Positions 1-58,331 of a stretch of 58,331 nucleotides of DNA are shown here, one piece after another (positions within the stretch are counted from its first letter, which is position 1; each line of letters opens with the position of its first letter). Under the pieces are notes generated by a model. The model searched no databases, was not told the origin of the DNA, and was given only the letters and a program-made list of their open reading frames with translations. The position numbers and the translations under genes were made by a program. The stretch is from Minisyncoccota bacterium (GTDB taxonomy: Bacteria; Patescibacteriota; Minisyncoccia; UBA6257; JAGOQP01). The stretch spans positions 1 through 58,331 of the forward strand of contig JBAYIV010000003.1 of assembly GCA_041665445.1 (NCBI GenBank). Reading direction: 5' to 3'.

Positions 1-1
1 C

Positions 2-766
2 AATGCTTCTTCCTCTAATCTGTACTATACCTATGTGAGTGGTGGATCATTTGAACTGACGGCTGCCTTTGAATCAAGTAAATTCAAGTTAGGAGGTGAT
101 AAAGACACTGTTTCTACTGATGGTGGTTCCTATCCTGATCTCTATGAAGTCGGTTCCAATCTTTCTCTTGCTCCCCTTGATTATGGTGATACCTCCTTAG
201 TTGGGTATTGGAAGTTTGACGAAACAACAGGAACAACCGCATATGATAGTAGCGGAAGGGGGAATAATGGAATTCTCACTAATAATCCCATCTGGACTGC
301 GGGCAAAAAAAGAGGAGCATTGAGATTTAGTTTAGCTAGTCAATATGTTTCCAAGTCTATAGTAAGTTCGTCTCCTGTAGCTTTGAGCATTTCTTTCTGG
401 TTTAATCCCGATTCGATAAACTCATCTTATCGAGATATGGTTGGTGTAGCGGACAATGATACAGGAAGGTTCCACTTGAATAATGGAGATAATGCAATTA
501 ATTGGTATCCCTTTATTAATTCGGGGATAATCCCCGTGGTGGGTAGTTGGTATTATGCCGTTGGTGTTTATGACGGACTTTCGAAAAAAATCTATGTAAA
601 CGGAATTCTGAGAGGCACCGCCACAAATTCGACGTCGTTTGTTTTTGACAGAATGAAAGTTGGTTCTGACGGGGAAATTTTCAATGGAGTGTTAGATGAA
701 GTGAGTTACTACAACCGCGCTTTGTCGGCAAGCGAAGTTACTGCTCTCTACAACGCCACCAGGTAG
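2..766 (+). CDS. Type IV pilin-LamG (concanavalin A-like lectin/laminin G) fusion protein, 5' truncated by the window edge
   Basis: Frame is open from position 2 (NASSSNLYYTYVSGGSFELTAAFESSK...TDGG...YEVGS), matching the C-terminal motif pattern of the pilin at 4822-5379. It is followed by a LamG module (LVGYWKFDETTGTTAYDSSG ... LDEVSYYNRALSASEV). Confidence 0.8.
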   Translation, partial: NASSSNLYYTYVSGGSFELTAAFESSKFKLGGDKDTVSTDGGSYPDLYEVGSNLSLAPLDYGDTSLVGYWKFDETTGTTAYDSSGRGNNGILTNNPIWTAGKKRGALRFSLASQYVSKSIVSSSPVALSISFWFNPDSINSSYRDMVGVADNDTGRFHLNNGDNAINWYPFINSGIIPVVGSWYYAVGVYDGLSKKIYVNGILRGTATNSTSFVFDRMKVGSDGEIFNGVLDEVSYYNRALSASEVTALYNATR

Positions 767-888
767 TAGAATATGCGCTTGCTTCGCGTAACGGGGAATG
801 GCGCATATTCACAACCTGGCAGGCCAGGTAGTGGGGCCATCGCTTGCTTCGCGCAACGGGGAATGGTGCATACTCACAACCTGGCGGG
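759..888. repeat. Two tandem 65-nt imperfect palindromic repeats (759-823, 824-888)
   Basis: Both units read CCAGGTAGT-N8-CGCTTGCTTCGCGYAACGGGGAATGGYGCATAYTCACAACCTGGCRGG, about 54/65 identical. The ends CCAGGT and ACCTGG are inverted. Confidence 0.9.
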
Positions 889-904
889 CAAAATAATCCA
901 AACT

Positions 905-930
905 AAAAACCGCCCCTAGGGGCGGTTTTT
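905..930. terminator. Bidirectional intrinsic terminator
   Basis: AAAAACCGCCCC-TA-GGGGCGGTTTTT between convergent genes. Confidence 0.8.
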
Positions 931-931
931 A

Positions 932-1654
932 TTATCCTTGTTTTTTAAACGCGTCTACAATCGGATCCAAATCACCATTGAGTATCTTTTCAATGTTGTG
1001 CCATTTCTTGCCAATGCGATGATCCGTGATGCGATCGTCGGGGAAGTTATAGGTGCGGATTTTCTCGGATCGGTCGCCCGAACCAACTTGTTCTTTGCGC
1101 AAAGCGCCGACCGACTCGGTCCGTTGGCGCTGCATTTCTTCAAAGAGCTTGGATCGCAAGACGCTCATGGCATTTTCCCGGTTGGCATTCTGTGAGCGCT
1201 CGGTTTGCGAGGCGACGACGACTCCGGTGGGTTTATGCATGATGCGTACGGCTGTTTCCACCTTGTTAACATTCTGTCCGCCGGGACCGGAGGAGCGAAA
1301 AAACGATATTTCAAGATCGCCTGGGTTTATCACTACGGCTCGTTCTTCCACAAACGGCATCACAATGACTGATGCGGTTGAGGTGTGGACGCGGCCAGCT
1401 TTTTCGGTCGCTGGTACTCGCTGGATGCGATGGACTCCCGATTCGTTCTTGAGCGAGTCGTAGACGTCAAGGCCGTCGATACGCCCCACGAATGTTTTGT
1501 AGCCGTTAAGGGTGGTACGGCTTTCGTCGACGGTAATAAATTTCCACCCCTTGCGCTGAGCATATTTTTGGTACATCTCAACGAGATTTGCAGCAAAGAT
1601 CGCCGCTTCATCTCCGCCGACTCCCGCCCTGACTTCAATAATGGCTTTGTTCAT
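932..1654 (-). CDS. prfA: Peptide chain release factor 1, N-terminally shortened (about 240 aa)
   Basis: GGQ motif (GPGGQNVNK) and RF1-type PxT motif (RVPATE...GRVHTS). Likely start at MNKAIIEVRAG (1654). Confidence 0.93.
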   Translation of the reverse strand: MNKAIIEVRAGVGGDEAAIFAANLVEMYQKYAQRKGWKFITVDESRTTLNGYKTFVGRIDGLDVYDSLKNESGVHRIQRVPATEKAGRVHTSTASVIVMPFVEERAVVINPGDLEISFFRSSGPGGQNVNKVETAVRIMHKPTGVVVASQTERSQNANRENAMSVLRSKLFEEMQRQRTESVGALRKEQVGSGDRSEKIRTYNFPDDRITDHRIGKKWHNIEKILNGDLDPIVDAFKKQG

Positions 1655-1749
1655 AATGGTGGCAAGCAACGTATAACTAATAACCAACAACAATAAATAA
1701 AGAAAAACGAGAGGATGTCCCCTCGTTTTTCAAAAATAATAAAAGCAAA

Positions 1750-2037
1750 CTACTTTCCTTTCTTCTCTGTCTTGATTGCCTTCTTTGTGCCTTTTACCGC
1801 GCGCTTCTCCGTCTTTTTGCGGACGGGTGTTTTGGCGGCGGCGGCACGACGCGTCTTGAATTTCTCCACGCGGCCAGCGGTGTCGATTAATTTTTCTTTG
1901 CCAGTGTAGAGCGGATGGCAGGCGTAGCAGATTTCAACTGCAAGCTCTTTTTTGGTTGATCCAACGTAAAAAACATTGCCACATGCACAGGAAACCTTGG
2001 CTTCGGGGTAATATTCGGGGTGAATTTTTTTCTTCAT
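1750..2037 (-). CDS. rpmE: 50S ribosomal protein L31 (Zn-binding type) with Lys-rich tail
   Basis: MKKKIHPEY...CACG...[12 protein letters not shown]...GRVEKF. Confidence 0.95.
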
Positions 2038-2229
2038 GCGATTAATACTTATTTATGTAGGGGGATTGTAGCGTACTTTTTGTCCTTTGACAAGCCCCAC
2101 GTGAATGACGTGTCGCCACAATGGGCGAGAATATGAGTCTCTGGGCATGCGATAATAAGGGGAGGAATGGGGGAATGGCCTGCGCTCAAAACGGGCCGGT
2201 ACTGCGAGTCCCCGCGGTCTTTTGCAGGC

Positions 2230-2257
2230 TTGACAGGGGGTCTTTTTTGTATATACT
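2230..2257 (+). promoter_or_regulatory. Sigma70-type rRNA promoter
   Basis: TTGACA (2230-2235), 16-nt spacer, TATACT (2252-2257), upstream of the 16S gene. Confidence 0.75.
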
Positions 2258-2427
2258 TACTGGGCTCTTACTGGAAAGAACTTTGACATTGCTATAAATC
2301 GTTTGTTTGAAGATTTTTTTGGTTGTCCCTTAAAACGTGAACTCATCGAGGACTTCACGCGGACTGGTGCGGACATGGCAACATGTCAGCGTTAGTCTGC
2401 GTTTATAGTCAGCGTTAGTTGACGTAT

Positions 2428-3971
<1,544 letters not shown>

Positions 3972-4223
3972 GATTTTTTCGATCCCGAGCAATCGGGATA
4001 CCGGGAGTTGGTCGCGGATCCATAAGTTGCGACCTTCCAATGCTTGCATTGGAAACAGGGGCAACCAAAAAAGCTTTCAAACACTCACAAAAGAAGGGCG
4101 CATTGCACTCTTCTCTTTTTTTATGCGACATGGTATGCTGAAAGGGACTACGGGTTAAAAAATAATGGTATCGCGGGCACGACTTGTGGCGCAATGCTTT
4201 GCGCGTGCCGCGCTCAAAAGAAT

Positions 4224-4613
4224 ATGGAGGAAAAACTTAAAAAAATTCTTTTAGTTGAGGATGATCCTTTTTTGTCGTCGTTGCTCAAGAATCGTTTTGC
4301 GCAAGAAAAAGTTGAGGTGATGCATGCGCACGATGGCGATGAGGCGCTGGCAATGCTCAAGACCGCAACTCCCGACGTGGTGTTGCTTGATTTGATATTG
4401 CCCAAAAAATCGGGGTTTGAAGTTTTGCAGGCAATGCGCGAAGACCCTCAGCTTGCCAACGCGCCGGTTATTATTATCTCCAATCTGGGACAGCCAGAAG
4501 ACATAGAAAAAGGACAACAGCTGGGAGCGATTGAATATTTTATTAAAGCTAAGACATCTATTGAGGATTTGGTGGGCAACGTTTTGTCCTTTTTGACATC
4601 GGAAAAGGGATAG
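4224..4613 (+). CDS. Single-domain response regulator (receiver, CheY-like)
   Basis: KILLVEDD...PDVVLLDLILP...IIISN...FIKA receiver motifs. Likely start ATG at 4224. Confidence 0.9.
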   Translation: MEEKLKKILLVEDDPFLSSLLKNRFAQEKVEVMHAHDGDEALAMLKTATPDVVLLDLILPKKSGFEVLQAMREDPQLANAPVIIISNLGQPEDIEKGQQLGAIEYFIKAKTSIEDLVGNVLSFLTSEKG

Positions 4614-4821
4614 GGGTGTTACGTGTTTTGCTCGCAGGGAGATAGAGGGGGGGGTTATTCACACCCCCCTTTGTTTTTTGGTAGCGTTTTATGTATACTC
4701 ATTGAGAAGACACGATGGTCGATCTCCCGGAATAATCACAGGGAGTTCGTTTGGGTGCTAGAGCACTCAGGCGTGATATAAAAATATAAAAGAATTTAAA
4801 AGTAATTTATTTATCGTACGT

Positions 4822-5379
4822 ATGCAGAATTTAAAGAGGGGGTTTACGCTCATTGAGCTTCTTATTGTTATCGGTATTTTGGCCATTTTGGTTGCCGCGG
4901 TGGTGGTGGTATTAAACCCGGCACAGCTCTTGGCACAGGCTCGCGACGGACAGAGAATGTCCGATATGGATTCTATCCGGAGCGCGGTGAATTTGTACCT
5001 GGCGACGGTGGATGCTGCGGCCCTAACGACAACGTCGACCTACACAGTCGCGGGAACGGCTACGCCGACCGGATGGACGGGAGCACTTGTGGTTGCTTCG
5101 ACCGCCGTTGACGGAACGGGGTGGGTTAAAGTAGCTCTCAATCAGGTATCCGGAGGAAGTCCTATCTCAAAGCTTCCAACTGATCCAACAAACCTTGGAT
5201 CTTATTATTACGGATACAAGGCAACGAGTACGGCGAGCACATTTAAGCTCATTGGTCGTTTAGAGAGTGTCAAGTATCAGGGAAAAATGACGACTGATGG
5301 TGGAACTCTTAACACCTGCACTAATTTTACAGAAGCGACTTGCTTCTATGAAATCGGATCTGATGTAACTGGTCTCTAA
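4822..5379 (+). CDS. Major type IV pilin (PilA-like)
   Basis: Prepilin site KRG|FTLIELLIVIGILAIL followed by the hydrophobic helix LNPAQLLAQARD. Confidence 0.92.
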   Translation: MQNLKRGFTLIELLIVIGILAILVAAVVVVLNPAQLLAQARDGQRMSDMDSIRSAVNLYLATVDAAALTTTSTYTVAGTATPTGWTGALVVASTAVDGTGWVKVALNQVSGGSPISKLPTDPTNLGSYYYGYKATSTASTFKLIGRLESVKYQGKMTTDGGTLNTCTNFTEATCFYEIGSDVTGL

Positions 5380-5395
5380 ACGAGAAACATCGTGA

Positions 5396-5429
5396 AAAAC
5401 AAAAAGACCCGCATGGGTCTTTTTGTTTT
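5396..5429. terminator. Intrinsic terminator after pilin
   Basis: AAAACAAAAAGACCC-GCAT-GGGTCTTTTTGTTTT. Confidence 0.8.
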
Positions 5430-5450
5430 GGTGAGGGGGTGGTATACTAC

Positions 5451-5565
5451 ATGAAATGTAACGTGTAAAAATAAAAAATCCTACTTGCTGGTAGGCGGGT
5501 AAAATGGTTGGAAAGCCCGCGGCACATCCATTATTTTACATTTTTATATTTGCATTTTGATTTTC
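5451..5565. repeat. Heptamer-like (AAAATGY/AAAAATC) inverted repeat upstream of the pilus ATPase
   Basis: A-rich left arm ATGAAATGTAACGTGTAAAAATAAAAAATC and T-rich right arm TTATTTTACATTTTTATATTTGCATTTTGATTTT. Confidence 0.6.
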
Positions 5566-5566
5566 T

Positions 5567-7279
5567 ATGTTTCGCTTTCCTCAAGAAAAACTCAAAAGCA
5601 TTTTGGAAACACAAAAGCTCGTTACCCCCGAGCAGTTTACCGATGCGCTTGCCGATGCCACGCGCATGAACCAGAGCGTGGGAGATGTACTGATTTCCAA
5701 GGGATATATTACGGAAGATTATCTCTATAACCTTGTGGCGACTCACTTGAGCGTTGAGCGGGCCAACTTAAACGTACGGGGAATCGATCACAAGATTTTA
5801 GAATTGGCGGATGAGAAATTTTGTCGCGAGAAGGGTGTTATCCCGTTTTCTCAAGATGCGGATAAAACCATCAATGTTGCCATGGAGGACCCCAGCGATC
5901 TGCCGACGATTGAGTTTCTTGAGCACAAGCTTAATACGCGTATCCGTCCGTTTTTAGCCAGTCCGCGCGATATGGCGAAAGGATTTTCGCTGTTTGGGTC
6001 CGAGTTGACCGATGATTTTAAAAAGATTATTGACCAGAATGTCCGCACGTCACTGGAGAAAAAAATCAATCTGGCTAACGACGAAGATGCCGCCGCGCAA
6101 TTGCCGGTGGTGGATATCGTCAATAGCTTGCTGGCGTACGGGGCATCACTGAATGCATCAGATATCCACATTGAAGAATTGGAGGATGTGGTTATGGTGC
6201 GGTTCCGCATCGATGGTATTTTGTATGAAATTATCCGGATGCCCAAAGAAATTCAGGCGGCGATTGTGGCGCGTATTAAATTATTAGGCGCACTCAAGAT
6301 CGACGAACATCAGCGTCCGCAGGATGGCCGATTCCGATTTAATGCCGTGCCCACGGTCATCGATGTTCGCGTTTCTATTTTGCCAACATTGTATGGAGAA
6401 AAAATCGTCATGCGTTTATTGCCCGCATCTCAGCGGCCGCTCTCACTGGCTGAAGTGGGTATGTTGGAAGATACCGCGCAGTTAGTCGCTGAAAATATCA
6501 AGAAAACGTACGGCATGATCTTGGTCACTGGTCCGACCGGATCAGGAAAAACAACGACGCTGTATGCGGTTTTAAATATGCTCAATCAGCCGCAGGTTAA
6601 CATTGTGACGATTGAAGATCCTATTGAATACAATATTAAATACATCAATCAAATTCAGATTAATCCGATTGCGGGCATTACGTTTGCGGCGGGACTTCGA
6701 TCTATTTTGCGCCAAGACCCCAACATCATTATGGTCGGTGAAATCCGCGACGAAGAAACGGGGGACATTGCGGTCAACGCGGCGCTGACGGGGCACTTGT
6801 TGTTGTCGTCATTGCACACCAACGACGCGCCCACCGCCATCCCGCGTTTAATGGATATGAAAATCCAGCCGTTTTTGATTGCGGCGGTTCTCAATTTGGT
6901 AATGGCACAGCGTCTCGTGCGCAAGATTTGCATTGATTGCATTGAATCATACGACGTTTCGGCGGAGCTCGAAAAAGATTTGCGGGAACAACTTAAGTTG
7001 ATCGGTGTTGACGCGCAGAGCGTGCCGCATACGTTATATCGGGGCAAGGGATGTAAGGCCTGCAATAATACCGGTTATCGCGGCCGCATGGGTATTTTCG
7101 AAGCCTTTGAGGTTTCTGAAAATATACGCAAGATTATTATCTCGGGAAAATTTTCTCTTGATGAAGTTATCAGAACGGCGCGACAAAATGGCATGGTGAC
7201 GATGTTTGAAGATGGTTTGCGCAAAGCCGCACTGGGCATGACGACCATTGAGGAAGTGCTCCGCGTTATCAGAGAGTAA
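5567..7279 (+). CDS. pilB: Type IV pilus assembly ATPase PilB/GspE family
   Basis: Walker A GPTGSGKTT, TIEDPIEY, LRQDPNIIMVGEIRD, LHTND and CxxC...CxxC Zn motif. Confidence 0.93.
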   Translation: MFRFPQEKLKSILETQKLVTPEQFTDALADATRMNQSVGDVLISKGYITEDYLYNLVATHLSVERANLNVRGIDHKILELADEKFCREKGVIPFSQDADKTINVAMEDPSDLPTIEFLEHKLNTRIRPFLASPRDMAKGFSLFGSELTDDFKKIIDQNVRTSLEKKINLANDEDAAAQLPVVDIVNSLLAYGASLNASDIHIEELEDVVMVRFRIDGILYEIIRMPKEIQAAIVARIKLLGALKIDEHQRPQDGRFRFNAVPTVIDVRVSILPTLYGEKIVMRLLPASQRPLSLAEVGMLEDTAQLVAENIKKTYGMILVTGPTGSGKTTTLYAVLNMLNQPQVNIVTIEDPIEYNIKYINQIQINPIAGITFAAGLRSILRQDPNIIMVGEIRDEETGDIAVNAALTGHLLLSSLHTNDAPTAIPRLMDMKIQPFLIAAVLNLVMAQRLVRKICIDCIESYDVSAELEKDLREQLKLIGVDAQSVPHTLYRGKGCKACNNTGYRGRMGIFEAFEVSENIRKIIISGKFSLDEVIRTARQNGMVTMFEDGLRKAALGMTTIEEVLRVIRE

Positions 7280-7289
7280 TCAATGCAAT

Positions 7290-8498
7290 ATGCAATTTTA
7301 CTACAAAGCATTTAAAAGCAATGGGGCGGTCATCGAGGGTCAGCTTGACGGCCGCAATTTGCAGGAAGTGCTGGCAAAAATTGCCGGCATGGATGCCAAG
7401 CCGCTTTTGGTTAAACCATTGGGCGCAGCGCAACGGCGAGAGGGTCTTTTCTCTCGTGGAAAAATCACACTTGAAGACAAGGTTTTTTTGACGCGCTATC
7501 TGGGGTTGATGTTGAAGGTAGGAACTGATTTGTTTAAGGCTATTGATATTCTTATTGAAGACTTTGATAAGCCAGCAATGAAAGCATTGCTTTTGGAAGT
7601 TCGGGGTAATCTTGAAAAAGGGCAGCCATTCTATACAACATTTGCCCGCTATCCAAAGACATTTTCGTCGTCGTTTGTGAATTTGATTAAAGCCGGAGAG
7701 ATGTCGGGAAAACTTGAGTCGGTGTTTGATGATTTAAGCGTTTCGCTGGAGAAGGAGCGCGATCTGCGTCAAAAGGTAAAAGGCGCGTTGATGTATCCGG
7801 TTATTCTGCTTATCGCATCCATTTTTGTGATGGTTTTAATGGTGAGCTACACCATTCCGCGGGTTGCTAATGTTTTTTCCGGCAATGGCGTGCAGCCGCC
7901 AGCGTTTTCACGGGTTGTTTTTGCAATAGGTATTTTTTCGGGGGATCATCTTATTATCATTCTTGCCGCACTCATCTCTATTATGGTGGGTGGATATGTG
8001 TTTTTTGGGCTGACGATGGTGGGGAGGAATTTGCTCTATCGTATCGGTATTAAAACGCCGGCGATAGGCCGCGTTATTAGAGAGACATCCCTCCAGCGTT
8101 TCGCTTCGACTTTTTCATCACTTCTGTCTTCCGGCATGCCGATCATTGATGCGCTGAATGTGACCGCCGATTCAATCCCCATGCCCGAACTCAAAAATGC
8201 GCTTATTCGGATTGGCTCGGAGGGATTGGCGAAGGGGTTGACGGTCGGCGAGGCTTTTAAGCGCGAGCCGGTTTTTCCCAAGGTGGTATCCAATCTAATT
8301 GCGGTTTCGGAAAAGTCGGGGCACATTGAAAATATTCTTCAAACATTGTCGGAATTTTATGCCTCAAGCATCGAGGGATCTCTCAAAACACTAATGACGT
8401 TTATTGAACCGATTCTCCTGCTTTTTATTGGTGTTATGATTGGCGGTATCGCGTTGGCAGTTATCATCCCGGTCTATCAGTTAACCGCTAATTTCTAG
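7290..8498 (+). CDS. pilC: Type IV pilus platform protein PilC/GspF
   Basis: Two T2SSF repeats (AGEMSGKL; VSEKSGHI...FIEPILLLFIG). Start ATG at 7290. Confidence 0.92.
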   Translation: MQFYYKAFKSNGAVIEGQLDGRNLQEVLAKIAGMDAKPLLVKPLGAAQRREGLFSRGKITLEDKVFLTRYLGLMLKVGTDLFKAIDILIEDFDKPAMKALLLEVRGNLEKGQPFYTTFARYPKTFSSSFVNLIKAGEMSGKLESVFDDLSVSLEKERDLRQKVKGALMYPVILLIASIFVMVLMVSYTIPRVANVFSGNGVQPPAFSRVVFAIGIFSGDHLIIILAALISIMVGGYVFFGLTMVGRNLLYRIGIKTPAIGRVIRETSLQRFASTFSSLLSSGMPIIDALNVTADSIPMPELKNALIRIGSEGLAKGLTVGEAFKREPVFPKVVSNLIAVSEKSGHIENILQTLSEFYASSIEGSLKTLMTFIEPILLLFIGVMIGGIALAVIIPVYQLTANF

Positions 8499-8551
8499 CA
8501 GAACGACCTATGGTGTTATGGGCACGGAGAAAAAGCGTTTGTACATATCAT

Positions 8552-9631
8552 ATGGCAAGAAGCGGATTCACCCTTATTGAAATTTTGGTTTCTATCGGCA
8601 TTTTAGTTGTCTTGGTTTCCATGACGGTTATGGGCTTGGGAGCGTACAAAGGAAAAACATCGTTTGATTTGGACGTCAACCAAGTAGTGGCGGCATTGCG
8701 AAGCGCACAAAGCCGCGCGGTATCGCAGGATCGCGGACAGGGGTGGGGCGTGCAATTTACCAATAGTACGACCACGGGGAGCCAATACCAGCTTTTTTGG
8801 GGAACGTCGTATGCAACCTCATCCGTTGTTTCTGCGCGGACGCTCGGGTATTCATCTGTTTTTACCGATCCGGCTCCAGGGTTTTCTAAAACCATTTTGT
8901 TTGCGCCAGTATCGGGGGCATCCGCAGGGCCCGATGTTATAGTTATTAAAAATACCACCACCAATAATGTCGGGATTATCACAATCAGTGCGTTGGGATT
9001 AGTGGGGCAAACAACAGAATCAGGTCTGGTGGGATATTGGCCGATGGATGAGGGGGTGGGGACAAGCGCGTATGACGCGAGCGGAAATAATAATGGCGGG
9101 ACGATTTACGGTTCGTCTGTCTGGGTGGCGGGTTTGAGTAATTGGGCTCTCGGTCTTACTACTGGCGCGATTGCGAATAATGTTATTGCAACTGCCAAAA
9201 ATATTAGCAATCCTCAAGGATTGACACTAACGGCGTGGGTTTATCCGACGTCGTACAGTGCTGAAGAGATGACTGTCGTTGAGGGGCAAAGCCCCAATGG
9301 TTATTATTTGAGTGTATACAAGGATGGCTCCATTAATTGTTATTGGTATGGCACTTCTCCTGCTGGGTACCATAGTTCTGGCGCTGGCACGGTCCCACTC
9401 AATCAATGGACTCAAATCACCTGTGCGTGGAGTGGATCGGCAATAAATTTGTATACAAATGGTCAGTTAAAAAACACGGTAAGCGTTTCTGGTAGTGGCG
9501 TTATAGCGACGGTGGTAAACATAGGTGCCGAAAGTACATCGCGGCAATTTCGAGGGAAAATTGACGATGTGCGCGTCTATAATCGGGCATTGTCTGCTAC
9601 CGAGGTTAAGAATTTATTTAATTCGTATTAA
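8552..9631 (+). CDS. Minor pilin (FimT/GspH-like) fused to C-terminal LamG domain
   Basis: RSG|FTLIEILV prepilin motif; LVGYWPMDEG ... IDDVRVYNRALS LamG motifs. Confidence 0.85.
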   Translation: MARSGFTLIEILVSIGILVVLVSMTVMGLGAYKGKTSFDLDVNQVVAALRSAQSRAVSQDRGQGWGVQFTNSTTTGSQYQLFWGTSYATSSVVSARTLGYSSVFTDPAPGFSKTILFAPVSGASAGPDVIVIKNTTTNNVGIITISALGLVGQTTESGLVGYWPMDEGVGTSAYDASGNNNGGTIYGSSVWVAGLSNWALGLTTGAIANNVIATAKNISNPQGLTLTAWVYPTSYSAEEMTVVEGQSPNGYYLSVYKDGSINCYWYGTSPAGYHSSGAGTVPLNQWTQITCAWSGSAINLYTNGQLKNTVSVSGSGVIATVVNIGAESTSRQFRGKIDDVRVYNRALSATEVKNLFNSY

Positions 9632-9644
9632 AATATTGTTGCGC

Positions 9645-11195
9645 ATGCATCCAGCTACCGTTCTAAAAAAATCAATTGTTTTTTTCAGCCGAACCGAAGG
9701 GCAGCTGTTGGTAGAAATGCTGGTGGCGCTGGTTATCGGTGGGCTTTTAACCCTGACTGCTTCTATCGCACTGGTTTCTTTGGTGCGGTACAATTTTGAA
9801 AATCAAGGGGGTCAGAATGCCGGTGCATTAGCGTACAATCTCATGACTGCGGCGGCGGCATTTAGCGAAAATAACTGGCATAATATTTACGACTTAAATA
9901 AAACGAGCGGATCGCATTATTATTTGGTTTCCGCTCCCACGTCGTCGCTGGCAGTTGCGGGCGACGAGAGCGTCTTTTTTAATGATATCGAAGCGGGTTT
10001 GATCGGCTATTGGAAATTTGATGAAGCAACCGGGACGATTGCCTACGATTCGTCGGGGAGCGGCAATAGTGGGACGTTCTATGGCAGTCCTACACGCATA
10101 GCCAGCACAACCTGTGAAGCGGGGTCGTGTTTGAGTTTTGACGGCGTTGGTCAGCGAGTAAACTTGGGTTCTGTGCAAACGGGTACTTCAACAACCGTTT
10201 CCGCGTGGATTAAAACAACAACGAGTTTCCAACGCCCGGTTTTCAGTAATCGTGGGTCGGGTTTGTATTTCGGGGTCAGTAGCGGAAGATTTTTTATTTA
10301 TGATAATACAGCCACGCCATCACCGGGCATGTCTTCTGCCATTGCGGTAAATGATAATAATTGGCATCACATTGCGTGGACATCAAATGGATCTGTGTCA
10401 TTGATGTATGTTGATGGTGTTTTAAATGTGACGCAAAATCAGAGTCGTGCCAGTGACACGGGAGTTGCCTACATCGCCTATGATGCTCCAAACAACGAAT
10501 ATTTTCCTGGCAGTGTTGACGATGTTCGTGTGTATAACCGCGCGCTTTCGGCGAGCGAAATATCTTCCCTGTATAATAACTCGCCCTATGCGCGTTATTT
10601 CTATGTGGATAACGTATTGCGTGACGGATCGGGAAATATTGCTACCAGCAGTGGCACCGACGATCCCTCAACGCAGATGATTCATGCGGCTGTTTTATGG
10701 AAAGAGGGGAGAACCACGACATTGGGGCAGTATGTTACGCGCTCAAAAGAAACGGCGCTTTTCCAAAATAATTGGCAGGGCGGGAGCGGAAAAATTGGAC
10801 CGATAACGACCATCTTAAGCGGATATGACACGTCAACGAATATTATCGCCGGTGCGACGCTTACGACTCCAAGCAGCACAGGAAGCCTGATGTCGTCGAT
10901 TTTTGATACGCAAGTTGTCGGGGGAGCGGCTATTAATAGTTTGCTTTGGCAGGGGTCATTGAACGGCGGCGCGGTCCGATTCCAATTTGCTTATGCAAAC
11001 AGCACATCGGAACCGTGGGTATTTTTGGGGACGGGGGGGAGTCCTTTTCGGTTTTACACGCCCCTCAACAGCGGAGTTCCGTTGGCTATCACTGACATAA
11101 ACAATTTCCGTTATTTTCGCTACACGATTTTTCTTGACTCGTCCACGACTAGTACGCCGACCGTTTCCAGCGTTTCACTGGGTTGGAGTTGGTGA
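9645..11195 (+). CDS. Minor pilin-like protein with internal LamG domain
   Basis: EG|QLLVEMLVAL pilin-like N-terminus, LIGYWKFDEATG ... VDDVRVYNRALS in the middle, and a beta-rich C-terminal domain. Confidence 0.8.
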   Translation: MHPATVLKKSIVFFSRTEGQLLVEMLVALVIGGLLTLTASIALVSLVRYNFENQGGQNAGALAYNLMTAAAAFSENNWHNIYDLNKTSGSHYYLVSAPTSSLAVAGDESVFFNDIEAGLIGYWKFDEATGTIAYDSSGSGNSGTFYGSPTRIASTTCEAGSCLSFDGVGQRVNLGSVQTGTSTTVSAWIKTTTSFQRPVFSNRGSGLYFGVSSGRFFIYDNTATPSPGMSSAIAVNDNNWHHIAWTSNGSVSLMYVDGVLNVTQNQSRASDTGVAYIAYDAPNNEYFPGSVDDVRVYNRALSASEISSLYNNSPYARYFYVDNVLRDGSGNIATSSGTDDPSTQMIHAAVLWKEGRTTTLGQYVTRSKETALFQNNWQGGSGKIGPITTILSGYDTSTNIIAGATLTTPSSTGSLMSSIFDTQVVGGAAINSLLWQGSLNGGAVRFQFAYANSTSEPWVFLGTGGSPFRFYTPLNSGVPLAITDINNFRYFRYTIFLDSSTTSTPTVSSVSLGWSW

Positions 11196-11260
11196 TTCTT
11201 CTTTTGCCTTTTTGACGGTGGGGAAGTATACTAATAGCAAGCAGGTTGTCTTAAATTATC

Positions 11261-11734
11261 ATGCAAACAAAAATAATTCGAGTTGTTGCACTTATATTTA
11301 TCGGGTGCCTTATCATCGCGGGGATAGGTGCGGCGTGGTTTTCTGTGGTTGGCGTGCGAGCAGATGCGGCATGGTATGCGGTATATCTTGATACCGGCGA
11401 TCTTTATTTTGGGCATCTGTCATGGTTTCCTTCGACAACGCTTTCACATGCGTGGTATGTACAGCATTCATCGCAGGGGGATTTATCGGTAAATGATTTT
11501 TCGAAAGTATCATGGAAGCCCGCGGGGACTATCCAGATTAATCGCCAACACCTCGTATGGACTGCACAAATCGCCTCCGATAGTCCTTTACTCTCTGTTA
11601 TGAGCGATCAAACACATTCGGCAGGTGTGCCATATATAGATGGATTAAAAGAAAATATTGGATTGCCGCTGGCGTCGCCTGGGGAGGGAACGATGGCGCC
11701 CGCCGCTTCCTCAAGCGCTGGCGGTAGTCATTGA
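11261..11734 (+). CDS. Membrane-anchored hypothetical protein in pilus locus
   Basis: N-terminal hydrophobic helix followed by WYAVYLDTGDLYFG. Long ORF between pilin genes. Confidence 0.7.
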   Translation: MQTKIIRVVALIFIGCLIIAGIGAAWFSVVGVRADAAWYAVYLDTGDLYFGHLSWFPSTTLSHAWYVQHSSQGDLSVNDFSKVSWKPAGTIQINRQHLVWTAQIASDSPLLSVMSDQTHSAGVPYIDGLKENIGLPLASPGEGTMAPAASSSAGGSH

Positions 11735-11754
11735 GGTTTTTAGTTTTATATCTG

Positions 11755-12198
11755 ATGCGTATGACGGCCTCCACGAAAATCTTATCATCCCTGAACGCGC
11801 GTGACGGAGCGGTCGCACTGGCGGTTATTTTATTAGTTTCGTTTCTCGTTCTTGAAATAACGATCATGGGTCTTTTGACGGCATATTTTTCGAGTCAACA
11901 AGGGGCCAGCCAGCAGCTTTCGTTACAGGCATATGCGGCCGCACGATCGGGGATTTCGGACGCTTTATTGCGTCTGGTACGCAATCCTTTGTTTACATCC
12001 CCGACACCCTACGCTCTTTCCGTCGATGGCGCCTTGGCAAATGTTACGGTGGTTGATGCAAGCGGTACGCAGATTATTGCCATCACTTCCGTTGGTCAGC
12101 GACTTTTACAGCAAACAAAATTAACCGCAACGGCAACTGTTGATCTCTTGTCCGGATCCGTTTTTCTCCAGTCGATAAGTCAAAGCCCCGCACATTAG
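11755..12198 (+). CDS. PilX-like minor pilin
   Basis: RDG|AVALAVILLVSFLV hydrophobic N-terminus and QAYAAARSGISDALLRL, typical of PilX N-termini. Confidence 0.7.
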   Translation: MRMTASTKILSSLNARDGAVALAVILLVSFLVLEITIMGLLTAYFSSQQGASQQLSLQAYAAARSGISDALLRLVRNPLFTSPTPYALSVDGALANVTVVDASGTQIIAITSVGQRLLQQTKLTATATVDLLSGSVFLQSISQSPAH

Positions 12199-12211
12199 AG
12201 AGTTTTTTATC

Positions 12212-13741
12212 ATGCGCATATCATTAGCATCACTATCAAACCTATTGTCTCTTCTCAAGCCGCGCGTAGCCATCGGCGGACTTGAGATTAGTGAAATGGG
12301 AGTTTCTTTTGTCGGGCTTCATATGGCCGGCAAAGACATTCTCTCGTTGTCGGTGCGTACGCCCGAGCAGATGTTTTCCGAAGGACGTATGAGCAATACG
12401 CAAGCACTTATTGATGCGCTTCGGCGCATCCATGACGGCATTGCGCCAAAATCAGAGAAAAAAATTCCGGTCGTGGTATCAATCCCCGACACTTTTGTGT
12501 ATACGCAGACGCTTTCGTTGCCGCGGTTGCAGGGAGGGGATTTTCTTGATGCGGTAAAGCTTAATTTGCAAACTATCTCGCCGATTGATTTTTCGAGCGC
12601 TTATTATGATTGGGAGACCATTGCGTCGCTTCCGTCCGATGGCATGGAAATCGGCATTCTGGCTTCATTCGTGAAGAAGCAGTTAATTGAAGATATTCTT
12701 GCGGCGCTCGATCAGGCGCACTTGTACCCGGTTGCGATAGAGCAAAAGTCCGTTTCGTTGGTGCGCGCGCTTACCACGCATGCCCCGTCGTTTGAACCAA
12801 CAAAGTCGTACTGTTTTATCCATGTTGCATCCGATGGAATTTCTCTCTCGATCGTGCGCGGCGGCGTCTTTTTCTTTAACCGATCTCTTTCGTGGCCGTC
12901 GATTGTTGATTTATCGCGCGGCGTGCGAGAAATATCCTTTTCTCAGTTTAAGGGAATTGTTACCGATGAAATTCGTCCCGTGCTCAATTTCTACACGAAT
13001 CACTTTCAGGATTCGATTGCGGCTATTTATGTTATCGCGCCCGGACTTACTCAGGAAGTCCAGGAAATTATCGCCCAACAGTTTGCGACTCCTGTTTTTG
13101 CGGCTCAATTACCCGGAGAATATGGGTTGATGCAGGAGTGGGCGGCGCCATTGGGTGCCGCACTTCGAGGATTGATACCTCGGAGCGCCGACAAAAATAT
13201 AACGCTTACCCCTCAAGGGGCTCAGACGCAGTACCTTCATTCTCAGGTGTTTGCCTTTGTTTCTTTGTGGCGCACTATTGTTGTGGTGGTTTCTGTTTTC
13301 GTTATCGCAATTTTTATGGGATCGTATTTGTTCCTCCACGCGCTCTTAGGATCGACCTCCCAAGAAGTTTCTGCGATGCAGGGCGGTTCTGACGCCAGTC
13401 AGTTGACGGCGCTTCAGAATGAGGCAAAGCAGTTTAATAAAAACATCAGCGGTGCCTTGGAAATACGATCGGCGCAAGTCCATTGGATGACGCTGATTGA
13501 TGATATCGAGAGCAGAGCTACTTCGGCCGGCATAACGATCCAGCGCATTCTCATACAATCAAAAAACGATCCCGTGAGCATTGAGGCGCAGGCAAACAGC
13601 GAAGCCGCAGAGATTAATTTTAAGACGCTTCTTTTGGGTTCGCCCTTCGTTCTTTCCGCCGATATTCCATTGGGAAGCGTGACGCAATCGGGGAGTAAGG
13701 TGAATTTCAAAATGACGATTGTCTTGCGTCAGATCCCCTAA
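12212..13741 (+). CDS. PilM-PilN-like fused pilus assembly protein
   Basis: N-terminal actin-like PilM features (IGGLEISE, VVVSIPD, LGAALRG), an internal TM helix, then a periplasmic PilN-like domain. Confidence 0.7.
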   Translation: MRISLASLSNLLSLLKPRVAIGGLEISEMGVSFVGLHMAGKDILSLSVRTPEQMFSEGRMSNTQALIDALRRIHDGIAPKSEKKIPVVVSIPDTFVYTQTLSLPRLQGGDFLDAVKLNLQTISPIDFSSAYYDWETIASLPSDGMEIGILASFVKKQLIEDILAALDQAHLYPVAIEQKSVSLVRALTTHAPSFEPTKSYCFIHVASDGISLSIVRGGVFFFNRSLSWPSIVDLSRGVREISFSQFKGIVTDEIRPVLNFYTNHFQDSIAAIYVIAPGLTQEVQEIIAQQFATPVFAAQLPGEYGLMQEWAAPLGAALRGLIPRSADKNITLTPQGAQTQYLHSQVFAFVSLWRTIVVVVSVFVIAIFMGSYLFLHALLGSTSQEVSAMQGGSDASQLTALQNEAKQFNKNISGALEIRSAQVHWMTLIDDIESRATSAGITIQRILIQSKNDPVSIEAQANSEAAEINFKTLLLGSPFVLSADIPLGSVTQSGSKVNFKMTIVLRQIP

Positions 13742-13810
13742 ATCACCGCGCCCGCGGGTGTCACATTTGAGTGCGGCGTTTTTTTGTATATACTGATACA
13801 TACCGATACC

Positions 13811-16309
13811 ATGAAACGATATTTACCCGTTGCTGTTGAGCGGAAGTGGCAAAAGATATGGGAGAAAGAAAGGCATTTTTTTATCCCTTCGGCTACCAAA
13901 AGCAAAAAGAAGCTCTACGTTTTGGATATGTTCCCGTACCCATCCGGACAGGGATTGCATGTGGGGCACGTTGAGGGCTATACCGCGTCAGATGTCCTGT
14001 CCCGCTATTATCGTATGCGCGGGTACGCTGTTTTACACCCCATGGGATGGGATGCGTTCGGGTTGCCGGCAGAAAATTACGCCATCAAAACAAAAACAAA
14101 TCCTGCGGCAGTCGTAAAAAAGAACGTTGCCAATTTCAAGCGTCAGATTAATAGTATGGGATTTTCCTATGATTGGTCGCGCGAGATTAATACAACTGAT
14201 CCGTCATACTATCGTTGGACGCAATGGATATTTCTTAAATTATTTTCCCGCGGGCTGGCATATCAAAAAGAAATGCCGGTGAATTGGTGTCCTTCGTGTA
14301 AAACGGTGTTGGCCGACGAGGAAGTTGTGGGCGGGAAATGCGATCGATGCGGTGCGGTGATTGAACGCAAGAATCTTACGCAGTGGATGCTCAAAATTAC
14401 CGCTTACGCCGATCGTTTGCTTGGGGACTTGGATGGACTTGCGTGGCCAGAGAAAGTCAAAACAATGCAGCGCAACTGGATAGGACGTTCGGAGGGCGCG
14501 CACATTGTCTTCCCAATCAAAACTGTCTTGGCACACGATCTGCCAGCTGTTGAAATTTTTACTACCCGACCAGATACTCTCTTTGGCGCAACGTATTTAG
14601 TCATTGCTCCCGAGCATGCACTTGCGCAGTGGGCGGCTCATAACGCCGATAATGCCAAAGAGGTTGCGGCATATGTGCGAGCCACACGGCATAAATCTGA
14701 CGAGGATCGCATTGCGCAGGGCAAGGAAAAAATCGGCGTCGCGCTTACGGGCGTACATGCCGTTAATCCGGCAACGCACAAAGAAATTCCTATCTATGTT
14801 GCTGACTATGTCCTTATCCACTACGGTACGGGGGCTATCATGGCGGTTCCGGCGCACGACCAGCGTGATTTTGATTTTGCGGAAAAATATCATTTGCCCA
14901 TAATCCCCGTGGTCAGTCCCGACGGCAAACCGGACTCAATGGTGCTTCCGTACGCGGGAGATGGCGTGTTGATACGATCGGGATCGTTTAGTGGAGAAAA
15001 AAATGTGACCGCGGGTGGCGCGATAGTCGCTGCTGTTGCGGGCAGAATGCACACGCAGTACAAAATGCGGGATTGGATTTTTTCCCGCCAGCGTTATTGG
15101 GGAGAGCCGATACCATTGGTTTTTTGTCCCGCATGCGCGGAAAAACTTCATGCGTTGAAAAAAAAGCCAAAAAATGTTTCCGAAGGGGAGTGGGTCAATC
15201 CTGGGTGGGTTCCTGTTTTGGAAAAGGATCTCCCCTTAACCTTGCCCAAGGTCAAGCAATATGAACCAACCGGCACGCTCCAGTCGCCTCTGGCGTCGGT
15301 TCGTTCGTGGGTGCATGCGTCGTGTCCGCGATGCGGAGGTCCTGCGCGCCGAGAAACCGATACCATGCCGCAGTGGGCTGGATCATGCTGGTATTATCTG
15401 CGGTATATTGATCCGCACAATCAGCGCGCACTCATTGACCCAAAAAAAGAAAAAGCATGGATGCCGGTCTCTATCTACATTGGCGGCGTTGAACATGCGG
15501 TTTTGCATCTGTTGTATGCGCGTTTTTGGCACAAAGTTTTATACGATGAAAAAGTAGTGCGTACCAAGGAGCCGTTTGCTCGATTGATTAACCAAGGTAT
15601 TATTTTGGGTCCCGATGGCGAGAAGATGTCAAAATCGCGTGGCAACATCGTCAATCCTGACCAAGTCGTCGAGCGATATGGTGCCGATGTGTTACGTACG
15701 TATGAAATGTTTATGGGTCCGCTTGAGGATGCGAAACCATGGGACGACAAAGGCATTGTCGGTATTGTTCGGTTTCTTGAGCGGGTATGGATGATCGGTC
15801 AAACAGTAGGGAAAAAATCGGGACGCACGCGTTCTTCGGGCGAGACAATACGTAATCTGCATCGCACGATTAAAAAAGTTACCGATGATATTGAGGCATT
15901 GCGTTTCAATACGGCAATCAGCGCTCTGATGATTTTTTCGCGGGAAATGGATCAGGCAAATGGCCAGCTTTCGGCTGATGTCTTTGGGGCGTTCATAAAA
16001 TTACTTTCTCCGTTTGCACCGTTTATGGCTGAGGAAATATGGCGAGTTGTTTTGGGAAACAAAAAGTCCCTTGGCACGCAGACGTGGCCCGCGTACAATC
16101 AACGGTACATTGTTGAGCGTCAGGCAACTATAGCCGTGCAGATCAACGGAAAAATGCGTGGAACGGTAACGACTGCGGTTGATGCAGATCGTGATGAAGC
16201 GTTGCGGGGCGTGCACGCTGATGTGCGGTTGGCGCAACAACTGCGCGATAGGATCGTGCGTCGCGTTATCTTTGTCCCCGGGCGCGTCATCAATATTATT
16301 TGCGATTAA
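13811..16309 (+). CDS. leuS: Leucine--tRNA ligase
   Basis: MFPYPSG..LHVGH (HIGH), TTRPDTL editing domain, KMSKS. Confidence 0.97.
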   Translation: MKRYLPVAVERKWQKIWEKERHFFIPSATKSKKKLYVLDMFPYPSGQGLHVGHVEGYTASDVLSRYYRMRGYAVLHPMGWDAFGLPAENYAIKTKTNPAAVVKKNVANFKRQINSMGFSYDWSREINTTDPSYYRWTQWIFLKLFSRGLAYQKEMPVNWCPSCKTVLADEEVVGGKCDRCGAVIERKNLTQWMLKITAYADRLLGDLDGLAWPEKVKTMQRNWIGRSEGAHIVFPIKTVLAHDLPAVEIFTTRPDTLFGATYLVIAPEHALAQWAAHNADNAKEVAAYVRATRHKSDEDRIAQGKEKIGVALTGVHAVNPATHKEIPIYVADYVLIHYGTGAIMAVPAHDQRDFDFAEKYHLPIIPVVSPDGKPDSMVLPYAGDGVLIRSGSFSGEKNVTAGGAIVAAVAGRMHTQYKMRDWIFSRQRYWGEPIPLVFCPACAEKLHALKKKPKNVSEGEWVNPGWVPVLEKDLPLTLPKVKQYEPTGTLQSPLASVRSWVHASCPRCGGPARRETDTMPQWAGSCWYYLRYIDPHNQRALIDPKKEKAWMPVSIYIGGVEHAVLHLLYARFWHKVLYDEKVVRTKEPFARLINQGIILGPDGEKMSKSRGNIVNPDQVVERYGADVLRTYEMFMGPLEDAKPWDDKGIVGIVRFLERVWMIGQTVGKKSGRTRSSGETIRNLHRTIKKVTDDIEALRFNTAISALMIFSREMDQANGQLSADVFGAFIKLLSPFAPFMAEEIWRVVLGNKKSLGTQTWPAYNQRYIVERQATIAVQINGKMRGTVTTAVDADRDEALRGVHADVRLAQQLRDRIVRRVIFVPGRVINIICD

Positions 16310-16481
16310 AAACCATGGACGTTGCCAAGCGCATAGCGTTTATCGTTCTCTTTGTTGTATGCGGGTGGTTTGTCATAAAAACCGCTTTGGCGGTGCATGT
16401 ACACTCCAACCACCCTAACGAAAACGCCGCCCCCTATCAGGGATATTTTGCCAATCGGTAGTGGGTTGAACGGCGCGTGTG

Positions 16482-17498
16482 TCAAACAATCGCTAGGTGA
16501 GCGGTGATCGCCAGCTCTCGTAACCCGCGCTTGATCGTTAAAATGACGGCTGTTTCTTTGGTAAAAGAATCAAGAAAATCTTGTAAAGTAAATTCGGTGG
16601 TGAGAGGAGTGCCATCGGCTGCAAGAATTATATCTCCCGCGCGAAGACCGGCCCGATCAGCGGGGCTTCCGGCGATGATTGCTTTCTGATGCGGTGCAGG
16701 GGAAACGATAAGTGCGCCGTTTTTCTGAGCTGTGTGGAAGAGGCGTTGCGTATGCTCATCGAGCATAACATAACGCACACCCAGAAAAGCGCGCGTGATG
16801 ACCCCGTATTTCTTGAGCGTCGCCAGATCTTTTTTAATGATGTTAATGGGGATGGCAAAGCCGATATTTTCCGCGTGGGCAACACTGGCTGAATTAATGC
16901 CGATAGCTTTTCCGTCGAGCGTAATGAGCGGTCCGCCGGAATTGCCCGGATTAATGGCCGCATCCGTTTGAATGAGTCCATGGAGCTCTTCCTGCATTAT
17001 TTCGTTTCGTGCGTTTACGTTTCGCAAGAGTCCCGATATGATTCCCGACGATACCGTATTTTGGAAGAGTCCCAACACATTGCCGATGGCCAAAACCGAC
17101 TGGCCAAGTTTGAGATCTATTGAGTCCCCAAGGGGAAGTGCGGTTATTTTCTTAGGATTTTCTATTTGGAGAAAGGCGATGTCGTGTACGGCATCGGTGG
17201 ATACCAGTGTCGCGTTATATACCGTCTGATCGGCGGTAGTAACGGTATATTCTTGTTGTCGAGAATCAATAACGTGGATATTGGTGACGACGATTCCGTT
17301 TTGGTCGATAATAAAACCAGATCCTCCTTGCGCGCGCGTCGTTGCCGAGGACGATCGAAAAGAGTCGATAAACGATGACGGTGTGCGGTGCGTTGTTTCG
17401 CGGGTATCGATGTTTTGCCGTAACCGAGGGCTGATGGATACGACCGCTGGAAGGGCCTTGGCTATTGCGGTGACGGCTCGTTGTTCTTCGATGAGCAT
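16482..17498 (-). CDS. HtrA/DegP-like trypsin serine protease with PDZ domain
   Basis: TNIHV, HDIAFL, TDAAINPGNSGGP catalytic triad; C-terminal PDZ (GSPADRAGL). Confidence 0.92.
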   Translation of the reverse strand: MLIEEQRAVTAIAKALPAVVSISPRLRQNIDTRETTHRTPSSFIDSFRSSSATTRAQGGSGFIIDQNGIVVTNIHVIDSRQQEYTVTTADQTVYNATLVSTDAVHDIAFLQIENPKKITALPLGDSIDLKLGQSVLAIGNVLGLFQNTVSSGIISGLLRNVNARNEIMQEELHGLIQTDAAINPGNSGGPLITLDGKAIGINSASVAHAENIGFAIPINIIKKDLATLKKYGVITRAFLGVRYVMLDEHTQRLFHTAQKNGALIVSPAPHQKAIIAGSPADRAGLRAGDIILAADGTPLTTEFTLQDFLDSFTKETAVILTIKRGLRELAITAHLAIV

Positions 17499-17582
17499 AG
17501 GTATAGGTCTGAGTATATATGAAGTGGATGCGTTTCTCAAAGATTATTTTTGTGGGAGAAAATCACGTGAAGCGCGGGTGGT

Positions 17583-17981
17583 CTAGAAGAGCGCGAATGG
17601 CCATGGAGTCGGGATAGCGAGCAACATAAGCAATGCCGCGACAAGGGCCATGTTTTTTGAGAAGTTAATCATATTTCCTGCGCGCGTGGCGGCATCCTTA
17701 TCCAGCCAGAAGCTGTGCATCAGTATGGTGACGGGGACAAGGAATAAAATAAGTGCTCCGATGGCCAGTTGAGCATACACCCCAAGGAGGATTCCCAGTC
17801 CTCCTGCCAGGAGCAAGAGGCCGGCTATGACAATCGCGATATGCGGTGACGGAATGTTTTTTGATGCGACAAATCCCTTAAGGTGCGTGCGTTGAAAGAT
17901 TAGGTGGTTGCTTGCATTCATGAGCCAATAGGCCCCAAAAAAAATACGTCCAACTAAAAAAAGCATGTTTGCCAGTTCCAT
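17583..17981 (-). CDS. DoxX family membrane protein
   Basis: LVGRIFFG...HSFW...INFSKNMAL. Confidence 0.85.
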   Translation of the reverse strand: MELANMLFLVGRIFFGAYWLMNASNHLIFQRTHLKGFVASKNIPSPHIAIVIAGLLLLAGGLGILLGVYAQLAIGALILFLVPVTILMHSFWLDKDAATRAGNMINFSKNMALVAALLMLLAIPTPWPFALF

Positions 17982-18061
17982 ATACAATTACCCTTTTAAA
18001 ACAAAGAAGCCTTTCGACGGATACTAGTATAGCACATGAGAAAGGGGTACACTATGTCCAT

Positions 18062-18619
18062 ATGAAACCGTTTACTATCGTCGGTATTTCAGGGAGTCTT
18101 CGGTTGGGATCTTACAACAGCAGTTTATTGCGTGTGGCACAGCACTATGCGTCAGCACAGGGGATGTCAGTTGATATACTAGACATCGGATCACTTCCGC
18201 TTTTTAACCAAGACCATGAGCGTGATGCGCATGAAGCGGTCATGCAGTTAAAACAAAAAATCAAAGGGGCTGACGGCATACTTTTCGTGACGCCGGAGTA
18301 TAACTATTCAATTTCCGGCTCGCTTAAAAATGCGATCGAGTGGGGGACTCGTCCGTACGGCGACAATAGTTTTGATGGCAAGCCGGCGGGAATTATGAGT
18401 GTATCAACGGGGATTCTGGGCGGTGCGCGTGCGCAGTATCATCTGCGGCAGATACTGGTCAGTCCCAATGTACATGTGATGAATCATCCCGAGATTATGG
18501 TGGGGCAGGCAAAAGAAAAATTCAACGAGGTGGGGGAATTGATTGATGTTCAAACGCAAGAGCGGGTAAAGGAATTTTTAGAGGCGTTTGCACAGTGGAT
18601 GGGGAAATTTGCACAATAG
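18062..18619 (+). CDS. NADPH-dependent FMN reductase
   Basis: GISGSLRLGSYN, TPEYNYSISGSLKNAIEW, GGARAQYHLRQ. Confidence 0.92.
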   Translation: MKPFTIVGISGSLRLGSYNSSLLRVAQHYASAQGMSVDILDIGSLPLFNQDHERDAHEAVMQLKQKIKGADGILFVTPEYNYSISGSLKNAIEWGTRPYGDNSFDGKPAGIMSVSTGILGGARAQYHLRQILVSPNVHVMNHPEIMVGQAKEKFNEVGELIDVQTQERVKEFLEAFAQWMGKFAQ

Positions 18620-18638
18620 TAGCGTTATTGTTTGGCGT

Positions 18639-18673
18639 ATATAAAAACACTCCGATGTATCGGAGTGTTTTTA
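18639..18673. terminator. Bidirectional terminator
   Basis: ATAAAAACACTCCGAT-GT-ATCGGAGTGTTTTTAT. Confidence 0.75.
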
Positions 18674-18678
18674 TTCCG

Positions 18679-18749
18679 TGGACCCACGGGGAGTCGGACC
18701 CCGACCTGTTCCATGCCATGGAACCGTTCTACCGCTATACTATGGGCCC
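18679..18749 (-). tRNA. tRNA-Ala(GGC)
   Basis: Cloverleaf with acceptor GGGCCCA/TGGGTCC including the G3:U70 Ala identity pair, anticodon arm GTTCC-ATGGCAT-GGAAC, T loop TCCGACT. Confidence 0.9.
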
Positions 18750-18871
18750 ATCAGTTGCCAAAAAGAGCAAAATCATAATACAATGGATTGAGACCATTCG
18801 CAACTACGCCTCCGTAGTTTCCGCCAAGGGCGGATCCATCCTTCGGGTGGCAACGGATGATAATACGCAAC

Positions 18872-18943
18872 GCCCCCGTAGTTCAACGGATAGAATCGGC
18901 CCGTCCTAAGGGTTTGATGTGGGTTCAATTCCTACCGGGGGCA
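18872..18943 (+). tRNA. tRNA-Arg(CCT)
   Basis: GCCCCCG/CGGGGGC acceptor, anticodon loop GTCCTAA, T arm GTGGG-TTCAATT-CCTAC. Confidence 0.9.
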
Positions 18944-19104
18944 CAGAGCAAGCAAATTGTTTTGCTTGCGTGGGGAATTGAACGCCGCCTGCCTACGGCA
19001 GGCAGGGAGCATGTGTGAGTAACAATGAGCACCGCGAGGCGGCGGTTAGACCAGTGCGAGCGACGGCGAGCAATGAGTCGGAGCCAATTCCTACCGAGGA
19101 CACA
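18944..19104 (+). mobile_element. tRNA-associated miniature structured element, copy 1
   Basis: About 84% identical to 21911-22053. Ends in an 18/20 duplicate of the tRNA-Arg 3' end (CAATTCCTACCGAGGACACA). Mobility is inferred, not shown. Confidence 0.65.
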
Positions 19105-19112
19105 CAAAAAAT

Positions 19113-19445
19113 ATGAGTAGAGAAATACCACATAACGGAACAGAAAATTATCATGTGATGCGCAAAATGACGGCTGATGAAGCGGCTACTCTTTTAGATT
19201 TCTTTCATCTCCCCGACGAGCATCCCGAGTACATTATCATTCCGTATCCCAATAAAACGGTTTACATTCATAAATGGACGCGTATTCCGCATATAAAAAA
19301 TAATTCTCAAGATCCCCATCTCATCAATGTCATCAGTGACACGGATGAGGTTGGATTGGTTGTCGCAAAAGAGCTGGAAAAGGCGCGAGAGGCGTTTGCT
19401 GCGATTAAGGCCAAAGATATTGATAAAATCGAGCCAATCAAGTAG
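19113..19445 (+). CDS. Hypothetical protein
   Basis: 110-aa ORF with ATG, between the element and tRNA-Ser. No recognised family. Confidence 0.6.
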   Translation: MSREIPHNGTENYHVMRKMTADEAATLLDFFHLPDEHPEYIIIPYPNKTVYIHKWTRIPHIKNNSQDPHLINVISDTDEVGLVVAKELEKAREAFAAIKAKDIDKIEPIK

Positions 19446-19458
19446 GGTGGTAAAAACT

Positions 19459-19545
19459 GGAGGGTTCGCATAGTGGTCTAGTGCGCCGCACTCGAAATGC
19501 GGTTGGGGAGAGATCCCCTCACAGGTTCAAATCCTGTACCCTCCG
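19459..19545 (+). tRNA. tRNA-Ser(CGA)
   Basis: Anticodon arm CCGCA-CTCGAAA-TGCGG, long variable arm, discriminator G. Confidence 0.93.
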
Positions 19546-19607
19546 CCCAGTGGTCAAACCATGTATTCTTCATAAAATTATTTGTGAGGTATCGACAGGG
19601 CTTTTAT

Positions 19608-20255
19608 ATGAAAAAATCTTTGCAGGAAAGGTTAATCAAGATAGCGCAAGAAAGGCAGGTTGCAACGGACGTATCTCATGATTTTGGGCATGTGCAGCGC
19701 GTTTTTAATCTTGCGGTGCAGATAGGAAAGAGTGTTAAGGCCGATTTGGACGTAGTCATTCCCGCAGCCCTTTTTCACGACACGGTTGTTTATAGAAAAA
19801 ATGACCCAAGGAGAAAAAATGAGACGGATGAAAGCGCGGAAGTTGCCGGCAATATTTTAACAAAAGTAAGCGGATATCCGAAAAAGAAAATAGAATTAGT
19901 GAAAGTTTGTATTCGTCAATGTTCGTTCACCAAAGGAATAAAGCCGGACGCATTGGAATCAAAAGTTTTGCAAGATGCCGATTTACTTGAGTCGACGGGT
20001 GCCATTTCCATCATGAGGACGTTTTCTTCGTGCGGGCAGATGGGTCGGATTTTCTATAATCCCCAAAGTCCGTTTTTCAAAAAGAATGAGATTGGTGTTC
20101 AATCCGGCGTCGGGTTATTCTATTCTCGCCTTTTGGTGGCGGAGAAAAGAATGCACACAAAATTTGCCAAGCGGATCGCCAAAAGAAGGACTGCCTTTTT
20201 AAAGAAGTTTTTAAATGAGCTGAAGACAGAACTTCGGGAGTCAAAAATAATTTAA
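19608..20255 (+). CDS. HD domain metal-dependent phosphohydrolase
   Basis: SHDFGHVQRV, AALFHD, LQDADLLESTGAI. Confidence 0.9.
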   Translation: MKKSLQERLIKIAQERQVATDVSHDFGHVQRVFNLAVQIGKSVKADLDVVIPAALFHDTVVYRKNDPRRKNETDESAEVAGNILTKVSGYPKKKIELVKVCIRQCSFTKGIKPDALESKVLQDADLLESTGAISIMRTFSSCGQMGRIFYNPQSPFFKKNEIGVQSGVGLFYSRLLVAEKRMHTKFAKRIAKRRTAFLKKFLNELKTELRESKII

Positions 20256-20315
20256 TCCATCACTGTTAGCATTCACGCATAGACAAACAAGGGTAGGGCT
20301 GTATCATCAAATAGT

Positions 20316-20609
20316 ATGTCTCAAGTCTTCCGGCGAACTAAAGAAAATTTTATCTGCGAGCATTGCGGCGCGCAAGTTGCTGGCAACGGCTACACCAACC
20401 ACTGCCCCAAATGTCTGTGGAGCAAGCATGCGGACACCAATCCGGGAGACCGTGCCGCGCAGTGCGGTGGCATGATGGAGCCGATTCGGGTTGAGACAAA
20501 GGGGAGAGAATACCGTATCGTTCACCGATGCACAACGTGTGGCGTGGAACGAATTGTTGATGTGGCTGATGGGGATGCAATAGAGATTTTAATCGCGGGA
20601 AAACAATAA
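20316..20609 (+). CDS. RNHCP domain protein
   Basis: FICEHCG...YTNHCPKCLWSKH...GDRAAQCGGMM...HRCTTCG. Confidence 0.88.
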   Translation: MSQVFRRTKENFICEHCGAQVAGNGYTNHCPKCLWSKHADTNPGDRAAQCGGMMEPIRVETKGREYRIVHRCTTCGVERIVDVADGDAIEILIAGKQ

Positions 20610-20612
20610 GCT

Positions 20613-21404
20613 ATGGGAAAGAAATTGCCGAAAATAGGTTTGGCGTTGGGTGGCGGGGGTGCTAAGGGATTGGCACATATCGGTGTTTTGGAGGTACTGC
20701 AAGAAAACGACATACCGATTCACGCAATTGCTGGCACGAGCATGGGGGCGTTGATTGGCGGGATGTACGCACTGGAAAGCGACGTTGATGTGGTTTATGA
20801 GTATGCGCGTCAAGCGATCGACGGAAAGTTTCTGCCGGTGTTTTTTGATATGCCTCGCGGAGGCGGATTTTCATCCGGAGAAAAAGCACACAGGCTCATT
20901 GACACTTTTGTGGATAACAAGACTTTTCAACAAACGTGTGTTCCTTTTTGTGCTGTGGCAACTGATCTTGCAAAGGGAACGGCAGTTGGTCTGAAAAGTG
21001 GATTGTTGTCATCGGCAATTCGCGCCAGCATTTCATATCCGCCTATTTTTGATCCGATGCGAATTGGCAAACGAGTATTGGTCGATGGAGGATTGAGCAA
21101 TCAGGTCCCGGTGGCATTTGCGCGCGCGATGGGCATGGATCGGGTTATTGCGGTTAACGTAGACGCCGATTATCAATTCGACCCAGAAAAGAGAATGACC
21201 CCCGCGACGCTTTCGCGTGTAACGATTAAGTTGCTTTTGCGATCCATCGCCGCATTCTCATCCGCATCAGCCGATGTGATTATCGCCCCTCGGGTGGGAG
21301 ATATGAGTGTGTGGTTGGATTTTAACAAGATGGATGAAATTATTTTGCGTGGCAGAAAAGCGACCGAAAAAGCACTCCCCGCAATACGAGCGCTGTTAAA
21401 ATAA
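20613..21404 (+). CDS. Patatin-like phospholipase
   Basis: LGGGGAKG, GTSMG and DGG motifs. Confidence 0.92.
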   Translation: MGKKLPKIGLALGGGGAKGLAHIGVLEVLQENDIPIHAIAGTSMGALIGGMYALESDVDVVYEYARQAIDGKFLPVFFDMPRGGGFSSGEKAHRLIDTFVDNKTFQQTCVPFCAVATDLAKGTAVGLKSGLLSSAIRASISYPPIFDPMRIGKRVLVDGGLSNQVPVAFARAMGMDRVIAVNVDADYQFDPEKRMTPATLSRVTIKLLLRSIAAFSSASADVIIAPRVGDMSVWLDFNKMDEIILRGRKATEKALPAIRALLK

Positions 21405-21412
21405 ATATTTTT

Positions 21413-21486
21413 TGGTCGGGCTGCTGGGAATCGGACCCAGACCGCATGCTCCCAAAGCATGTATACTACCACTATACTACAGCCCG
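21413..21486 (-). tRNA. tRNA-Pro(TGG)
   Basis: Anticodon arm CATGC-TTTGGGA-GCATG, T loop TCCGATT, encoded CCA. Confidence 0.92.
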
Positions 21487-21681
21487 TCACTTGCCATACT
21501 ATCGTGATGGCATACAAAAAGCAACAAAGTTGCTTTTTGTATGCCATCATGAGTACAATCAATGAGATGCATAGTGTCCCCGTGGTTTCCACCAGAGGCG
21601 GATGGCACTCGGGGTGGCAGCGGATGGCGTGAATGGCGGCGAGGTGCTTTGTGCAATCAAATCATTGCGTGCTCAATAATA

Positions 21682-21753
21682 GCCCCCGTAGTTCAACGGA
21701 TAGAACAGGGCTCTTCTAAGGCCTTGATGTGGGTTCGACTCCTACCGGGGGCA
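21682..21753 (+). tRNA. tRNA-Arg(TCT)
   Basis: Anticodon loop CTTCTAA; body nearly identical to tRNA-Arg(CCT). Confidence 0.92.
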
Positions 21754-21807
21754 CTGGTTTATATTGCACGGAGCGGTTTTTTCTGTTACTCTTTTACGGA
21801 ATCAAAA

Positions 21808-21879
21808 GCCGCGGTAGCTCAGTGGTAGAGCTTTCGCCTGAAGAGCGAAGAGTCGTCAGTTCGATTCTGACCCGCGGCA
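21808..21879 (+). tRNA. tRNA-Phe(GAA)
   Basis: Anticodon arm TTCGC-CTGAAGA-GCGAA, T arm GTCAG-TTCGATT-CTGAC. Confidence 0.94.
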
Positions 21880-22071
21880 CAAGCGAGTGAAGCGAACGCA
21901 GAAGCCGCGGAGAGCGAGCAAACTGCTTTGCTCGTGATCAGAAATCGAACGCCGCCTGCCTACTGGCAGGCAGGGAGCATGTGCGAGTAGTAACGAGCAT
22001 GGCGAGGCGGCGGCTAGACCACTGCGAGCGACGGAGAGCAGTGAGTCCGAGCCGATTCTGACCCGCGATAC
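21880..22071 (+). mobile_element. tRNA-associated miniature structured element, copy 2
   Basis: Core 21911-22053 is homologous to 18945-19085. Ends in CGATTCTGACCCGCG, a perfect 15-nt duplicate of tRNA-Phe 21862-21876. Confidence 0.65.
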
Positions 22072-22148
22072 ATCCCTGGCCGACGATCAACAACCGAAGA
22101 AGACTCTCGTTGTGTGTTGTGAGTGGTTGGCCGTCGGTTAAGGAATAT

Positions 22149-22220
22149 GGTGGCCTTAGTGTAGTGGTAACACAACAGTTTGTGGCACTGTTATCACGGG
22201 TTCAAATCCCGTAGGCCACC
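22149..22220 (+). tRNA. tRNA-His(GTG)
   Basis: Encoded G-1, anticodon arm ACAGT-TTGTGGC-ACTGT, C73. Confidence 0.93.
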
Positions 22221-22348
22221 CAGAAATCGATTGTTTTTAAAAGTCATTCATGCTACACTTCAAAAAGTCCGAAGGGGGATTTTATTTTTGGTCTGTCTGA
22301 AAAATGACGCCGGAAATGACTAGTATTTAAGCGGTTTTTAAAACATCT

Positions 22349-24379
22349 ATGGCAGCAAAAAAAGCTCAAGCGCCGGAAGAAAAAAAGGTATCATACAGCG
22401 CAAAGGATATCTATGTTCTTGAGGGACTAGAGCCCGTTCGTAAGCGTCCGGGGATGTACATCGGATCGACCGGTATCGACGGTCTGCACCACCTGGTGTG
22501 GGAGGTTGTTGATAACTGCATTGATGAAGCGATGGGCGGATTTGCGACGCATATTCGCGTTGAATTGCTTCCTGACAACATGATTAGCGTGACCGATAAC
22601 GGTCGCGGTATTCCGGTTGACATTCATTCGCACACAAAGAAATCGGCGCTCGAAACGGTTTTGTGTACGTTGCATGCGGGAGGAAAATTCGGCGGTGAGT
22701 CATATAAAGTCGCCGGCGGATTGCATGGCGTGGGCGTATCGGTGGTTAACGCATTATCATCGCGGATGAAAGTTGAGGTGGACCGAGATGGCGGATCATA
22801 TGTGCAGGAGTATAAGCGAGGTGTGCCGCAATATAATGTCAAAAAAGTCGGCAAATCAGATGCAACTGGGACAAAAGTAACCTTTCAACCAGATGTGGAG
22901 ATCTTCTCAACACTCGAGGTTGATCGGAAAAAAATTATTGAACACTTGCGTCAGCAGGCCTTTTTGGTCAAGGGAATTGAGATTGAAATTATTGATACGC
23001 GCGGCGAGGTGCCGTTGTATCATGCCTTTCGGTTTGAGGGCGGATTGCTTTCGTTCCTGTCGTATTTAAATGAATTTGAGGAACCACTCAACGGCACGCC
23101 GTTTTATGTCAATAAGGAATATGAAAAAATTCAGGTTGAGGCGACGTTTGTGTATGACAATGGCGCCGATACGAAAGAATTGAGTTTTGCCAACAATATC
23201 TATACATCCGATGGCGGCATGCACTCGACCGGATTTCGCAGTGCGTTAACGCGCGTGATAAACGATTATGCTCGTGAAACGGGATATATAAAAGACAAAG
23301 AAGAAAATCTGACGGGCGATGATGTGCGCGAAGGATTGGTCGCGATTGTTTCGGTGAGAATCGGCGATCCGCAATTTGAAGGACAAACCAAGGCGCGTCT
23401 GGGTAATCCGCCCGCCCGCACGGCCGTTGAGGCGGTCGTGGCTGAAGCGCTCAAGGAATACGTGCAAAAATATCCCAATGAAGGCCGTACCATTATTGCC
23501 AAGTGTATGCTGGCGGCAAAGGCACGCAAGGCCGCCAAGGCAGCCAAGGAAACGGTTTTGCGCAAGGGGCCCTTTGAGGGGCTTTCGTTGCCGGGGAAAT
23601 TAGCCGATTGTACCTCCAAGGACCCGGCTGACTCCGAGCTTTTTATTGTTGAGGGAGATAGCGCCGGTGGATCGGGCAAGCAAGGACGTGATCGGCGTTA
23701 TCAGGCCATTCTGCCGTTGCGCGGAAAAATTTTAAACGTGGAAAAATCTCGTTTGGATAAAATGCTTGCCAACAACGAGATCAAATCGCTCGTTATCGCA
23801 TTAGGAACGGCAATCGGCGCCGACTTTACCGCAGACAAAATCCGCTATCACAAAATTATTATTATGACCGATGCGGATGTTGATGGTGCTCACATTCGTA
23901 CGTTGTTGCTGACCCTATTTTACCGTCACTTCCGTGAGATTATTGAGCGAGGATATTTGTACATCGCACAGCCGCCGTTGTATCGTGTCAGTTTCGGGAA
24001 AGAATTTAATTATGCATATGATGATGGGGCAAAGGATGTGCTGGTAGCACAACTGCAACGCATGCGTGCCGCAAAGAAGAAACCCGCTGCGCCAAATGCC
24101 GATGACCGCATTGTTGAGTCGGTGCCCTCGGAGAGCGAGGAGGCAGTTACCGACCAAAAGGGTATCACCATACAACGGTACAAAGGGTTGGGAGAAATGA
24201 ATCCTGATCAGTTGTGGGAAACAACCATGGATCCGGCGCGTCGCATGCTCTTACAAGTGGCCATTGATGACGGACAAGAGGCTGATCGGTTGTTTGATGT
24301 TCTTATGGGAGAGAAAGTCGCACCGCGCAAGCACTTTATCCAAAGTCGCGCAACCACCGTTAAAAATCTTGACATTTAG
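22349..24379 (+). CDS. gyrB: DNA gyrase subunit B
   Basis: EPVRKRPGMYIG, VEGDSAGG, PLRGKILNV, IMTDADVDG, QRYKGLGEM. Confidence 0.95.
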   Translation: MAAKKAQAPEEKKVSYSAKDIYVLEGLEPVRKRPGMYIGSTGIDGLHHLVWEVVDNCIDEAMGGFATHIRVELLPDNMISVTDNGRGIPVDIHSHTKKSALETVLCTLHAGGKFGGESYKVAGGLHGVGVSVVNALSSRMKVEVDRDGGSYVQEYKRGVPQYNVKKVGKSDATGTKVTFQPDVEIFSTLEVDRKKIIEHLRQQAFLVKGIEIEIIDTRGEVPLYHAFRFEGGLLSFLSYLNEFEEPLNGTPFYVNKEYEKIQVEATFVYDNGADTKELSFANNIYTSDGGMHSTGFRSALTRVINDYARETGYIKDKEENLTGDDVREGLVAIVSVRIGDPQFEGQTKARLGNPPARTAVEAVVAEALKEYVQKYPNEGRTIIAKCMLAAKARKAAKAAKETVLRKGPFEGLSLPGKLADCTSKDPADSELFIVEGDSAGGSGKQGRDRRYQAILPLRGKILNVEKSRLDKMLANNEIKSLVIALGTAIGADFTADKIRYHKIIIMTDADVDGAHIRTLLLTLFYRHFREIIERGYLYIAQPPLYRVSFGKEFNYAYDDGAKDVLVAQLQRMRAAKKKPAAPNADDRIVESVPSESEEAVTDQKGITIQRYKGLGEMNPDQLWETTMDPARRMLLQVAIDDGQEADRLFDVLMGEKVAPRKHFIQSRATTVKNLDI

Positions 24380-24469
24380 GGCATATCTTTATACACTGGG
24401 GATCAAAGAAGTACTGTGCCGTCCCGCTTCTTTGGTGCCGCAAACATCGAGGGATGGCTTTTTAAAACC

Positions 24470-24658
24470 ATGATGGGACGCATACAGAGATATTTTGTTG
24501 AATCGTGGAGTGAGCTCAAAAAAGTGAACTGGCCTACACGCGAGCAGACCATCCGTTTGACGACGGTGGTTGTTGGTTTGTCGTTGGCCGTCGCGGTCTT
24601 TTTGGGCGTTCTTGATATTCTGTTCGCTTACGGATTGGCGTATTTTATTGCTCGGTAA
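24470..24658 (+). CDS. secE: Preprotein translocase subunit SecE
   Basis: ELKKVNWPTR motif plus one TM helix, directly upstream of nusG. Confidence 0.92.
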   Translation: MMGRIQRYFVESWSELKKVNWPTREQTIRLTTVVVGLSLAVAVFLGVLDILFAYGLAYFIAR

Positions 24659-24677
24659 CCTGAAAATCACATTTGTT

Positions 24678-25271
24678 ATGTCAGATCAAGCAACGGCTAC
24701 ATCAAAAAATCGCGAGTTTGAAATTGACGATGCGCTGAAAGGTAAGCGGCGCTGGTATGCGGTGCATACGTATTCGGGATATGAAGACGCGGTGTCGCGA
24801 TATCTCAAACAGCGTGTTGAGTCGCTCTCTATGGAGGAGAAGATTTTCAATGCTATTGTTCCTAAGGAAAAAAAGATTAAAGTAAAGAATGGCAAGAAGC
24901 GCATTACCGAAGAGAAAATTTATCCCGGGTATGTGTTGGTGGAAATGATACTGTCGGAAGATTCGTGGTATGTGGTTCGCAACACCCCGCGGGTCATGGG
25001 ATTTGTGGGTCCCGACTCAACCAAGCCGACGCCACTTTCAAAGGATGAGGTTGAATATTTGATGGCGCGCATGGGAGAAGAGAAAGACGCGAAGTTCACT
25101 CTCGATCTGTCCGTGGGAGATCTGGTACGAATCGTCGACGGTCCGTTTAAAGATTATGAAGGAAAAGTGATTGAGGTTGACGAAGAGCATGGACGTATCA
25201 AAGCGAGCGTGCCGGTGTTTGGCAGAGAGACCATTGTCGAGATCGATTCGGCGCAAATTCAAAAAATATAA
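24678..25271 (+). CDS. nusG: Transcription termination/antitermination factor NusG
   Basis: WYAVHTYSGYE, IYPGYVLVEM, VRNTPRVMGF, KOW domain. Confidence 0.96.
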   Translation: MSDQATATSKNREFEIDDALKGKRRWYAVHTYSGYEDAVSRYLKQRVESLSMEEKIFNAIVPKEKKIKVKNGKKRITEEKIYPGYVLVEMILSEDSWYVVRNTPRVMGFVGPDSTKPTPLSKDEVEYLMARMGEEKDAKFTLDLSVGDLVRIVDGPFKDYEGKVIEVDEEHGRIKASVPVFGRETIVEIDSAQIQKI

Positions 25272-25277
25272 AATCGT

Positions 25278-25703
25278 ATGGCAAAAGCAATCAAAACAAA
25301 ATTAAAATTGCAGTTGGCGGCAGGAAAAGCTAATCCGGCTCCTCCGGTGGGAACGGCACTTGGTCCTCATGGTATTAACTTGGCGCAGTTCTGCCAACAA
25401 TTCAATGAGGCTACCAAGGATATGGTGGGGAGCATCGTTCCAGCGGAAATCACTATTTATGAAGACCGTACATTTGAGTTTGTGCTCAAAACACCGCCAG
25501 CGTCGGATTTGTTGCGGAAAGCTGCCGGCGTTGAAAAAGGAGCGGCTGACCAGGTACGCGGGAAAGTGGGCAAGGTGACTCGCGCCGATATACGAGCGAT
25601 TGCGGAAAAGAAAATGAGCGATCTTAATGCCCGCGACATTGATGCGGCGATGAAGACTATCGCCGGTACTGCTCGATCGATGGGGATTGAGGTTATTGAC
25701 TAG
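25278..25703 (+). CDS. rplK: 50S ribosomal protein L11
   Basis: [15 protein letters not shown]...GTARSMG. Confidence 0.97.
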
Positions 25704-25748
25704 TTTTTGCCGTTCGTGCGGTTCGTGAGGGACCGTCGGATGTTTTAA

Positions 25749-25790
25749 AAAATACAAAGTCCTTCCCGCATGGGAGGGACTTTGTATTTT
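25749..25790. terminator. Terminator after rplK
   Basis: AAAATACAAAGTCCTTCCC-GCAT-GGGAGGGACTTTGTATTTT. Confidence 0.8.
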
Positions 25791-25816
25791 CGATGGTTTG
25801 GCGATACACTGTGTTT

Positions 25817-26446
25817 ATGCGATACGAAAAAAATTTCGTGGTTTTTGAAGGTATCGATGGATCGGGGAAGGGCATGCAAATTGATTTCTTAAAGGAATGG
25901 TATCGGAGCCGCAAAAAAACTGATGTGGTTTTTACACGCGAGCATACGCGCGATGGCCAATGGTCGGAGCAGATTGAGGCATTGATTCATGGTGATGGCG
26001 CCAATGCGGTATCGGCTGAAAAAATGCAGTTGCTCTATATTCTTGACCGCAAAGATCATCTGGAGCGTGTCGTCATCCCCGCGCTCAAAAAGGGAGAGAG
26101 GGTGATTTGTGGCCGCTATTTTCTCTCGACGCTCGCTTATGGAGGCGTCGATCGGCAATTGCACTGGAAGACGCTTTTGGAAAATCACAAGGAAATTTTG
26201 GGCGATCTCTTTGTCCTTCCAGCCAGAACAATTTTTATCGACGTCGATCCGGATGTTGCGTTGCAACACATTACCGATCGTGGCGAGGGGCATACGTATT
26301 TTGAGACGCTTGAGCGTCAGCGTATTATTCGCGATGCGTATTTGTCGATTGGGCCGCATTTTGAAGGATTTGCGGTTGTGGATGGGCGCGGAACACCCGA
26401 AGAGGTTTTTGAGCGCGTCAAAACGGCGCTGGCTGATTATTTGTAA
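25817..26446 (+). CDS. tmk: Thymidylate kinase
   Basis: FEGIDGSGK P-loop, TREH, ICGRY. Confidence 0.9.
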   Translation: MRYEKNFVVFEGIDGSGKGMQIDFLKEWYRSRKKTDVVFTREHTRDGQWSEQIEALIHGDGANAVSAEKMQLLYILDRKDHLERVVIPALKKGERVICGRYFLSTLAYGGVDRQLHWKTLLENHKEILGDLFVLPARTIFIDVDPDVALQHITDRGEGHTYFETLERQRIIRDAYLSIGPHFEGFAVVDGRGTPEEVFERVKTALADYL

Positions 26447-26478
26447 AGCGCTCTGGCTGTGGGGTATAATGTTCACCG

Positions 26479-27921
26479 ATGTATATTCCAACCATAGGAC
26501 TTGAAATCCACGCGGAGTTGGCAACAAGGCGCAAAATGTTTTGCGATTGCTTGAACGACGAAACAGAGCTTTCGCCAAACGTCAATGTATGTCCCATATG
26601 CCTCGGGCATCCCGGAACATTGCCGGTTGCTAATGAACGGGCGATTGCGTATGTCGTCAAAACCGGATCGGCGCTCAATTGCCGCATCGGTCGGTTCTCA
26701 AAGTTTGATCGAAAGAATTATTTTTATCCGGATCTTCCCAAGGCGTACCAAATCAGCCAATACGATCAGCCGTTATGCGCGGAGGGATTTTTGACTCTGC
26801 CACAGAGCAAAAAAAAGATTCGCATCACACGTATTCATCTAGAAGAAGATACGGCTCGCTTGGCGCACGCGGCCGATGGGAAGAGCAGTTTAGTTGATTT
26901 TAATCGCGCCGGCGTTCCATTGATGGAATTGGTTACCGAACCTGATTTTCACGCCGCGCAAGACGTTGTTGAATTTGCACGCGAGTTCCAATTAATTTTG
27001 CGGTACTTAGGAGTGTCTGATGGTGACATGGAGAAAGGGCATATGCGCATTGAGGCAAATATTTCTATCGCACGCGCCGATGCGAACACATTGGGGACAA
27101 AAGTTGAAGTAAAAAATCTCAACTCATTTCGAGCGGTTGAGGGAGCAATTGCGTATGAAATCGCTCGCCAAGAAGCGGTCTACGTTGATGGCGGCGTCAT
27201 TAAACAGGAAACCCGCGGATGGAATGAGGCCACGCAGGAAACCTATTCTCAACGGTCAAAAGAAGAGGCTCACGATTATCGCTATTTTCCCGAACCGGAT
27301 CTGCCGCCGCTAACGTTTGATGATGCGTATCTTGATACAATTCGTGCGCAAATCACGGAATTACCTCAGGCGCGGCGCGAACGATTTTCACAGGAATACA
27401 ATCTTTCTGAAACGCAGGCAGATCTTTTGGTGGGTGATATGACGATGGCTGATTTTTTTGAAAAAACAGTTTCTGAATTGCGTGCGTTGGACGAATATGG
27501 AGATGCGGGGATGGTGTATAATTATCTCGTCTCCGATATTCAGGGGGTCTTGAGCGCTACGGGAATGGCGCTCTCTGAAACAAAACTGCAACCGGAGCAT
27601 TTGGCGCATATTGTAGTATTTTTAGGACAAAATAAGATCTCCAGTCGCGTTGCCAAGGATGTGCTCAAAAAGAGCATGGATACGGGACGTGATCCAGAGG
27701 GGGTCTTAATCGAAGAGAATCTTTTTCAAGTCTCCGACGTTGGAGCACTTGACGCCGTGGTGCAGGAGATAATTGACAAAAATGAAAAAGTGTGCTTTGA
27801 TTATAAAAACGGTAAGGAAGCGGCGTTGCAGTTTTTGGTCGGTCAAGTCATGGCCAAAACGCGCGGTGCGGCTAATCCGGAAATTGTCCGGACGGTGCTA
27901 AAGGGAAAATTGTTAATATAA
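26479..27921 (+). CDS. gatB: Asp/Glu-tRNA amidotransferase subunit B
   Basis: IGLEIHAEL, RKNYFYPDLPK, RIHLEED, DYRYFPEPDLP. Confidence 0.96.
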   Translation: MYIPTIGLEIHAELATRRKMFCDCLNDETELSPNVNVCPICLGHPGTLPVANERAIAYVVKTGSALNCRIGRFSKFDRKNYFYPDLPKAYQISQYDQPLCAEGFLTLPQSKKKIRITRIHLEEDTARLAHAADGKSSLVDFNRAGVPLMELVTEPDFHAAQDVVEFAREFQLILRYLGVSDGDMEKGHMRIEANISIARADANTLGTKVEVKNLNSFRAVEGAIAYEIARQEAVYVDGGVIKQETRGWNEATQETYSQRSKEEAHDYRYFPEPDLPPLTFDDAYLDTIRAQITELPQARRERFSQEYNLSETQADLLVGDMTMADFFEKTVSELRALDEYGDAGMVYNYLVSDIQGVLSATGMALSETKLQPEHLAHIVVFLGQNKISSRVAKDVLKKSMDTGRDPEGVLIEENLFQVSDVGALDAVVQEIIDKNEKVCFDYKNGKEAALQFLVGQVMAKTRGAANPEIVRTVLKGKLLI

Positions 27922-27949
27922 TAACAAACAAAGGTCATTGTATACATAT

Positions 27950-28357
27950 ATGAGTTTTGAAAACATGAGTCTGAATAATAATGAGGTCAATCCAAACGAA
28001 GACGTTATTGAGGTTAACGCAGACGATCTTGATCGGGAAATGATCATGCACGACGCAGAGGTGTTGGCAGACGTTTCTTCTGCCCTAGAGACGATGGAGG
28101 CGAGTGAGCCGACATTGTTGGAAAGCGCCAAGCATGACGTAATGGAAAAAATCGCCGGCATTATGCACCAGTCATTGCCGCTGTATGAGTTGATTAAGCA
28201 AGATGTTGATGCCATCCTGGATAAGATTGAAAAAGATGAAGCGACACCAGCTGAATTAGAAGAATTTGCGGCACGGCTTAATCCGGAAGATCGAAAACCG
28301 TTTATTCATTTGGCTGATGTTATCCGTAAAAAAATCGAGTCTTCTGATTTGGTTTGA
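27950..28357 (+). CDS. Acidic hypothetical protein
   Basis: Long ORF with ATG in operon orientation. No recognised family. Confidence 0.65.
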   Translation: MSFENMSLNNNEVNPNEDVIEVNADDLDREMIMHDAEVLADVSSALETMEASEPTLLESAKHDVMEKIAGIMHQSLPLYELIKQDVDAILDKIEKDEATPAELEEFAARLNPEDRKPFIHLADVIRKKIESSDLV

Positions 28358-28430
28358 GGCGATTGGGTTTAAAAATTTTTACAATGTTTTATCATGGTTA
28401 TTATTAAACAATAAGCGACAATATAATCGC

Positions 28431-28955
28431 ATGCCATTCGAAAGACCAAAATCGGAGATTGATCCCTTAGAAATCGAGACCGCATTACAACCGACGGAGA
28501 TTGGTCATGGGGAAGTTCCTTATGTCCAGTTTGAACGCATAAAACGCGAAAAAACCGACACTATTTCCATTGAAACGTATGTAAACAATCAGGAACATCG
28601 TCGAAATATTACACTTTTTGCCAATCTGTTTGCGCACGAAATCGCTCTTACGGCGCATGATAGTGCCGAAACGGGAGATAATCACGTGCGAACATCCGAT
28701 GAGGTTCTTATCCAGTATCGATTGCTTCGCGGGTCGTTTAAGAATTGGCTTGATAACGCATCGGGGTTTGACGATGAGGAAAGGGCTATTGCCACAGAAA
28801 AATTTCAAACGATGGTAGCCAGTGAATGGTCGCATGCGCTTAATGCCGATGGTGTTTTGCCCGATCAGATCGGGTGGGGTGAAGCACGAGCCCTATGGAA
28901 GGCGCTCAACGAACCAGAGGTTTATGCGGCGCCCGAAGAAGAGCCAGCCGATTAA
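28431..28955 (+). CDS. Hypothetical protein
   Basis: ORF from ATG 28431, followed by a terminator at 28971-29005. Confidence 0.65.
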   Translation: MPFERPKSEIDPLEIETALQPTEIGHGEVPYVQFERIKREKTDTISIETYVNNQEHRRNITLFANLFAHEIALTAHDSAETGDNHVRTSDEVLIQYRLLRGSFKNWLDNASGFDDEERAIATEKFQTMVASEWSHALNADGVLPDQIGWGEARALWKALNEPEVYAAPEEEPAD

Positions 28956-28970
28956 TTTAAGAAATAATGA

Positions 28971-29005
28971 AATAAAAAACTCCGCCGTTGGCGGAGTTTT
29001 TTATT
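28971..29005. terminator. Bidirectional terminator
   Basis: AATAAAAAACTCCGCC-GTT-GGCGGAGTTTTTTATT. Confidence 0.8.
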
Positions 29006-29942
29006 CACATAATTCATTCATGAGCGACGCATTCAATGTCGGAAGAATTTTTTCCACATCAGCTATCCAGATAATATTTTTATTTCTTTTAAACCAAGTC
29101 ATTTGCCGTTTCGCATAGCGCCGCGTGTCGGCAGAAAGTTCGGCAATCATGTTTTCTTTAGATATTGTTTTTTGGAGATAGCGCGCGATCCAGCGATATT
29201 CAAGGCCGAATTGTTCAAGGCGTTTCCAGGAGAGGCCGTTTTTGTGCAGGCGCGTAACCTCGGCGATCATGCCGTGCTTTATGCGGGTATGTATGCGTTT
29301 CTCTATTCGTTCGGCGAGGATGTTTTGCGGGGGATTCATGCCGACAATAATTGTTTTCGGGTAGTACGGTTCTCGTGTAGCGACGGGGATCGGCTTGCCG
29401 GTTGTGGAAATGATTTCAAGCGCACGAATAAGCCGGCGTTTGTTGTGGGGGTCTATTGTTGCCGCTCGACGGGGGTCTTTTTTCTGCAGTTGCGCAAAGA
29501 GGTTCTCCGTGGAAATCTTGTCGAGTTTTTTGCGAAGAGCAGTGTCTGGTTTTGCAGAGGGAAACTGCACATCGTAGAGCAACGAATCAACAAAAAAACC
29601 GGTGCCGCCGCAGATGACGGGGATTTTATTTTGAGCATATATATTCTTTATCGCGGTGCGCCCTAGTTTTTGGTAACGGGCAACGGTAAATGTGCGATGC
29701 GGCCAGGCAACGTCAAGTAGATGATGGGGGATGCCCCGCATCTCTTTTTTGGTGACTTTCCCTGAAGTAAGGTTGAATTCTTTGTATACTTGTCGCGAAT
29801 CAGCGGATATTATTTCGGCACCAGCGATCCCCAATTGGCGGGCATGTTTTTTGATGGAAAGCGCAATCGCAATTGCCGCATCCGATTTGCCCGAAGCGGT
29901 AGGACCCACGATGGCAATGATGGGAAGCATTGTTTTCTGCAT
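29001..29942 (-). CDS. miaA: tRNA dimethylallyltransferase
   Basis: GPTASGKS, ISADSRQVY, HHLLD, TRRYAKRQMTWF. Confidence 0.95.
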   Translation of the reverse strand: MQKTMLPIIAIVGPTASGKSDAAIAIALSIKKHARQLGIAGAEIISADSRQVYKEFNLTSGKVTKKEMRGIPHHLLDVAWPHRTFTVARYQKLGRTAIKNIYAQNKIPVICGGTGFFVDSLLYDVQFPSAKPDTALRKKLDKISTENLFAQLQKKDPRRAATIDPHNKRRLIRALEIISTTGKPIPVATREPYYPKTIIVGMNPPQNILAERIEKRIHTRIKHGMIAEVTRLHKNGLSWKRLEQFGLEYRWIARYLQKTISKENMIAELSADTRRYAKRQMTWFKRNKNIIWIADVEKILPTLNASLMNELCE

Positions 29943-29977
29943 GGGCGTATGATACACCAAATGTCTAGGAGGATGCC

Positions 29978-30139
29978 ATGCGCGACAGAGGACTGGTTTA
30001 TCTTATAATTATCGCGTGCATCGTTGCTCCGGTATTGGTGTGGGGGTTGGCGACACCTTTCGCCCGACGGGATGACGCGGTTCAGATGCTTCGACCGTCG
30101 CTCGGTTGTGGAGAGGGGGTGGTAGATCTTTTGGTTTAA
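29978..30139 (+). CDS. Putative 53-aa single-pass membrane peptide (not in the ORF track)
   Basis: MRDRGLVYLIIIACIVAPVLVWGLATPFARRDD... preceded by AGGAGG and followed by the GGCCCCG-CGTTG-CGGGGCC terminator hairpin. Confidence 0.5.
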   Translation: MRDRGLVYLIIIACIVAPVLVWGLATPFARRDDAVQMLRPSLGCGEGVVDLLV

Positions 30140-30170
30140 AAAAGGCCCCGCGTTGCGGGGCCGATTCTTT

Positions 30171-31976
30171 TTATGATTTTCTTTGGCTTATTTCATTCGT
30201 AACCATTTCCACGAATTCACTTGCCTTCATTTCTCCCAGTTGTCCCCGGTGGTAACTGCGGACACTCACGGTTTCGTTTTCCTTCTCTTTGTCGCCGACA
30301 ATGATCGCGTAGGGGATTTTCTTCATTTCAGCCTCGCGGATGCGTTTGCCTAGCGTGTCAGTGGCTTCAAATATTTTTACGCGTATTTTTTTGTCCTTCA
30401 GGAGTGCCGCTAGTGCTTGGGTGTAGGCGGTGTGTTTATCGGAAACGGGAATAACCGCAACTTGCGCGGGTGCCAACCATGTCGGAAACGCACCGGCGTA
30501 GTGTTCGATGAGAAACCCGATAAACCGTTCATGGGTTGAAAGCGGGGCGCGGTGTATACAGAGCGGCGTCCGTTCCTTCCCCGTCTGGTCGGTATAGGTG
30601 AGTCCAAATCGTTCAGGAACGGCAAAATCAACCTGATTGGTGGCCAGGGTGAATTCTCTGCCGATTGCACTCCAAATTTCCACATCAATTTTCGGTCCAT
30701 AAAATGCTCCTTCGTCAGAAACCTCAACGAAGGGGATTTTTTCTTTCTTCATGACATCGCGAACCATTTTTTCGGTTTTCAGCCAGAGTTTTTCGTTGTC
30801 GATATACTTTTTGCCCAGCCCTTCTTTACTGTGAGTGCTGAGGCGCATCACATACTTCTCGATGCCAAAGATTTTAAAATAATCCATGTACAGTTTGACC
30901 ACCGCCATGAATTCATCGGCAAATTGCTCTTCAGTGCAATAAATATGAGCATCGTTCATCTGCATGGATCTGACGCGCATCAATCCGAACAACTCGCCAC
31001 TCTTTTCATATCGATAGCAGGTGCCGTATTCGGCTAACCGTATCGGCAGATCGCGATAGCTATGCGGTTCTGTGGCGTAGATTTGGTGGTGATGCGGGCA
31101 GTTCATGGCCTTGAGGTAGTAAACGGTTTTTTGTCCATTCTCCTCAAGCGTCATTGGCGGATACATGGAGTCGGCGTAATAAGGAAGGTGTCCCGACGTC
31201 TTGTACATGTCTGCTTTGGCGATATGCGGAGTTTTGACTCGGTCGTAGCCGGCCTCCCATTCTTTTTCTTTTGCCAATTTTTCGAGTTCCTCAATAATGA
31301 TGGCGCCGTTTGGAAGCCAAAGCGGAAGTCCTGGCCCCGTGAGATCGTTGAAGGCAAAAAGTTTTAGCTCTTTCCCCAGTTTTCGATGATCACGTTTCTC
31401 GGCTTCCTCTTGTTGTTTGAGGTAGTCGTCCAATTCTTTTTTTGACAAAAATGCTACGCCATAGATGCGGGAAAGCATTTTATTTTTCTCGCTTCCTCGC
31501 CAATAGGCGCCAGCAAGAGATATGAGTTTAAAGCCGTCAAGAGGAATCTCCTTGGTGTTTTTGACATGCGGTCCGGCGCACAGATCGACAAAGAGCGGTT
31601 TTGATTTTTTATCTGCCGTCGCGGTTGTGTAAAGAGAAATCGGTTCGTGCTTTTTTTTGAGGTCGTCAATGAGCTCGTTTTTATATGGTTGTCCCTGAAG
31701 CGTTTTTTTTGCGCCCGCAGGCGTGGTGGCTATTTTTTTGAAAAGAAGATGATGCGCGGCAAGTTCCCGCATGCGTTTTTCCAAATGAGGCAAATCCGCC
31801 TCGGTAATCGGTTTTTTAAAATCAAAATCGTAATAAAAACCGTTTTCAATTACTGGTCCGATGCCCAATTTTGTACCGGGAAATTTTTCTAAAACCGCGG
31901 TCGCCAAAAGATGCGAGAGCGAATGGCGGACGGCGTGAAGTTTTTTGTCGGCGACGCTGGGACGGATGATGGACAT
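30171..31976 (-). CDS. thrS: Threonine--tRNA ligase (lacks N-terminal TGS domain)
   Basis: RHSLSHLL and DLCAGPH editing domain, KAMNCPHH, YRYEKSG, anticodon-binding C-terminus. Confidence 0.96.
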   Translation of the reverse strand: MSIIRPSVADKKLHAVRHSLSHLLATAVLEKFPGTKLGIGPVIENGFYYDFDFKKPITEADLPHLEKRMRELAAHHLLFKKIATTPAGAKKTLQGQPYKNELIDDLKKKHEPISLYTTATADKKSKPLFVDLCAGPHVKNTKEIPLDGFKLISLAGAYWRGSEKNKMLSRIYGVAFLSKKELDDYLKQQEEAEKRDHRKLGKELKLFAFNDLTGPGLPLWLPNGAIIIEELEKLAKEKEWEAGYDRVKTPHIAKADMYKTSGHLPYYADSMYPPMTLEENGQKTVYYLKAMNCPHHHQIYATEPHSYRDLPIRLAEYGTCYRYEKSGELFGLMRVRSMQMNDAHIYCTEEQFADEFMAVVKLYMDYFKIFGIEKYVMRLSTHSKEGLGKKYIDNEKLWLKTEKMVRDVMKKEKIPFVEVSDEGAFYGPKIDVEIWSAIGREFTLATNQVDFAVPERFGLTYTDQTGKERTPLCIHRAPLSTHERFIGFLIEHYAGAFPTWLAPAQVAVIPVSDKHTAYTQALAALLKDKKIRVKIFEATDTLGKRIREAEMKKIPYAIIVGDKEKENETVSVRSYHRGQLGEMKASEFVEMVTNEISQRKS

Positions 31977-31982
31977 AGGAAA

Positions 31983-34900
31983 TCAGTTTAATTTAATTGC
32001 TTGATCGACGATAATTTTTGGTTCGTTGTCACGCTCCGAGAGCTTCCCTTGAATGATGAGGATGTTTTTTTCTTGCCACAAATCCGGTTTACGCTCAAGG
32101 GTTTCTGAAAAAACAACAACTTCCATAGTATCGCTCAAATCCTCGAGTTTTGCAAACACGATTGGTTTATTGTTTTTTGTGATGATTTTCTTAATTGAAG
32201 TAATAATGCCGCCCGCCCGCAATGATCCGCCGATTCCTCCCTTGGCGCGGCGGGCAATGATGTCGGCGAGTGGCGAGACTTGTTTTTGTTTAAAAATCGT
32301 TTCGTATTTTTTAAGCGGATGATCGGACATGTAAAATCCCAAGAGCTCTTTTTCCCAAAATAGTTTTTCTTCGCGGGTGGCCGGTTGGCTGGGGGAGAGC
32401 GCCAAGGATGTGTGGGCAGTAGCGCCTCCAAATAAATTGTGTTGTTGTGATGCAATGGCGCGCCGCATTTCTTGTGCAAACAGTACGATTTTATCCAGAT
32501 TGACCAAGAGCATTTTTCGTTCGACGCCCAATGAATCAAATGCACCCGCTTTTATCAGCGACTCAAGAGATTTTTTATTGAGATCTTTATGAAATACACG
32601 AGTGAGAAAATCCTCAAAAGTTATGTATGCTCCGCCTTTTTGCCGTTCGGCTACGATCGCGTCGACGATATTTGAGCCGACATTTTTTACTGCACCAAGT
32701 CCAAATCGAACATTATTTCCTTCGGGCGCAAAGGCGCGGTAGCTTTGGTTGACGTCGGGGGGGAGAATGGCGATGTGTTTGCGCTTGGCTTCTCCAATAA
32801 GGAACGAAATTCGCTCGATGTCGCTGGCGTCGGCATTGAGCAGGCTTGCCATAAATTCAATCGGAAAATGTGCGCGTAGGTAAGCTGTTTGATAAGCAAT
32901 GTAGGCATAACACACGGCATGGCTTCGATTAAATCCGTAGCGGGCAAACGGCGGGAATAGTTCCCAGATAGCGCGTGCCGTTTTTTTGTCGATGCCGTTT
33001 TTAATCATGCCGGCGATGAGTCTCTCTTGTTGCTGATCGAGGAGCTCTTTAATTTTCTTACCAATGGCTTTGCGGAGGGTATCGGCTTGCGCGAGCGAAA
33101 AACCTGCAAGATCTCTGGCGATGCGCATCATCTGTTCCTGATAGACGCCGATGCCATAGGTATTTTTTAAAATCGGTTCAAGCATCGGATGAAGATAGGC
33201 AACCGGTTCGCGTCCGAATTTTCGTGCGATATATTGCGGGATCAATTCCATGGGGCCGGGGCGATACAGGGCGACCATGGCGATAATATCTTCCAGCTCA
33301 TTGGGTCTCAAATCCTTGAGATAGCGCCGCATGCCGCTTGATTCAAGCTGAAAGACGCCGGTGGTGTCGCCGGCCTGCAACATGGTAAAAGTGCTCGGAT
33401 CGTCCAAAGGAATGGTGTCAATGTGCAATTCAACGTTCTGAATGTCTTTAATGAGACGTATGGTGTTCTCAATAATGGTGAGGTTTTTCAGTCCAAGCAT
33501 ATCCATCTTGAGCAATCCCAAGTCCTCAACGGTGTGCATTTCAAATTGCGTGATGATGGTGTGGTCGTCTTGCGGCGCGTATTGAAGCGGCATATAGGCC
33601 GTGAGCTCGTCTTTCGAAATCACAATGCCGCAGGCGTGCACGGACGCATGGCGCACTACGCCTTCAAGATGCTTTGCCGCATCGATGAGTTTTCGAGCGT
33701 CGGTGTTTGTTTGGTACAATTTTTTAAATTCATCAACGCCATCCAGCGATTGGTCTAAAGAAAAATTAAAAGGGATTAATTTGGCAAGCTGATCGCAAAA
33801 TGAATATGAAAAACCGAGCGCACGTCCGGCGTCGCGCAATGCCGCTCGCGATGCCATGGTGCCAAAAGTGATGATGTTGGCCACATGTGTTTCTCCATAT
33901 TTTTCCTTCAGATAGCCCAAAACTTCGTCGCGGCGCACGTCGGTAAAATCCATATCGATATCAGGCATTTGAATGCGATCGGGGTTTAAGAAACGCTCAA
34001 AAAGCAAGTCATAGCGGAGAGGATCGACGTCGGTGATTTTGAGAATATAGGAAATAATACTGCCTGCCGCCGATCCGCGGCCGGGTCCCACGACGATTTT
34101 ATGCGCTTTAGCCCAGTTCACATAGTCTTGGACGATGAGAAAATAATCCGCAAATCCTGTTTTTTCGATGACAGACAGCTCATAGTCGAGGCGTTCTTGT
34201 ATCGATGGGGTCGTATCCGAATAGCGGTCGTGGATTCGTTGTGCGATAAGTTTTTTAAGATATGAATTTCCCGTTTCTCCTTCTGGCACGGGAAAGGTTG
34301 GCAGTAAGACCTTACCGAGCTCGATAGAAACGGAACACTGATCGGCTATTTTTTGTGTGTTGGTGATTGCTTCCGGAACATCGGAAAATGCCGCCGTCAT
34401 TTCCTCGCCGGATCGCAAGGAAAAATCTCCGGCACGCAAGGTGAGCCGATCGTCATCGGTAACTTTGTTGCCGGTTTGTATTGCCAGAAGAATGTCATGG
34501 TAGAATGAGTCTTCTTTAGTGAGGTAGTGCGAATCCTGCGTTGCGACCATGGGAACATTTTGCGCGCGCGCCAATGCAAGAAGTTTAGGGAGCGTTTTTT
34601 GCGCATCGGGAATTTTTTGCTGGGACCAGAGTTCAATATAAAAATCATCGCCAAAAATATTTTGGTATTCTTTGAGGGCGGTCAGTGCCTCGGCGGGACG
34701 ATCCTTGAGCAATAAACGGGGTATTTCTCCCGATAAACATCCGGAAAGCGCGATAATGCCTTCGTGATATCGGCCTAGGAGTTCTTTGTCTATGCGCGGC
34801 TTATAATAAAATCCTTCAAGATTCGCTTTGGTGACTAATTGGATCAAGTTTTGCCACCCAATATTGTTTTTTGCCAAAAGAGTCAGATGATAATACCGTT

Positions 34901-35147
34901 CATCGTCGATAGGGGTGCGGTCAAAACGGCTTTTGGGAGCCAGATAGGCCTCAACACCCAAGATTGGCTTGATGCCGGCCTTGGTTGCTTTTTTATAAAA
35001 TTCTATAGCGCCGTATAAATTGCCGTGATCGGTGAGCGCCAGCGACTCCATGCCCAGCACTTGTGCGTGTGCGATCAAGTCATCAATTTTTGATAGTCCA
35101 TCAAGCAATGAGTAGTGGCTGTGCGTGTGAAGATGGACGAATTTCAT
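31983..35147 (-). CDS. dnaE: DNA polymerase III alpha subunit
   Basis: HLHTHSHYSLLDG PHP domain, GPGRGSAAGS, MPDIDMDF, GFNRSHA, OB fold. Confidence 0.97.
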   Translation of the reverse strand: MKFVHLHTHSHYSLLDGLSKIDDLIAHAQVLGMESLALTDHGNLYGAIEFYKKATKAGIKPILGVEAYLAPKSRFDRTPIDDERYYHLTLLAKNNIGWQNLIQLVTKANLEGFYYKPRIDKELLGRYHEGIIALSGCLSGEIPRLLLKDRPAEALTALKEYQNIFGDDFYIELWSQQKIPDAQKTLPKLLALARAQNVPMVATQDSHYLTKEDSFYHDILLAIQTGNKVTDDDRLTLRAGDFSLRSGEEMTAAFSDVPEAITNTQKIADQCSVSIELGKVLLPTFPVPEGETGNSYLKKLIAQRIHDRYSDTTPSIQERLDYELSVIEKTGFADYFLIVQDYVNWAKAHKIVVGPGRGSAAGSIISYILKITDVDPLRYDLLFERFLNPDRIQMPDIDMDFTDVRRDEVLGYLKEKYGETHVANIITFGTMASRAALRDAGRALGFSYSFCDQLAKLIPFNFSLDQSLDGVDEFKKLYQTNTDARKLIDAAKHLEGVVRHASVHACGIVISKDELTAYMPLQYAPQDDHTIITQFEMHTVEDLGLLKMDMLGLKNLTIIENTIRLIKDIQNVELHIDTIPLDDPSTFTMLQAGDTTGVFQLESSGMRRYLKDLRPNELEDIIAMVALYRPGPMELIPQYIARKFGREPVAYLHPMLEPILKNTYGIGVYQEQMMRIARDLAGFSLAQADTLRKAIGKKIKELLDQQQERLIAGMIKNGIDKKTARAIWELFPPFARYGFNRSHAVCYAYIAYQTAYLRAHFPIEFMASLLNADASDIERISFLIGEAKRKHIAILPPDVNQSYRAFAPEGNNVRFGLGAVKNVGSNIVDAIVAERQKGGAYITFEDFLTRVFHKDLNKKSLESLIKAGAFDSLGVERKMLLVNLDKIVLFAQEMRRAIASQQHNLFGGATAHTSLALSPSQPATREEKLFWEKELLGFYMSDHPLKKYETIFKQKQVSPLADIIARRAKGGIGGSLRAGGIITSIKKIITKNNKPIVFAKLEDLSDTMEVVVFSETLERKPDLWQEKNILIIQGKLSERDNEPKIIVDQAIKLN

Positions 35148-35312
35148 ACAAGTAACTCAACCATAGCATGAATAACGTACCGCCGCTACGCCGCATGCGG
35201 ACTGCGCGGAGAAGGTAGTATACCCATATCTATTTTTTAATGCAAAAGGCAGAAAATTTTGGGTTAGAAACGTTTTATGTCCCGTCGATTTATTGTATAC
35301 TGCCGTTCATCT

Positions 35313-35966
35313 ATGAACGCAACTCGTTCTTACCGGTATGTCGTCGGAATCGATGAAGTCGGACGCGGTCCGTTGGCGGGGGACGCGTATGTCGGTGCCG
35401 TGGTTATTTCCGCGGCTCTTAATAAAAGTTTGGCACGCGCGTATCGGGCGCACGCACATACGAGTGGACACTTGTTTCCATGCAAACTTGCTGATTCAAA
35501 AAAGCTTTCGTTGCGCCAGCGAGAAGCATGGTTTGCGTGGATGCGTTTGCGGGGCATTGAGCCTATTATCGCGCGCGTATCACCGGGGGTTATCGATACT
35601 CTTAATATAGCTCGTGCCTGCGATCGTGCCGCACAAAGAGCGTATGTGCGCGTTCGTAGAGTTGTGCGGGGCGTTGGCGTGGTGCGTGTGGTGGCCGATG
35701 GGGGATTGTCGTTAGGCAATGCATTGCGCGCGCGCGATGATTTTGAGCATTTCGCAAAGGCGGATGAACGAGTACCGGCGGTATCGTTGGCGTCAATTGC
35801 GGCAAAGGTTTTGCGCGATCGGGCGATGATACGCATGGCACGCCGTTACCCTCATTATGGATTTGACGCACACAAAGGATATGGGACCAAAAAACACATT
35901 CGGGCGATAAAAAAATACGGCCCAAGCCCCCTGCATCGCCGTTCCTTTATCAAAAAGTTTGTTTAA
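35313..35966 (+). CDS. rnhB: Ribonuclease HII
   Basis: GIDEVGRGPLAG, DSKKL, AASIAAKV-like, HKGYGT, HRRSF. Confidence 0.93.
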   Translation: MNATRSYRYVVGIDEVGRGPLAGDAYVGAVVISAALNKSLARAYRAHAHTSGHLFPCKLADSKKLSLRQREAWFAWMRLRGIEPIIARVSPGVIDTLNIARACDRAAQRAYVRVRRVVRGVGVVRVVADGGLSLGNALRARDDFEHFAKADERVPAVSLASIAAKVLRDRAMIRMARRYPHYGFDAHKGYGTKKHIRAIKKYGPSPLHRRSFIKKFV

Positions 35967-36029
35967 ATCGTGAATTGACATTTACCAAAAAATGCCATAG
36001 TATCAAACCAGAAACCAAGGACGTAGTGT

Positions 36030-36111
36030 CAAAACGGCAATGTAAAATGTAAAAAAATCGGGGAATGCCCTTTTTGCATTTTAGATTTTTATTTTGCATT
36101 TTGGTTTTTGC
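36030..36111. repeat. Heptamer-like inverted repeat upstream of rpmF
   Basis: AATGTAAAATGTAAAAAAATC ... TTTTTGCATTTTAGATTTTTATTTTGCATTTT. Confidence 0.6.
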
Positions 36112-36162
36112 CTCAGGGCTTGTCGGCCTCGGGGTGGCCTATTAATTTTTTTCAGTTTATAT

Positions 36163-36339
36163 ATGGGTGGCGTACCAACAAAACATCATACACGATCAAA
36201 GACGGGGAATCGTCGGTCGCATTTGGCGCTCAAGTCGAATCAGTTGATTGCATGTCCCAAGTGCAAGCACCCAACGTTGCCGCATCGCATGTGCTCAAAC
36301 TGCGGATATCGGCCAACAAAAATAAAAAATCAAAAATAA
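36163..36339 (+). CDS. rpmF: 50S ribosomal protein L32
   Basis: VPTKHHTRSKTGNRRSH...CPKC...PHRMCSNCGY. Confidence 0.93.
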   Translation: MGGVPTKHHTRSKTGNRRSHLALKSNQLIACPKCKHPTLPHRMCSNCGYRPTKIKNQK

Positions 36340-36402
36340 AAAATCAAAATCGGGCGGGATCCCGCCGTATTTTTCATTTTGATTTTTGCCTTTTGCATTT
36401 TT
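36317..36402. repeat. Heptamer-like inverted repeat spanning the rpmF end and the nusB start region
   Basis: (AAAAAT-A/C)n left arm, GGCGGGATCCCGCC central hairpin, TTTTCATTTTGATTTTTGCCTTTTGCATTTT right arm. Confidence 0.65.
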
Positions 36403-36405
36403 ACT

Positions 36406-36882
36406 ATGGCTACTCGTCATCTCGCACGCTCGGTCGTTCTTCAATCGCTGTATGAATGGGATTTTTCCGGTCGCACTGGTGATTTGGTATCTATCGTCCA
36501 ACGCAACAGCGATGAATTTGCTCCCGGCATCAATGAGCCCGAGTTTGTGTGGAAAATTGTCAACGGCGTTGTCCAGCATCTTGCGGAGATTGATGCGATC
36601 ATCAGCGCATCGGCGGTTGAGTGGCCGTTTGACCAGATTGCACTTATTGATCGCAACGTATTGCGCATAGGCGTTTACGAATTGATGTTCGCGGATCACG
36701 AGGAGGTGCCGCATAAAGTCGCTATTAATGAGGCGATTGAATTGGCGAAAAACTATGGAGGCGTCAATTCGGGAAAATTCGTCAATGGCGTTTTGGGAAC
36801 GGTATATAAACAGTTGGAACAGGTGTCGGCTGAAGACAAAGATCCTTCGTCAGCGGTTTCTTCGTCGGAGTCCGTTCAATAA
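36406..36882 (+). CDS. nusB: Transcription antitermination factor NusB
   Basis: [37 protein letters not shown]. Confidence 0.95.
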
Positions 36883-36885
36883 GAT

Positions 36886-37596
36886 ATGGCCAACGACATT
36901 CGCGCGTTTCAAAAAAAAATTGGGTTCTTTTTCCACAACGAAGATCTTCTCAATGAAGCGTTGACGCATCGCTCATATTTGAATGAAAATCCGTCATGGC
37001 GATTGCCGCACAATGAGCGGCTTGAGTTTCTTGGTGATGCGGTTCTTGAGTTGGTTGTTACCGAATTTTTATATGGAAAATATCCTCACGATGACGAGGG
37101 AAGATTAACCAGTATTCGAGCGGCGCTGGTTAACTATGTTGCCTTGGCAAAGGCGGCGACAGAGATAGACATGGGCGGATCGGTGCTGATGTCGAAGGGC
37201 GAGGCGCGAGATACGGGTAAGGCGCGAGAAGTCATTCTTGCGAATGCGTTTGAGGCATTGCTGGGTGCGTTATATTTAGATGGAGGATATCGAATCGTCG
37301 GTGATTTTATCAGGGCGCATGTGTTGTGCAGTGTTGACGACGTGGTTACCCATCATCTTTATCGCGACGCCAAGAGCTCTTTTCAGGAATATGCGCAGGA
37401 ACATTTTAAAATAACGCCTACGTATGTGGTTCTCAAGGAAGAGGGGCCGGATCATCGTAAAGTTTTTACGGTGAGCGTTTTTGTCGGCGAACGAAAGGTC
37501 GCGGATGGTCAGGGGTATTCTAAACAAGAGGCCGAAGTTGAGGCGGCGAAGAACGGTTTATATGTTTTTAAAGAGACTGGAAATAAACGGATTTAA
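36886..37596 (+). CDS. rnc: Ribonuclease III
   Basis: NERLEFLGDAVL signature plus dsRBD. Confidence 0.96.
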   Translation: MANDIRAFQKKIGFFFHNEDLLNEALTHRSYLNENPSWRLPHNERLEFLGDAVLELVVTEFLYGKYPHDDEGRLTSIRAALVNYVALAKAATEIDMGGSVLMSKGEARDTGKAREVILANAFEALLGALYLDGGYRIVGDFIRAHVLCSVDDVVTHHLYRDAKSSFQEYAQEHFKITPTYVVLKEEGPDHRKVFTVSVFVGERKVADGQGYSKQEAEVEAAKNGLYVFKETGNKRI

Positions 37597-39760
37597 GTCG
37601 TTTGCGGCAAAAACAACATTCGAATTTCCTTCGGGAATCGTTGGTATTGTCGGCCCCAATGGATCGGGTAAATCGAACGTTATTGATGCGGTGCGGTGGC
37701 TCTTGGGGGAACGAGAGGCGAAAAATTTGCGCGGTGATACCATTGAGGATCTTATTTTTGCCGGAACGCCGAAAAAGCCGCGTGTCGGCATGGCTCAGGT
37801 CAGCGTGGTACTTGATAACGCATCGGGCAAACTTCCCTCTGAATTCAAGGAAATTGTGATAACGCGGCGGGTAACGCGAGCGGGCGTATCGCAATATCTT
37901 ATGAATGACAGCGAGGTTCGTCTTAAGGACGTAGTTGATTTTTTTTCAAAAGCAAAGCTTGGCACGCGAGGATTGACTATTATCAGCCAGGGATCGGCGG
38001 ACATTTTTGTCCGTGCATCGGCGGCCGACCGCATGATGATGGTGCAGGAAATTCTTGGTTTGCGGGAGTATCAATTAAAAAAAGCTGAAAGCGAGCGCAA
38101 ATTGAAAAATGCGCGCATCAATCTTGATAAAGTATCGGCGATGATGGGGGAGGTCGCTCCTCGTTTGCGCATGCTGAAACGGCAGACGTCGCGATGGGAA
38201 AAGCGATTTGAAATTGAAGAGGACTTGCGCGAGTCAGAGAAACTTTTGTATGCATCAAAGCTTGGGCATCTTTTTGTTGCTCGCACCCAAGCGCATTCAG
38301 TTGATGGTGGCGCGATTGATGAGGCGCTTGTTGCGCACGAAAAAGAGCTTGCACAGGCTGATGCCCATGTGCATCAGATTGAAGATTCTTCGTTTTCGTC
38401 CGATGCACTCAAGAAACTCCAGGAACAAAAGCGTGATCTTTTTTCAAAGAAGTCAGGGCTCGAACGGTCCTTGTTTAAAATAGAGGCAGACATTGATCGC
38501 GTTGAACAAACAACGATGGATGTTGATGTTTCCGTCGGGGTTCTGCGCTCCGTGCTGGCGGAGGTAAAAAATATATTGCGCGATGTATCCGCCGAAACAT
38601 CGATCCATGGCATGCGAGAATCTATCGCGCGCGCTTTGCGGGCTATCGATGGGATGACGAAAACGCCTCAGACTGATCAAATGCGTACGGCGACAAGCGC
38701 ACTGGCACAACAGAAGAAAGAAATCACCGCAACCCTTGCTCAATTAGATCAAGGCATTGCCGATATAGAGAAAAATGAAGAAATGCTTTCTCGCGGAGTT
38801 CAAGATTTTAACGTTCGTTTTAAAGAGGCGTTTGCTCAGCGCGAGCGCATTGGGCGAATGTTGCAAGAATTGCGTGAACGGAAACAGCGAATGATTTTCG
38901 AGGATGAAAAAATACAATTCCGTATTGCCGAAACTCAGCGAATGATTGAAGCGGCGGGGTTGTCGATGGTTGATATTGAACGCGTGGCCAATGAACCAGC
39001 GTTTGAGCCGGTGGGTGATGATTCGGCTATGGGAGATTTGGAACGAAAGGTGCTTCATTTGCGCGGTGATATTGCGAGTATCGGCGAAATTGATCAAGGG
39101 GTGGTACAGGAAACCCAAGAAGTTGAAGCGCACTATTCTTTTCTCGAAAAACAATCCGCGGATCTTGAGCACGCCATTGCGGATCTTGATGGTTTGGCGC
39201 AGGAGCTGGGGAATAAAATCACGACGCAGTTTTCATTGTCCTTCAAGCGCGTCAACGAGGAGTTTAACACCTTTTTCCGGTTAATGTTCGGCGGCGGACA
39301 TGCGCACATGAAGGTGGTGTATAAAGAGCGGGCACCGCAATTGCTCGAAGGTGGCACTCCCGAAAATCAAGAAACATCCACGCAGGAGTCAGAAGAAATT
39401 TTGGCGGGCATTGATGTTGAATTAGCGATCCCTCAAAAGAAGGTAATGAGTTTAGAGGCGCTGTCGGGAGGAGAGAAGAGTCTTGTATCTATTGCGGCTC
39501 TTTTTGCGCTGGTATCGGTTAGTCCACCGCCATTTTTAATCCTTGACGAAGCTGACTCGGCATTGGATGAGAAGAACTCAAAACGATTTGCAGATCTCAT
39601 TCATACATTTGCGTCCCATACGCAATTTATCGTGGTGACGCACAATCGGGTTACTATGGAGGCGGCCAATGTATTGTATGGGGTTACGATGGATGAGGCC
39701 GGATGTTCAAAAGTTCTGTCATTGCGGTTTGCCGACGATGCCGTTGTTGAGCAAAAATAG
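37562..39760 (+). CDS. smc: Short Smc-family chromosome segregation ATPase (732 aa, no recognisable hinge)
   Basis: MFLKRLEINGFKSFA, GPNGSGKSN, LSGGE, FLILDEADSALD, FIVVTH; adjacent to rnc. Confidence 0.85.
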   Translation: MFLKRLEINGFKSFAAKTTFEFPSGIVGIVGPNGSGKSNVIDAVRWLLGEREAKNLRGDTIEDLIFAGTPKKPRVGMAQVSVVLDNASGKLPSEFKEIVITRRVTRAGVSQYLMNDSEVRLKDVVDFFSKAKLGTRGLTIISQGSADIFVRASAADRMMMVQEILGLREYQLKKAESERKLKNARINLDKVSAMMGEVAPRLRMLKRQTSRWEKRFEIEEDLRESEKLLYASKLGHLFVARTQAHSVDGGAIDEALVAHEKELAQADAHVHQIEDSSFSSDALKKLQEQKRDLFSKKSGLERSLFKIEADIDRVEQTTMDVDVSVGVLRSVLAEVKNILRDVSAETSIHGMRESIARALRAIDGMTKTPQTDQMRTATSALAQQKKEITATLAQLDQGIADIEKNEEMLSRGVQDFNVRFKEAFAQRERIGRMLQELRERKQRMIFEDEKIQFRIAETQRMIEAAGLSMVDIERVANEPAFEPVGDDSAMGDLERKVLHLRGDIASIGEIDQGVVQETQEVEAHYSFLEKQSADLEHAIADLDGLAQELGNKITTQFSLSFKRVNEEFNTFFRLMFGGGHAHMKVVYKERAPQLLEGGTPENQETSTQESEEILAGIDVELAIPQKKVMSLEALSGGEKSLVSIAALFALVSVSPPPFLILDEADSALDEKNSKRFADLIHTFASHTQFIVVTHNRVTMEAANVLYGVTMDEAGCSKVLSLRFADDAVVEQK

Positions 39761-39882
39761 TGCGGGCGGATGCGGCCGGCGATGGCAATGCTATTCGCGG
39801 GGAGCTTCCAACTGGCAAAGCATCGGGGTTGACTTTGCGGGTTTCTGTCAGTACAATACGCGCACTGGTAATTAAACAGATT

Positions 39883-40293
39883 ATGATTGCAATCAAACTA
39901 CGTCCCGTGGGGAAGAAAAAGCAGATTTCATACCGCGTTGCGGTTATGGAGAAGAAATCGAAATTAGTAGGGAAGTTTATTGAAGATTTGGGGTGGTACA
40001 ATCCGCATACCAATAAATTTGGCATTAATGCTCAGCGTGCGACCCATTGGATTGGCGTTGGCGCACAGCCAACGGATACGGTGCACAATATTCTCGTGGA
40101 TGCCAAAATCGTTGTTGGCGCAAAAATCGCGGTACATAAAAAATCAAAACATCCCGCAGAGCCAGCTGTCGTTGCTCAAGAATCTCAATCGGCTGTTGCG
40201 GAGGAATCGGCGCCCGAATCTGCTGTCATTGCCCCCGAATCGGAGGTTCTAGCGGAGCCAGTTATTGAAACGTCCGAACCAGCCGCTGAATAG
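39883..40293 (+). CDS. rpsP: 30S ribosomal protein S16 with acidic C-terminal extension
   Basis: IKLRPVGKKKQISYRVAV...LGWYNP...GAQPTDTV. Confidence 0.94.
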   Translation: MIAIKLRPVGKKKQISYRVAVMEKKSKLVGKFIEDLGWYNPHTNKFGINAQRATHWIGVGAQPTDTVHNILVDAKIVVGAKIAVHKKSKHPAEPAVVAQESQSAVAEESAPESAVIAPESEVLAEPVIETSEPAAE

Positions 40294-40392
40294 TGAGCGA
40301 GTCTCTGGTGACTGTGCGTTACCAAACCGAGTATCTGATATTCTGATCGTATTGAAAAGGTCGAGTACAAATCAAGCAACACAGAAATAGCC

Positions 40393-40725
40393 ATGGAACG
40401 GGATCAAGCATTTCTTGAATTGGTTACAAAATCGTTAGTCGACTATCCTGATGATGTCCTTATCGAGCGCACCATTGATGAAATGGGCGTGTTGTTGAAA
40501 TTAAAAGTCAATAAGGCGGACATGGGGCAGATTGTCGGTCGTGCGGGATCAACCGCTAAAGCGATTCGATCGCTGCTGCGCATCGTGGGTATGAAAAATA
40601 ATGCTCGGGTTAATTTAAAAATTCTTGAGCCAGAAGGTGGAACGGGTCCTCATCATCATGAAGAGGTTGGCGTCGCTTCGACGTCAGCGATTGATCAGGC
40701 GATGGAAGATTTGAAGAATCTTTAA
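40393..40725 (+). CDS. khpA: KH domain RNA-binding protein (KhpA family)
   Basis: DMGQIVGRAG GxxG loop; located after rpsP. Confidence 0.88.
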   Translation: MERDQAFLELVTKSLVDYPDDVLIERTIDEMGVLLKLKVNKADMGQIVGRAGSTAKAIRSLLRIVGMKNNARVNLKILEPEGGTGPHHHEEVGVASTSAIDQAMEDLKNL

Positions 40726-40739
40726 GCGGTATATTGGAA

Positions 40740-40776
40740 CAGTCCCGTCTGCGGTTGGCAGACGGGACTGTTTTTT
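40740..40776 (+). terminator. Terminator after khpA
   Basis: CAGTCCCGTCTGC-GGTTG-GCAGACGGGACTG-TTTTTT. Confidence 0.8.
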
Positions 40777-40790
40777 GTATAGTATATCTC

Positions 40791-41492
40791 ATGGGATCCA
40801 TCCGTCGCCGCGGGATCGTTCGATCAGCGCCTAAGACATTTCATGTTTTTTCTGCCATTCCAGAGGTTATTGCGCCGTATTTTATGGCGTCAATTTTTGG
40901 GAAGGCGCAGGCGCGCAAAATAATTTCGGTACGGGTATATGATCTGCGCGCAGGAGCCGTTGATAAACACAAAAAGATAGACGATAGTCCGTATGGAGGA
41001 GGACCGGGGATGGTTCTTAAGGTGGATACTATTTATCGAGGCGTTGCGGCGCTGAAAAGAAAAATTGTTCGCACCATGCACAGAAAAACACGTATCGTGC
41101 TCTTAAGTACGCGCGGAAAGTTATTCACCAGCGTCGAGGCGCGACGGCTGGTTCGGTACGATCATGTGGTGTTTATTTGTGGGCGGTATGAGGGGGTTGA
41201 TGAGCGCGTGGCGCGCCATATTGCCGATGAGGAACTATCGGTGGGCCCCTTTATCCTCTCGGGAGGCGAGATCCCAGCCATGCTGGCCATTGATGCCATT
41301 GCGCGATTTGTCCCGGGTGTTTTGGGCAAAGAGGAGTCGTTGGAGGAAGTGAAGGGAAGCTACCCCGTTTACACACGTCCTGAGGTTTTTTATCCCGATT
41401 CCAAAAAAGCTAAAAAAGCATGGCGCGTGCCGCAAGTTTTATTGTCGGGTGATCACAAAAAAATAGACGAATGGCGAAGTGCGCGAGGTTGA
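40791..41492 (+). CDS. trmD: tRNA (guanine-N1)-methyltransferase
   Basis: DDSPYGGGPGMV, CGRYEGVDER, SVGPFILSGGE, LLSGDH. Confidence 0.95.
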   Translation: MGSIRRRGIVRSAPKTFHVFSAIPEVIAPYFMASIFGKAQARKIISVRVYDLRAGAVDKHKKIDDSPYGGGPGMVLKVDTIYRGVAALKRKIVRTMHRKTRIVLLSTRGKLFTSVEARRLVRYDHVVFICGRYEGVDERVARHIADEELSVGPFILSGGEIPAMLAIDAIARFVPGVLGKEESLEEVKGSYPVYTRPEVFYPDSKKAKKAWRVPQVLLSGDHKKIDEWRSARG

Positions 41493-41584
41493 TTTTCCTT
41501 GCTTTTTGTCTTTTGGTGAGGTATAGTCTATGCGCTGTTTGCTGAGCGCTTTTGTGCGATGGCAGGCGGTTTTTATTAATAATA

Positions 41585-41648
41585 ATCGCTCGGTGTCCCG
41601 CATGTGCGGGATAAAACGGAGCCCAGCCGCGGACAGGCGTGGCATGCA
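41585..41648 (+). promoter_or_regulatory. Candidate structured rpsB leader
   Basis: GCTC...TCCCGC-ATGT-GCGGGA...GAGC and GCCGC...GCGTGGC hairpins in a ~120-nt leader after TATAGT (41522). rpsB leaders are S2-regulated in other bacteria; homology to those is not established. Confidence 0.3.
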
Positions 41649-41653
41649 TACGT

Positions 41654-42415
41654 ATGGATATACCAAACGATCAAAAAGACCAAAAGCAGGTGAGCGGGGC
41701 ATTTCTTGATGCGGATACTCTTTTTTCCGGCGTTGGCGCTGATGAGGAAACGTTGCTTGAAATGGCACAGGCGGGAGTATTGTATGGCCACAAAAAGTCG
41801 CGCAAGAATCCGCATTTTGACGAATATATTTTTTCTACGCGGAATGGCATTGAAGTTATTGACTTAACAAAGACGCTTAAGGCAATTGATATTGTTTCCG
41901 GTTTCTTGAAGAAAGCTATTGAAGACAAAAAAACATTTGTCATTGTTGGTACACAACCAGCAGCGACTGATTCGGTTATGGCGCTTGCTCAAGCACTGGG
42001 TGATTGTTCGTACGTAACTCGTCGCTGGATCGGCGGGTTGTTCACTAATTTTTCTATTCTCTCCAAGCGAATCAACTACTACAAACAACAGAAAGATGAT
42101 TTAACCCAGGGTCGTTTAGATAAATATACAAAAAAGGAACAGCTCTTGATTAAGCGCGAAGTCGAGAAGATGGAACATAAATTCACTGGCGTTGAAAATA
42201 TGGGGCAAGTGCCTGACATCATGTTTGTTATCGACGGTTCTCCCAAGGGACACAAGACGGCTATTGCTGAAGCGCGCATCAAACACGTTCCCGTATTGGG
42301 AATTATTGATAGCGACGATGATCCGAATGATTTTGCCTATTTTGTGCCAGCCAATGATCACGCGCGGTCATCTATTGACTGGGTGATAAATCGAATCATT
42401 GCTAATCTTAAATAA
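41654..42415 (+). CDS. rpsB: 30S ribosomal protein S2
   Basis: AGVLYGHK, VIDLTKT, RRWIGGLFTNF, DSDDDP, PANDHA. Confidence 0.95.
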   Translation: MDIPNDQKDQKQVSGAFLDADTLFSGVGADEETLLEMAQAGVLYGHKKSRKNPHFDEYIFSTRNGIEVIDLTKTLKAIDIVSGFLKKAIEDKKTFVIVGTQPAATDSVMALAQALGDCSYVTRRWIGGLFTNFSILSKRINYYKQQKDDLTQGRLDKYTKKEQLLIKREVEKMEHKFTGVENMGQVPDIMFVIDGSPKGHKTAIAEARIKHVPVLGIIDSDDDPNDFAYFVPANDHARSSIDWVINRIIANLK

Positions 42416-42420
42416 AATCT

Positions 42421-42861
42421 ATGACAGACAGTATTGTGAAATTGCGCGAAGAAACCGGAGCCGGGGTTATGGATTGCAAGAAGGCGCTTGACGATGCCAA
42501 CGGTGATTATGAAAAAGCGCGGGCGTTTATTTTTGAGCGTGGCGGTGATAAGGCAACGAAGCGGCAGGAGCGAAAAACGGGATCGGGTATCTTGGAGGCG
42601 TATATTCACAGCGGGCGCATCGGCGTGCTTTTAGAGATTCGTTGTGAAACGGATTTTGTCGCTCACAACGAAACATTTAAGGCGCTGGGGCACGATATCG
42701 CCATGCATATTGTTTCCATGGATCCGGCAACGGTTGATGAGTTGCTTGCGCAACCGTTTGTGCGCGACGAGTCAGTGACTATCCAGGACTTAGTAACTCG
42801 AGCGATCGCAAAAACGGGAGAAAATATAAAAATCGAACGTTTTTGCCGGTATGAAATTTAG
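42421..42861 (+). CDS. tsf: Elongation factor Ts, short form (146 aa)
   Basis: LREETGAGVMDCKKAL, RCETDFVA, ENIKIERF; directly after rpsB. Confidence 0.93.
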   Translation: MTDSIVKLREETGAGVMDCKKALDDANGDYEKARAFIFERGGDKATKRQERKTGSGILEAYIHSGRIGVLLEIRCETDFVAHNETFKALGHDIAMHIVSMDPATVDELLAQPFVRDESVTIQDLVTRAIAKTGENIKIERFCRYEI

Positions 42862-42915
42862 CCAAATCGTGCGTTGAGCGTAGGGGCGGCTGATGTGGTA
42901 TACTTCCCACTATCC

Positions 42916-43296
42916 ATGTTCTATTTTATTCTCGAGATGATTTTTTTCTTAGCGCTCGCAATGGTAGCGCTTTTGATGTTGCGTCGACTGCCGTTGGTTG
43001 ATGGATTTGAAGAAGAAAAACCATCGCGCGGCACGGGAGCGTTCTGGGGAGGGGTTCGCTGGCATTGGGTTGACGCCATGGACAAGAAGGTGTTGTTCTA
43101 TTCAACCAAAACATTACGACGTCTGAAGATATGGACGATGAAATTTGATGCCTTGATTGCCCGTTCGCTTGAGCGAGTGAGTCCCCAAATAAATAGCGGC
43201 GAAGGGGATGCACCGCATGTCATTAAGACGTTGCAAGAAGATCGTCAACGTGCGCAGGAGGCCGACGATGGGAAGCATCGTCGATCCGATGAGTAA
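42916..43296 (+). CDS. Hypothetical membrane-anchored protein
   Basis: N-terminal TM helix; TATACT 11 nt upstream of the ATG. Confidence 0.65.
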   Translation: MFYFILEMIFFLALAMVALLMLRRLPLVDGFEEEKPSRGTGAFWGGVRWHWVDAMDKKVLFYSTKTLRRLKIWTMKFDALIARSLERVSPQINSGEGDAPHVIKTLQEDRQRAQEADDGKHRRSDE

Positions 43297-43404
43297 TTAT
43301 TGCGGGGTCTTGAGAAATAGATAAGTCTAGTATACACTGGCAACGCTATTTCTTAATGAGTGCCTTGAAAATAAGGCGGCACAGTAAATGTTTGTCTCAT
43401 CATT

Positions 43405-43489
43405 GGGTAGGTAGTCTCGTAGGGGCCGAGGGCGGTCTGTAAAACCGTTGGCCAATGTGCCCGCGTGAGTTCAACTCTCACCCTACCCA
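43405..43489 (+). tRNA. tRNA-Tyr(GTA)
   Basis: Anticodon arm GCGGT-CTGTAAA-ACCGT, long variable arm. Confidence 0.9.
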
Positions 43490-43504
43490 CACGATAAAGC
43501 AACC

Positions 43505-43577
43505 GCCACCTTAGCTCAGCTGGTAGAGCAACTGTTTTGTAAACAGTAGGTCCCCGGTCCAAATCCGGGAGGTGGCT
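43505..43577 (+). tRNA. tRNA-Thr(TGT)
   Basis: Anticodon arm ACTGT-TTTGTAA-ACAGT, T loop TCCAAAT. Confidence 0.93.
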
Positions 43578-43665
43578 CAGAGTAATCAGGCAGAGCAACC
43601 AACCGAAGGCTTGCGCGCATGGGCAGATATCGGTATCGTACTCTCAAATAAAGTTTCTAAAATAA

Positions 43666-43738
43666 GCCAATGTAGCTCAGCTGGTAGAGCAACTCCATGG
43701 TAAGGAGTAGGTCCGCGGTTCGAATCCGCGCATTGGCT
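43666..43738 (+). tRNA. tRNA-Thr(GGT)
   Basis: Anticodon arm ACTCC-ATGGTAA-GGAGT. Confidence 0.93.
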
Positions 43739-43888
43739 CACAAGATAAAGAATTTTTTGCGGACTTTTCCTGAGATTTTCTGTCTGTTTTATTTTGTCGT
43801 CTTAATTTTAAATGAGTCGCGGGATAATGAAAGGGGACTTGCAATAATGCCGTTGGATATGCTACAGTAGGCGCACTAAACAGGAACT

Positions 43889-44059
43889 ATGGCAAAGTCA
43901 AAATTCAGTGAAAATTTGATCCGATTGAAGTGTGGCGAATGCAAGCGCATCAACTATTTCACCCGTAAAAACAGGAAAACTTCGGAAGGAAAGCTGGTGA
44001 TACAGAAATATTGCAAATGGTGTCGTGCGCACACCAAGCATACGGAAACAAAGAAATAG
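43889..44059 (+). CDS. rpmG: 50S ribosomal protein L33 (56 aa, Zn-binding form; not in the ORF track)
   Basis: MAKSKFSENLIRLKCGECKRINYFTRKNRKTSEGKLVIQKYCKWCRAHTKHTETKK. Confidence 0.93.
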   Translation: MAKSKFSENLIRLKCGECKRINYFTRKNRKTSEGKLVIQKYCKWCRAHTKHTETKK

Positions 44060-44163
44060 CATTTTCCCCCGCTTACAAGGCGGGGGATTTTTTACGCGCG
44101 TGCACAAGTTGTTATCGCTTAAGTGCGATCTTGCGTGGGTGGCGTCACAAAAAAATCTTTCTG

Positions 44164-44234
44164 CGGGAGCGTCAGGATTCGAACCTGAATACCTGGTTTT
44201 GGAGACCAGAGTCCTACCATTGGACGACACTCCC
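44164..44234 (-). tRNA. tRNA-Trp(CCA)
   Basis: Reverse complement GGGAGTG...CTGGT-CTCCAAA-ACCAG...GGTTCGAATCC...CGCTCCCG. Confidence 0.93.
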
Positions 44235-44381
44235 AATCTCATTCGTTGAATAACAATAGCGAATCGGTTGATTTTTTGCAACAAAATGCCGTCCTTTTGG
44301 GGCGGCGAGGTGTGCAAATGTGCTTGAGGGGATAGAGGAGCTGGAGGATCGGACTCCGTACTGGCTCCCGAGTGCGAAGGG

Positions 44382-44756
44382 TTAAAAGTCCATGTTCTGG
44401 TGGGCCACGAGGACATGCGTCCCAGCGCATGCAAGTTGATGCACGCGGTCGTACACATCTTCCATTTCATGGCCTGGGCGGTAGTGGTTGACGTCGACGA
44501 ACTTCTTGCCGCCCCTTGCGGAGTTTCCGTCCAGGATGGGGATGAGGATCACTTTGTTCCGCGGGCTTTCTTTCACCGCGTCAATGAGGCGGTGAACGGG
44601 GTCCGGGGTTTTGAGGCTGATCGACGTATTCTTGTCGACCACCACCTCATCGATCCTCTTAACCTTCCCAACCTTCGCCGGCGAGGTTGCCTTGCCGGTG
44701 AGGACGACCGCCGCGATGGTGCATTTTCTTTGCTGCATCACTGCCTCCGCTCTCAT
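44382..44756 (-). CDS. Hypothetical protein with atypical high-GC3 codon usage
   Basis: 124-aa ORF with mostly C/G-ending codons, unlike neighbouring genes. Purine-rich GAAGGGA upstream. Confidence 0.6.
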   Translation of the reverse strand: MRAEAVMQQRKCTIAAVVLTGKATSPAKVGKVKRIDEVVVDKNTSISLKTPDPVHRLIDAVKESPRNKVILIPILDGNSARGGKKFVDVNHYRPGHEMEDVYDRVHQLACAGTHVLVAHQNMDF

Positions 44757-44957
44757 GTGATTATCCCTTCTTTTGAAAAAGAATCCCGGCTACAAATCCA
44801 GTCAGTAATCCATTGGCTGAGCCCTCCTCTTTGTTCCCTCTATTCAGTTTACGTGATGCTGGAATTTATTATATCCCACATTTTATATTTATGTCAACTC
44901 ATTGCTGTGGACAACTGTCGTGGGCGTTTGCGTTGCAAGGGGGAATGTTTTTGATGT

Positions 44958-45626
44958 ATGATGAAGAGCATGATTTCGTCAAACGAGGAATTGTTTAAGG
45001 AACTGCGCTTGTTGGGCTATCTTAAGACGGATCGGATTGCTGAAGCATTTTTTGCCGTTGATCGAAGATTTTTTGTGCCCAAAGAAATAAAACAGCATGC
45101 CTATCTCAATGAACCGCTACCCATTGGACATGGGCAGACTATTTCGCAGCCGCTTGTTGTGGCTTTTATGCTGGATCTGTTGGAAATAAAACCGGGAGAG
45201 ATTATTCTTGAAATCGGCACCGGGTCTGGATGGCAAACTGCCCTTTGTGCTTTTTTAACGCACGACGCTACCGCGCACGATTCAGAAAAACCCGCAATTA
45301 TTTCCCTTGAACGCATTCATGAATTACACGATGGTGCACGGGCGGTCCTTGCTCGATGGGATGGAGAAGGAGCAAAAAATATAGCGCTCATTGAAGGAGA
45401 CGGCACACGAGGGGATGCCGAGCATATGCCGTATGATAAAATTATCTCAGGCGCTGCGGCGGTCGACACTATTCCGCAGACATGGAAAGATCAACTCAAA
45501 ATCGGCGGTCGCATTGTTGCGCCGGTGCGTGACAGTATTGTGGTGCTTGATAAGACCGGGAAAGATGATTTTCTTAAGCGGGAATTTTTTGGATATTCCT
45601 TTGTGCCGTTGATAGCCGGAAAATAA
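44958..45626 (+). CDS. pcm: Protein-L-isoaspartate O-methyltransferase
   Basis: IGHGQTISQP, LEIGTGSGWQ, PYDKIISGAA, FVPL. Confidence 0.93.
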   Translation: MMKSMISSNEELFKELRLLGYLKTDRIAEAFFAVDRRFFVPKEIKQHAYLNEPLPIGHGQTISQPLVVAFMLDLLEIKPGEIILEIGTGSGWQTALCAFLTHDATAHDSEKPAIISLERIHELHDGARAVLARWDGEGAKNIALIEGDGTRGDAEHMPYDKIISGAAAVDTIPQTWKDQLKIGGRIVAPVRDSIVVLDKTGKDDFLKREFFGYSFVPLIAGK

Positions 45627-45813
45627 GAGCAACAGCACATGATGTCTGTTTTGGGTCGATTTTTCGCGGTATTTCTGGGATTGCTTTTTATATATGCATC
45701 CCGTATAGTAATCGGGTAGCGCAGGTGTTTCTTTATGAGGCCAGCCCTCGTGCGGCGTAAAGTAAAGAAGGTCTTTCCTTGTGCTTTACTAGATAAACTA
45801 TATTTTGTTTCAA

Positions 45814-46110
45814 ATGGCTAAGAAGTTATATGTAGGGAACCTCCCGTACACAACAGCCAACGAAGACCTTGCCAGCACTTTTTCCGAATATGGAGAAGTG
45901 ACCAGCGCAACGGTTATGATTGATCGGATGACCGGTCGTTCACGCGGATTCGGATTTGTCGAAATGGCAAATGACGATGAAGCCGATAAAGCTGTTGAGA
46001 CGTTAAATGGAAAAGATTTTGGCGGACGTTCCTTGGTGGTCAACGAAGCTCGTCCCATGGGGGAAAGGCCTCCTCGTCGTGAGGGTGGATTCCATGGCGG
46101 ACGCAGATAA
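45814..46110 (+). CDS. RRM (RNP-1) RNA-binding protein
   Basis: KLYVGNL (RNP2) and RGFGFVEM (RNP1). Confidence 0.93.
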   Translation: MAKKLYVGNLPYTTANEDLASTFSEYGEVTSATVMIDRMTGRSRGFGFVEMANDDEADKAVETLNGKDFGGRSLVVNEARPMGERPPRREGGFHGGRR

Positions 46111-46191
46111 GTTAATCAATTTACTAAACGCTCCCGATGGTATCGGGAGCGTTTTTGTTTGGCGTCTGCGAGCGTGATATACTTAAAAAAT

Positions 46192-46929
46192 ATGGCACAC
46201 ACGCGGACATCGGGAAAACTTTTTGAACCAGGCGCGCCCTTTACGCTCAGCCGTTCCAAGCTTGAACTTTTTATTAATTGTCCGCGCTGTTTTTATTTTG
46301 ATCGGCGTTTAGGAGTCGCCCAGGTTCCTGGATTTCCCTTTACACTTAATAATGCGGTTGATGCGCTTCTTAAAAAAGAATTTGATATCCATCGCGCTGC
46401 CGGCAGTGTTCACCCGTTGTTAAGGGCATACGGCGTGACGGCGCGTCCTTTTATGCACGAGAAGATTGATGCGTGGCGTGACACCAGGCGCGGAATATCA
46501 TACTTTCATGAGCCGACGCAACTGACTATTTTTGGCGCTATCGACGATGTGTGGATAAACGATGCGGGCGAACTGATTGTTGTTGATTATAAGGCAACCA
46601 GTACAACGGCGCCGTTGACGCTTGATGCAGACTATCGGCAGGCATATAAGCGGCAGATAGAAATTTATCAATGGTTATTTCGCAGAAATGGATTTGCGGT
46701 GTCACCGACCGGCTATTTTGTTTACGCAAACGGGAAAAAAGATCGCGCCGCCTTTGATGGCGTGTTGGAATTCGATGTTTTATTACTTCCCTACGCGGGT
46801 AACGATGACTGGGTTGAGCGCGTTGTGGTGCGGGCGCACCAATGTCTTGCCGAAGAATATCCGCCCGTGGCCGCAAAGGCGTGTCCGTGGTGCGCCTATC
46901 GAGCTCAGGCATCGTTATACGAATCTTAA
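46192..46929 (+). CDS. PD-(D/E)XK nuclease family protein with terminal Cys pairs
   Basis: GAIDD...VVDYK, QIEIY; CPRC near the N-terminus and CPWC near the C-terminus. Confidence 0.85.
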   Translation: MAHTRTSGKLFEPGAPFTLSRSKLELFINCPRCFYFDRRLGVAQVPGFPFTLNNAVDALLKKEFDIHRAAGSVHPLLRAYGVTARPFMHEKIDAWRDTRRGISYFHEPTQLTIFGAIDDVWINDAGELIVVDYKATSTTAPLTLDADYRQAYKRQIEIYQWLFRRNGFAVSPTGYFVYANGKKDRAAFDGVLEFDVLLLPYAGNDDWVERVVVRAHQCLAEEYPPVAAKACPWCAYRAQASLYES

Positions 46930-46932
46930 ACC

Positions 46933-47664
46933 ATGAAAATTCATCGTTTTTTGATAACCGACGACCTGTCGCCCCAAAGCGATTTGATTCTGCGGAATGC
47001 GGGGATGATTCGTCAAATAAAAACAGTGCTGCGACTACGAGAGGGTGGGGTGATAGCTCTTTTTAACGATCGTGGCCAGGAGGCGCACGCGCGCATCGTG
47101 CGTTTGTCGGGTGATCAAGTGATGTGTCGTGTCGACGAGGTGAGTCGGCGATCGGCCGACGCGCCCATTGCGGTGACGGTATATTGCGCCATTTTAAAAC
47201 GCGAGAATTTTGAGTGGGTGGCGCAAAAAATAACCGAAATCGGGGCTCATGCGCTCGTCCCGTGCGTTACGGAACGTACCATAAAAAAGAATATTATACC
47301 GGCTCGTGTTGCGACGATTATGCGCGAAGCCGCCGAACAATCGGGACGCGTCACCATGCCTTTATTGCTGGAAACGATGCGTTTTGTTGATGCGTTTGAT
47401 GGTGCGATGACCGCGCATGAGCCGTGCGTATTATTTGATCCGCGCGGATTGACGCTTGATAACTCGCCATGTCTTGCCGCGAGCCATCGGGCGGTAAACA
47501 TCTTTATTGGTCCAGAGGGTGGATGGTCAGATGAGGAATATGAGTACGCTCGCGCAAGAGGAGCGTGCATTATTTCGCTTGGGGGGACTGTTTTACGTGC
47601 CGAAACGGCTGCGGTAGTGGGGACTTATGCGATCGTATGGCGCGCACGAGAGCAAAATGCATGA
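46933..47664 (+). CDS. rsmE: 16S rRNA (uracil-1498-N3)-methyltransferase
   Basis: VLRL, EAAEQSGR, IGPEGG, LRAETAA. Confidence 0.93.
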   Translation: MKIHRFLITDDLSPQSDLILRNAGMIRQIKTVLRLREGGVIALFNDRGQEAHARIVRLSGDQVMCRVDEVSRRSADAPIAVTVYCAILKRENFEWVAQKITEIGAHALVPCVTERTIKKNIIPARVATIMREAAEQSGRVTMPLLLETMRFVDAFDGAMTAHEPCVLFDPRGLTLDNSPCLAASHRAVNIFIGPEGGWSDEEYEYARARGACIISLGGTVLRAETAAVVGTYAIVWRAREQNA

Positions 47665-47695
47665 CAAAATGGATAATTGGTGTATACTGCGGTGC

Positions 47696-48193
47696 ATGAT
47701 GCAAATAAAAAATAAGAAGTTACTTTTTATCACGACGGGGATTGTCCTTGTTCTTCTGTGCGTTGGCATTGCTTGGTGGTGGCAACAATCAAGCGGTGGC
47801 GCGCCAAAAAGCGGAGACAACCAACCGCCTGTTTCCGGACAATCGGTTTATGATGCGCAACTGGGATTTAGCGTGGTTATCCCCGATTCATGGCAAGGGA
47901 AATATCAAATGAACTCGGGATCGCAAGCGGTCGCATTTAATTTTGCCAATGGAACGTCGTCGTATCCTCTTTTCACGGTGTACGCTTATCCGGAAAAAGA
48001 TTGGGCAGTCGTACAAAAAAGCACAAGCTTGATTGTTTCGATTGCCTCGCACAATGGAACGGTTTTTGCATATAACGTGACGCCCAGCGGCTTATTTAAG
48101 GGTGCGGCGGGACAACAGCAACAATTTGAGACCATGCTTAAAGACGTGCCCGCCATCGTACAGAGCATGCAATTTACCGGGAGTGGAAAATAG
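47696..48193 (+). CDS. Secreted/membrane-anchored hypothetical protein
   Basis: Basic N-terminus plus TM helix, then a small beta-rich domain. Confidence 0.7.
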   Translation: MMQIKNKKLLFITTGIVLVLLCVGIAWWWQQSSGGAPKSGDNQPPVSGQSVYDAQLGFSVVIPDSWQGKYQMNSGSQAVAFNFANGTSSYPLFTVYAYPEKDWAVVQKSTSLIVSIASHNGTVFAYNVTPSGLFKGAAGQQQQFETMLKDVPAIVQSMQFTGSGK

Positions 48194-48248
48194 AGTTCGC
48201 CGAAGTTTTTGCACTAGTGAATAAAAACCCCGCATGGTGCGGTGGTTT

Positions 48249-48743
48249 TTATTTGGCGGTTTTCCCGTGCATTATGGTGACCACGTCGCCGATGTGAATG
48301 GCAAGTCGGTCAATGGTGCCGGCAGGAACTTCCAGCACCATGGTGATTGGTTTTTGCGGCATCACTATCTCGGCATTTTCCCCGCGAGTCGGCCAGGGAA
48401 CGTTTTGGTCGATGTCCATGACGTGGTTATCGATGAGCCAAACAAAATCCAGAGGAAACGTCATCCCGCGCATAACAAATGGGTATTTTTGTGCGCTGCC
48501 AAAAACAAAAAGCATGCCGGCATCTTGTGCTAGGGGAGCGTGCCCGGAGAGTCCCTGGTATTGCTTTATCGTTGAGCTGGCCACCTCGGCAAGAATGGTT
48601 CCGTTGGGGAATTCCACAATGGCTTGCTGATGGTCGTCCCATCCTGCGCGCGAGGTCCTAAAAACGAGAAATATCCATGTGCCTAGGCCGATGAGTGCGG
48701 CGACAAAAATAATAAGGGGGAATAAAACGTATAATGAACGCAT
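48249..48743 (-). CDS. DUF192 domain protein
   Basis: AEVA...QGLSG...GMLFVF...FVMRGMTFPLDFVW...VLEVPAG. Confidence 0.88.
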   Translation of the reverse strand: MRSLYVLFPLIIFVAALIGLGTWIFLVFRTSRAGWDDHQQAIVEFPNGTILAEVASSTIKQYQGLSGHAPLAQDAGMLFVFGSAQKYPFVMRGMTFPLDFVWLIDNHVMDIDQNVPWPTRGENAEIVMPQKPITMVLEVPAGTIDRLAIHIGDVVTIMHGKTAK

Positions 48744-48862
48744 GGGTGCATTGTACTCGCGGGTTATATTCCCGCAAGGGGTTGTGGGCGGTAGCGGATA
48801 TCCCGCGGGATCTCTTTCGCGGCGATTAATTTTTGCGGTAGAAAAAATAATCTAAAATGTAT

Positions 48863-49309
48863 ATGAAAAAAATTATTGAAGGAACTATGGCGCCAGAGTT
48901 TACGTCCATTGATCAAGACGGGCATACCTGGCGTTTAGCTGATCATCGGGGAGGATTTGTATTGCTGTACTTTTATCCAAAGGATTTTACGCCGGGATGC
49001 ACCATTGAGGCGCAAGAGTTTCAAAAAATTTTCGACGAGCTTAAAAAGAAAGTGACGATTATTGGTATCAGCGCTGATTCGGTTGAGAGCCACAAAAAAT
49101 TCTGTAATGCTCATGGGCTCGAATTTACCCTACTCGCGGATCCACAAAAAGAGGTCACTGCCGCGTATGGCGCCGATGGAATTCTTCTTACCCGTCGATC
49201 CTCTTTTCTTGTTGACGGACAAGGCATTGTGCGAAAAATATATGACCGTGTAGATCCCAAGACCCATGCGTCTCAGATTCTTGCGGATGTGGTTGCCCTT
49301 GGCGCCTAG
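48863..49309 (+). CDS. bcp: Peroxiredoxin (BCP/PrxQ)
   Basis: YFYPKDFTPGCTIEA, GISADSVESH. Confidence 0.92.
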   Translation: MKKIIEGTMAPEFTSIDQDGHTWRLADHRGGFVLLYFYPKDFTPGCTIEAQEFQKIFDELKKKVTIIGISADSVESHKKFCNAHGLEFTLLADPQKEVTAAYGADGILLTRRSSFLVDGQGIVRKIYDRVDPKTHASQILADVVALGA

Positions 49310-49333
49310 GCGGATTTATGCAATACTAGGTCA

Positions 49334-49582
49334 ATGATAAAAGAGTTTTTTATTCGGCGGATGCTTGAGACTCAGTTAAAACAAGTTCCACAGGATCAGC
49401 GTGAAAAAATCGTTCAAATGTTTTCAAAAAATCCTGAATTTTTTGAAACGCTCGCTCATGAACTTCAGGAAGAACTTAAGCGTGGGAAGAATCAGGCAGA
49501 CATAATGCAGGAGCTTATGTTGAGACATCGCGATGAATTACAGCGCATAGCAAAGGAAAACGAGGCAAAAGTCGATAGCTAA
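49334..49582 (+). CDS. Small helical hypothetical protein
   Basis: 82-aa ORF with a -10-like box just upstream. Confidence 0.65.
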   Translation: MIKEFFIRRMLETQLKQVPQDQREKIVQMFSKNPEFFETLAHELQEELKRGKNQADIMQELMLRHRDELQRIAKENEAKVDS

Positions 49583-49607
49583 CCACTCTCCGCCCTTTAC
49601 CGCATCC

Positions 49608-50465
49608 ATGCCGACCCAGCATCGCATTGGCGCTCATGTATCAACCGAGGGGGGCGTCTTGACGGCTCTGGACAATGCTCAGCGTATCGGGGCAAACACT
49701 ATCCAGATTTTTGGGGCCAATCCCGTCCAGTGGCGTGCGCAGGTTCCCGATCAAGCCATCGCGCAACAATTTAAGGAAGGAGCGCACGCGCGCGGCATTG
49801 AACCCGTCTTTTTGCACGCACCGTACCTCATTAATCTTGCGAGCGAGAAGGGTAATCTGGCGGGCATGTCAAAAACGCTTCTCGCAAAACATCTGGAGAT
49901 TGCCAATGCACTGGGGGCGTTTGGGGTTATTTTTCATATCGGATCGCGCGGAGAGCGTGCGGAGAAAGACGCTGAGGCGATGGTGGTGGCGGCCTTGGAT
50001 GAAATCGCTCGTGATGTTCCTCGGGGCATGTTGATTATTGAGAACAGTGCCGGTGCCGGTAATTTGGTTGGTGATACGCTCGAAGAAATCGGGTCTATTT
50101 TGCTTGGGCTTAATAATCCGCGCGTCGGTTTTTGTCTTGACACGGCGCATGCCTTTGCCGCGGGGATATTGAATGATTTTTCCGTCGGAGGCGTCGATGC
50201 TTTTGCCACCAAGATTGATCGTTATGTCGGGCTTGAAAAATTATGGGCTATCCATCTCAACGACAGTAAGGTTCCTGCCGGTTCAAGCAAAGATCGGCAT
50301 GAAAATATTGGAGAGGGCTTAATCGGGGCTACGGCATTGAAACAATTTGTGATGCATCCGGCGTTTGTTAATGTGCCGATGATTCTTGAGGTCCCTGGAT
50401 TTGATGGCGCCGGGCCGGATAAAAAAAATATTGATATTGTGAGATCTTTTTTCGAGGTTATATAA
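49608..50465 (+). CDS. nfo: Endonuclease IV (AP endonuclease)
   Basis: IGAHVS, HAPYLINL, FHIG, IIENSAG, CLDTAHAF, HLNDSK, DRHENIG. Confidence 0.94.
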   Translation: MPTQHRIGAHVSTEGGVLTALDNAQRIGANTIQIFGANPVQWRAQVPDQAIAQQFKEGAHARGIEPVFLHAPYLINLASEKGNLAGMSKTLLAKHLEIANALGAFGVIFHIGSRGERAEKDAEAMVVAALDEIARDVPRGMLIIENSAGAGNLVGDTLEEIGSILLGLNNPRVGFCLDTAHAFAAGILNDFSVGGVDAFATKIDRYVGLEKLWAIHLNDSKVPAGSSKDRHENIGEGLIGATALKQFVMHPAFVNVPMILEVPGFDGAGPDKKNIDIVRSFFEVI

Positions 50466-50484
50466 GTAATCAGTGATAGCGCCT

Positions 50485-50766
50485 ATGTCAAACGAATCAA
50501 AGAAGGAATTACTCAAAGAAGTGAAGGAAAAGGCCAAGGAAGACGCACGCAAGGCATCGAGAACATTTCTTGAGAAAACGGGCATTTATGTTATGGCTGG
50601 TCTTGGATTGGTGGTCGGTTTAGCATGGAACGATGCCATTCAGGCACTCGTCAAAGAGCTGGTTCCTATCGGAACGGGAACCGTGGTATTGAAATTTATC
50701 TACGCAGTCATTATCACCGGCGTGCTGGTCTTGATCTCAATGCGGATGGAAAAGAATTCGTCGTAA
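50485..50766 (+). CDS. Small two-helix membrane protein (DUF5654-like)
   Basis: AGLGLVVGLAWNDAIQAL...KFIYAVIIT. Confidence 0.7.
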   Translation: MSNESKKELLKEVKEKAKEDARKASRTFLEKTGIYVMAGLGLVVGLAWNDAIQALVKELVPIGTGTVVLKFIYAVIITGVLVLISMRMEKNSS

Positions 50767-50888
50767 GGATGGGTCATGGCTCTGCGGCTGCTTTTTGAAA
50801 TTCTTAGTTATTATTTTTCCACAAAACAAAACGCCGATACTATCGGCGTTTTGTTTTGTGCTCGTCGTGTTTGATTTTTGTTTCTGCC

Positions 50889-51188
50889 TTATTCGTGCTT
50901 CTTGGCGTTTTCAATAATGTCGCCATCTTTAAAGAGAATCTGCTCAAGTTTCTGACGCCAGGCTGGCATTTTGCGTGCAAGCCATTCCAACTCGGTGGCA
51001 AAATGTTCCATTTCCTCCTTCTGTGCGTGTTCAATGATTTTTTTTACTTCGGGATCTTTTGAGACGGCAATGCGTTGCTGGTATCCCTGGATTGCTTCGG
51101 CCTCCTCAACCATTGAGGCGATCATGCGGGCAATGTCTTTTTCTCCCTCGGACAGCGCATTGTCTGACTCCATGTATACTTGTGCCAT
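50889..51188 (-). CDS. Encapsulated-ferritin (EncFtn)-like protein
   Basis: RMIASMVEEAEAIQGYQQR...HAQKEEMEH...LEWL...ILF matches the EncFtn family pattern EExEAxxWYxQR / EEKEH. Confidence 0.8.
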   Translation of the reverse strand: MAQVYMESDNALSEGEKDIARMIASMVEEAEAIQGYQQRIAVSKDPEVKKIIEHAQKEEMEHFATELEWLARKMPAWRQKLEQILFKDGDIIENAKKHE

Positions 51189-51286
51189 AAATGTTGCGGT
51201 TACTGATGATGCTGATAGTATAGCATGGAATATCAGGTGAGGCGTAGTGCCTTGCTTTTTAATGTCTGCGCGGTATACTGGCGCTC

Positions 51287-51367
51287 ATGTATAAGAAGAA
51301 AAAAGTAGCCGACAAGAAACATCGAAAAAATAAGGGGAAAAAAATAGCCTCTTTGCGCAATCGTTAA
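51287..51367 (+). CDS. Putative 26-aa highly basic peptide (not in the ORF track)
   Basis: MYKKKKVADKKHRKNKGKKIASLRNR, with its own TTGCTT-16-TATACT promoter and a downstream hairpin/T-tract. Confidence 0.5.
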   Translation: MYKKKKVADKKHRKNKGKKIASLRNR

Positions 51368-51424
51368 GCCCGCTCTCCCGCTTTGCCGGGAGAGATTTTT
51401 TATAAAAAAGTATATACTGCGCCT

Positions 51425-52093
51425 ATGTTGTATATCGTTGGAACGCCTATTGGCAACTTAAAAGACATTACCGAGCGGGCACTTGAAATTTTACGTACGG
51501 TGCCGGTGATTATTATGGAAAGCCCGCAAGACTCAATGCGTCTGGTCCGTGCCTATGCCTTGCCACAGAAGGAAATTATTAAATACAACGAACGCAATAG
51601 AAAGAGAATGGAAGCTGAGGTGCTGACGGTACTGCAGGAAAAGGACGCCGCGTACATCACGTCGGCGGGCATGCCTGGGATTAGTGACCCAGGCGAAGAT
51701 TTGGTGCGTTTGGCGCGAGCGCATAGTGTTCCGGTCAATGTCGTCCCGGGGCCGTCGGCGTTGACGGCCGCACTCGCTTTGTCGGGGTTACCCATCCGCG
51801 AATTTTCTTTCATTAGTTTTCCTCCCAAAAAGGAGGGTCAGTTGAAAAAACTTTTCGTCGAATATGCGGAACGGAAAACGACGTTGGTATTTTTTGAGTC
51901 GCCGTTTCGGATTGTTAAAACCATCGCCGCACTTGAAAAAACGGTTCCCGATGTGCGCGTTTTTGTTGCTAAGGAACTGACCAAAATGTTTGAAAATTCA
52001 TTTGAGGGAATGCCTGCAGATGTTTTGGCGCAACTGGCTACCAGTCCCAAAAATACCAAGGGCGAATTTGTCGTGGTGGTTGCGTTCGGATGA
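51425..52093 (+). CDS. rsmI: 16S rRNA (cytidine-1402-2'-O)-methyltransferase
   Basis: LYIVGTPIGNLKDIT, AGMPGISDPG, FESPFR, KELTKMFE, GEFVVV. Confidence 0.94.
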   Translation: MLYIVGTPIGNLKDITERALEILRTVPVIIMESPQDSMRLVRAYALPQKEIIKYNERNRKRMEAEVLTVLQEKDAAYITSAGMPGISDPGEDLVRLARAHSVPVNVVPGPSALTAALALSGLPIREFSFISFPPKKEGQLKKLFVEYAERKTTLVFFESPFRIVKTIAALEKTVPDVRVFVAKELTKMFENSFEGMPADVLAQLATSPKNTKGEFVVVVAFG

Positions 52094-52098
52094 ATGTG

Positions 52099-53136
52099 CT
52101 AGGCGATAAACATTCCGTCGCCGAACGAGAAGAAACGATAGTTTTTATCAGCGGCTTTTTGATACAGCGAGAGAATTTTTTTGCGTCCGACAAATGCGGA
52201 CACTAACATGAGTAGACTGGATTGTGGTACATGGAAGTTGGTGATGAGGCCGGTGGTGAATTTAAAATGGTACCCTTCGCGAATAAAAAGATCAGTAGTC
52301 CCCAATGGACGCACGATGTGTCCGCGTGCGTTCGAGGCTGATTCAAGCGTACGGACAACGGTGGTGCCCGCAGCAATAATGGGACGTTTTTCTTTTTTCG
52401 CTTGAGTGAGCAGTGCAACGGTTTTTTGATCAATCTGGTACCATTCATGATGCAGGGTACCGCGGGAGATGTTTTCTTGCGTGAGCGGCGCGAAGGTGCC
52501 CAGACCAACGTGCAATGTGGTGTAGGCAATAGTAACACCTTGTTTTTTGAGGCGCGTGAGCAGGCGTTTGGTGAAATGAAGTGACGCGGTCGGAGCGGCG
52601 ATTGAGCCGTTCTTCTGTGCGAAGATTGTCTGATACTTTTTTTTCAGTTGTGCGCGGGTAAGCGGAGAATGTTTGATATACGGGGGGATAGGCATGGTTC
52701 CGTGTCGTTCAAGAATTTCAAAAAGGTTTTTAACTGGAAAGGACGGCAAAAGAAAATAATATTTTTGTTCTTGTCGGGCGACGGTAAATGATATGGTATG
52801 TGAAAGTATTAATCGTGAGCCGACGGGTAGTCTTCGGTCGGCCATGACTTGCATGTGCGGCGCGTGTGTTTCGACGTAGGTAATAGTCGCTTTGCCGCCG
52901 GTTTCCTTGGTTACGGAAAAACGTGCGGGGATGACTTTGGTTTTATTAAAAACAAGAATGGCATTGTGAGGCAGATAATCGGCTAGGTTCAGAAATGTGT
53001 CGTGCATTACCGCCTCTTTTTTTCTGTTGTATACTAAGAGCCGAGCGCTGTCGCGAGGAGAGGCCGGTTCTTGAGCGATGCGGTCGGAAGAAACTGCGTA
53101 ATCGTATCGTGTGAGTAATTTTTTGAGTGTTGCCAT
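52099..53136 (-). CDS. queA: S-adenosylmethionine:tRNA ribosyltransferase-isomerase
   Basis: RDSARLLV, FNKTKVIPAR, PIPPYI, AAPTASLHF, GTTVVRTLES, TNFHVP, FFSFGDGM. Confidence 0.95.
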   Translation of the reverse strand: MATLKKLLTRYDYAVSSDRIAQEPASPRDSARLLVYNRKKEAVMHDTFLNLADYLPHNAILVFNKTKVIPARFSVTKETGGKATITYVETHAPHMQVMADRRLPVGSRLILSHTISFTVARQEQKYYFLLPSFPVKNLFEILERHGTMPIPPYIKHSPLTRAQLKKKYQTIFAQKNGSIAAPTASLHFTKRLLTRLKKQGVTIAYTTLHVGLGTFAPLTQENISRGTLHHEWYQIDQKTVALLTQAKKEKRPIIAAGTTVVRTLESASNARGHIVRPLGTTDLFIREGYHFKFTTGLITNFHVPQSSLLMLVSAFVGRKKILSLYQKAADKNYRFFSFGDGMFIA

Positions 53137-53179
53137 ATCGATGCGGGGGGGCGGAACATAAAGCAAGATTTTTTTGGTT

Positions 53180-54349
53180 TTATAGCAATCCGTTTTTTAT
53201 TCGTGTGCGAATATCGGCGACATACGCATTGAAGGTATGCAGATTGTGGATGGTGAGTAAGATGAGCGGTGTAATTTCATATGCGCGGAGGAGGTGGGCG
53301 ATAAAGCTACGGCTGTGTGTGCGGCAGGTAAAGCACGAACAATGCGGATCAAGCGGGCGCATGTCTTTGAGATAGACTGATTTGTGCAGATCGAGCCGTT
53401 CAAAGCGGGGGAGCGTCGTTTTTGTTCCAATGGTTTTGCGGATAAACGCGTGGCCGTGACGCGCATAGTGCGTGGGGGTAATGCAGTCAAACGTGTCAAC
53501 GCCTTCTTTGATAACTTCAGCAATGTCCTGCAAATGTCCAATACCCAGCAAGTGTCGAGGTTTTTGTTCGGGGAGTTCGTCGACAACCCAGCGAATCATC
53601 CCGGTCATTTGTCGTTTGTCGTCCCCGAATTCTCCACCGATGCCAAATCCGTCAAACGGCAGTGCACCGATCGTACGGGCGCTTTGCGTTCGCAAGTCTT
53701 TGTATTTTCCTCCCTGTACAATGCCGTACAGTGCCTGATCTGTTTTTTTAGTTTTGAGGCATTGTGCGGCCCAACGGTGGGTGCGTTCCATGGCAGTTTT
53801 GGTGTATTCGTGCGTCGCAATCGGAGAGGTGCATTCATCGAATGCAAAAATAATATCGGCGCCGATTTTTTCTTGAATGCGGATTGATTCCTTGGGACCT
53901 AGAAAAATCGGCGAACCATCAATGTATGATTTAAATGCAACGCCCGCTTCGGTGATTTTCAATGATCGCGGCTGATCGCCGCGCTTGATTTGAGCGTCAG
54001 TTTTTTGTTTTAAGATTTTACCGGTGCCAAAGTCTTTCCCGAATCCGAGTGAAAAAACCTGGAATCCTCCCGAGTCAGTCATAAGGGGCTTTTGCCAACC
54101 GATATAGGCGTGGATCCCGCCGGCGCGCTTGATGACATTTTCTCCCGGACGCAAATGCAAATGGTAGGTATTGGCAATGAGCAACTGCGTGCCGACTTCT
54201 TTTATTTGGCGCAGTTCCAATGCCTTGATGGTCCCTTGGGTCGCCACACCAACGAATGATGGCGTTTGAACGATGCCGTGAGGTGTCTGTATGATGCCCA
54301 GCCGCGCGCGGCTCCTTTTTGATTTTTTTACAATGCGAAATGTTATCAT
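53180..54349 (-). CDS. tgt: tRNA-guanine transglycosylase
   Basis: TDSGGFQVFSL, FDEC, GIVQGG, KPRHLLGIG, FDC, CSCFTC Zn site. Confidence 0.95.
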   Translation of the reverse strand: MITFRIVKKSKRSRARLGIIQTPHGIVQTPSFVGVATQGTIKALELRQIKEVGTQLLIANTYHLHLRPGENVIKRAGGIHAYIGWQKPLMTDSGGFQVFSLGFGKDFGTGKILKQKTDAQIKRGDQPRSLKITEAGVAFKSYIDGSPIFLGPKESIRIQEKIGADIIFAFDECTSPIATHEYTKTAMERTHRWAAQCLKTKKTDQALYGIVQGGKYKDLRTQSARTIGALPFDGFGIGGEFGDDKRQMTGMIRWVVDELPEQKPRHLLGIGHLQDIAEVIKEGVDTFDCITPTHYARHGHAFIRKTIGTKTTLPRFERLDLHKSVYLKDMRPLDPHCSCFTCRTHSRSFIAHLLRAYEITPLILLTIHNLHTFNAYVADIRTRIKNGLL

Positions 54350-54511
54350 GCCAATTCCGATTCATACTAATGGCTGGAAGCAAAAATGGCAACCCACAGG
54401 AGCGTTGTTGATGGTCGTTTTTAGCGGCGGTCACCGTTCATTTGTCCGAATGTTGCATCACGGAGAGAAAAAACGTATGATGGAGGCACTAAAAATCTAC
54501 CGTATTATCAC

Positions 54512-55528
54512 ATGGCGCTGACTACAAAAATAGGGATTGATTTAGGGACGGCCAATACCGTTGTTTTTGTCCCTAAACGAGGGTTTGTGATTAATGAGCC
54601 AACGATGGTTGCTTTGAGCATCCCCGACAATCATGTGTTGGCGGTTGGCAAGGAGGCCAAGGAGATGATCGGTAAGACTCCCTCGGACATCATCGCCTAT
54701 AAGCCGCTCAAAGACGGTGTGATTGCCGATTATTACATCACCAAGGCATTATTGCGATATTTTATTGCTAAGGCGGCCGGACCTTTGCGGAGGATCATTA
54801 AACCCGATGTCGTTATCTCTGTTCCTGCTGGTATCACCCAGACCGAAAAACGGGCGGTTCTCAATGCCGCACAAGAAGCCGGAGCGCGGCGGGCACACAT
54901 TGTGCGTGAACCGATTTTGGCGGCGCTGGGTGCTGGGATTCCCATTAACTCGCATTCGGGAAACATGATTATCAATATCGGCGGCGGTACATCGGAAGTG
55001 GCGGTGGTGTCGCTGGGTGGCATTGTGTCGTGGGCAAGTCTGCGGATTGCGGGAAATAAATTTGATCAGGCGATTATTAATTTTATAAAAAAGAAATATG
55101 GTCTGTATATTGGGGAGCAGACCGCTGAAATGGTGAAAATTGCCATCAGTTCTGCAGTATCAACGCGTACCAAGAAAGAGTATCAAATCCGCGGGCGCGA
55201 CGTATCGTCGGGATTGCCCCGCGACATCGCTATCGGGTCAAATGAAATCGCCGAAGCGTTGCATCCGCATTTGGTAGAAATCGCCGCAGCGGTACAAAAT
55301 GTTTTTAATCAAACGCCTCCCGAATTGGTTGCCGATATTATGGAAAAGGGGATTGTGCTTTCCGGTGGCGGCGCACAGATTGGAAATTTGCCGATGTTTT
55401 TTAAAAAAGCGTTAGGGGTCAATGCTTTTGTTGCCGAAGAACCGTTGTTTTGCGTAGCCAAGGGAACGGGTCTCATTTTGAGCCATTTGGATGTTTATAA
55501 AAGGACGTTGCTCAATAAAGGCGTGTAA
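54512..55528 (+). CDS. mreB: Rod shape-determining protein MreB family
   Basis: IGIDLGTANT, PLKDGVIAD, IGGGTSE, GIVLSGGGA. Confidence 0.93.
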   Translation: MALTTKIGIDLGTANTVVFVPKRGFVINEPTMVALSIPDNHVLAVGKEAKEMIGKTPSDIIAYKPLKDGVIADYYITKALLRYFIAKAAGPLRRIIKPDVVISVPAGITQTEKRAVLNAAQEAGARRAHIVREPILAALGAGIPINSHSGNMIINIGGGTSEVAVVSLGGIVSWASLRIAGNKFDQAIINFIKKKYGLYIGEQTAEMVKIAISSAVSTRTKKEYQIRGRDVSSGLPRDIAIGSNEIAEALHPHLVEIAAAVQNVFNQTPPELVADIMEKGIVLSGGGAQIGNLPMFFKKALGVNAFVAEEPLFCVAKGTGLILSHLDVYKRTLLNKGV

Positions 55529-55532
55529 TACA

Positions 55533-56432
55533 ATGATATACGGGTACGATGATATCGTACAAGATTTAAAACGATTGGCAGATACGCGAGCGTTGGCGCA
55601 CGCGTATTTATTTTTTGGCGAGGCGGGCGTGGGAAAATATGCATGTGCCCATGCTTTGGCGCGCTATTGTGAGACGGGCGTCTGGGATCAAGACGGGGCA
55701 TTATTGCAAGAGGTATTTATTCTTGATGCACATGAGCTTTTGGAGCGCGACGACGCGAACAAGGAAAGTATTGGTATTCAGAGCGTGCGGGGACTTGAGC
55801 GGTTTTTATATCAGACGCCCATCCGATCACCCTATCGCATCGGCATTGTGCGTGATGCCGAATGGCTAACCGACCAGGCACAAAATGCTCTTTTGAAACT
55901 TTTAGAAGAGCCGCCCGCTCGCGGTATGGTTATTTTGATCGCCCAAGACCCTTCGGTCCTTTTACCAACTGTTTCTTCTCGTGTGCAGGGTATTTGTATG
56001 GGCATTGTGGGGGACAATCGGGTACTTGACTTTTTGAAAGAATATGCTAAAATAGCACCCAGTAATGCTCAAAAAATAGCAAAAAAAGCGCGTGGGAGGA
56101 TTGGGAGAGCAAAGAGCCTTCTTGCTCCCGATAAAAGTAGGGAAACGGCACAGAAGCTCGTTAGTATGTGCCTTAAGCGTCCCGCAAGCGCATATGCGCT
56201 TAAAAAAATTGCGGATGACGTGGTGGACTTTATGGAGAAGAAACCCGCGCATATGAACCTGTTTTTTGAGGAATTACTCGATGCGTTGCCGGTCGACCCG
56301 GCGCATGTATCGGTGCGGCGCGCGATATCAGATGGCATTGCCGCCATCGCTACCTATGGTGCGCACAAACGATTAATTCTCAAAAAAATATTATGGGTGA
56401 AACACTCTCTTACGTCCTTCTCCTCATCGTAG
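55533..56432 (+). CDS. holB: DNA polymerase III delta-prime-like clamp loader subunit
   Basis: HAYLFFGEAGVGK, AQNALLKLLEEP, LLPTVSSRV. Confidence 0.85.
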   Translation: MIYGYDDIVQDLKRLADTRALAHAYLFFGEAGVGKYACAHALARYCETGVWDQDGALLQEVFILDAHELLERDDANKESIGIQSVRGLERFLYQTPIRSPYRIGIVRDAEWLTDQAQNALLKLLEEPPARGMVILIAQDPSVLLPTVSSRVQGICMGIVGDNRVLDFLKEYAKIAPSNAQKIAKKARGRIGRAKSLLAPDKSRETAQKLVSMCLKRPASAYALKKIADDVVDFMEKKPAHMNLFFEELLDALPVDPAHVSVRRAISDGIAAIATYGAHKRLILKKILWVKHSLTSFSSS

Positions 56433-57481
56433 CCGTTATCGGCGTGTTTTTCGGTTTGGGCGGCGGCATGAGCGCTATTATGCCGTCTGGAAATTCAGGG
56501 GGCGGGCTTTTTGCTTCGGCGTTTGCGATGGTTGAGACGAATTTTGGTGCGGACATCACGCAAGGAATGTTTCTTGTTTCGTTTGATAATTTTAAAAACG
56601 TTTACACGACCATTCTGGACAAGAGCCAGCCCACCAAAATTTTTGATGTGGACGGCTATGTGCCCCAGAATCTGTTTTATGTCGCCACTGATCACGGGTT
56701 GTTTTTAAGCAATGACGGTGCGTTGACGTTTAATCGGTTTATTACCTCCAATAATGAGATCAATGCTACGGCGGTCGTGTATCGCGTGGTTCCGTTTTCC
56801 AATCGCGGGAAGGATTATTTTATTTCGGTGTATAACAACGGGGTGGGAACGGTGTATTCGACTAATGACTATTTTTTCCATCTAACAAAAGTTGTTGATT
56901 TTACGGGGGAGGCCGCTTACGACATCGTGGCATCGGGCAATACGCTGTATATTGCGCTTTCGAATGGCCAACTCATTCATTACAATCGGACGACGCAAGA
57001 AATGCGAGTCGTTGAGGCATTTCCATCTCCCATCGTCAAAATTCAACAAGGTCCGGATGGAACGTTCTATGTAATGCTTAAGTCGGGCTCGGTCAAAACT
57101 GCCTCAGCGTTGGAGGGGCCGTTTGCTGATCTGCATACGCCTTCTGGCGGGGGTTTTCTGGCATTCCTCTTTCCGTTTATGTCGTCCCCAGTGGCACATC
57201 TTGATTTTGATGCCGCTGGCCACCTCTATGCTCTCAACAATCAGGGTGTCTGGAAAAGCGTGGACAAGGGGATACATTGGGAGCTATTAAAAACTATTCC
57301 CATCCAAACAAAAACCATCGACACGGTTGCGGTTCATAACGGTGTCGTGTATGTGGTTTCTGGATCGCGTATGTATGTGAGTCGTGACTTTGGACGTAAT
57401 TGGAAAATTCAGGATCTTCAAAATCAGTTTAAAATTGCCAACATCTTCTTTGTACAAGATCGGATTATTATGGGGATGTAG
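56393..57481 (+). CDS. Membrane-anchored beta-propeller-like surface protein
   Basis: N-terminal TM helix; repeated BNR/Asp-box-like SxDxGxxW motifs (SNDGALTF, SVDKGIHW, SRDFGRNW). Confidence 0.7.
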   Translation: MGETLSYVLLLIVAVIGVFFGLGGGMSAIMPSGNSGGGLFASAFAMVETNFGADITQGMFLVSFDNFKNVYTTILDKSQPTKIFDVDGYVPQNLFYVATDHGLFLSNDGALTFNRFITSNNEINATAVVYRVVPFSNRGKDYFISVYNNGVGTVYSTNDYFFHLTKVVDFTGEAAYDIVASGNTLYIALSNGQLIHYNRTTQEMRVVEAFPSPIVKIQQGPDGTFYVMLKSGSVKTASALEGPFADLHTPSGGGFLAFLFPFMSSPVAHLDFDAAGHLYALNNQGVWKSVDKGIHWELLKTIPIQTKTIDTVAVHNGVVYVVSGSRMYVSRDFGRNWKIQDLQNQFKIANIFFVQDRIIMGM

Positions 57482-57627
57482 AATCAACGAAAGGCAAAAT
57501 GTAAAAATAGAGGATGCTCTGCGAGCTTTCCGCACCGCCCCTGCTTCACATCTGAAGCGGGGGCGGTGTTGTTTTTGCCGCTGTCCTTGAGTATACTGGT
57601 GGTATTATTTCTTAATTTTTATTGACC

Positions 57628-58176
57628 ATGGAAAACATCAAACAAGAATTGCAAGGGCACTTGGACATTATTCGGCAGATGCTCAAAGATGAAGTCGCGG
57701 CGGTGCGCGGATCGCGCCCGACGCCGGCATTGGTGGAAGATATTATGGTGGAATACTATGGACAAAAAATGCCCATCAAACAAATGGGATCAATCGGCGT
57801 TGTTCCGCCCCGCGAAATTCAGGTGAGCGTGTGGGATCAGAGTGCGGCCTCACTGGTTGCCAAAGCAATATCGGACAAGCTCAACGTTCAAGCCGCTCCC
57901 GATGGAAGCATTATTCATGTTAACTTGCCGTCGCTGACGCAGGATCGTAAGGATGAGTTGATTAAAATGGTGCGGGCAAAAATCGAAGATGCACGCATTA
58001 AGTCTCGCACCATGCGCGATGAGATTAAGAAAAAAATCGCCGACAAAGAAAAAGCGGCGGAATTAACCGAGGACGACAAATTCGAACTAGGTGAATTTAT
58101 GCAAAAAGCTGTTGATGCGTTCAATAAGGATCTTGATGCGGTGTTGGAGAAAAAAATCGCGGAGATAAACGAATAG
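57628..58176 (+). CDS. frr: Ribosome recycling factor
   Basis: VRGSRPTPALVE, VEYYG, VWD, LTQDRK, IKSRTMRDE. Confidence 0.93.
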   Translation: MENIKQELQGHLDIIRQMLKDEVAAVRGSRPTPALVEDIMVEYYGQKMPIKQMGSIGVVPPREIQVSVWDQSAASLVAKAISDKLNVQAAPDGSIIHVNLPSLTQDRKDELIKMVRAKIEDARIKSRTMRDEIKKKIADKEKAAELTEDDKFELGEFMQKAVDAFNKDLDAVLEKKIAEINE

Positions 58177-58179
58177 GCG

Positions 58180-58279
58180 GAAATGCAAAATGCAAAAATA
58201 AAAATGCAAAACAATGGTTGTCCTGCTGATTTTCTGAACATTTTATAATTTCACATCGTCATTTTTCATTTTTGCATTT
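58180..58279. repeat. Heptamer-like (AAAATGC) inverted repeat upstream of terminal pilin
   Basis: GAAATGCAAAATGCAAAAATAAAAATGCAAAA ... CATTTTTCATTTTTGCATTT. Confidence 0.65.
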
Positions 58280-58285
58280 AGTCCC

Positions 58286-58331
58286 ATGTCCAGTCCCAAA
58301 TCCTTCACCCTCATCGAACTCCTCATTGTCA
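58286..58331 (+). CDS. Type IV pilin-like protein, 3' truncated by the window edge
   Basis: MSSPKS|FTLIELLIV prepilin motif with Ser at -1. Confidence 0.8.
   Translation, partial: MSSPKSFTLIELLIV

What the first reader, a model, noticed from the sequence alone, without database searches (positions are those of the whole stretch)
18048..51425. Widespread -10 boxes 6-8 nt before ATG: probable leaderless mRNAs
Seen, as hexamer and gap to ATG: FMN reductase TACACT 8; tmk TACACT 6; gatB TATAAT 8; miaA TATCAT 6; trmD TATAGT 7; nuclease 46192 TATACT 8; 47696 TATACT 7; DUF192 TACAAT 6; 49334 AATACT 6; 51287 TATACT 7; rsmI TATACT 6. Known: transcription starts about 6-8 nt after the -10 hexamer, and leaderless mRNAs are read without SD pairing. 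Inference: this anti-SD-less organism relies heavily on leaderless initiation, with many single-gene promoters.
Basis: partly seen in the sequence, partly recalled or inferred. Interest (0 to 1): 0.65.

Follow-up and report, generated by a model that had tools for sequence, protein, structure and literature searches.

The report
Promoters abutting start codons (leaderless genes)
In this tiny-genome Paceibacteria (CPR) bacterium, whose ribosome has lost its Shine-Dalgarno docking sequence, roughly one gene in six to ten has a real promoter box only 6-9 bases before its ATG, so its mRNA probably has no leader. This is a known way of starting genes, seen here in a lineage where I found no published report of it, and it is not the main route for most of this organism's genes.

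Summary
All 11 hexamer-gap-ATG sites exist exactly as listed, and the gene identities hold. Two sites are weak: AATACT at 49322, and a 26-codon ORF at 51287.

The pattern is far above chance genome-wide. TAYANT lies 6-9 nt before 55 of 661 predicted starts, against 10.6 ± 3.2 in shuffles. It occurs only before ATG. Internal ATGs show no such peak.

The hexamers are real sigma-70-type promoters. Columns that were not used to select the sites show a -35 TTG at a 17-bp spacer and an extended -10 TGTG. TATACT is the organism's -10 consensus, and about 70% of its copies are non-coding.

The "heavy reliance" claim is overstated. Only 8-18% of genes, and about a third of consensus promoters lying within 100 nt of a gene, have this geometry. 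That resembles Actinobacteria and Deinococcus (GeneMarkS-2 group C). The remaining genes have no SD. They show A-rich, G-poor upstream sequence and a pyrimidine at -1 in 91% of cases, including inside operons.

Across 301 Paceibacteria genomes the signature is widespread. It is about twice as strong in genomes lacking the anti-SD (p ≈ 1e-9 by genome, 0.001 by family).

The parts
2428..3971 (+). 16S rRNA gene whose 3' tail (...GTGAAACAACTACACAG) lacks the CCUCC anti-Shine-Dalgarno sequence
   Evidence: Rfam SSU_rRNA_bacteria at 1413 bits over the full model. The sequence was read.
18048..18064 (+). -10 box TACACT, 8-nt gap, then the ATG of the FMN reductase gene (18062-18619). It is divergent from the DoxX gene, with an 80-nt spacer.
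   Evidence: (FMN_red profile position 2 at residue 5).
25805..25819 (+). -10 box TACACT, 6-nt gap, then the ATG of tmk (25817-26446). A hairpin plus T-run lies just upstream.
   Evidence: (Thymidylate_kin profile position 1 at residue 10).
26465..26481 (+). -10 box TATAAT preceded by TGTGGGG, 8-nt gap, then the ATG of gatB (26479-27921)
   Evidence: GatB_N profile position 2 at residue 5. My own start caller wrongly chose TTG 26620.
29940..29954 (-). -10 box TATCAT, 6-nt gap, then the ATG of miaA (29001-29942, minus strand)
35296..35315 (+). -10 box TATACT, 11-nt gap, then the ATG of the RNase HII gene (35313-35966). This gives a near-leaderless mRNA with a leader of 5 nt or less.
   Evidence: RNase_HII profile position 1 at residue 11.
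40755..40793 (+). Terminator-like hairpin and T-run, -35 TTGGCA, 17-bp spacer, -10 TATAGT, 7-nt gap, then the ATG of trmD (40791-41492)
   Evidence: promoter scan row 40755-40783, 10 of 12 matches.
42899..42918 (+). -10 box TATACT preceded by TGTGG, 11-nt gap, then the ATG of a 126-aa ORF (42916-43296).
   Evidence: no Pfam match.
46126..46194 (+). Compact module: a 13-bp terminator hairpin (46126-46154) whose T-tract TTGTTT serves as the -35, a 17-bp spacer, -10 TATACT (46178), an 8-nt gap, then the ATG of the PD-(D/E)XK nuclease gene (46192-46929). That gene is followed 3 nt later by an RNA methyltransferase gene.
47661..47698 (+). -35 ATGACA, 16-bp spacer, -10 TATACT preceded by TGGTG, 7-nt gap, then the ATG of a 165-aa ORF (47696-48193)
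   Evidence: promoter scan row 47661-47688; no Pfam match.
48741..48755 (-). -10 box TACAAT, 6-nt gap, then the ATG of the DUF192 gene (48249-48743, minus strand). It is divergent from the AhpC/TSA gene.
49322..49336 (+). Weak -10-like AATACT, 6-nt gap, then the ATG of an 82-aa ORF (49334-49582). This is the least convincing site because the first T of the hexamer is missing.
51235..51394 (+). Self-contained mini-unit: hairpin (51235-51257), -10 TATACT (51274), 7-nt gap, a 26-codon Lys-rich ORF (51287-51367), then a terminator hairpin (51373-51394)
51413..51427 (+). -10 box TATACT, 6-nt gap, then the ATG of rsmI (51425-52093), directly after the terminator at 51373-51394
   Evidence: (TP_methylase profile position 1 at residue 1).

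Best explanation
These are ordinary sigma-70/sigma-A-type promoters. Their parts are a -35 TTGnnn, a 17-bp spacer, an extended -10 TGTGn, and a -10 with consensus TATACT. Each sits so close to an ATG that RNA polymerase should start transcription at, or 1-5 nt before, the A of the start codon. The normal start lies about 7 nt past the -10 box.

The resulting mRNAs have no usable 5' leader. They would be translated by the leaderless route, in which a ribosome with fMet-tRNA binds a 5'-terminal AUG and no SD pairing is needed. That suits an organism whose 16S rRNA has no anti-SD.

The arrangement covers about 8-18% of genes and about a third of recognisable consensus promoters. These are typically the first or only gene of a short transcription unit.

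The remaining genes are leadered or operon-internal. They are started by a different SD-independent signal: A-rich, G-poor upstream sequence and a pyrimidine at -1.

Shown: the sites, their statistical excess, the promoter anatomy, ATG specificity, absence of SD and anti-SD, and occurrence across the class. Inferred: the transcription start position and the mode of ribosome loading.
For: 1. All 11 sites are present, and Pfam profile starts fit the chosen ATGs.

2. Positional enrichment:
- Before all genomic ATGs, TATANT occurs at gaps 6-9 in 35, 41, 31 and 32 cases, against about 23 at other gaps. There is no peak before GTG, TTG, CTG, ATC or AAG.
- With refined starts, TAYANT at gaps 6-12 gives 17, 12, 17, 9, 6, 6 and 10, against about 3 per position.
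- Shuffles give 10.6 ± 3.2 against 55 observed.
- Internal in-frame ATGs show no gap 6-9 peak.
- The independent tool count of TATACT-N6-8-ATG is 40, against 15 for the reversed pattern.

3. Promoter anatomy in columns not used for selection, over 67 aligned sites: T/T/G at -23..-21 in 42, 38 and 36 sites, and T-G-T-G at -5..-2 in 39, 38, 31 and 34 sites. The same flanks appear around all 205 non-coding TATACT copies.

4. TATACT is the top enriched 6-mer in -25..-1: 60 genes, against 21 at -60..-35 and 1 in coding sequence. Of its 293 copies, 207 are non-coding.

5. A TATACT also lies 6 nt before the 5' end of the tmRNA gene.

6. All 55 strict sites use ATG.

7. There is no SD motif upstream of 180 unambiguous starts, no anti-SD, and no k-mer complementary to the 16S tail is enriched.

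8. Terminator hairpins lie directly upstream of several window promoters.

9. The signature recurs across 301 Paceibacteria genomes and in relative G031 at ortholog-anchored starts: 26 of 88 at gap 6-9, against about 10 expected.
Against:
- The gaps range from 6 to 12, so some transcripts may carry 1-5 nt leaders.
- My gene and start calls are home-made and imperfect. Coding coverage is 82%, and gatB was mis-started.
- Part of the loose TANNNT excess at gaps 6 and 9 comes from in-frame TAA/TAG stops upstream of ORF starts.
- About 20 of the 65 strict hits are expected from background.
- Leaderless status is not conserved gene by gene with a same-order relative: 11/34 against 20/74, p = 0.65.
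- IF3, which disfavours leaderless initiation in E. coli, is present.
- The generic promoter scan of the window is not above its shuffles: 29 against 25.6.
Confidence: 0.7

Rival explanations
1. The promoters are real, but the start codons are mis-assigned or the transcripts are leadered. Either the true start lies further downstream, so the mRNA has a leader of tens of nucleotides, or a second upstream promoter supplies most of the transcript. The -10-to-ATG spacing would then have little functional meaning.
For: Start choice is uncertain for many genes. My caller disagreed with Pfam on gatB. Many consensus TATACT promoters do lie 13-60 nt from a start (window examples at genes 11261, 17498, 51188 and 57628). 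Leaderless status is not conserved in orthologs of G031.
Against: The enrichment is tied to ATG at gap 6-9. It is absent at other gaps, before other codons and before internal ATGs. Pfam profile starts support the proposed ATGs for rsmI, gatB, FMN reductase and tmk. The estimate that does not depend on start choice still gives an excess of 45 (strict) to 82 (loose) genes at gap 6-9.
Confidence: 0.15
2. The UAUACU-like hexamer is a translation signal in the mRNA rather than a promoter. It could be an A/U-rich enhancer bound by the short S1 protein, or a replacement docking site for the altered 16S tail.
For: The organism lacks SD and anti-SD and must use some other signal. A 3-domain S1-like protein is encoded. 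The hexamer sits at the distance where an SD would sit.
Against: The sites carry a -35 TTG at a 17-bp spacer and an extended -10 TGTG, which are RNA polymerase contacts. The same motif occurs at many other distances and before the tmRNA gene. It is almost absent before operon-internal genes: 0 strict hits in 117 genes lying 10 nt or less behind their neighbour. No k-mer complementary to the 16S tail is enriched.
Confidence: 0.05
3. It is a compositional or ORF-definition artefact. AT-rich intergenic DNA, together with in-frame TAA/TAG stops upstream of the first ATG, would create TANNNT matches near starts.
For: TANNNT counts at gaps 0, 3, 6 and 9 are inflated when the longest-ORF start is used. 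One listed hexamer (AATACT) is not a TANNNT, and one ATG opens only a 26-codon ORF.
Against: TAYANT cannot be a stop codon, yet it peaks at gaps 6, 7 and 8 alike. Shuffles give z of about 14. Both reversed-pattern and shifted-spacing controls are lower: 66 against 30 and 36. Unselected flanking columns carry promoter motifs.
Confidence: 0.03

Closest known systems
Leaderless ('TA-led') genes of Actinobacteria and Deinococcus-Thermus: GeneMarkS-2 group C genomes (Lomsadze et al. 2018, PMC6028130), Zheng et al. 2011 (PMC3160421), Cortes et al. 2013 (PMC3898074), Zhong et al. 2025 (PMC12340547)
   Same: A -10 (Pribnow, TANNNT) box lies 6-8 nt before the start codon of first genes in operons. Those genes have no SD. 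The share is of the same order: about a third of consensus promoters here, against 25-50% of operons in group C and more than 20% of genes in those phyla. Leaderless status changes between related genomes, as Zheng et al. also reported.
   Different: In group C genomes the other genes use SD ribosome-binding sites and the 16S keeps its anti-SD. Here there is no anti-SD and no SD at all, so leaderless starts coexist with a non-SD leadered mode. The lineage (Paceibacteria/CPR) is not among those reported. The -10 consensus is TATACT with a strong TGTG extension. No experimental transcription starts exist.
Anti-SD-lacking subgroup of Parcubacteria (Tsurumaki, Saito, Tomita, Kanai 2022, RNA 28:1041, PMC9297842)
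   Same: This genome belongs to that kind of lineage. Its 16S 3' end has no CCUCC. In my sample, 106 of 177 Paceibacteria genomes with a 16S 3' end lack it, comparable to their 48% detection rate.
   Different: That paper describes the rRNA loss and does not address how translation starts. 'Leaderless' and 'promoter' do not occur in its text.
SD-independent initiation of Bacteroidota (GeneMarkS-2 group B, non-SD A-rich upstream signal)
   Same: The non-leaderless majority of genes here have A-rich, G-poor upstream sequence and no SD.
   Different: Bacteroidota keep the anti-SD sequence. Here it is gone. There is also an unusually strong pyrimidine at -1 (91%), and a separate leaderless class is present.

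Membership tests
Bacterial leaderless genes / GeneMarkS-2 group C-type genome | A -10 (Pribnow, TANNNT) motif sharply localised about 6-8 nt upstream of start codons of first genes in operons | tested here: met
   The peak is at gaps 6-9: TAYANT gives 17, 12, 17 and 9 against about 3. Shuffle z is about 14. The signal is concentrated in divergent genes and in genes more than 10 nt from their neighbour, and absent in genes 10 nt or less behind their neighbour.
Bacterial leaderless genes / GeneMarkS-2 group C-type genome | The motif is a true promoter element, not an RBS | tested here: met
   Unselected -35 TTG at a 17-bp spacer and extended -10 TGTG. The same motif precedes the tmRNA gene by 6 nt.
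Bacterial leaderless genes / GeneMarkS-2 group C-type genome | No SD sequence between promoter and start; the start codon is AUG (or GUG) at the 5' end | tested here: met
   No room for an SD in 6-9 nt. All 55 strict sites use ATG. There is no enrichment before GTG or TTG.
Bacterial leaderless genes / GeneMarkS-2 group C-type genome | Mapped transcription start coincides with the start codon | not testable with these tools
Bacterial leaderless genes / GeneMarkS-2 group C-type genome | A substantial share of operons is leaderless (25-50% in group C, PMC6028130) | tested here: inconclusive
   41-43 of about 125 TATACT promoters within 100 nt of a gene are at gap 6-12, and 8-18% of genes. The number of transcription units is not known because my gene calls are incomplete.
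Bacterial leaderless genes / GeneMarkS-2 group C-type genome | Remaining genes use SD-type ribosome-binding sites | tested here: not met
   GGAG, GAGG and AGGA are virtually absent upstream of 180 unambiguous starts. The 16S lacks the anti-SD.
Anti-SD-less Parcubacteria (Tsurumaki 2022) | 16S rRNA 3' end without the CCUCC(U) motif | tested here: met
   no match in G000; 16S 3' anchor present.
Anti-SD-less Parcubacteria (Tsurumaki 2022) | Placement in Parcubacteria/Paceibacteria | tested here: met
   The closest gatB relatives are Candidatus Paceibacterota MAGs at 64-66% identity. The genome search places G000 in a class whose members share the 16S features.

The most novel reading that the evidence does not exclude
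Loss of the anti-SD in Paceibacteria went together with a lineage-wide rewiring of start-site selection into two SD-free routes. The first is leaderless mRNAs made from promoters that abut the ATG. In 301 genomes these are about twice as frequent in anti-SD-less lineages as in lineages that keep the anti-SD. The second, in this genome, is a 'YAUG' context, with a pyrimidine at -1 in 91% of starts, for leadered and operon-internal genes. If the association is causal, and leaderless use either pre-adapted these lineages to lose the anti-SD or expanded after the loss, these organisms would be a natural experiment on how a bacterium can dispense with SD pairing.
Probability: 0.35. Interest if true: 0.7.

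Novelty: new member of a known kind. Interest (0 to 1): 0.45.

Why it matters
It bears on an open question left by the 2022 report that half of Parcubacteria lack the anti-SD: how do their ribosomes find start codons? This genome gives a partial answer. A sizeable minority of genes is set up for leaderless initiation, as in Actinobacteria and Deinococcus. Most genes, however, need another SD-free signal.

There are practical consequences. Gene-start prediction in CPR genomes should use a dual model, with a promoter box at about -10 plus a non-SD context, rather than an SD model. TATACT preceded by TGTG can be used to map transcription units in this lineage. The class-wide link between anti-SD loss and promoter-abutted ATGs is a testable evolutionary hypothesis.

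Tried and rejected

2. Ortholog-level conservation: I fetched 368 kb of the same-order relative G031 and anchored starts by tblastn. Leaderless-type status of G000 genes does not predict that of their orthologs (11/34 against 20/74, p = 0.65). G031 does have its own enrichment. The gatB upstream regions of relatives L001-L046 were only anecdotally similar.

3. A fused terminator-promoter module as a general rule: only 11 of 73 leaderless-type genes have a terminator-like hairpin within 110 nt, although three window sites do.

4. An alternative docking motif complementary to the new 16S tail: none is enriched.

5. A class-wide SD index (AGGAG-N5-10-ATG against the reversed pattern) was uninformative. 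Nearly all genomes, including G000 (143 against 71), sit at a baseline ratio near 2, probably because of coding-strand composition. I did not analyse it further.

6. The generic sigma-70 scan of the window is not above its shuffles (29 against 25.6). The organism-specific consensus was needed.

7. The pyrimidine at -1 as a mark of transcription start (the Y-1/R+1 rule): rejected as the main cause, because it is equally strong in operon-internal genes (53/57).

8. The loose TANNNT counts at in-frame gaps are partly an artefact of TAA/TAG stops, so the strict TAYANT counts are the safer figure.

9. Literature: no paper in the held library links leaderless mRNAs with CPR or Patescibacteria.

Full report
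**Material.** The window is contig C3 of a 724-kb, 31-contig, 48% GC genome that is estimated 99.7% complete. The closest gatB relatives are Candidatus Paceibacterota (Parcubacteria, CPR) MAGs at 64-66% identity. The window holds the 16S rRNA gene (2428-3971). After helix 45 its 3' end reads GAAACAACTACACAG where GGATCACCTCCTTA would normally stand, so there is no anti-SD. Loss of the anti-SD in a Parcubacteria subgroup is published (Tsurumaki et al. 2022, PMC9297842). That paper does not discuss leaderless mRNAs or promoters.

**Observation.** All eleven hexamer-gap-ATG combinations are present at the stated positions, two of them on the minus strand. Pfam confirms the gene names. The profile starts fit the chosen ATGs for rsmI, gatB, FMN reductase and tmk. 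Two items are weak. AATACT at 49322 is not a TANNNT box, and the ATG at 51287 opens only a 26-codon Lys-rich ORF. I found two more near-leaderless cases with an 11-nt gap: RNase HII at 35313 and an ORF at 42916. In the finding's range, about 9 of 37 called genes have TANNNT at gap 6-8. About 2-3 are expected from the background of ~14 per 661 genes per position.

**Is it more than chance?** I built a crude gene caller: a periodic Markov model giving 661 genes and 82% coverage. I also used several measures that do not depend on it.
- Before every ATG in the genome, TATANT is found at gaps 6-9 in 35, 41, 31 and 32 cases, against about 23 at other gaps. There is no peak before GTG, TTG, CTG, ATC or AAG.
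- Internal in-frame ATGs (n = 3009) show no gap 6-9 peak.
- With refined starts, TAYANT at gaps 6-12 gives 17, 12, 17, 9, 6, 6 and 10, against about 3 per position.
- Shuffling the 40 nt upstream gives 10.6 ± 3.2 genes, against 55 observed.
- The independent pattern tool counts TATACT-N6-8-ATG 40 times, against 15 for the reversed pattern.

One artefact needs noting. TANNNT at in-frame gaps (0, 3, 6, 9) is inflated by TAA/TAG stops upstream of ORF starts. TAYANT cannot be a stop, so it is the safer measure.

**What the hexamers are.** I aligned 67 sites chosen only for TAYANT-gap-ATG. The unselected columns show T/T/G at -23..-21 relative to the hexamer, which is a -35 TTGnnn with a 17-bp spacer. 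They also show T-G-T-G at -5..-2, an extended -10. The fifth hexamer position is C in 45 of 67 sites. The same flanks surround all 205 non-coding TATACT copies, whatever their distance from a gene. TATACT has 293 copies, of which 207 lie in the 26% of sequence then called non-coding. It is the most enriched 6-mer in -25..-1: 60 genes, against 21 at -60..-35 and 1 in coding sequence. A TATACT also lies 6 nt before the tmRNA gene. These are therefore real sigma-70-type promoters with consensus TTG-N17-TGTGg-TATACT. From general knowledge of such promoters, transcription normally starts about 7 nt after the -10 box. With a gap of 6-8 nt, the A of the ATG is the expected +1. Every strict site uses ATG, as expected for a 5'-terminal start codon.

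**How much of the genome?** For each gene I counted a hit if any in-frame ATG in the 5' zone had the box. TAYANT at gap 6-9 is found in 65 genes and at gap 10-13 in 29, against about 20 per control window. TANNNT is found in 167 and 122, against about 85. That gives 54-119 genes, or 8-18%.

By context, TANNNT at gap 6-11 (control gap 20-25 in brackets) is found in:
- 38 of 125 divergent genes (15)
- 41 of 99 genes lying 41-100 nt behind a same-strand neighbour (19)
- 30 of 103 genes at 11-40 nt (9)
- 11 of 117 genes at 10 nt or less (5), with no strict hit

Seen from the promoter side, 175 non-coding TATACT copies point at a gene. Of these, 41 lie at gap 6-11, about 125 lie within 100 nt, and there is no preferred spacing beyond 12 nt. 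About a third of consensus promoters are therefore of the leaderless type. This is the range reported for GeneMarkS-2 group C bacteria: Pribnow box at 6-8 nt, 25-50% of operons (PMC6028130). [quoted passage not shown] "Widespread" is fair; "relies heavily" is not.

**The other genes.** Upstream of 180 unambiguous ATG starts there is no SD; GGAG, GAGG and AGGA are nearly absent. Positions -15..-2 are A-rich and G-poor. Position -1 is T in 62%, C in 29%, A in 7% and G in 2%. The -1 pyrimidine is just as strong in operon-internal genes (53/57) as elsewhere (100/109), against 38% for all ATGs. It is therefore a translation-related context, not a mark of transcription start. In the same-order relative G031 it is weaker, at 63%. 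No k-mer complementary to the 16S tail is enriched. The genome encodes IF3 and a 370-aa protein with three S1 domains.

**Window anatomy.** Strong terminator hairpins at 46126-46154, 51235-51257 and 51373-51394 lie directly upstream of the promoters of 46192, 51287 and 51425. At 46155 the terminator's T-tract TTGTTT is at the right distance to act as the -35. Several units are one or two genes long, which supports the "single-gene promoters" remark locally. Genome-wide, only 11 of 73 leaderless-type genes have such a hairpin.

**Relatives.** In 301 Paceibacteria genomes I counted TATAMT-N6-8-ATG, the same hexamer with N16-18, the 16S anchor GTCGTAACAAGG, and the anchor followed by CCTCC. The 16S 3' end is present in 177 genomes: 71 keep the anti-SD and 106 lack it.
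- The N6-8 to N16-18 ratio has median 1.81 in anti-SD-less genomes and 1.26 in the others (Mann-Whitney p = 7e-9). By family, 44 against 22 families give 1.82 against 1.24 (p = 0.001).
- The absolute excess has median 36 against 14 (p = 4e-10). This holds within three strata of background count (p = 0.003, 0.003 and 0.0006) and by family (p = 0.0015).
- G000 is typical of the anti-SD-less group, with 66 against 36 (ratio 1.83) and an excess of 30, the 39th percentile of that group.
- There are exceptions in both directions. Families f17, f31 and f65 keep the anti-SD but score high. Families f44, f74 and f89 lack it but score near 1.

The genomes are not phylogenetically independent, so this is an association, not proof of a causal link.

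At gene level the architecture is not conserved. Against 368 kb of G031, leaderless-type genes of G000 have leaderless-type orthologs no more often than other genes do (11/34 against 20/74, p = 0.65). G031 has its own enrichment (26 of 88 at gap 6-9, against about 10 expected). This turnover agrees with what Zheng et al. reported for other bacteria.

**Literature.** No paper in the held library connects leaderless mRNAs with CPR or Patescibacteria. Earlier unchecked notes of this scan report the same kind of promoter in other Patescibacteria genomes. I treat these as leads, not as support.

**Limits.** My gene and start calls are home-made; gatB was mis-started. The number of transcription units is uncertain.

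**Verdict.** This is a new member of a known kind: promoters of leaderless genes, in a lineage where I found none reported. It differs in that the rest of the genome has no SD system at all.

Noticed in passing
genome-wide; e.g. window 20612, 22348, 25277, 36885, 42420: Position -1 before the start codon is a pyrimidine in 91% of 180 unambiguous ATG starts (T 62%, C 29%). It is equally strong in operon-internal genes (53/57), against 38% for all ATGs. The same-order relative G031 shows only 63%. This is a strong 'YAUG' start context with no explanation yet. Pairing of U(-1) with A37 of the initiator tRNA is one idea, recalled from memory and not tested.
   Followed up: partly
window 51235-51394: A 26-codon Lys-rich ORF (MYKKKKVADKKHRKNKGKKIASLRNR) has its own TATACT box 7 nt upstream. 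It is flanked by hairpins on both sides, the downstream one a terminator with a T-run. It could be a tiny basic protein or a leader peptide; its conservation was not tested.
   Followed up: no
window 46126-46183: The T-tract (TTGTTT) of the terminator hairpin of the preceding RRM-protein gene sits exactly 17 bp upstream of the TATACT box of the nuclease gene. One sequence could thus serve as both terminator tail and -35 element. Genome-wide such hairpins precede only 11 of 73 leaderless-type genes.
   Followed up: partly
genome contig C1, tmRNA gene near 99073 (minus strand): A TATACT box lies 6 nt before the predicted 5' end of the tmRNA gene. The primary transcript would then begin at or next to the mature 5' end, leaving no 5' precursor leader.
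   Followed up: no
301 Paceibacteria genomes (genome search handles G001-G300): 71 of 177 genomes with a 16S 3' end keep CCTCC and 106 lack it. The excess of TATAMT-N6-8-ATG over N16-18 is about twice as large in the anti-SD-less genomes (median 36 against 14). There are exceptions in both directions (f17, f31, f65 against f44, f74, f89).
   Followed up: yes
genome contig C1:69837-70568 (minus strand): The only candidate ribosomal protein S1 is a 370-aa ORF with three S1 domains, against six in E. coli. IF3 is present at C1:95310-95561.
   Followed up: partly
window 48230-48242: A short GC hairpin (CCGCATGGTGCGG) with T-runs on both strands lies between the convergent genes 47696-48193 (+) and 48249-48743 (-). 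It looks like a bidirectional terminator.
   Followed up: no
window 45814-46110: A 98-aa RRM_1 (RNA recognition motif) protein gene stands as its own unit. It has TATTTT and TATATT 7 and 9 nt before its ATG and a strong terminator after it.
   Followed up: no

What the first reader, a model, noticed from the sequence alone, without database searches (positions are those of the whole stretch)
18923..19104. Miniature tRNA-associated element that duplicates the 3' end of whichever tRNA it follows
Seen: a ~140-nt core follows tRNA-Arg(CCT) (18945-19085) and tRNA-Phe(GAA) (21911-22053), about 84% identical by manual alignment. Each copy ends in a direct repeat of its own tRNA from the T loop onward. 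Copy 1 ends CAATTCCTACCGAGGACACA versus tRNA CAATTCCTACCGGGGGCACA (18/20). Copy 2 ends CGATTCTGACCCGCG, a perfect 15 nt. The core has hairpins with compensatory change (GCAAGCAAA/TTTGCTTGC versus GCGAGCAAA/TTTGCTCGT), CGCCGCC/GGCGGCG and CCTGCC/GGCAGG. Known: integrases that target tRNA T loops leave such att duplications, but normally around kb-sized islands at one specific tRNA. Inference: a non-coding, non-autonomous element family that targets multiple different tRNAs. No mobilising enzyme is in the window, and I know of no description of this family.
Basis: partly seen in the sequence, partly recalled or inferred. Interest (0 to 1): 0.88.

Follow-up and report, generated by a model that had tools for sequence, protein, structure and literature searches.

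The report
tRNA-tail hairpin mobile element family
The two look-alike stretches behind tRNA-Arg and tRNA-Phe are copies of a widespread, protein-less, tightly folded DNA/RNA element of ultra-small (Patescibacteria) bacteria that sits behind tRNA genes between a backward and a forward copy of that tRNA's own tail, comes and goes between relatives, and fits no described RNA or mobile-element family.

Summary
Both copies are real: 84% identical, each ending in an 18/20 repeat of its own tRNA from the T loop. A third copy follows tRNA-Arg(CCG) elsewhere in the genome.

They belong to "family A" of a larger system. Twelve elements of two core families lie behind 11 of the 45 annotated tRNA genes plus one intron-containing tRNA. 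Relatives hold over 100 further tRNA/tmRNA genes with the same design, covering 36 tRNA species.

- **Distribution:** the 20-nt hairpin-1 motif gave at least 120 exact genome hits in Paceibacterota, Saccharibacteria, other CPR groups and some Elusimicrobia.
- **Structure:** the core folds on the tRNA-sense strand. 96% of cells pair, and 25 of 31 pairs show compensatory change.
- **Target-matched segment:** a 5' segment is antisense to the host tRNA's T arm and tracks it statistically.
- **Turnover:** occupancy differs between congeners and at syntenic sites, and tandem, permuted and cargo-carrying forms exist.
- **Enzymes:** Rfam has no match. The genome shows no IS110, TnpB, Y1 or serine-recombinase match. 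It has one Xer, one retron-like RT and three tiny GIY-YIG nucleases.

My best reading is a non-autonomous, trans-mobilised element that integrates in the T loop. The mechanism is unresolved.

The parts
18872..18944 (+). tRNA-Arg(CCT), host gene of copy 1; no CCA encoded
   Evidence: ARAGORN; Rfam RF00005, 51.7 bits
18926..18945 (+). DR1 of copy 1: tRNA from T-loop C56 to 2 nt past the discriminator (functional copy)
18946..19084 (+). Family-A element, copy 1 (conserved structured core)
   Evidence: BLAST/nhmmer; covariation; fold
18948..18969 (+). Hairpin 1 (GCAAGCAAA-TTGT-TTTGCTTGC); the stem motif is conserved across phyla
   Evidence: 9 pairs, 7 with compensatory change; at least 120 exact hits to the consensus motif in genome contigs
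18970..18983 (+). a' segment GTGGGGAATTGAAC: antisense to the tRNA T loop and T-stem 3' strand; pairs with the start of DR2
18987..19006 (+). Nested 20-nt GC hairpin module (GCCTGCCTACGGCAGGCAGG), an insertion peculiar to this genome's three family-A copies
   Evidence: absent from 16 other family-A copies; the same module occurs at other tRNA-linked sites
19044..19085 (+). 3' domain of the core (nested helices closing on GGTT/AGCC)
   Evidence: helices 5 and 6; 11 of 12 pairs with compensatory change
19085..19104 (+). DR2 of copy 1: displaced, decaying copy of the tRNA 3' part (18/20)
   Evidence: two mismatches break the acceptor pairing
21808..21880 (+). tRNA-Phe(GAA), host gene of copy 2
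21862..21881 (+). DR1 of copy 2
21882..21898 (+). Spacer that resembles a collapsed remnant of an element 5' part (AGCGAG..TGA..CGAACG)
   Evidence: reading; inference only
21899..21910 (+). Copy of the tRNA-Phe leader plus 5' acceptor strand (CAGAAGCCGCGG vs CAAAAGCCGCGG at 21803-21814); forms an acceptor-like stem with the end of DR2
   Evidence: repeat family D18; MFE fold
21911..22052 (+). Family-A element, copy 2
21936..21950 (+). a' segment GATCAGAAATCGAAC: antisense to the tRNA-Phe T arm, with one extra base
   Evidence: tRNA-Phe is its best match in the genome
21954..21974 (+). Nested GC hairpin module (GCCTGCCTACTGGCAGGCAGG)
22053..22072 (+). DR2 of copy 2 (15 nt perfect, 18/20 overall)

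Best explanation
The finding is two members of a phylum-wide family of small (about 120-170 nt), protein-less, highly structured elements. I call them tRNA-tail hairpin elements.

**Anatomy.**
- Each lies just 3' of a tRNA or tmRNA gene, on the same strand.
- Each has a conserved core that folds on the tRNA-sense strand.
- The core lies between an inverted copy (a') and a direct copy (DR2) of the host tRNA's 3' third, running from the T loop to the 3' end.
- The closing helix therefore replicates the tRNA's T-stem/acceptor minihelix.
- In family A, which includes the window's copies, a' is an internal variable block between the conserved hairpin 1 and the conserved GAACGCC core.
- In family B, a' is the descending arm of a long palindrome centred on the tRNA's terminator. 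The overall layout is T - tip - T' - core - T.

**Proposed behaviour.** I propose that these are non-autonomous mobile elements. A unit [tRNA 3' part - spacer/terminator/cargo - a' - core] enters a tRNA gene within the T loop (positions 56-60). The element-side tRNA tail then completes the gene, and the old tail is displaced downstream as DR2, where it decays.

The unit can be lost or circularised by recombination between the two tails. It can re-enter the same tRNA in other cells, stack in tandem and carry cargo genes. Catalysis must come in trans. The candidates in this genome are the single Xer-type recombinase, the tiny Slx1-like GIY-YIG nucleases, or general recombination and replication functions.

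The arms are kept matched to the local tRNA by templated copying, such as gene conversion or template switching within the hairpin, and not by point mutation.

**Shown:** the anatomy, folding strand, covariation, tRNA tracking, presence/absence, tandem, permuted and cargo forms, and the enzyme census.

**Inferred:** mobility itself, the circle or Campbell-type entry, the enzyme, and how the arms are rewritten.
For: **Copy number and reach.**
- Twelve copies lie behind 11 of the 45 annotated tRNAs plus one intron-containing tRNA of this genome.
- All fetched loci together hold 105 non-redundant tRNA/tmRNA genes with the repeat, covering 36 tRNA species. The repeat starts at positions 56-57 in 44 cases and at 59-60 in 27. 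Exact identity ends at positions 74-76 in 48. That right-hand limit is what selection on a gene-completing tail predicts.

**Structure.**
- Family A: 96.1% of cells pair, 25 of 31 pairs show compensatory change, 0 of 500 shuffles reach this, and slid controls give 34-45%.
- G.U outnumbers A.C 18:4 in family A and about 25:3 in family B, so the tRNA-sense strand is the folded one.

**a' tracks its own tRNA.** Duplex energy with the copy's own DR2 beats that with other copies' DR2: -11.1 vs -8.3 kcal/mol for A and -15.0 vs -11.2 for B, permutation p <= 1e-4.

**Family B palindrome.** Arm alignment scores 18.6 against 6.6 for shuffled arms.

**Gain and loss against the same-genus genome G001.**
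- Pro(CGG), Lys(UUU) and Arg(GCG) are filled here and empty in G001.
- Ser(GGA) and Ala(CGC) show the reverse.
- Arg(CCG) carries family A here but family B in G001.
- In a different genus, G011, the syntenic tRNA-Arg(CCT) - small ORF - tRNA-Ser(CGA) site is empty.

**Relationships between copies.**
- Copies at different tRNAs within one genome are each other's nearest relatives (85-97%). A 93% pair links different genera and different tRNAs.
- The three family-A copies here share a derived nested hairpin.

**Variant forms.**
- Cargo lies between the tRNA and a': a SocA/Panacea antitoxin plus an unknown ORF here, and a 138-aa ORF in locus L052.
- Tandem and partly repeated units, and a circularly permuted family, also occur.
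- One element sits at the 5' end of a tRNA-Leu gene, with a 24-nt repeat and a matching a'.

**Not catalogued.** Rfam has no match.
Against: - No insertion event, circle or transcript was observed.
- Conservative recombination cannot by itself create arms matched to a new tRNA. The retargeting step is therefore hypothetical.
- Similarity between copies within a genome could reflect gene conversion (concerted evolution) and not recent transposition.
- In this genome a' is often decayed, and it is not always the best match to its own tRNA.
- No candidate enzyme is tied to the element. Xer is present in every genome whether or not elements were found. The link to small GIY-YIG genes is only genome-level, and several such genes next to tRNA-Gln show no tRNA duplication.
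- A 20-nt motif kept identical across classes is unusual for purely selfish DNA. It suggests either a conserved partner or a host function.
Confidence: 0.5

Rival explanations
1. A resident functional RNA and not a mobile element. The element would be a tRNA-like trailer RNA, an acceptor/T-stem minihelix mimic with the core in place of the T loop. It would be co-transcribed with the tRNA and cut out by RNase P and RNase Z, and would serve a host function such as tRNA processing or quality control, a decoy for tRNA-targeting nucleases or integrases, or a protein sponge. The copies would be old, homogenised within genomes by gene conversion, and occasionally deleted between the repeats.
For: - The folded strand is the tRNA-sense strand.
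- Family-A copies in the window follow their tRNA with no terminator and lie inside a tRNA operon.
- The Phe copy folds into an acceptor-like stem, hairpin 1 and a T-like stem. The tmRNA-linked copy has perfect acceptor and T complements on either side of hairpin 1.
- The hairpin 1 sequence is identical across classes of Patescibacteria and in some Elusimicrobia.
- An orthologous, evidently old copy exists at tRNA-Leu(GAG) in both congeners.
Against: - Occupancy is patchy and differs even between congeners and at syntenic clusters.
- The same tRNA carries different families in two congeners.
- DR2 decays and is interrupted by other hairpins.
- In family B an intrinsic terminator separates the tRNA from the element.
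- Cargo-carrying, tandem and permuted forms, and a copy at a tRNA 5' end in antisense orientation, are marks of insertion and not of a fixed gene.
Confidence: 0.2
2. RNA-mediated copying. The tRNA-like element RNA would be reverse transcribed, and the cDNA would enter next to a tRNA gene in one of two ways. One is target-primed synthesis at a nick in the T loop, which gives a variable target duplication. The other is a hybrid cDNA made by template switching onto a pre-tRNA, followed by homologous recombination. From my own knowledge, the second route is the one described for the Neurospora Mauriceville retroplasmid.
For: - The 3' junction is precise, while the repeat length (10-139 nt) and the 5' junction vary.
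- Extra pieces at the 5' junction of the Phe copy include the tRNA leader plus its first 7 nt. This looks like a template jump.
- The folded, transcribed strand is the sense strand.
- RVT_1 genes occur in 16 of 20 genomes of this family, and this genome has one retron-like RT.
Against: - Several element-rich genomes have no RVT_1 match: G028 with 5 copies, G032 with 4, and G003 and G007.
- The repeats carry the genomic trailer (for example ACATAATAAA) and never a post-transcriptional CCA where the gene lacks one. Mature tRNA is therefore not the template.
- Cargo lies outside the hairpin, between the tRNA and a'. A simple retro-insert does not predict this.
- The model does not explain a'.
Confidence: 0.12
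3. A by-product of replication errors. Snap-back and template switching at the tRNA terminator hairpin and the T-arm palindrome (tandem inversion duplication) would generate the T - T' - T layout. The 'core' would be only a hairpin that promotes or marks such events.
For: - Family B shows exactly the forward-inverted-forward layout, with junctions at two hairpins.
- In 14 of 105 cases the second forward copy continues through the trailer and terminator.
Against: - A 100-130-nt core with conserved sequence and strong covariation recurs at 36 tRNA species and across phyla. Random switching would not import the same core each time.
- In family A the inverted segment is internal to conserved blocks.
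Confidence: 0.08
4. Ordinary scars of integrase-driven genomic islands. The pattern would be attL/attR at a tRNA gene with the island interior deleted.
For: - A direct repeat from the T loop to the tRNA 3' end is the classic signature of T-loop-targeting integrases (established knowledge).
- Two copies carry small cargo.
Against: - The same conserved, covarying core occurs at 36 tRNA species.
- Each genome has a single tyrosine recombinase, Xer-like and below the integron and phage-integrase cut-offs.
- G000 has no serine recombinase.
- Independent deletions would not leave identical boundaries.
Confidence: 0.04

Closest known systems
tRNA/tmRNA-targeting integrative elements (tyrosine-integrase prophages, ICEs and islands; T-loop sublocation class; non-autonomous CIME-type derivatives)
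   Same: Located at the 3' end of tRNA or tmRNA genes. A direct repeat runs from the T loop to the gene end. The gene stays intact and the distal copy is displaced. Tandem stacking and occasional cargo occur.
   Different: 100-170 nt with no gene. No cognate integrase in the genome. One core family serves dozens of tRNA species. It has an extra inverted copy of the target and a core under structural selection.
Folded single-strand recombination sites: integron attC sites/cassettes and CTX-phage-type elements that use host Xer (IMEX)
   Same: An imperfect hairpin of about 60-140 nt folds on one strand and has unpaired bases. The stem imitates the target duplex. Cargo lies upstream of the hairpin. 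Arrays grow at an anchor site. A host-type tyrosine recombinase would suffice. The T-loop junction GTTCRA / TYGAAC resembles GTTRRRY / RYYYAAC.
   Different: The target is a tRNA T arm and not attI or dif. The core-site consensus is not met. Long gene-end repeats are present. No IntI, attI or Pc. No evidence that Xer acts here.
MITEs and IS200/IS605-derived palindromic mini-elements (PATEs), REP/BIME
   Same: Small, non-coding, hairpin-rich, multi-copy and dependent on trans factors.
   Different: The inverted ends are derived from the target and are not fixed. The duplication is long and variable. No parental IS was found: Y1 and TnpB are absent from this genome, and IS110 from all 41 genomes searched.
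Guide-bearing mobile RNAs: IS110 bridge RNA, group II intron EBS/IBS pairing
   Same: A variable block inside a conserved fold is complementary to the target. Both sense and antisense target segments are present.
   Different: No recombinase or intron-encoded protein. The segments are 8-23 nt copies of one target stretch. No splicing or ribozyme signature in Rfam.
tRNA-like retroelements: SINEs and the Neurospora Mauriceville retroplasmid, which integrates at tRNA sequences via a hybrid cDNA
   Same: A tRNA-like fold, association with tRNA genes, variable duplications and possible template jumps.
   Different: No CCA signature. RT is absent from several element-rich genomes. The element is not derived from a whole tRNA.
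Free-standing GIY-YIG homing endonuclease genes near tRNA genes (e.g. phage T4 SegB) and gene-end-duplicating mobile ORFs of fungal mitochondria
   Same: Insertion at gene ends with a spare copy of the gene end. This genome has tiny GIY-YIG genes inserted at tRNA-Gln and tRNA-Ser(GCU) with partial tRNA copies, and these share a hairpin module with the element.
   Different: The element itself encodes nothing. The nuclease link is circumstantial.

Membership tests
Any Rfam family | Match to a curated covariance model | tested here: not met
   Gathering scan of the window and an E<=10 scan of 18600-22400 gave only tRNAs and sub-threshold noise. Nothing lay over 18945-19104 or 21881-22072.
Tyrosine-integrase island at a tRNA gene | Direct repeat of the tRNA 3' part bounding the insert | tested here: met
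   18/20 in both window copies; 105 further cases.
Tyrosine-integrase island at a tRNA gene | Cognate integrase encoded by the element or elsewhere in the genome | tested here: not met
   Exactly one PF00589 gene in G000 and in most relatives. It is XerC/XerD/XerA-like (231 bits to XerC, below the curated cut-off). It is present whether or not elements were found.
Tyrosine-integrase island at a tRNA gene | One element lineage, one attachment tRNA | tested here: not met
   Cores 85-97% identical sit at different tRNAs in one genome. Overall 36 tRNA species carry the design.
Integron cassette / attC | Imperfect palindrome folding on one strand with unpaired bases | tested here: inconclusive
   The closing stem a':DR2 has a bulge, and strand bias is present. 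Extrahelical-base geometry was not assessed.
Integron cassette / attC | R''/R' core sites RYYYAAC / GTTRRRY, and an IntI integrase with attI | tested here: not met
   The junctions read ..TTGAAC / GTTCRA or GAGC. The only recombinase scores 113.7 bits against the integron-integrase cut-off of 265.
MITE | Fixed terminal inverted repeats, a fixed short target duplication and a related autonomous IS | tested here: not met
   The inverted arms change with the tRNA. The repeat is 10-139 nt. No parental IS was found in about 190 loci.
IS200/IS605 mini-element (PATE) or omega-RNA | Y1 transposase and/or TnpB in the genome | tested here: not met
   PF01797 is absent from G000. PF07282 passes the family cut-off only in G006 of the 41 genomes searched.
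IS110 bridge RNA | DEDD IS110 recombinase | tested here: not met
   PF01548 is absent from all 41 genomes.
Retroposon (SINE-like / retroplasmid-like) | Reverse transcriptase available wherever the element is present | tested here: inconclusive
   A retron-like RT is in G000, but there is no RVT_1 match in G003, G007, G028 or G032, which hold 4-6 copies each. Relic copies cannot be excluded.
Retroposon (SINE-like / retroplasmid-like) | Copy of the mature tRNA end, including post-transcriptional CCA | tested here: not met
   The repeats follow the genomic trailer. CCA appears only where the gene encodes it.
Structured non-coding RNA (generic) | Compensatory base changes beyond controls, on one strand | tested here: met
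Structured non-coding RNA (generic) | Stable transcript with defined ends | not testable with these tools

The most novel reading that the evidence does not exclude
A protein-less, self-retargeting mobile hairpin. In single-stranded form, the conserved scaffold presents two arms (a' and the tRNA-tail copy) that pair with the two strands of a short stretch at a gene end. That stretch is usually the T arm/acceptor region of a tRNA gene, sometimes a tRNA 5' end or a protein-gene end. A ubiquitous host enzyme then carries out the insertion; candidates are the lone Xer recombinase or a minimal Slx1-like GIY-YIG nuclease. The arms are rewritten from the new target by heteroduplex or template-switch copying. 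If so, this is a naturally programmable, nucleic-acid-guided integration system whose guide is copied from its target.
Probability: 0.25. Interest if true: 0.95.

Novelty: new variant of a known kind. Interest (0 to 1): 0.84.

Why it matters
These elements occupy about a quarter of the tRNA genes of a 0.72-Mb genome and recur across Patescibacteria, yet they are absent from Rfam and from the papers I could search.

- **Practical effects.** They break assemblies at tRNA genes, because many tRNAs of the congener lie at contig ends. They also confuse tRNA and island annotation, and they mimic integrase att scars.
- **Biological question.** They pose a well-defined problem: how does a 130-nt sequence with no gene acquire arms matched to dozens of different essential genes without destroying them?
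- **Possible pay-offs.** The answer could reveal a new use of a housekeeping recombinase or nuclease, or a new templated rewriting mechanism of interest for programmable DNA insertion. It could instead reveal a new class of tRNA-like RNA in bacteria that depend on hosts and cannot yet be grown easily.
- **Cargo.** The cargo-carrying forms suggest a route by which toxin-antitoxin and other accessory genes move in genomes that have almost no classical mobile elements.

Tried and rejected
1. **Rfam.** Gathering and permissive scans gave no family.
2. **Coding potential.** I rejected it from reading the alignment: the two copies differ by two separate 1-nt indels.
3. **Viral vectors.** The family-B motif has no hit in IMG/VR. 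The two family-A motif hits are chance matches inside coding sequence.
4. **Exact empty alleles.** None of the two window sites was found in metagenome contigs.
5. **Dedicated enzymes.**
   - Extra tyrosine integrases: none.
   - Serine recombinases: absent here and in several element-rich genomes.
   - Y1 transposase: absent here.
   - TnpB: absent from G000; over the family cut-off only in G006.
   - IS110: absent everywhere.
   - RT: does not co-vary with the element.
6. **GIY-YIG as the mobiliser.**
   - The five genomes lacking small GIY-YIG genes also lack detected elements. That is about p = 0.008 by my own hypergeometric arithmetic, uncorrected for phylogeny.
   - Three small GIY-YIG genes lying just downstream of tRNA-Gln in other genomes show no tRNA duplication.
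   - I keep this as a lead only.
7. **Mature-tRNA origin of the repeat.** Rejected, because there is no CCA signature.
8. **a' as a sense copy of the T-arm 5' half.** Rejected for non-palindromic loops, for example GAATTGAA against TTCAATTC.
9. **a' as a sharp identifier of its tRNA in this genome.** Only partly true, although the tracking is significant family-wide.
11. **Literature.** Four full-text searches found no description. A 2026 preprint on noncoding clustering does not mention it.
Full report

Yes. ARAGORN and Rfam place tRNA-Arg(CCT) at 18872-18944 and tRNA-Phe(GAA) at 21808-21880. The stretches that follow them, 18946-19084 and 21912-22052, are 84% identical over 139 nt (E = 1.4e-37).

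Each stretch ends in a 20-nt repeat of its own tRNA, from T-loop C56 to two bases past the discriminator. Both repeats are 18/20, and the first 15 nt of the Phe repeat are perfect. In each case the downstream copy carries the mismatches, and they would break the acceptor stem. The upstream copy is therefore the working one.

Rfam has no match at any threshold.

**2. The thing is much bigger than the finding.**

The window belongs to a 724-kb, 99.7%-complete genome with 45 annotated tRNA genes. Earlier scan notes describe it as a Paceibacteria/Parcubacteria genome.

- A third copy of the same core follows tRNA-Arg(CCG) on another contig.
- I tested every tRNA for a downstream repeat of its own tail. 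Nine showed one 90-180 nt downstream, where chance predicts well under one.
- Reading these loci shows two core families:
  - Family A (GAGCRAGCAAA...GAACGCC...) lies at Arg(CCT), Phe, Arg(CCG) and Leu(GAG).
  - Family B (GGAAGGGGTCGGGG...GTGTAGGAAATTATTCAAAACC...GACGTGA) lies at Lys(UUU), Leu(UAA), Pro(CGG), Ala(UGC), Asp, Arg(GCG) and Glu(CUC).
  - One family-B copy lies 1.6 kb behind an intron-containing tRNA.
- In 40 relatives of the same order, family A was found in 13 genomes and family B in 23, usually several copies per genome.
- Of 71 profile hits, nearly all lie 2-85 nt after a tRNA on the same strand and are followed by that tRNA's tail.
- Over all fetched loci I counted 105 non-redundant tRNA or tmRNA genes with such a repeat, representing 36 tRNA species.
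  - The repeat starts inside the T loop, at positions 56-57 in 44 cases and 59-60 in 27.
  - Its median length is 18 nt.
  - Exact identity stops at positions 74-76 in 48 cases.
The hits are in Paceibacterota (Kaiser-, Yonath-, Colwell-, Taylor- and Niyogibacteria, and Minisyncoccia), many Saccharibacteria, Woese- and Peribacteria and several gut Elusimicrobia. They again lie mostly after tRNAs or tmRNA with the repeat.

**3. Anatomy.**

*Folding.* The family-A core folds on the tRNA-sense strand into hairpin 1, a long-range helix (CGCC/GGCG), a variable hairpin and a nested 3' domain.

- Across 19 copies from 10 genomes, 96.1% of cells are paired.
- 25 of 31 pairs show changes on both sides.
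- No shuffle out of 500 reaches these values, and sliding the partners drops pairing to 34-45%.
- G.U pairs outnumber A.C 18 to 4 in family A and about 25 to 3 in family B. The sense strand is therefore the one under structural selection.

*The antisense segment a'.* Each element has a segment antisense to the T loop and T-stem 3' strand of its own tRNA: GTGGGGAATTGAAC at 18970-18983 and GATCAGAAATCGAAC at 21936-21950. It pairs with the start of the terminal repeat and closes the core.

- Family-wide, a' binds its own repeat better than the repeats of other copies. The figures are -11.1 vs -8.3 kcal/mol for A and -15.0 vs -11.2 for B, with permutation p <= 1e-4.
- It is often decayed, however. 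In this genome it is not always the best match to its own tRNA.

*Position of a' in each family.*

- In family A, a' is an internal variable block between two conserved blocks, hairpin 1 and GAACGCC.
- Where a complement of the acceptor 3' strand is also present, it lies 5' of hairpin 1. This is perfect in a tmRNA-linked copy, and the Phe copy has GCCGCGG at 21904-21910.
- The fold is then an acceptor-like stem, hairpin 1, and a T-like stem capped by the core, that is, a tRNA minihelix mimic.
- In family B, everything from the tRNA's T loop through the trailer and terminator to the start of the core is one long imperfect palindrome centred on the terminator loop. The arms are 33-40 nt, and the alignment score is 18.6 against 6.6 for shuffled arms.
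- The overall layout is therefore forward tail, hairpin tip, inverted tail, core, forward tail.

**4. Signs of turnover.**

*Same-genus genome G001.*

| tRNA | This genome | G001 |
|---|---|---|
| Pro(CGG), Lys(UUU), Arg(GCG) | filled | empty |
| Ser(GGA), Ala(CGC) | empty | filled |
| Arg(CCG) | family A | family B |
| Leu(GAG), Ala(UGC), Asp | filled | filled |

- Leu(GAG), Ala(UGC) and Asp carry evidently orthologous copies in both genomes.
- At Ser(GGA), the native flank TTGAACrGGAGAAAGCGAATGTG abuts the tRNA in the empty genome and abuts the distal repeat in the filled one. The inserted material is therefore terminator + a' + core + tail.

*Other relatives.*

- For the finding's own site, genome G011 keeps the synteny tRNA-Arg(CCT) - small ORF - tRNA-Ser(CGA) with no element.
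- In the syntenic Arg(UCU)-Phe-His-Pro(UGG) cluster, different members are occupied in different genera.

*Relationships between copies.*

- Copies at different tRNAs within one genome are each other's nearest relatives: Arg(CCT)-Phe 85%, Leu(UAA)-Lys(UUU) 97%, and 93% for two copies in G032.
- A 93% pair links different genera and different tRNAs.
- The three family-A copies here share a nested 20-nt hairpin. It is missing from 16 family-A copies elsewhere, including this genome's own Leu(GAG) copy. They therefore multiplied after acquiring it, or were homogenised.

*Variant forms.*

- Tandem or partly repeated units are common, and tRNAs of the fragmented congener often sit at contig ends.
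- One family is a circular permutation of the family-B modules.
- Two copies carry cargo between the tRNA and a': a SocA/Panacea antitoxin with a partner ORF here, and a 138-aa ORF in a relative.
- One family-B copy lies at the 5' end of a tRNA-Leu gene in antisense orientation, with a 24-nt repeat of tRNA positions 1-24 and a matching a'. The T loop is therefore preferred but not obligatory.

**5. Who could move it?**

Nothing is encoded in the element or in the window. I searched this genome and 40 relatives for candidate enzyme families.

| Enzyme family | Result |
|---|---|
| Tyrosine recombinase (PF00589) | One in G000 and most relatives, Xer-like |
| Reverse transcriptase (RVT_1) | 19 genomes including this one (retron-like), but absent from several element-rich genomes |
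| Y1 transposase | Absent here |
| Large serine recombinases | Absent here and in other element-rich genomes |
| TnpB | Absent here; over the family cut-off only in G006 |
| IS110 | Absent from all |
| Tiny GIY-YIG nucleases (80-120 aa) | 0-9 per genome |

- The five genomes without small GIY-YIG genes have no detected element.
- Here, two of the three small GIY-YIG genes are inserted at tRNA-Gln(CUG) and tRNA-Ser(GCU) next to partial tRNA copies. Those copies carry the same CCTGCC..GGCAGG hairpin module that is nested in the window's elements.
- That is a physical link but not proof. Other small GIY-YIG genes beside tRNA-Gln show no duplication.

**6. Most likely mechanism, and its limits.**

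*What the data fit.* The geometry is tRNA - (spacer/terminator/cargo) - a' - core - old tail. This is what results when a unit carrying its own copy of the tRNA tail recombines with the gene inside the T loop (Campbell type). Four features fit this:

- identity between the repeats stops at the tRNA end;
- family B brings a terminator;
- cargo lies between the tRNA and a';
- units stack and permute.

In single-stranded form such a unit is a dumbbell whose stem replicates the target duplex. From established knowledge, that is the logic of integron attC sites and of CTX-type elements that use host Xer.

*What this does not explain.* It does not explain how near-identical cores acquire arms for new tRNAs. 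In family A the variable arm is embedded between conserved blocks, and it differs wholesale between cores that are 85-97% identical. Point mutation is therefore excluded, and some templated copying must occur. Gene conversion against the neighbouring tail, or template switching within the quasi-palindrome, are candidates.

*My estimates.*

- About 0.75 that the elements are, or recently were, mobile.
- About 0.3 that entry is a hairpin- or circle-type recombination by a host enzyme.
- About 0.12 for an RNA/RT route.
- About 0.2 that they are primarily resident functional tRNA-like RNAs maintained by gene conversion.

Exact empty alleles of the two window sites were not found in metagenomes.

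**7. Relation to what is known.**

The element shares the tail repeat with integrase islands, the folded one-strand site and array logic with attC/IMEX systems, the size and dependence on trans factors with MITEs, and the target-complementary block with bridge RNAs and group II introns. It fails at least one defining feature of each; see the membership table.

Earlier notes of this scan from other genomes describe the same kind of element and likewise found no published description. I used them as leads and re-tested the points I rely on. I rate it a new variant of a known kind (gene-end-restoring integrative elements). There is a substantial chance that the mechanism is of a new kind.

Noticed in passing
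window 18987-19006 and 21954-21974; also G000 C4:38565-38581, C2:703-720, C4:23127-23144, C15:4825-4838, C1:81084-81097, C26:2565-2582: A roughly 20-nt GC palindrome (CCTGCC-N3-4-GGCAGG, often extended to GGCAGGCAGG) recurs only at tRNA-linked sites. It lies nested in all three family-A copies, inside partial tRNA copies beside two tiny GIY-YIG genes, inside the displaced tail of tRNA-Glu, and near tRNA-Leu(UAG) and tRNA-Leu(CAA). It behaves like a separate mini-insertion module.
   Followed up: partly
G000 contigs C2:330-809(-) and C4:23124-23408(+): Two GIY-YIG nuclease genes of 80-117 aa sit immediately upstream of intact tRNA-Gln(CUG) and tRNA-Ser(GCU). Each is preceded by a partial 5' copy of that tRNA, interrupted by the GC palindrome. 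tRNA-Gln is also followed by a partial 3' copy with a hairpin in its anticodon loop. They look like homing-type elements that carry or rebuild the tRNA.
   Followed up: partly
G000 contig C2:69891-72000(-): An intron-containing tRNA that ARAGORN missed: its 3' exon ends in ..GGTTCGAGTCCTACCTGCGGAGCC, and upstream lie an HNH-endonuclease-like ORF and a group-I-like structured stretch. It is followed by a SocA/Panacea antitoxin gene, an unknown ORF, a terminator and a family-B element with the tRNA-tail repeat. tRNA-Asn and tRNA-Glu(UUC) are missing from the ARAGORN list, so this may be one of them.
   Followed up: partly
G000 C4:38657-38700 and C4:37660-37700; C15:4808-4850: In three elements (Arg(CCG), Arg(GCG), Glu(CUC)) the displaced tRNA tail is split by a small hairpin between the T-stem strand and the acceptor strand. 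The hairpin is CCCCGYG-T8-GCGGGG or CCTGCCGGGAGGCAGG.
   Followed up: no
window 22075-22137: A long imperfect hairpin (CCTGGCCGACGATCAACAAC...GTTGTGAGTGGTTGGCCGTCGG) fills the gap between the Phe element's terminal repeat and tRNA-His. Its nature is unknown.
   Followed up: no
window 19112-19440: A small ORF (MSREIPHNGTENYHV...KWTRIPHIK...) starts 7 nt after the element's terminal repeat. It is conserved in synteny between tRNA-Arg(CCT) and tRNA-Ser(CGA) in a different genus, and it has no Pfam match.
   Followed up: partly
loci L081 and L085 (genome G001): The elements behind tRNA-Leu(CAA) and tRNA-Ser(GGA) contain the family-B modules in circularly permuted order, so the GGGGTCGGGG / CCCCG halves close the element. 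This suggests re-linearisation of a circle or tandem array.
   Followed up: partly
window 21502-21552: A 24-nt, 96% complementary inverted repeat with a 3-nt loop lies just upstream of tRNA-Pro(UGG), on that gene's strand. It is probably a bidirectional terminator.
   Followed up: no
genome G001: Many tRNA genes of the fragmented same-genus assembly lie within 100-400 nt of contig ends. This fits these repeated elements breaking short-read assemblies.
   Followed up: no

What the first reader, a model, noticed from the sequence alone, without database searches (positions are those of the whole stretch)
21859..22071. Each element also carries an inverted, tRNA-matched anti-T-arm strand with one extra base
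Seen: inside the shared core, the only strongly divergent block is the reverse complement of the host tRNA T arm. Copy 2 has TCAGAAATCGAAC (21938-21950) against Phe GTTCGATTCTGA (21859-21870). Copy 1 has GTGGGGAATTGAAC (18970-18983) against Arg GTTCAATTCCTAC (18923-18935). Both have one unpaired purine at the same relative place. Copy 1 matches its neighbour (CAATT), not the near-identical tRNA-Arg(TCT) (CGACT). Copy 2 is also preceded by GCCGCGG (21904-21910), the Phe 5' acceptor strand. The anti strand can pair either with the distal duplicate, closing a multibranch structure, or with the tRNA itself. Inference: either target sequence is copied in both orientations during insertion (fold-back or template switch), giving an attC-like single-strand hairpin with an extrahelical base, or this is a 3'-trailer RNA switch that competes with T-arm folding and controls tRNA maturation.
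Basis: partly seen in the sequence, partly recalled or inferred. Interest (0 to 1): 0.85.

Follow-up and report, generated by a model that had tools for sequence, protein, structure and literature searches.

The report
tRNA-matched arms of RtT-like trailer elements
Behind many tRNA genes of this tiny-genome (Patescibacteria) bacterium sits a small gene-less folded element that carries an inverted copy and a direct copy of that tRNA's own tail, a re-addressable relative in design of the old, unexplained E. coli RtT repeat, whose way of spreading and function remain unknown.

Summary
Both window copies carry, at the stated coordinates, a block complementary to the T loop and T-stem 3' strand of the tRNA just upstream. 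In 65 copies from 22 genomes the block follows its own tRNA (6.22 of 7 variable positions against 4.66 for other tRNAs; 0 of 10,000 shuffles).

The block is the inner arm of a longer inverted repeat of the tRNA 3' end. That repeat runs through the acceptor strand and the spacer or terminator hairpin. Together with the distal duplicate it forms a direct-inverted-direct triplication around a conserved core. The core has strong RNA-type covariation (40 of 44 pairs; G-U 30, A-C 4).

The "extra purine" is not general (50 of 65 copies have none), so the attC analogy fails on that point. The same plan occurs behind tmRNA, at the 3' end of topA, and with a second, unrelated core in this genome. Sites are filled or empty between relatives. 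No reverse transcriptase, extra integrase, IS110 or TnpB tracks the element.

The closest known thing is E. coli RtT (same plan, no sequence match). I read it as an insertion-derived, re-addressable module rather than a tRNA-maturation switch. The mechanism is unproven.

The parts
18872..18944 (+). tRNA-Arg(CCT), host of copy 1; T arm GTGGG-TTCAATT-CCTAC
   Evidence: ARAGORN; Rfam tRNA 51.7 bits
18948..18969 (+). Copy 1, hairpin P1 (GCAAGCAAA-TTGT-TTTGCTTGC), inserted in the inverted arm
   Evidence: helix 1 is 99.7% paired and all 9 pairs covary
18970..18983 (+). Copy 1, anti-T-arm strand GTGGGGAATTGAAC: complement of tRNA positions 53-65 with one extra G
18984..19084 (+). Copy 1 conserved core: long-range helix CGCCGCC/GGCGGCG, mini palindrome, variable hairpin, and P4/P5 with a GAG-CGACGG-CGA tip
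19085..19104 (+). Copy 1 distal direct duplicate of tRNA-Arg positions 56-73 plus CA (18 of 20 identical)
21808..21880 (+). tRNA-Phe(GAA), host of copy 2
21881..21903 (+). Copy 2 spacer; related spacers follow tRNA-Phe in three other genomes
21904..21910 (+). Copy 2, 5'-acceptor-like strand GCCGCGG: the outer part of the inverted arm, which pairs with the acceptor 3' strand
21914..21935 (+). Copy 2 hairpin P1, with compensatory changes relative to copy 1
21938..21950 (+). Copy 2 anti-T-arm strand TCAGAAATCGAAC, with one extra A
21951..22052 (+). Copy 2 conserved core
22053..22072 (+). Copy 2 distal direct duplicate of the tRNA-Phe 3' end (15 nt perfect, 18 of 20 overall)

Best explanation
The anti-T-arm block is the inner arm of an inverted copy of the host tRNA's 3' end. 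Each element is built as follows: tRNA 3' end (T loop, T-stem 3' strand, acceptor 3' strand, trailer or terminator hairpin); then its reverse complement (a 5'-acceptor-like strand, in this family a hairpin P1, then the complement of the T-stem strand and T loop); then a conserved ~100-nt structured core; then a second direct copy of the tRNA from position 56/57 onward. This is a direct-inverted-direct triplication of the target around a cargo RNA.

I read the elements as gene-less, insertion-derived modules that have spread from tRNA to tRNA, and also to tmRNA and rarely to other gene ends. At each new site the arms are made from the local target. The core is copied from, and later homogenised with, other copies in the genome.

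The most economical route is inferred, not shown: copy-choice or template switching. Fold-back at the palindromic trailer would give the inverted arm. The near-universal T-loop sequence would supply the short homology to switch into an existing core and back out at position 56/57, using host replication and recombination enzymes only.

The core is under RNA-level structural selection, so the sense transcript does something; its biochemical role is unknown. The arms let the element close on itself (anti strand with distal copy), or alternatively pair with the live tRNA tail. In design this is the Patescibacteria counterpart of the E. coli RtT repeat, generalised to at least 29 tRNA species.
For: Family and structure: the covariance model finds 2-11 copies in 16 of 20 genomes of the family, and copies in Paceibacterota, Taylorbacteria and Saccharibacteria MAGs. 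Of 44 pairs, 40 show changes on both sides; 90.7% of cells are paired against about 40% for slid controls. G-U to A-C is 30:4 in the core helices.

Target link: 72 of 86 copies lie at most 250 nt behind a same-strand tRNA, covering 29 isoacceptors; others lie behind tmRNA. The anti block matches its own tRNA at 6.22 of 7 variable positions against 4.66 for other tRNAs, with 0 of 10,000 shuffles reaching that. Duplex energy is -13.7 against -8.6 kcal/mol.

Inverted repeat: with P1 removed, the stretch from G53 to the end of the anti strand folds as one hairpin. The anti strand pairs with tRNA positions 53-64 over a mean of 9.8 bp. The acceptor 3' strand pairs with the spacer tail over at least 4 bp in 48 of 53 copies. 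The acceptor-like strand covaries with the tRNA acceptor (CGGG against CAGG).

Same plan elsewhere: it occurs at the topA 3' end (about 75-nt diverged repeat, anti strand matched to CAAAGACCAT). It also occurs with a second, unrelated core behind six other tRNAs of this genome, and with a third variant behind tmRNA.

Gain and loss: an identical tRNA-Phe in G006, and a syntenic tRNA-Arg(CCT) in G001, lack the element. The Tyr-Thr site is empty in G014 but filled in three genomes of the same genus. Tandem arrays exist, and this genome has a 74-nt perfect repeat.

Concerted evolution: cores are homogenised within a genome while P1 stays locus-specific.

Arms as copies: the anti strand has drifted 14.7% and the distal copy 8.3% from the tRNA; both changed at 6 sites against 6.0 expected under independence.

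No dedicated enzyme: reverse transcriptase is uncorrelated with the element. There is one tyrosine recombinase per genome whether or not the element is present. IS110 is in 0 of 20 genomes and TnpB in 1 of 20.

RtT has the same closing-helix plan.
Against: Several loci (Leu-GAG, Tyr-GTA, Ile-GAT, Gln-TTG) carry the element in many genera. That fits long vertical retention and a host function as well as it fits mobility.

A plain fold-back does not explain why P1 sits exactly between the acceptor-like and T-stem-like parts of the inverted arm.

The breakpoints (inverted arm ends at 53/54, duplicate starts at 56/57) are the same in two unrelated core families. That could equally indicate a site-specific enzyme.

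Strong RNA-type selection on the core is unexplained by a purely DNA-level process.
Confidence: 0.42

Rival explanations
1. Folded single-strand recombination site. The hairpin made by the tRNA tail and its inverted copy (or by the anti strand and the distal copy) is an attC- or CTX-attP(+)-like folded site. A host tyrosine recombinase (the single Xer-type enzyme) recombines it with the T loop of a tRNA gene at 56/57. The element brings a replacement 3' end and displaces the original.
For: The direct repeat starts in the T loop, as in T-loop-class integrations, and often runs past the tRNA end. Breakpoints are fixed in two unrelated core families. Tandem arrays exist. The long imperfect hairpin has a side branch. 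G-U far exceeds A-C, showing the sense strand folds as a single strand. Every genome has a tyrosine recombinase.
Against: There is no conserved extrahelical base (50 of 65 copies have none). There is no extra or IntI-like recombinase, and the same single Xer is present in genomes without elements. An element-borne replacement 3' end would tie each lineage to one tRNA, and would not by itself explain re-addressing to 29 isoacceptors, tmRNA and topA. Repeat length varies from 12 to 80 nt.
Confidence: 0.15
2. Cis-acting trailer switch. In read-through pre-tRNA, the anti strand and the acceptor-like strand pair with the T arm and acceptor 3' strand. This competes with the cloverleaf and so gates 3' processing or decay. 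The distal copy acts as the competing partner.
For: The full-length fold of copy 2 pairs the tRNA 3' half with the anti and acceptor-like strands (MFE -114.4 kcal/mol, z = -3.5). In copy 1 the anti strand pairs with the distal copy instead. Window copies have no terminator between tRNA and element. The core is under RNA-type selection.
Against: Twenty-five of 51 longer spacers contain a hairpin followed by a T run between tRNA and element. The element is dispensable for identical or orthologous tRNAs and absent from about three quarters of this genome's tRNAs. The same plan occurs at the topA 3' end. The anti strand is not kept closer to the tRNA than the apparently unselected duplicate. Mismatches of the anti strand against the tRNA show no G-U bias overall (22 against 18).
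Confidence: 0.12
3. Trans-acting, tRNA-specific antisense or guide RNA family. A common protein-binding core (for example the tandem G-A hairpin GAG-CGACGG-CGA) carries a variable 5' guide. The guide is the acceptor-like strand, P1 and the anti strand, forming a three-way junction on the target. It would address one tRNA each, for modification, surveillance or repair. New guides would arise by inverted duplication of the target.
For: The layout is a modular variable arm plus a constant core. Two guide segments flank a hairpin. Guides covary with both the T loop and the acceptor. Cores are homogenised within genomes like a gene family. Loci are retained orthologously.
Against: No partner protein was identified. 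Bacteria have no known guide-RNA modification system. A built-in target mimic (the distal copy) would be self-inhibitory. Adjacency to the target is not needed for a trans-acting guide. The elements are dispensable and patchy. The anti strand has drifted 14.7%.
Confidence: 0.1
4. tRNA-shaped RNA gene. The unit from the 5'-acceptor-like strand to the distal acceptor 3' strand is transcribed on its own and folds into an acceptor stem plus an extended T stem. P1 stands in place of the tRNA body and the core in place of the T loop. RNase P, RNase Z and the CCA-adding enzyme could then process it like a tRNA or tmRNA.
For: The acceptor-like strand lies just before P1 and is complementary to the distal acceptor strand. 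P1 sits where nucleotides 8-48 of a tRNA would emerge. Many units are bracketed by two terminator-like hairpins.
Against: Window copies 1 and 3 have no acceptor-like strand. The type B family has no P1. The distal acceptor strands carry mismatches (copy 1 CGAGGAC against CGGGGGC). No promoter is evident in the 10-15 nt between terminator and element.
Confidence: 0.07

Closest known systems
RtT RNA / rtT (rttR) 178-bp repeats of the E. coli tyrT-tyrV operon (Rfam RF00391)
   Same: It sits directly behind a tRNA gene and occurs in tandem units. Each unit ends in a duplicate of the tRNA 3' end (AATCCTTCCCCCACCACCA). An internal antisense strand (GGGGAAGG) pairs with that duplicate to close a multibranch core. 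Its function is still unknown (bioRxiv 10.1101/2024.07.17.603846). A small CGAGCG-NN-AGCGAG hairpin resembles the P5 tip of the present core, but only weakly (5.7 bits).
   Different: There is no sequence or model match: RF00391 gives no hit on the window even at E <= 10, and model R1 gives only the local motif in E. coli. RtT is tied to tRNA-Tyr alone. Here the arms are re-written for at least 29 isoacceptors, tmRNA and a protein gene. The RtT anti strand covers positions 61-68, not the T loop.
Integrative elements at tRNA/tmRNA genes (T-loop sublocation class), including integrase-less cis-mobilisable elements (CIMEs)
   Same: Direct repeats start in the T loop and run to or past the 3' end. 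An intact tRNA is kept at one side. Tandem accretion and presence/absence between relatives are seen.
   Different: The element is 110-190 nt with no gene. No integrase tracks it. An internal inverted copy of the target is not a feature of such elements. The element serves many different tRNA targets with locally matched arms.
Integron attC sites and the folded attP(+) of CTX-type phages
   Same: The site is an imperfect palindrome that would fold in a single strand, placed next to conserved cargo and sometimes in arrays. The folding is strand-specific (G-U far exceeds A-C).
   Different: There is no conserved extrahelical base, no RYYYAAC/GTTRRRY boxes, and no IntI. The arms are copies of the target gene rather than element-specific sequence.
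Inverted triplications (DUP-TRP/INV-DUP) and quasi-palindrome template switching in replication
   Same: The arrangement is direct-inverted-direct reiteration of one segment, with a palindrome at the turn and short homology at the junctions.
   Different: Those are one-off rearrangements. Here the same plan recurs at dozens of loci with a conserved, selected cargo.
IS110/IS1111 bridge (seek) RNAs and IS200/IS605 guide sequences
   Same: An element-encoded strand is complementary to the flanking target, with guide segments on both sides of a hairpin.
   Different: No DEDD recombinase is present in any of 20 genomes, and TnpB is present in only one. IS110 elements leave no long target duplication. 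Membership is not supported.

Membership tests
RtT RNA (RF00391) | Scores at or above the Rfam gathering threshold (45 bits) | tested here: not met
   No RtT hit on window 18500-22500 even at E <= 10. The E. coli repeats score 133-138 bits.
RtT RNA (RF00391) | Lies behind a tRNA gene and ends in a duplicate of that tRNA's 3' end | tested here: met
   for the present family; for E. coli.
RtT RNA (RF00391) | An internal strand complementary to the duplicated tRNA end closes the structure | tested here: met
   Helix 2 here; GGGGAAGG/CCUUCCCC in the Rfam consensus structure.
RtT RNA (RF00391) | A stable RNA processed from the tRNA operon transcript | not testable with these tools
Integron attC | Conserved extrahelical bases in the folded strand | tested here: not met
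   50 of 65 copies are in register, 9 have an extra base and 6 lack a base.
Integron attC | An integron integrase (IntI) in the genome | tested here: not met
   Most genomes have exactly one PF00589 match, with or without elements. An IntI-specific insertion was not examined.
tRNA-targeting integrative element (tyrosine integrase, T-loop class) | attL/attR direct repeats from the T loop to the tRNA 3' end | tested here: met
   Repeats of 12-80 nt starting at position 56/57.
tRNA-targeting integrative element (tyrosine integrase, T-loop class) | An element-encoded or dedicated integrase | tested here: not met
   The element has no ORF, and recombinase count is independent of element presence.
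IS110-type bridge-RNA element | A DEDD (PF01548) recombinase | tested here: not met
   0 of 20 genomes.
IS200/IS605-TnpB omega-RNA | TnpB (PF07282) in genomes that carry the RNA | tested here: not met
   Over the cut-off in 1 of 20 genomes.
Retroelement (retron, DGR, group II) | Reverse transcriptase co-occurs with the element | tested here: not met
   RT is present in 3 of 4 element-free genomes and absent from 4 element-bearing ones.
MITE | Terminal inverted repeats with a fixed-length target-site duplication | tested here: not met
   The duplication varies from 12 to 80 nt and the inverted arm is a copy of the target, not of the other element end.

The most novel reading that the evidence does not exclude
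The inverted arm is a working address. A protein-gene-free module would use its antisense arm, as RNA or single-stranded DNA, to pick the T loop of a tRNA gene. It would insert at the end of the guide:target helix at 56/57. Its guide would then be rewritten from the freshly duplicated target by templated (quasi-palindrome) correction. That would make it a self-reprogramming, nucleic-acid-guided mobile element that relies only on host enzymes or on catalysis by its own core. E. coli RtT would be a fossil of the same class.
Probability: 0.1. Interest if true: 0.9.

Novelty: new variant of a known kind. Interest (0 to 1): 0.62.

Why it matters
If the reading holds, a large share of tRNA and tmRNA genes in a whole bacterial phylum with minimal genomes carry small structured modules whose arms are rewritten for each target. 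In this genome that is 12 of 46 genes. It would give a natural system for asking how a gene-less element chooses and copies its target. It would also give the 45-year-old, unexplained E. coli RtT repeat a family context and an experimentally tractable model. On the practical side, these repeats break assemblies: many copies sit at contig ends. They can also be mistaken for tRNA fragments or att sites in annotation.

Tried and rejected
- **Rfam.** A search at E <= 10 found nothing but tRNAs.
- **Loose DNA pattern in genome contigs.** It returned mostly chance hits in GC-rich genomes; only the CPR loci were confirmed by the model.
- **Reverse transcriptase.** One copy lies next to a DGR cassette, but RT presence does not follow the element, so I dropped it.
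- **Dedicated integrase, IS110 and TnpB.** All were rejected.
- **"The anti strand tracks the live tRNA, not the distal copy."** I first inferred this from 73 against 13 sites and from duplex energies. I withdrew it after an independence test showed that both arms simply drift from a slowly evolving tRNA, and that the G-U excess in the T-loop pairing can be explained by base composition.
- **Empty against filled Tyr-Thr sites within one genus.** The tRNAs and flanks are too diverged to place the junction base by base.
- **Turnover between the two genomes of this genus.** G003 contig 24 is 99.6% identical to a contig of another genus, so I did not use it.
- **Literature.** Four searches found no description of the family.

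Full report
**1. Observation**

ARAGORN and Rfam place tRNA-Arg(CCT) at 18872-18943/4 and tRNA-Phe(GAA) at 21808-21879/80. Behind each lies a ~150-nt stretch whose cores are 82-88% identical.

- In copy 1, GTGGGGAATTGAAC (18970-18983) is the complement of tRNA positions 53-65 with one extra G.
- In copy 2, TCAGAAATCGAAC (21938-21950) is the complement of the tRNA-Phe T loop and T-stem 3' strand with one extra A. It is preceded by GCCGCGG (21904-21910), the sequence of the tRNA-Phe 5' acceptor strand.
- Each copy ends in a duplicate of the tRNA from C56 to the discriminator plus CA (19085-19104 and 22053-22072).

**2. The family**

A third copy follows tRNA-Arg(CCG) on another contig. A fourth follows tRNA-Leu(GAG).

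I built a covariance model from the three close copies. It finds 2-11 copies in 16 of 20 genomes of the taxonomic family. It also finds copies in MAGs labelled Paceibacterota, Taylorbacteria and Saccharibacteria, and in 20 of 401 genomes sampled across the phylum. The last figure is an underestimate, because the model misses other core types even in this genome.

On 34 aligned copies, 40 of 44 modelled pairs show changes on both sides. Paired cells are 90.7%, against 34-42% when partners are slid. Outside the arm helix, non-Watson-Crick cells are G-U 30 against A-C 4. So the strand of the tRNA's sense folds as a single strand, most simply as RNA. Rfam has no matching family.

**3. Link to tRNAs**

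Of 86 copies, 72 have a same-strand tRNA at most 250 nt upstream, covering 29 isoacceptors. Four more follow tmRNA.

At tRNA positions 57-63, which vary among tRNAs, the reverse complement of the internal block matches its own tRNA at 6.22 of 7 positions. It matches other tRNAs at 4.66 of 7. None of 10,000 shuffles reaches the observed value. Positions 54-62 are 86-100% complementary. An unusual T loop (TCCGATT in tRNA-Ile) is mirrored by TTGGA instead of TTGAA.

**4. What the block belongs to**

Most copies have a 30-60-nt spacer between tRNA and element. The spacer's last 4-7 nt repeat the tRNA's 5' acceptor strand and change with it (CGGG against CAGG when the acceptor changes).

I removed hairpin P1 and folded the stretch from G53 to the end of the anti block. 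It forms one long hairpin.

- The anti block pairs with positions 53-64 (mean 9.8 bp).
- The acceptor 3' strand pairs with the spacer tail (at least 4 bp in 48 of 53 copies).
- The spacer's own hairpin forms the tip.

In 25 of 51 longer spacers that tip is a stable hairpin followed by a T run, like an intrinsic terminator.

So the anti-T-arm strand is the inner part of a 20-45-nt inverted copy of the whole tRNA tail. In this family P1 is inserted exactly between the acceptor-like part and the T-stem-like part. With the distal duplicate, the layout is direct-inverted-direct around the core. The distal duplicate is 12-80 nt long, often continues into the spacer, and in several loci leads into a further tandem unit.

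**5. Which partner?**

Where the tRNA and the distal copy differ, the anti block usually still fits the tRNA (73 sites against 13). I first took this as tracking of the live tRNA. A proper table for positions 57-64 shows otherwise.

| Measure (positions 57-64) | Value |
|---|---|
| Anti block departs from perfect complementarity to the tRNA | 14.7% of sites |
| Distal copy departs from identity to the tRNA | 8.3% of sites |
| Sites where both changed, observed | 6 |
| Sites where both changed, expected under independence | 6.0 |

(All.)

Both arms therefore look like copies drifting from a slowly evolving tRNA. Five of the six doubly changed sites still pair with each other, which is suggestive but too few to judge. 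Mismatches of the anti block against the tRNA show no overall G-U bias (22 against 18), unlike the core. This favours "copied from the target" over "selected to bind the tRNA".

**6. The extra base**

It is present in window copies 1 and 2. It is absent from the third copy of the same genome and from 50 of 65 copies overall. Nine copies have an extra base and six lack one. It is not a defining feature.

**7. The same plan beyond this core and beyond tRNAs**

A simple scan of all 46 tRNA/tmRNA genes of the genome finds an inverted copy plus a direct copy behind 12 of them.

- Six of them (Lys-TTT, Leu-TAA, Pro-CGG, Ala-TGC, Asp-GTC, Glu-CTC) share a second, unrelated three-hairpin core without P1.
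- The arm logic and junctions are the same there: the inverted arm ends at the complement of 53/54 and the duplicate starts at 57.
- The tmRNA gene has a third variant.
- In a relative, a model hit lies at the stop codon of topA. It is followed by a ~75-nt diverged duplicate of the gene's 3' end, and its anti block (ATGGTCTTTG) matches the start of that duplicate.

Arms made from the local target are thus a property of the process, not of tRNA biology.

**8. Dynamics**

- G006 has a tRNA-Phe identical to the window's, followed directly by tRNA-Pro with no element.
- G001 has tRNA-Arg(CCT) in the same synteny without an element.
- The Tyr-Thr pair is filled in three genomes of one genus. It is empty in the fourth, in the element-free genomes, and in this window at 43405-43578.
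- Several loci are occupied in many genera (Leu-GAG in 7 copies, Tyr-GTA in 6).
- Within a genome the cores are nearly identical between different loci, while P1 stays locus-specific and orthologous between genomes. That is concerted evolution confined between the two T-loop-derived arms.
- This genome's Leu-GAG copy is followed by a 74-nt perfect repeat reaching the P1 loop, a recent rearrangement.

**9. Enzymes**

| Candidate | Result in the 20 genomes of the family |
|---|---|
| Reverse transcriptase (PF00078) | Present in 3 of 4 element-free genomes, absent from 4 element-bearing ones |
| Tyrosine recombinase (PF00589) | Typically one match per genome, irrespective of the element |
| IS110 DEDD recombinase (PF01548) | 0 of 20 |
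| TnpB (PF07282) | Over the cut-off in 1 of 20 |

The element has no ORF. Any spread must use housekeeping enzymes or the nucleic acid itself.

**10. Closest known**

In K-12 the four RtT units behind tyrT and tyrV each end in AATCCTTCCCCCACCACCA, the tRNA-Tyr tail. In the Rfam consensus structure, an internal GGGGAAGG pairs with the CCUUCCCC of that tail to close the fold. That is the same plan.

There is no sequence or model relationship. RF00391 does not hit the window. My model hits only a short CGAGCG..GCGAG hairpin, at 5.7 bits. RtT's mode of action is still described as unknown.

**11. Mechanism**

The following is shown:
- the arms derive from the local target in both orientations;
- the cargo core is conserved and under RNA-type selection;
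- sites are gained or lost between relatives;
- cores are homogenised within genomes;
- no dedicated enzyme tracks the element.

The following is inferred. New copies arise by copy-choice events. A fold-back at the palindromic trailer creates the inverted arm. The near-universal T-loop sequence lets synthesis switch into an existing core and back to the target at 56/57. The same short homologies later confine gene conversion to the core.

The rivals are recombination of the folded hairpin by the host Xer enzyme, a cis trailer switch, a trans guide RNA, and a tRNA-shaped RNA gene. None is excluded, and each is weighed above. The ribozyme or self-inserting guide reading remains possible but has no direct support.

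**12. Limits**

The genomes are MAGs, and one contig is probably mis-binned. Alignments fitted to the model lean towards its structure. The arm statistics use ungapped registers.

Noticed in passing
window 18988-19002 and 21955-21970; also G000 contigs C2, C4, C5, C13, C15, C26: A mini palindrome CCTGCC-N3-6-GGCAGG(CAGG) occurs 10 times in the 724-kb genome, against 0-1 for seven control palindromes of the same composition. It sits inside the cores of copies 1-3. In this genome's Glu-CTC element and in three loci of relatives (L012, L023, L182) it is inserted in the distal tRNA duplicate. It looks like a separate tiny insertion.
   Followed up: partly
G000 contigs C2:88445, C4:20050, C6:12171, C6:18704, C14:16400, C15:4557 (outside the window): A second, unrelated three-hairpin core ('type B', conserved ...GGAGTCCGCC..GGCGGACGACGTGA) follows six other tRNA genes. 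It has the same inverted-plus-direct arm plan but no P1. The tmRNA gene (C1:99073-99409) has a third variant. Model R1 misses all of them.
   Followed up: partly
G000:C4:2704-2965 (locus L180): The tRNA-Leu(GAG) copy is followed by a 74-nt perfect repeat covering the tRNA tail, the whole spacer and the 5' half of P1, and stopping in the P1 loop. A similar repeat ends about 10 nt into P1 at a Tyr locus of G010 (L016). This suggests a recurrent breakpoint at P1.
   Followed up: partly
window 43405-43578: tRNA-Tyr and tRNA-Thr are 14 nt apart with no element. This is the empty state of a site that carries the element in six relatives.
   Followed up: yes
L203 (G003:C24) 4607-7644 = L202 (G008:C11): An element copy lies at the stop codon of topA, next to a complete DGR cassette on the other strand: RT with an IGNLTSQ/YMDD motif, avd, an asparagine-codon-rich template repeat, and a target gene with a C-terminal variable repeat.
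   Followed up: partly
L203 against L202: G003 contig 24 (7.6 kb) is 99.6% identical to part of a contig of G008, a different genus. This is a binning artefact or a very recent transfer.
   Followed up: partly
L019 (G004) and L198 (G010), 40-140 nt upstream of the element: Two copies follow a conserved non-tRNA sequence (...GATTTTG(C/T)(T/C)CGAAATA.ATTCGAACTT.GTCCAATA.ACACCGC plus a terminator). Rfam does not recognise it. It may be the 3' end of an unannotated RNA gene used as a target.
   Followed up: partly
L221 (E. coli K-12 1286200-1287800), minus strand: Each RtT unit also contains GAACCTTCGA, complementary to tRNA-Tyr TCGAAGGTTC, followed by a sense copy AAGGTTCGA(C/T)TC of the T arm. 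RtT therefore carries more inverted and direct tRNA pieces than its Rfam closing helix shows.
   Followed up: no
window 22073-22140: The stretch between the copy 2 duplicate and tRNA-His contains further inverted repeats (GGCCGACG...CGTCGG, CAACAAC...GTTGTG) that were not analysed.
   Followed up: no
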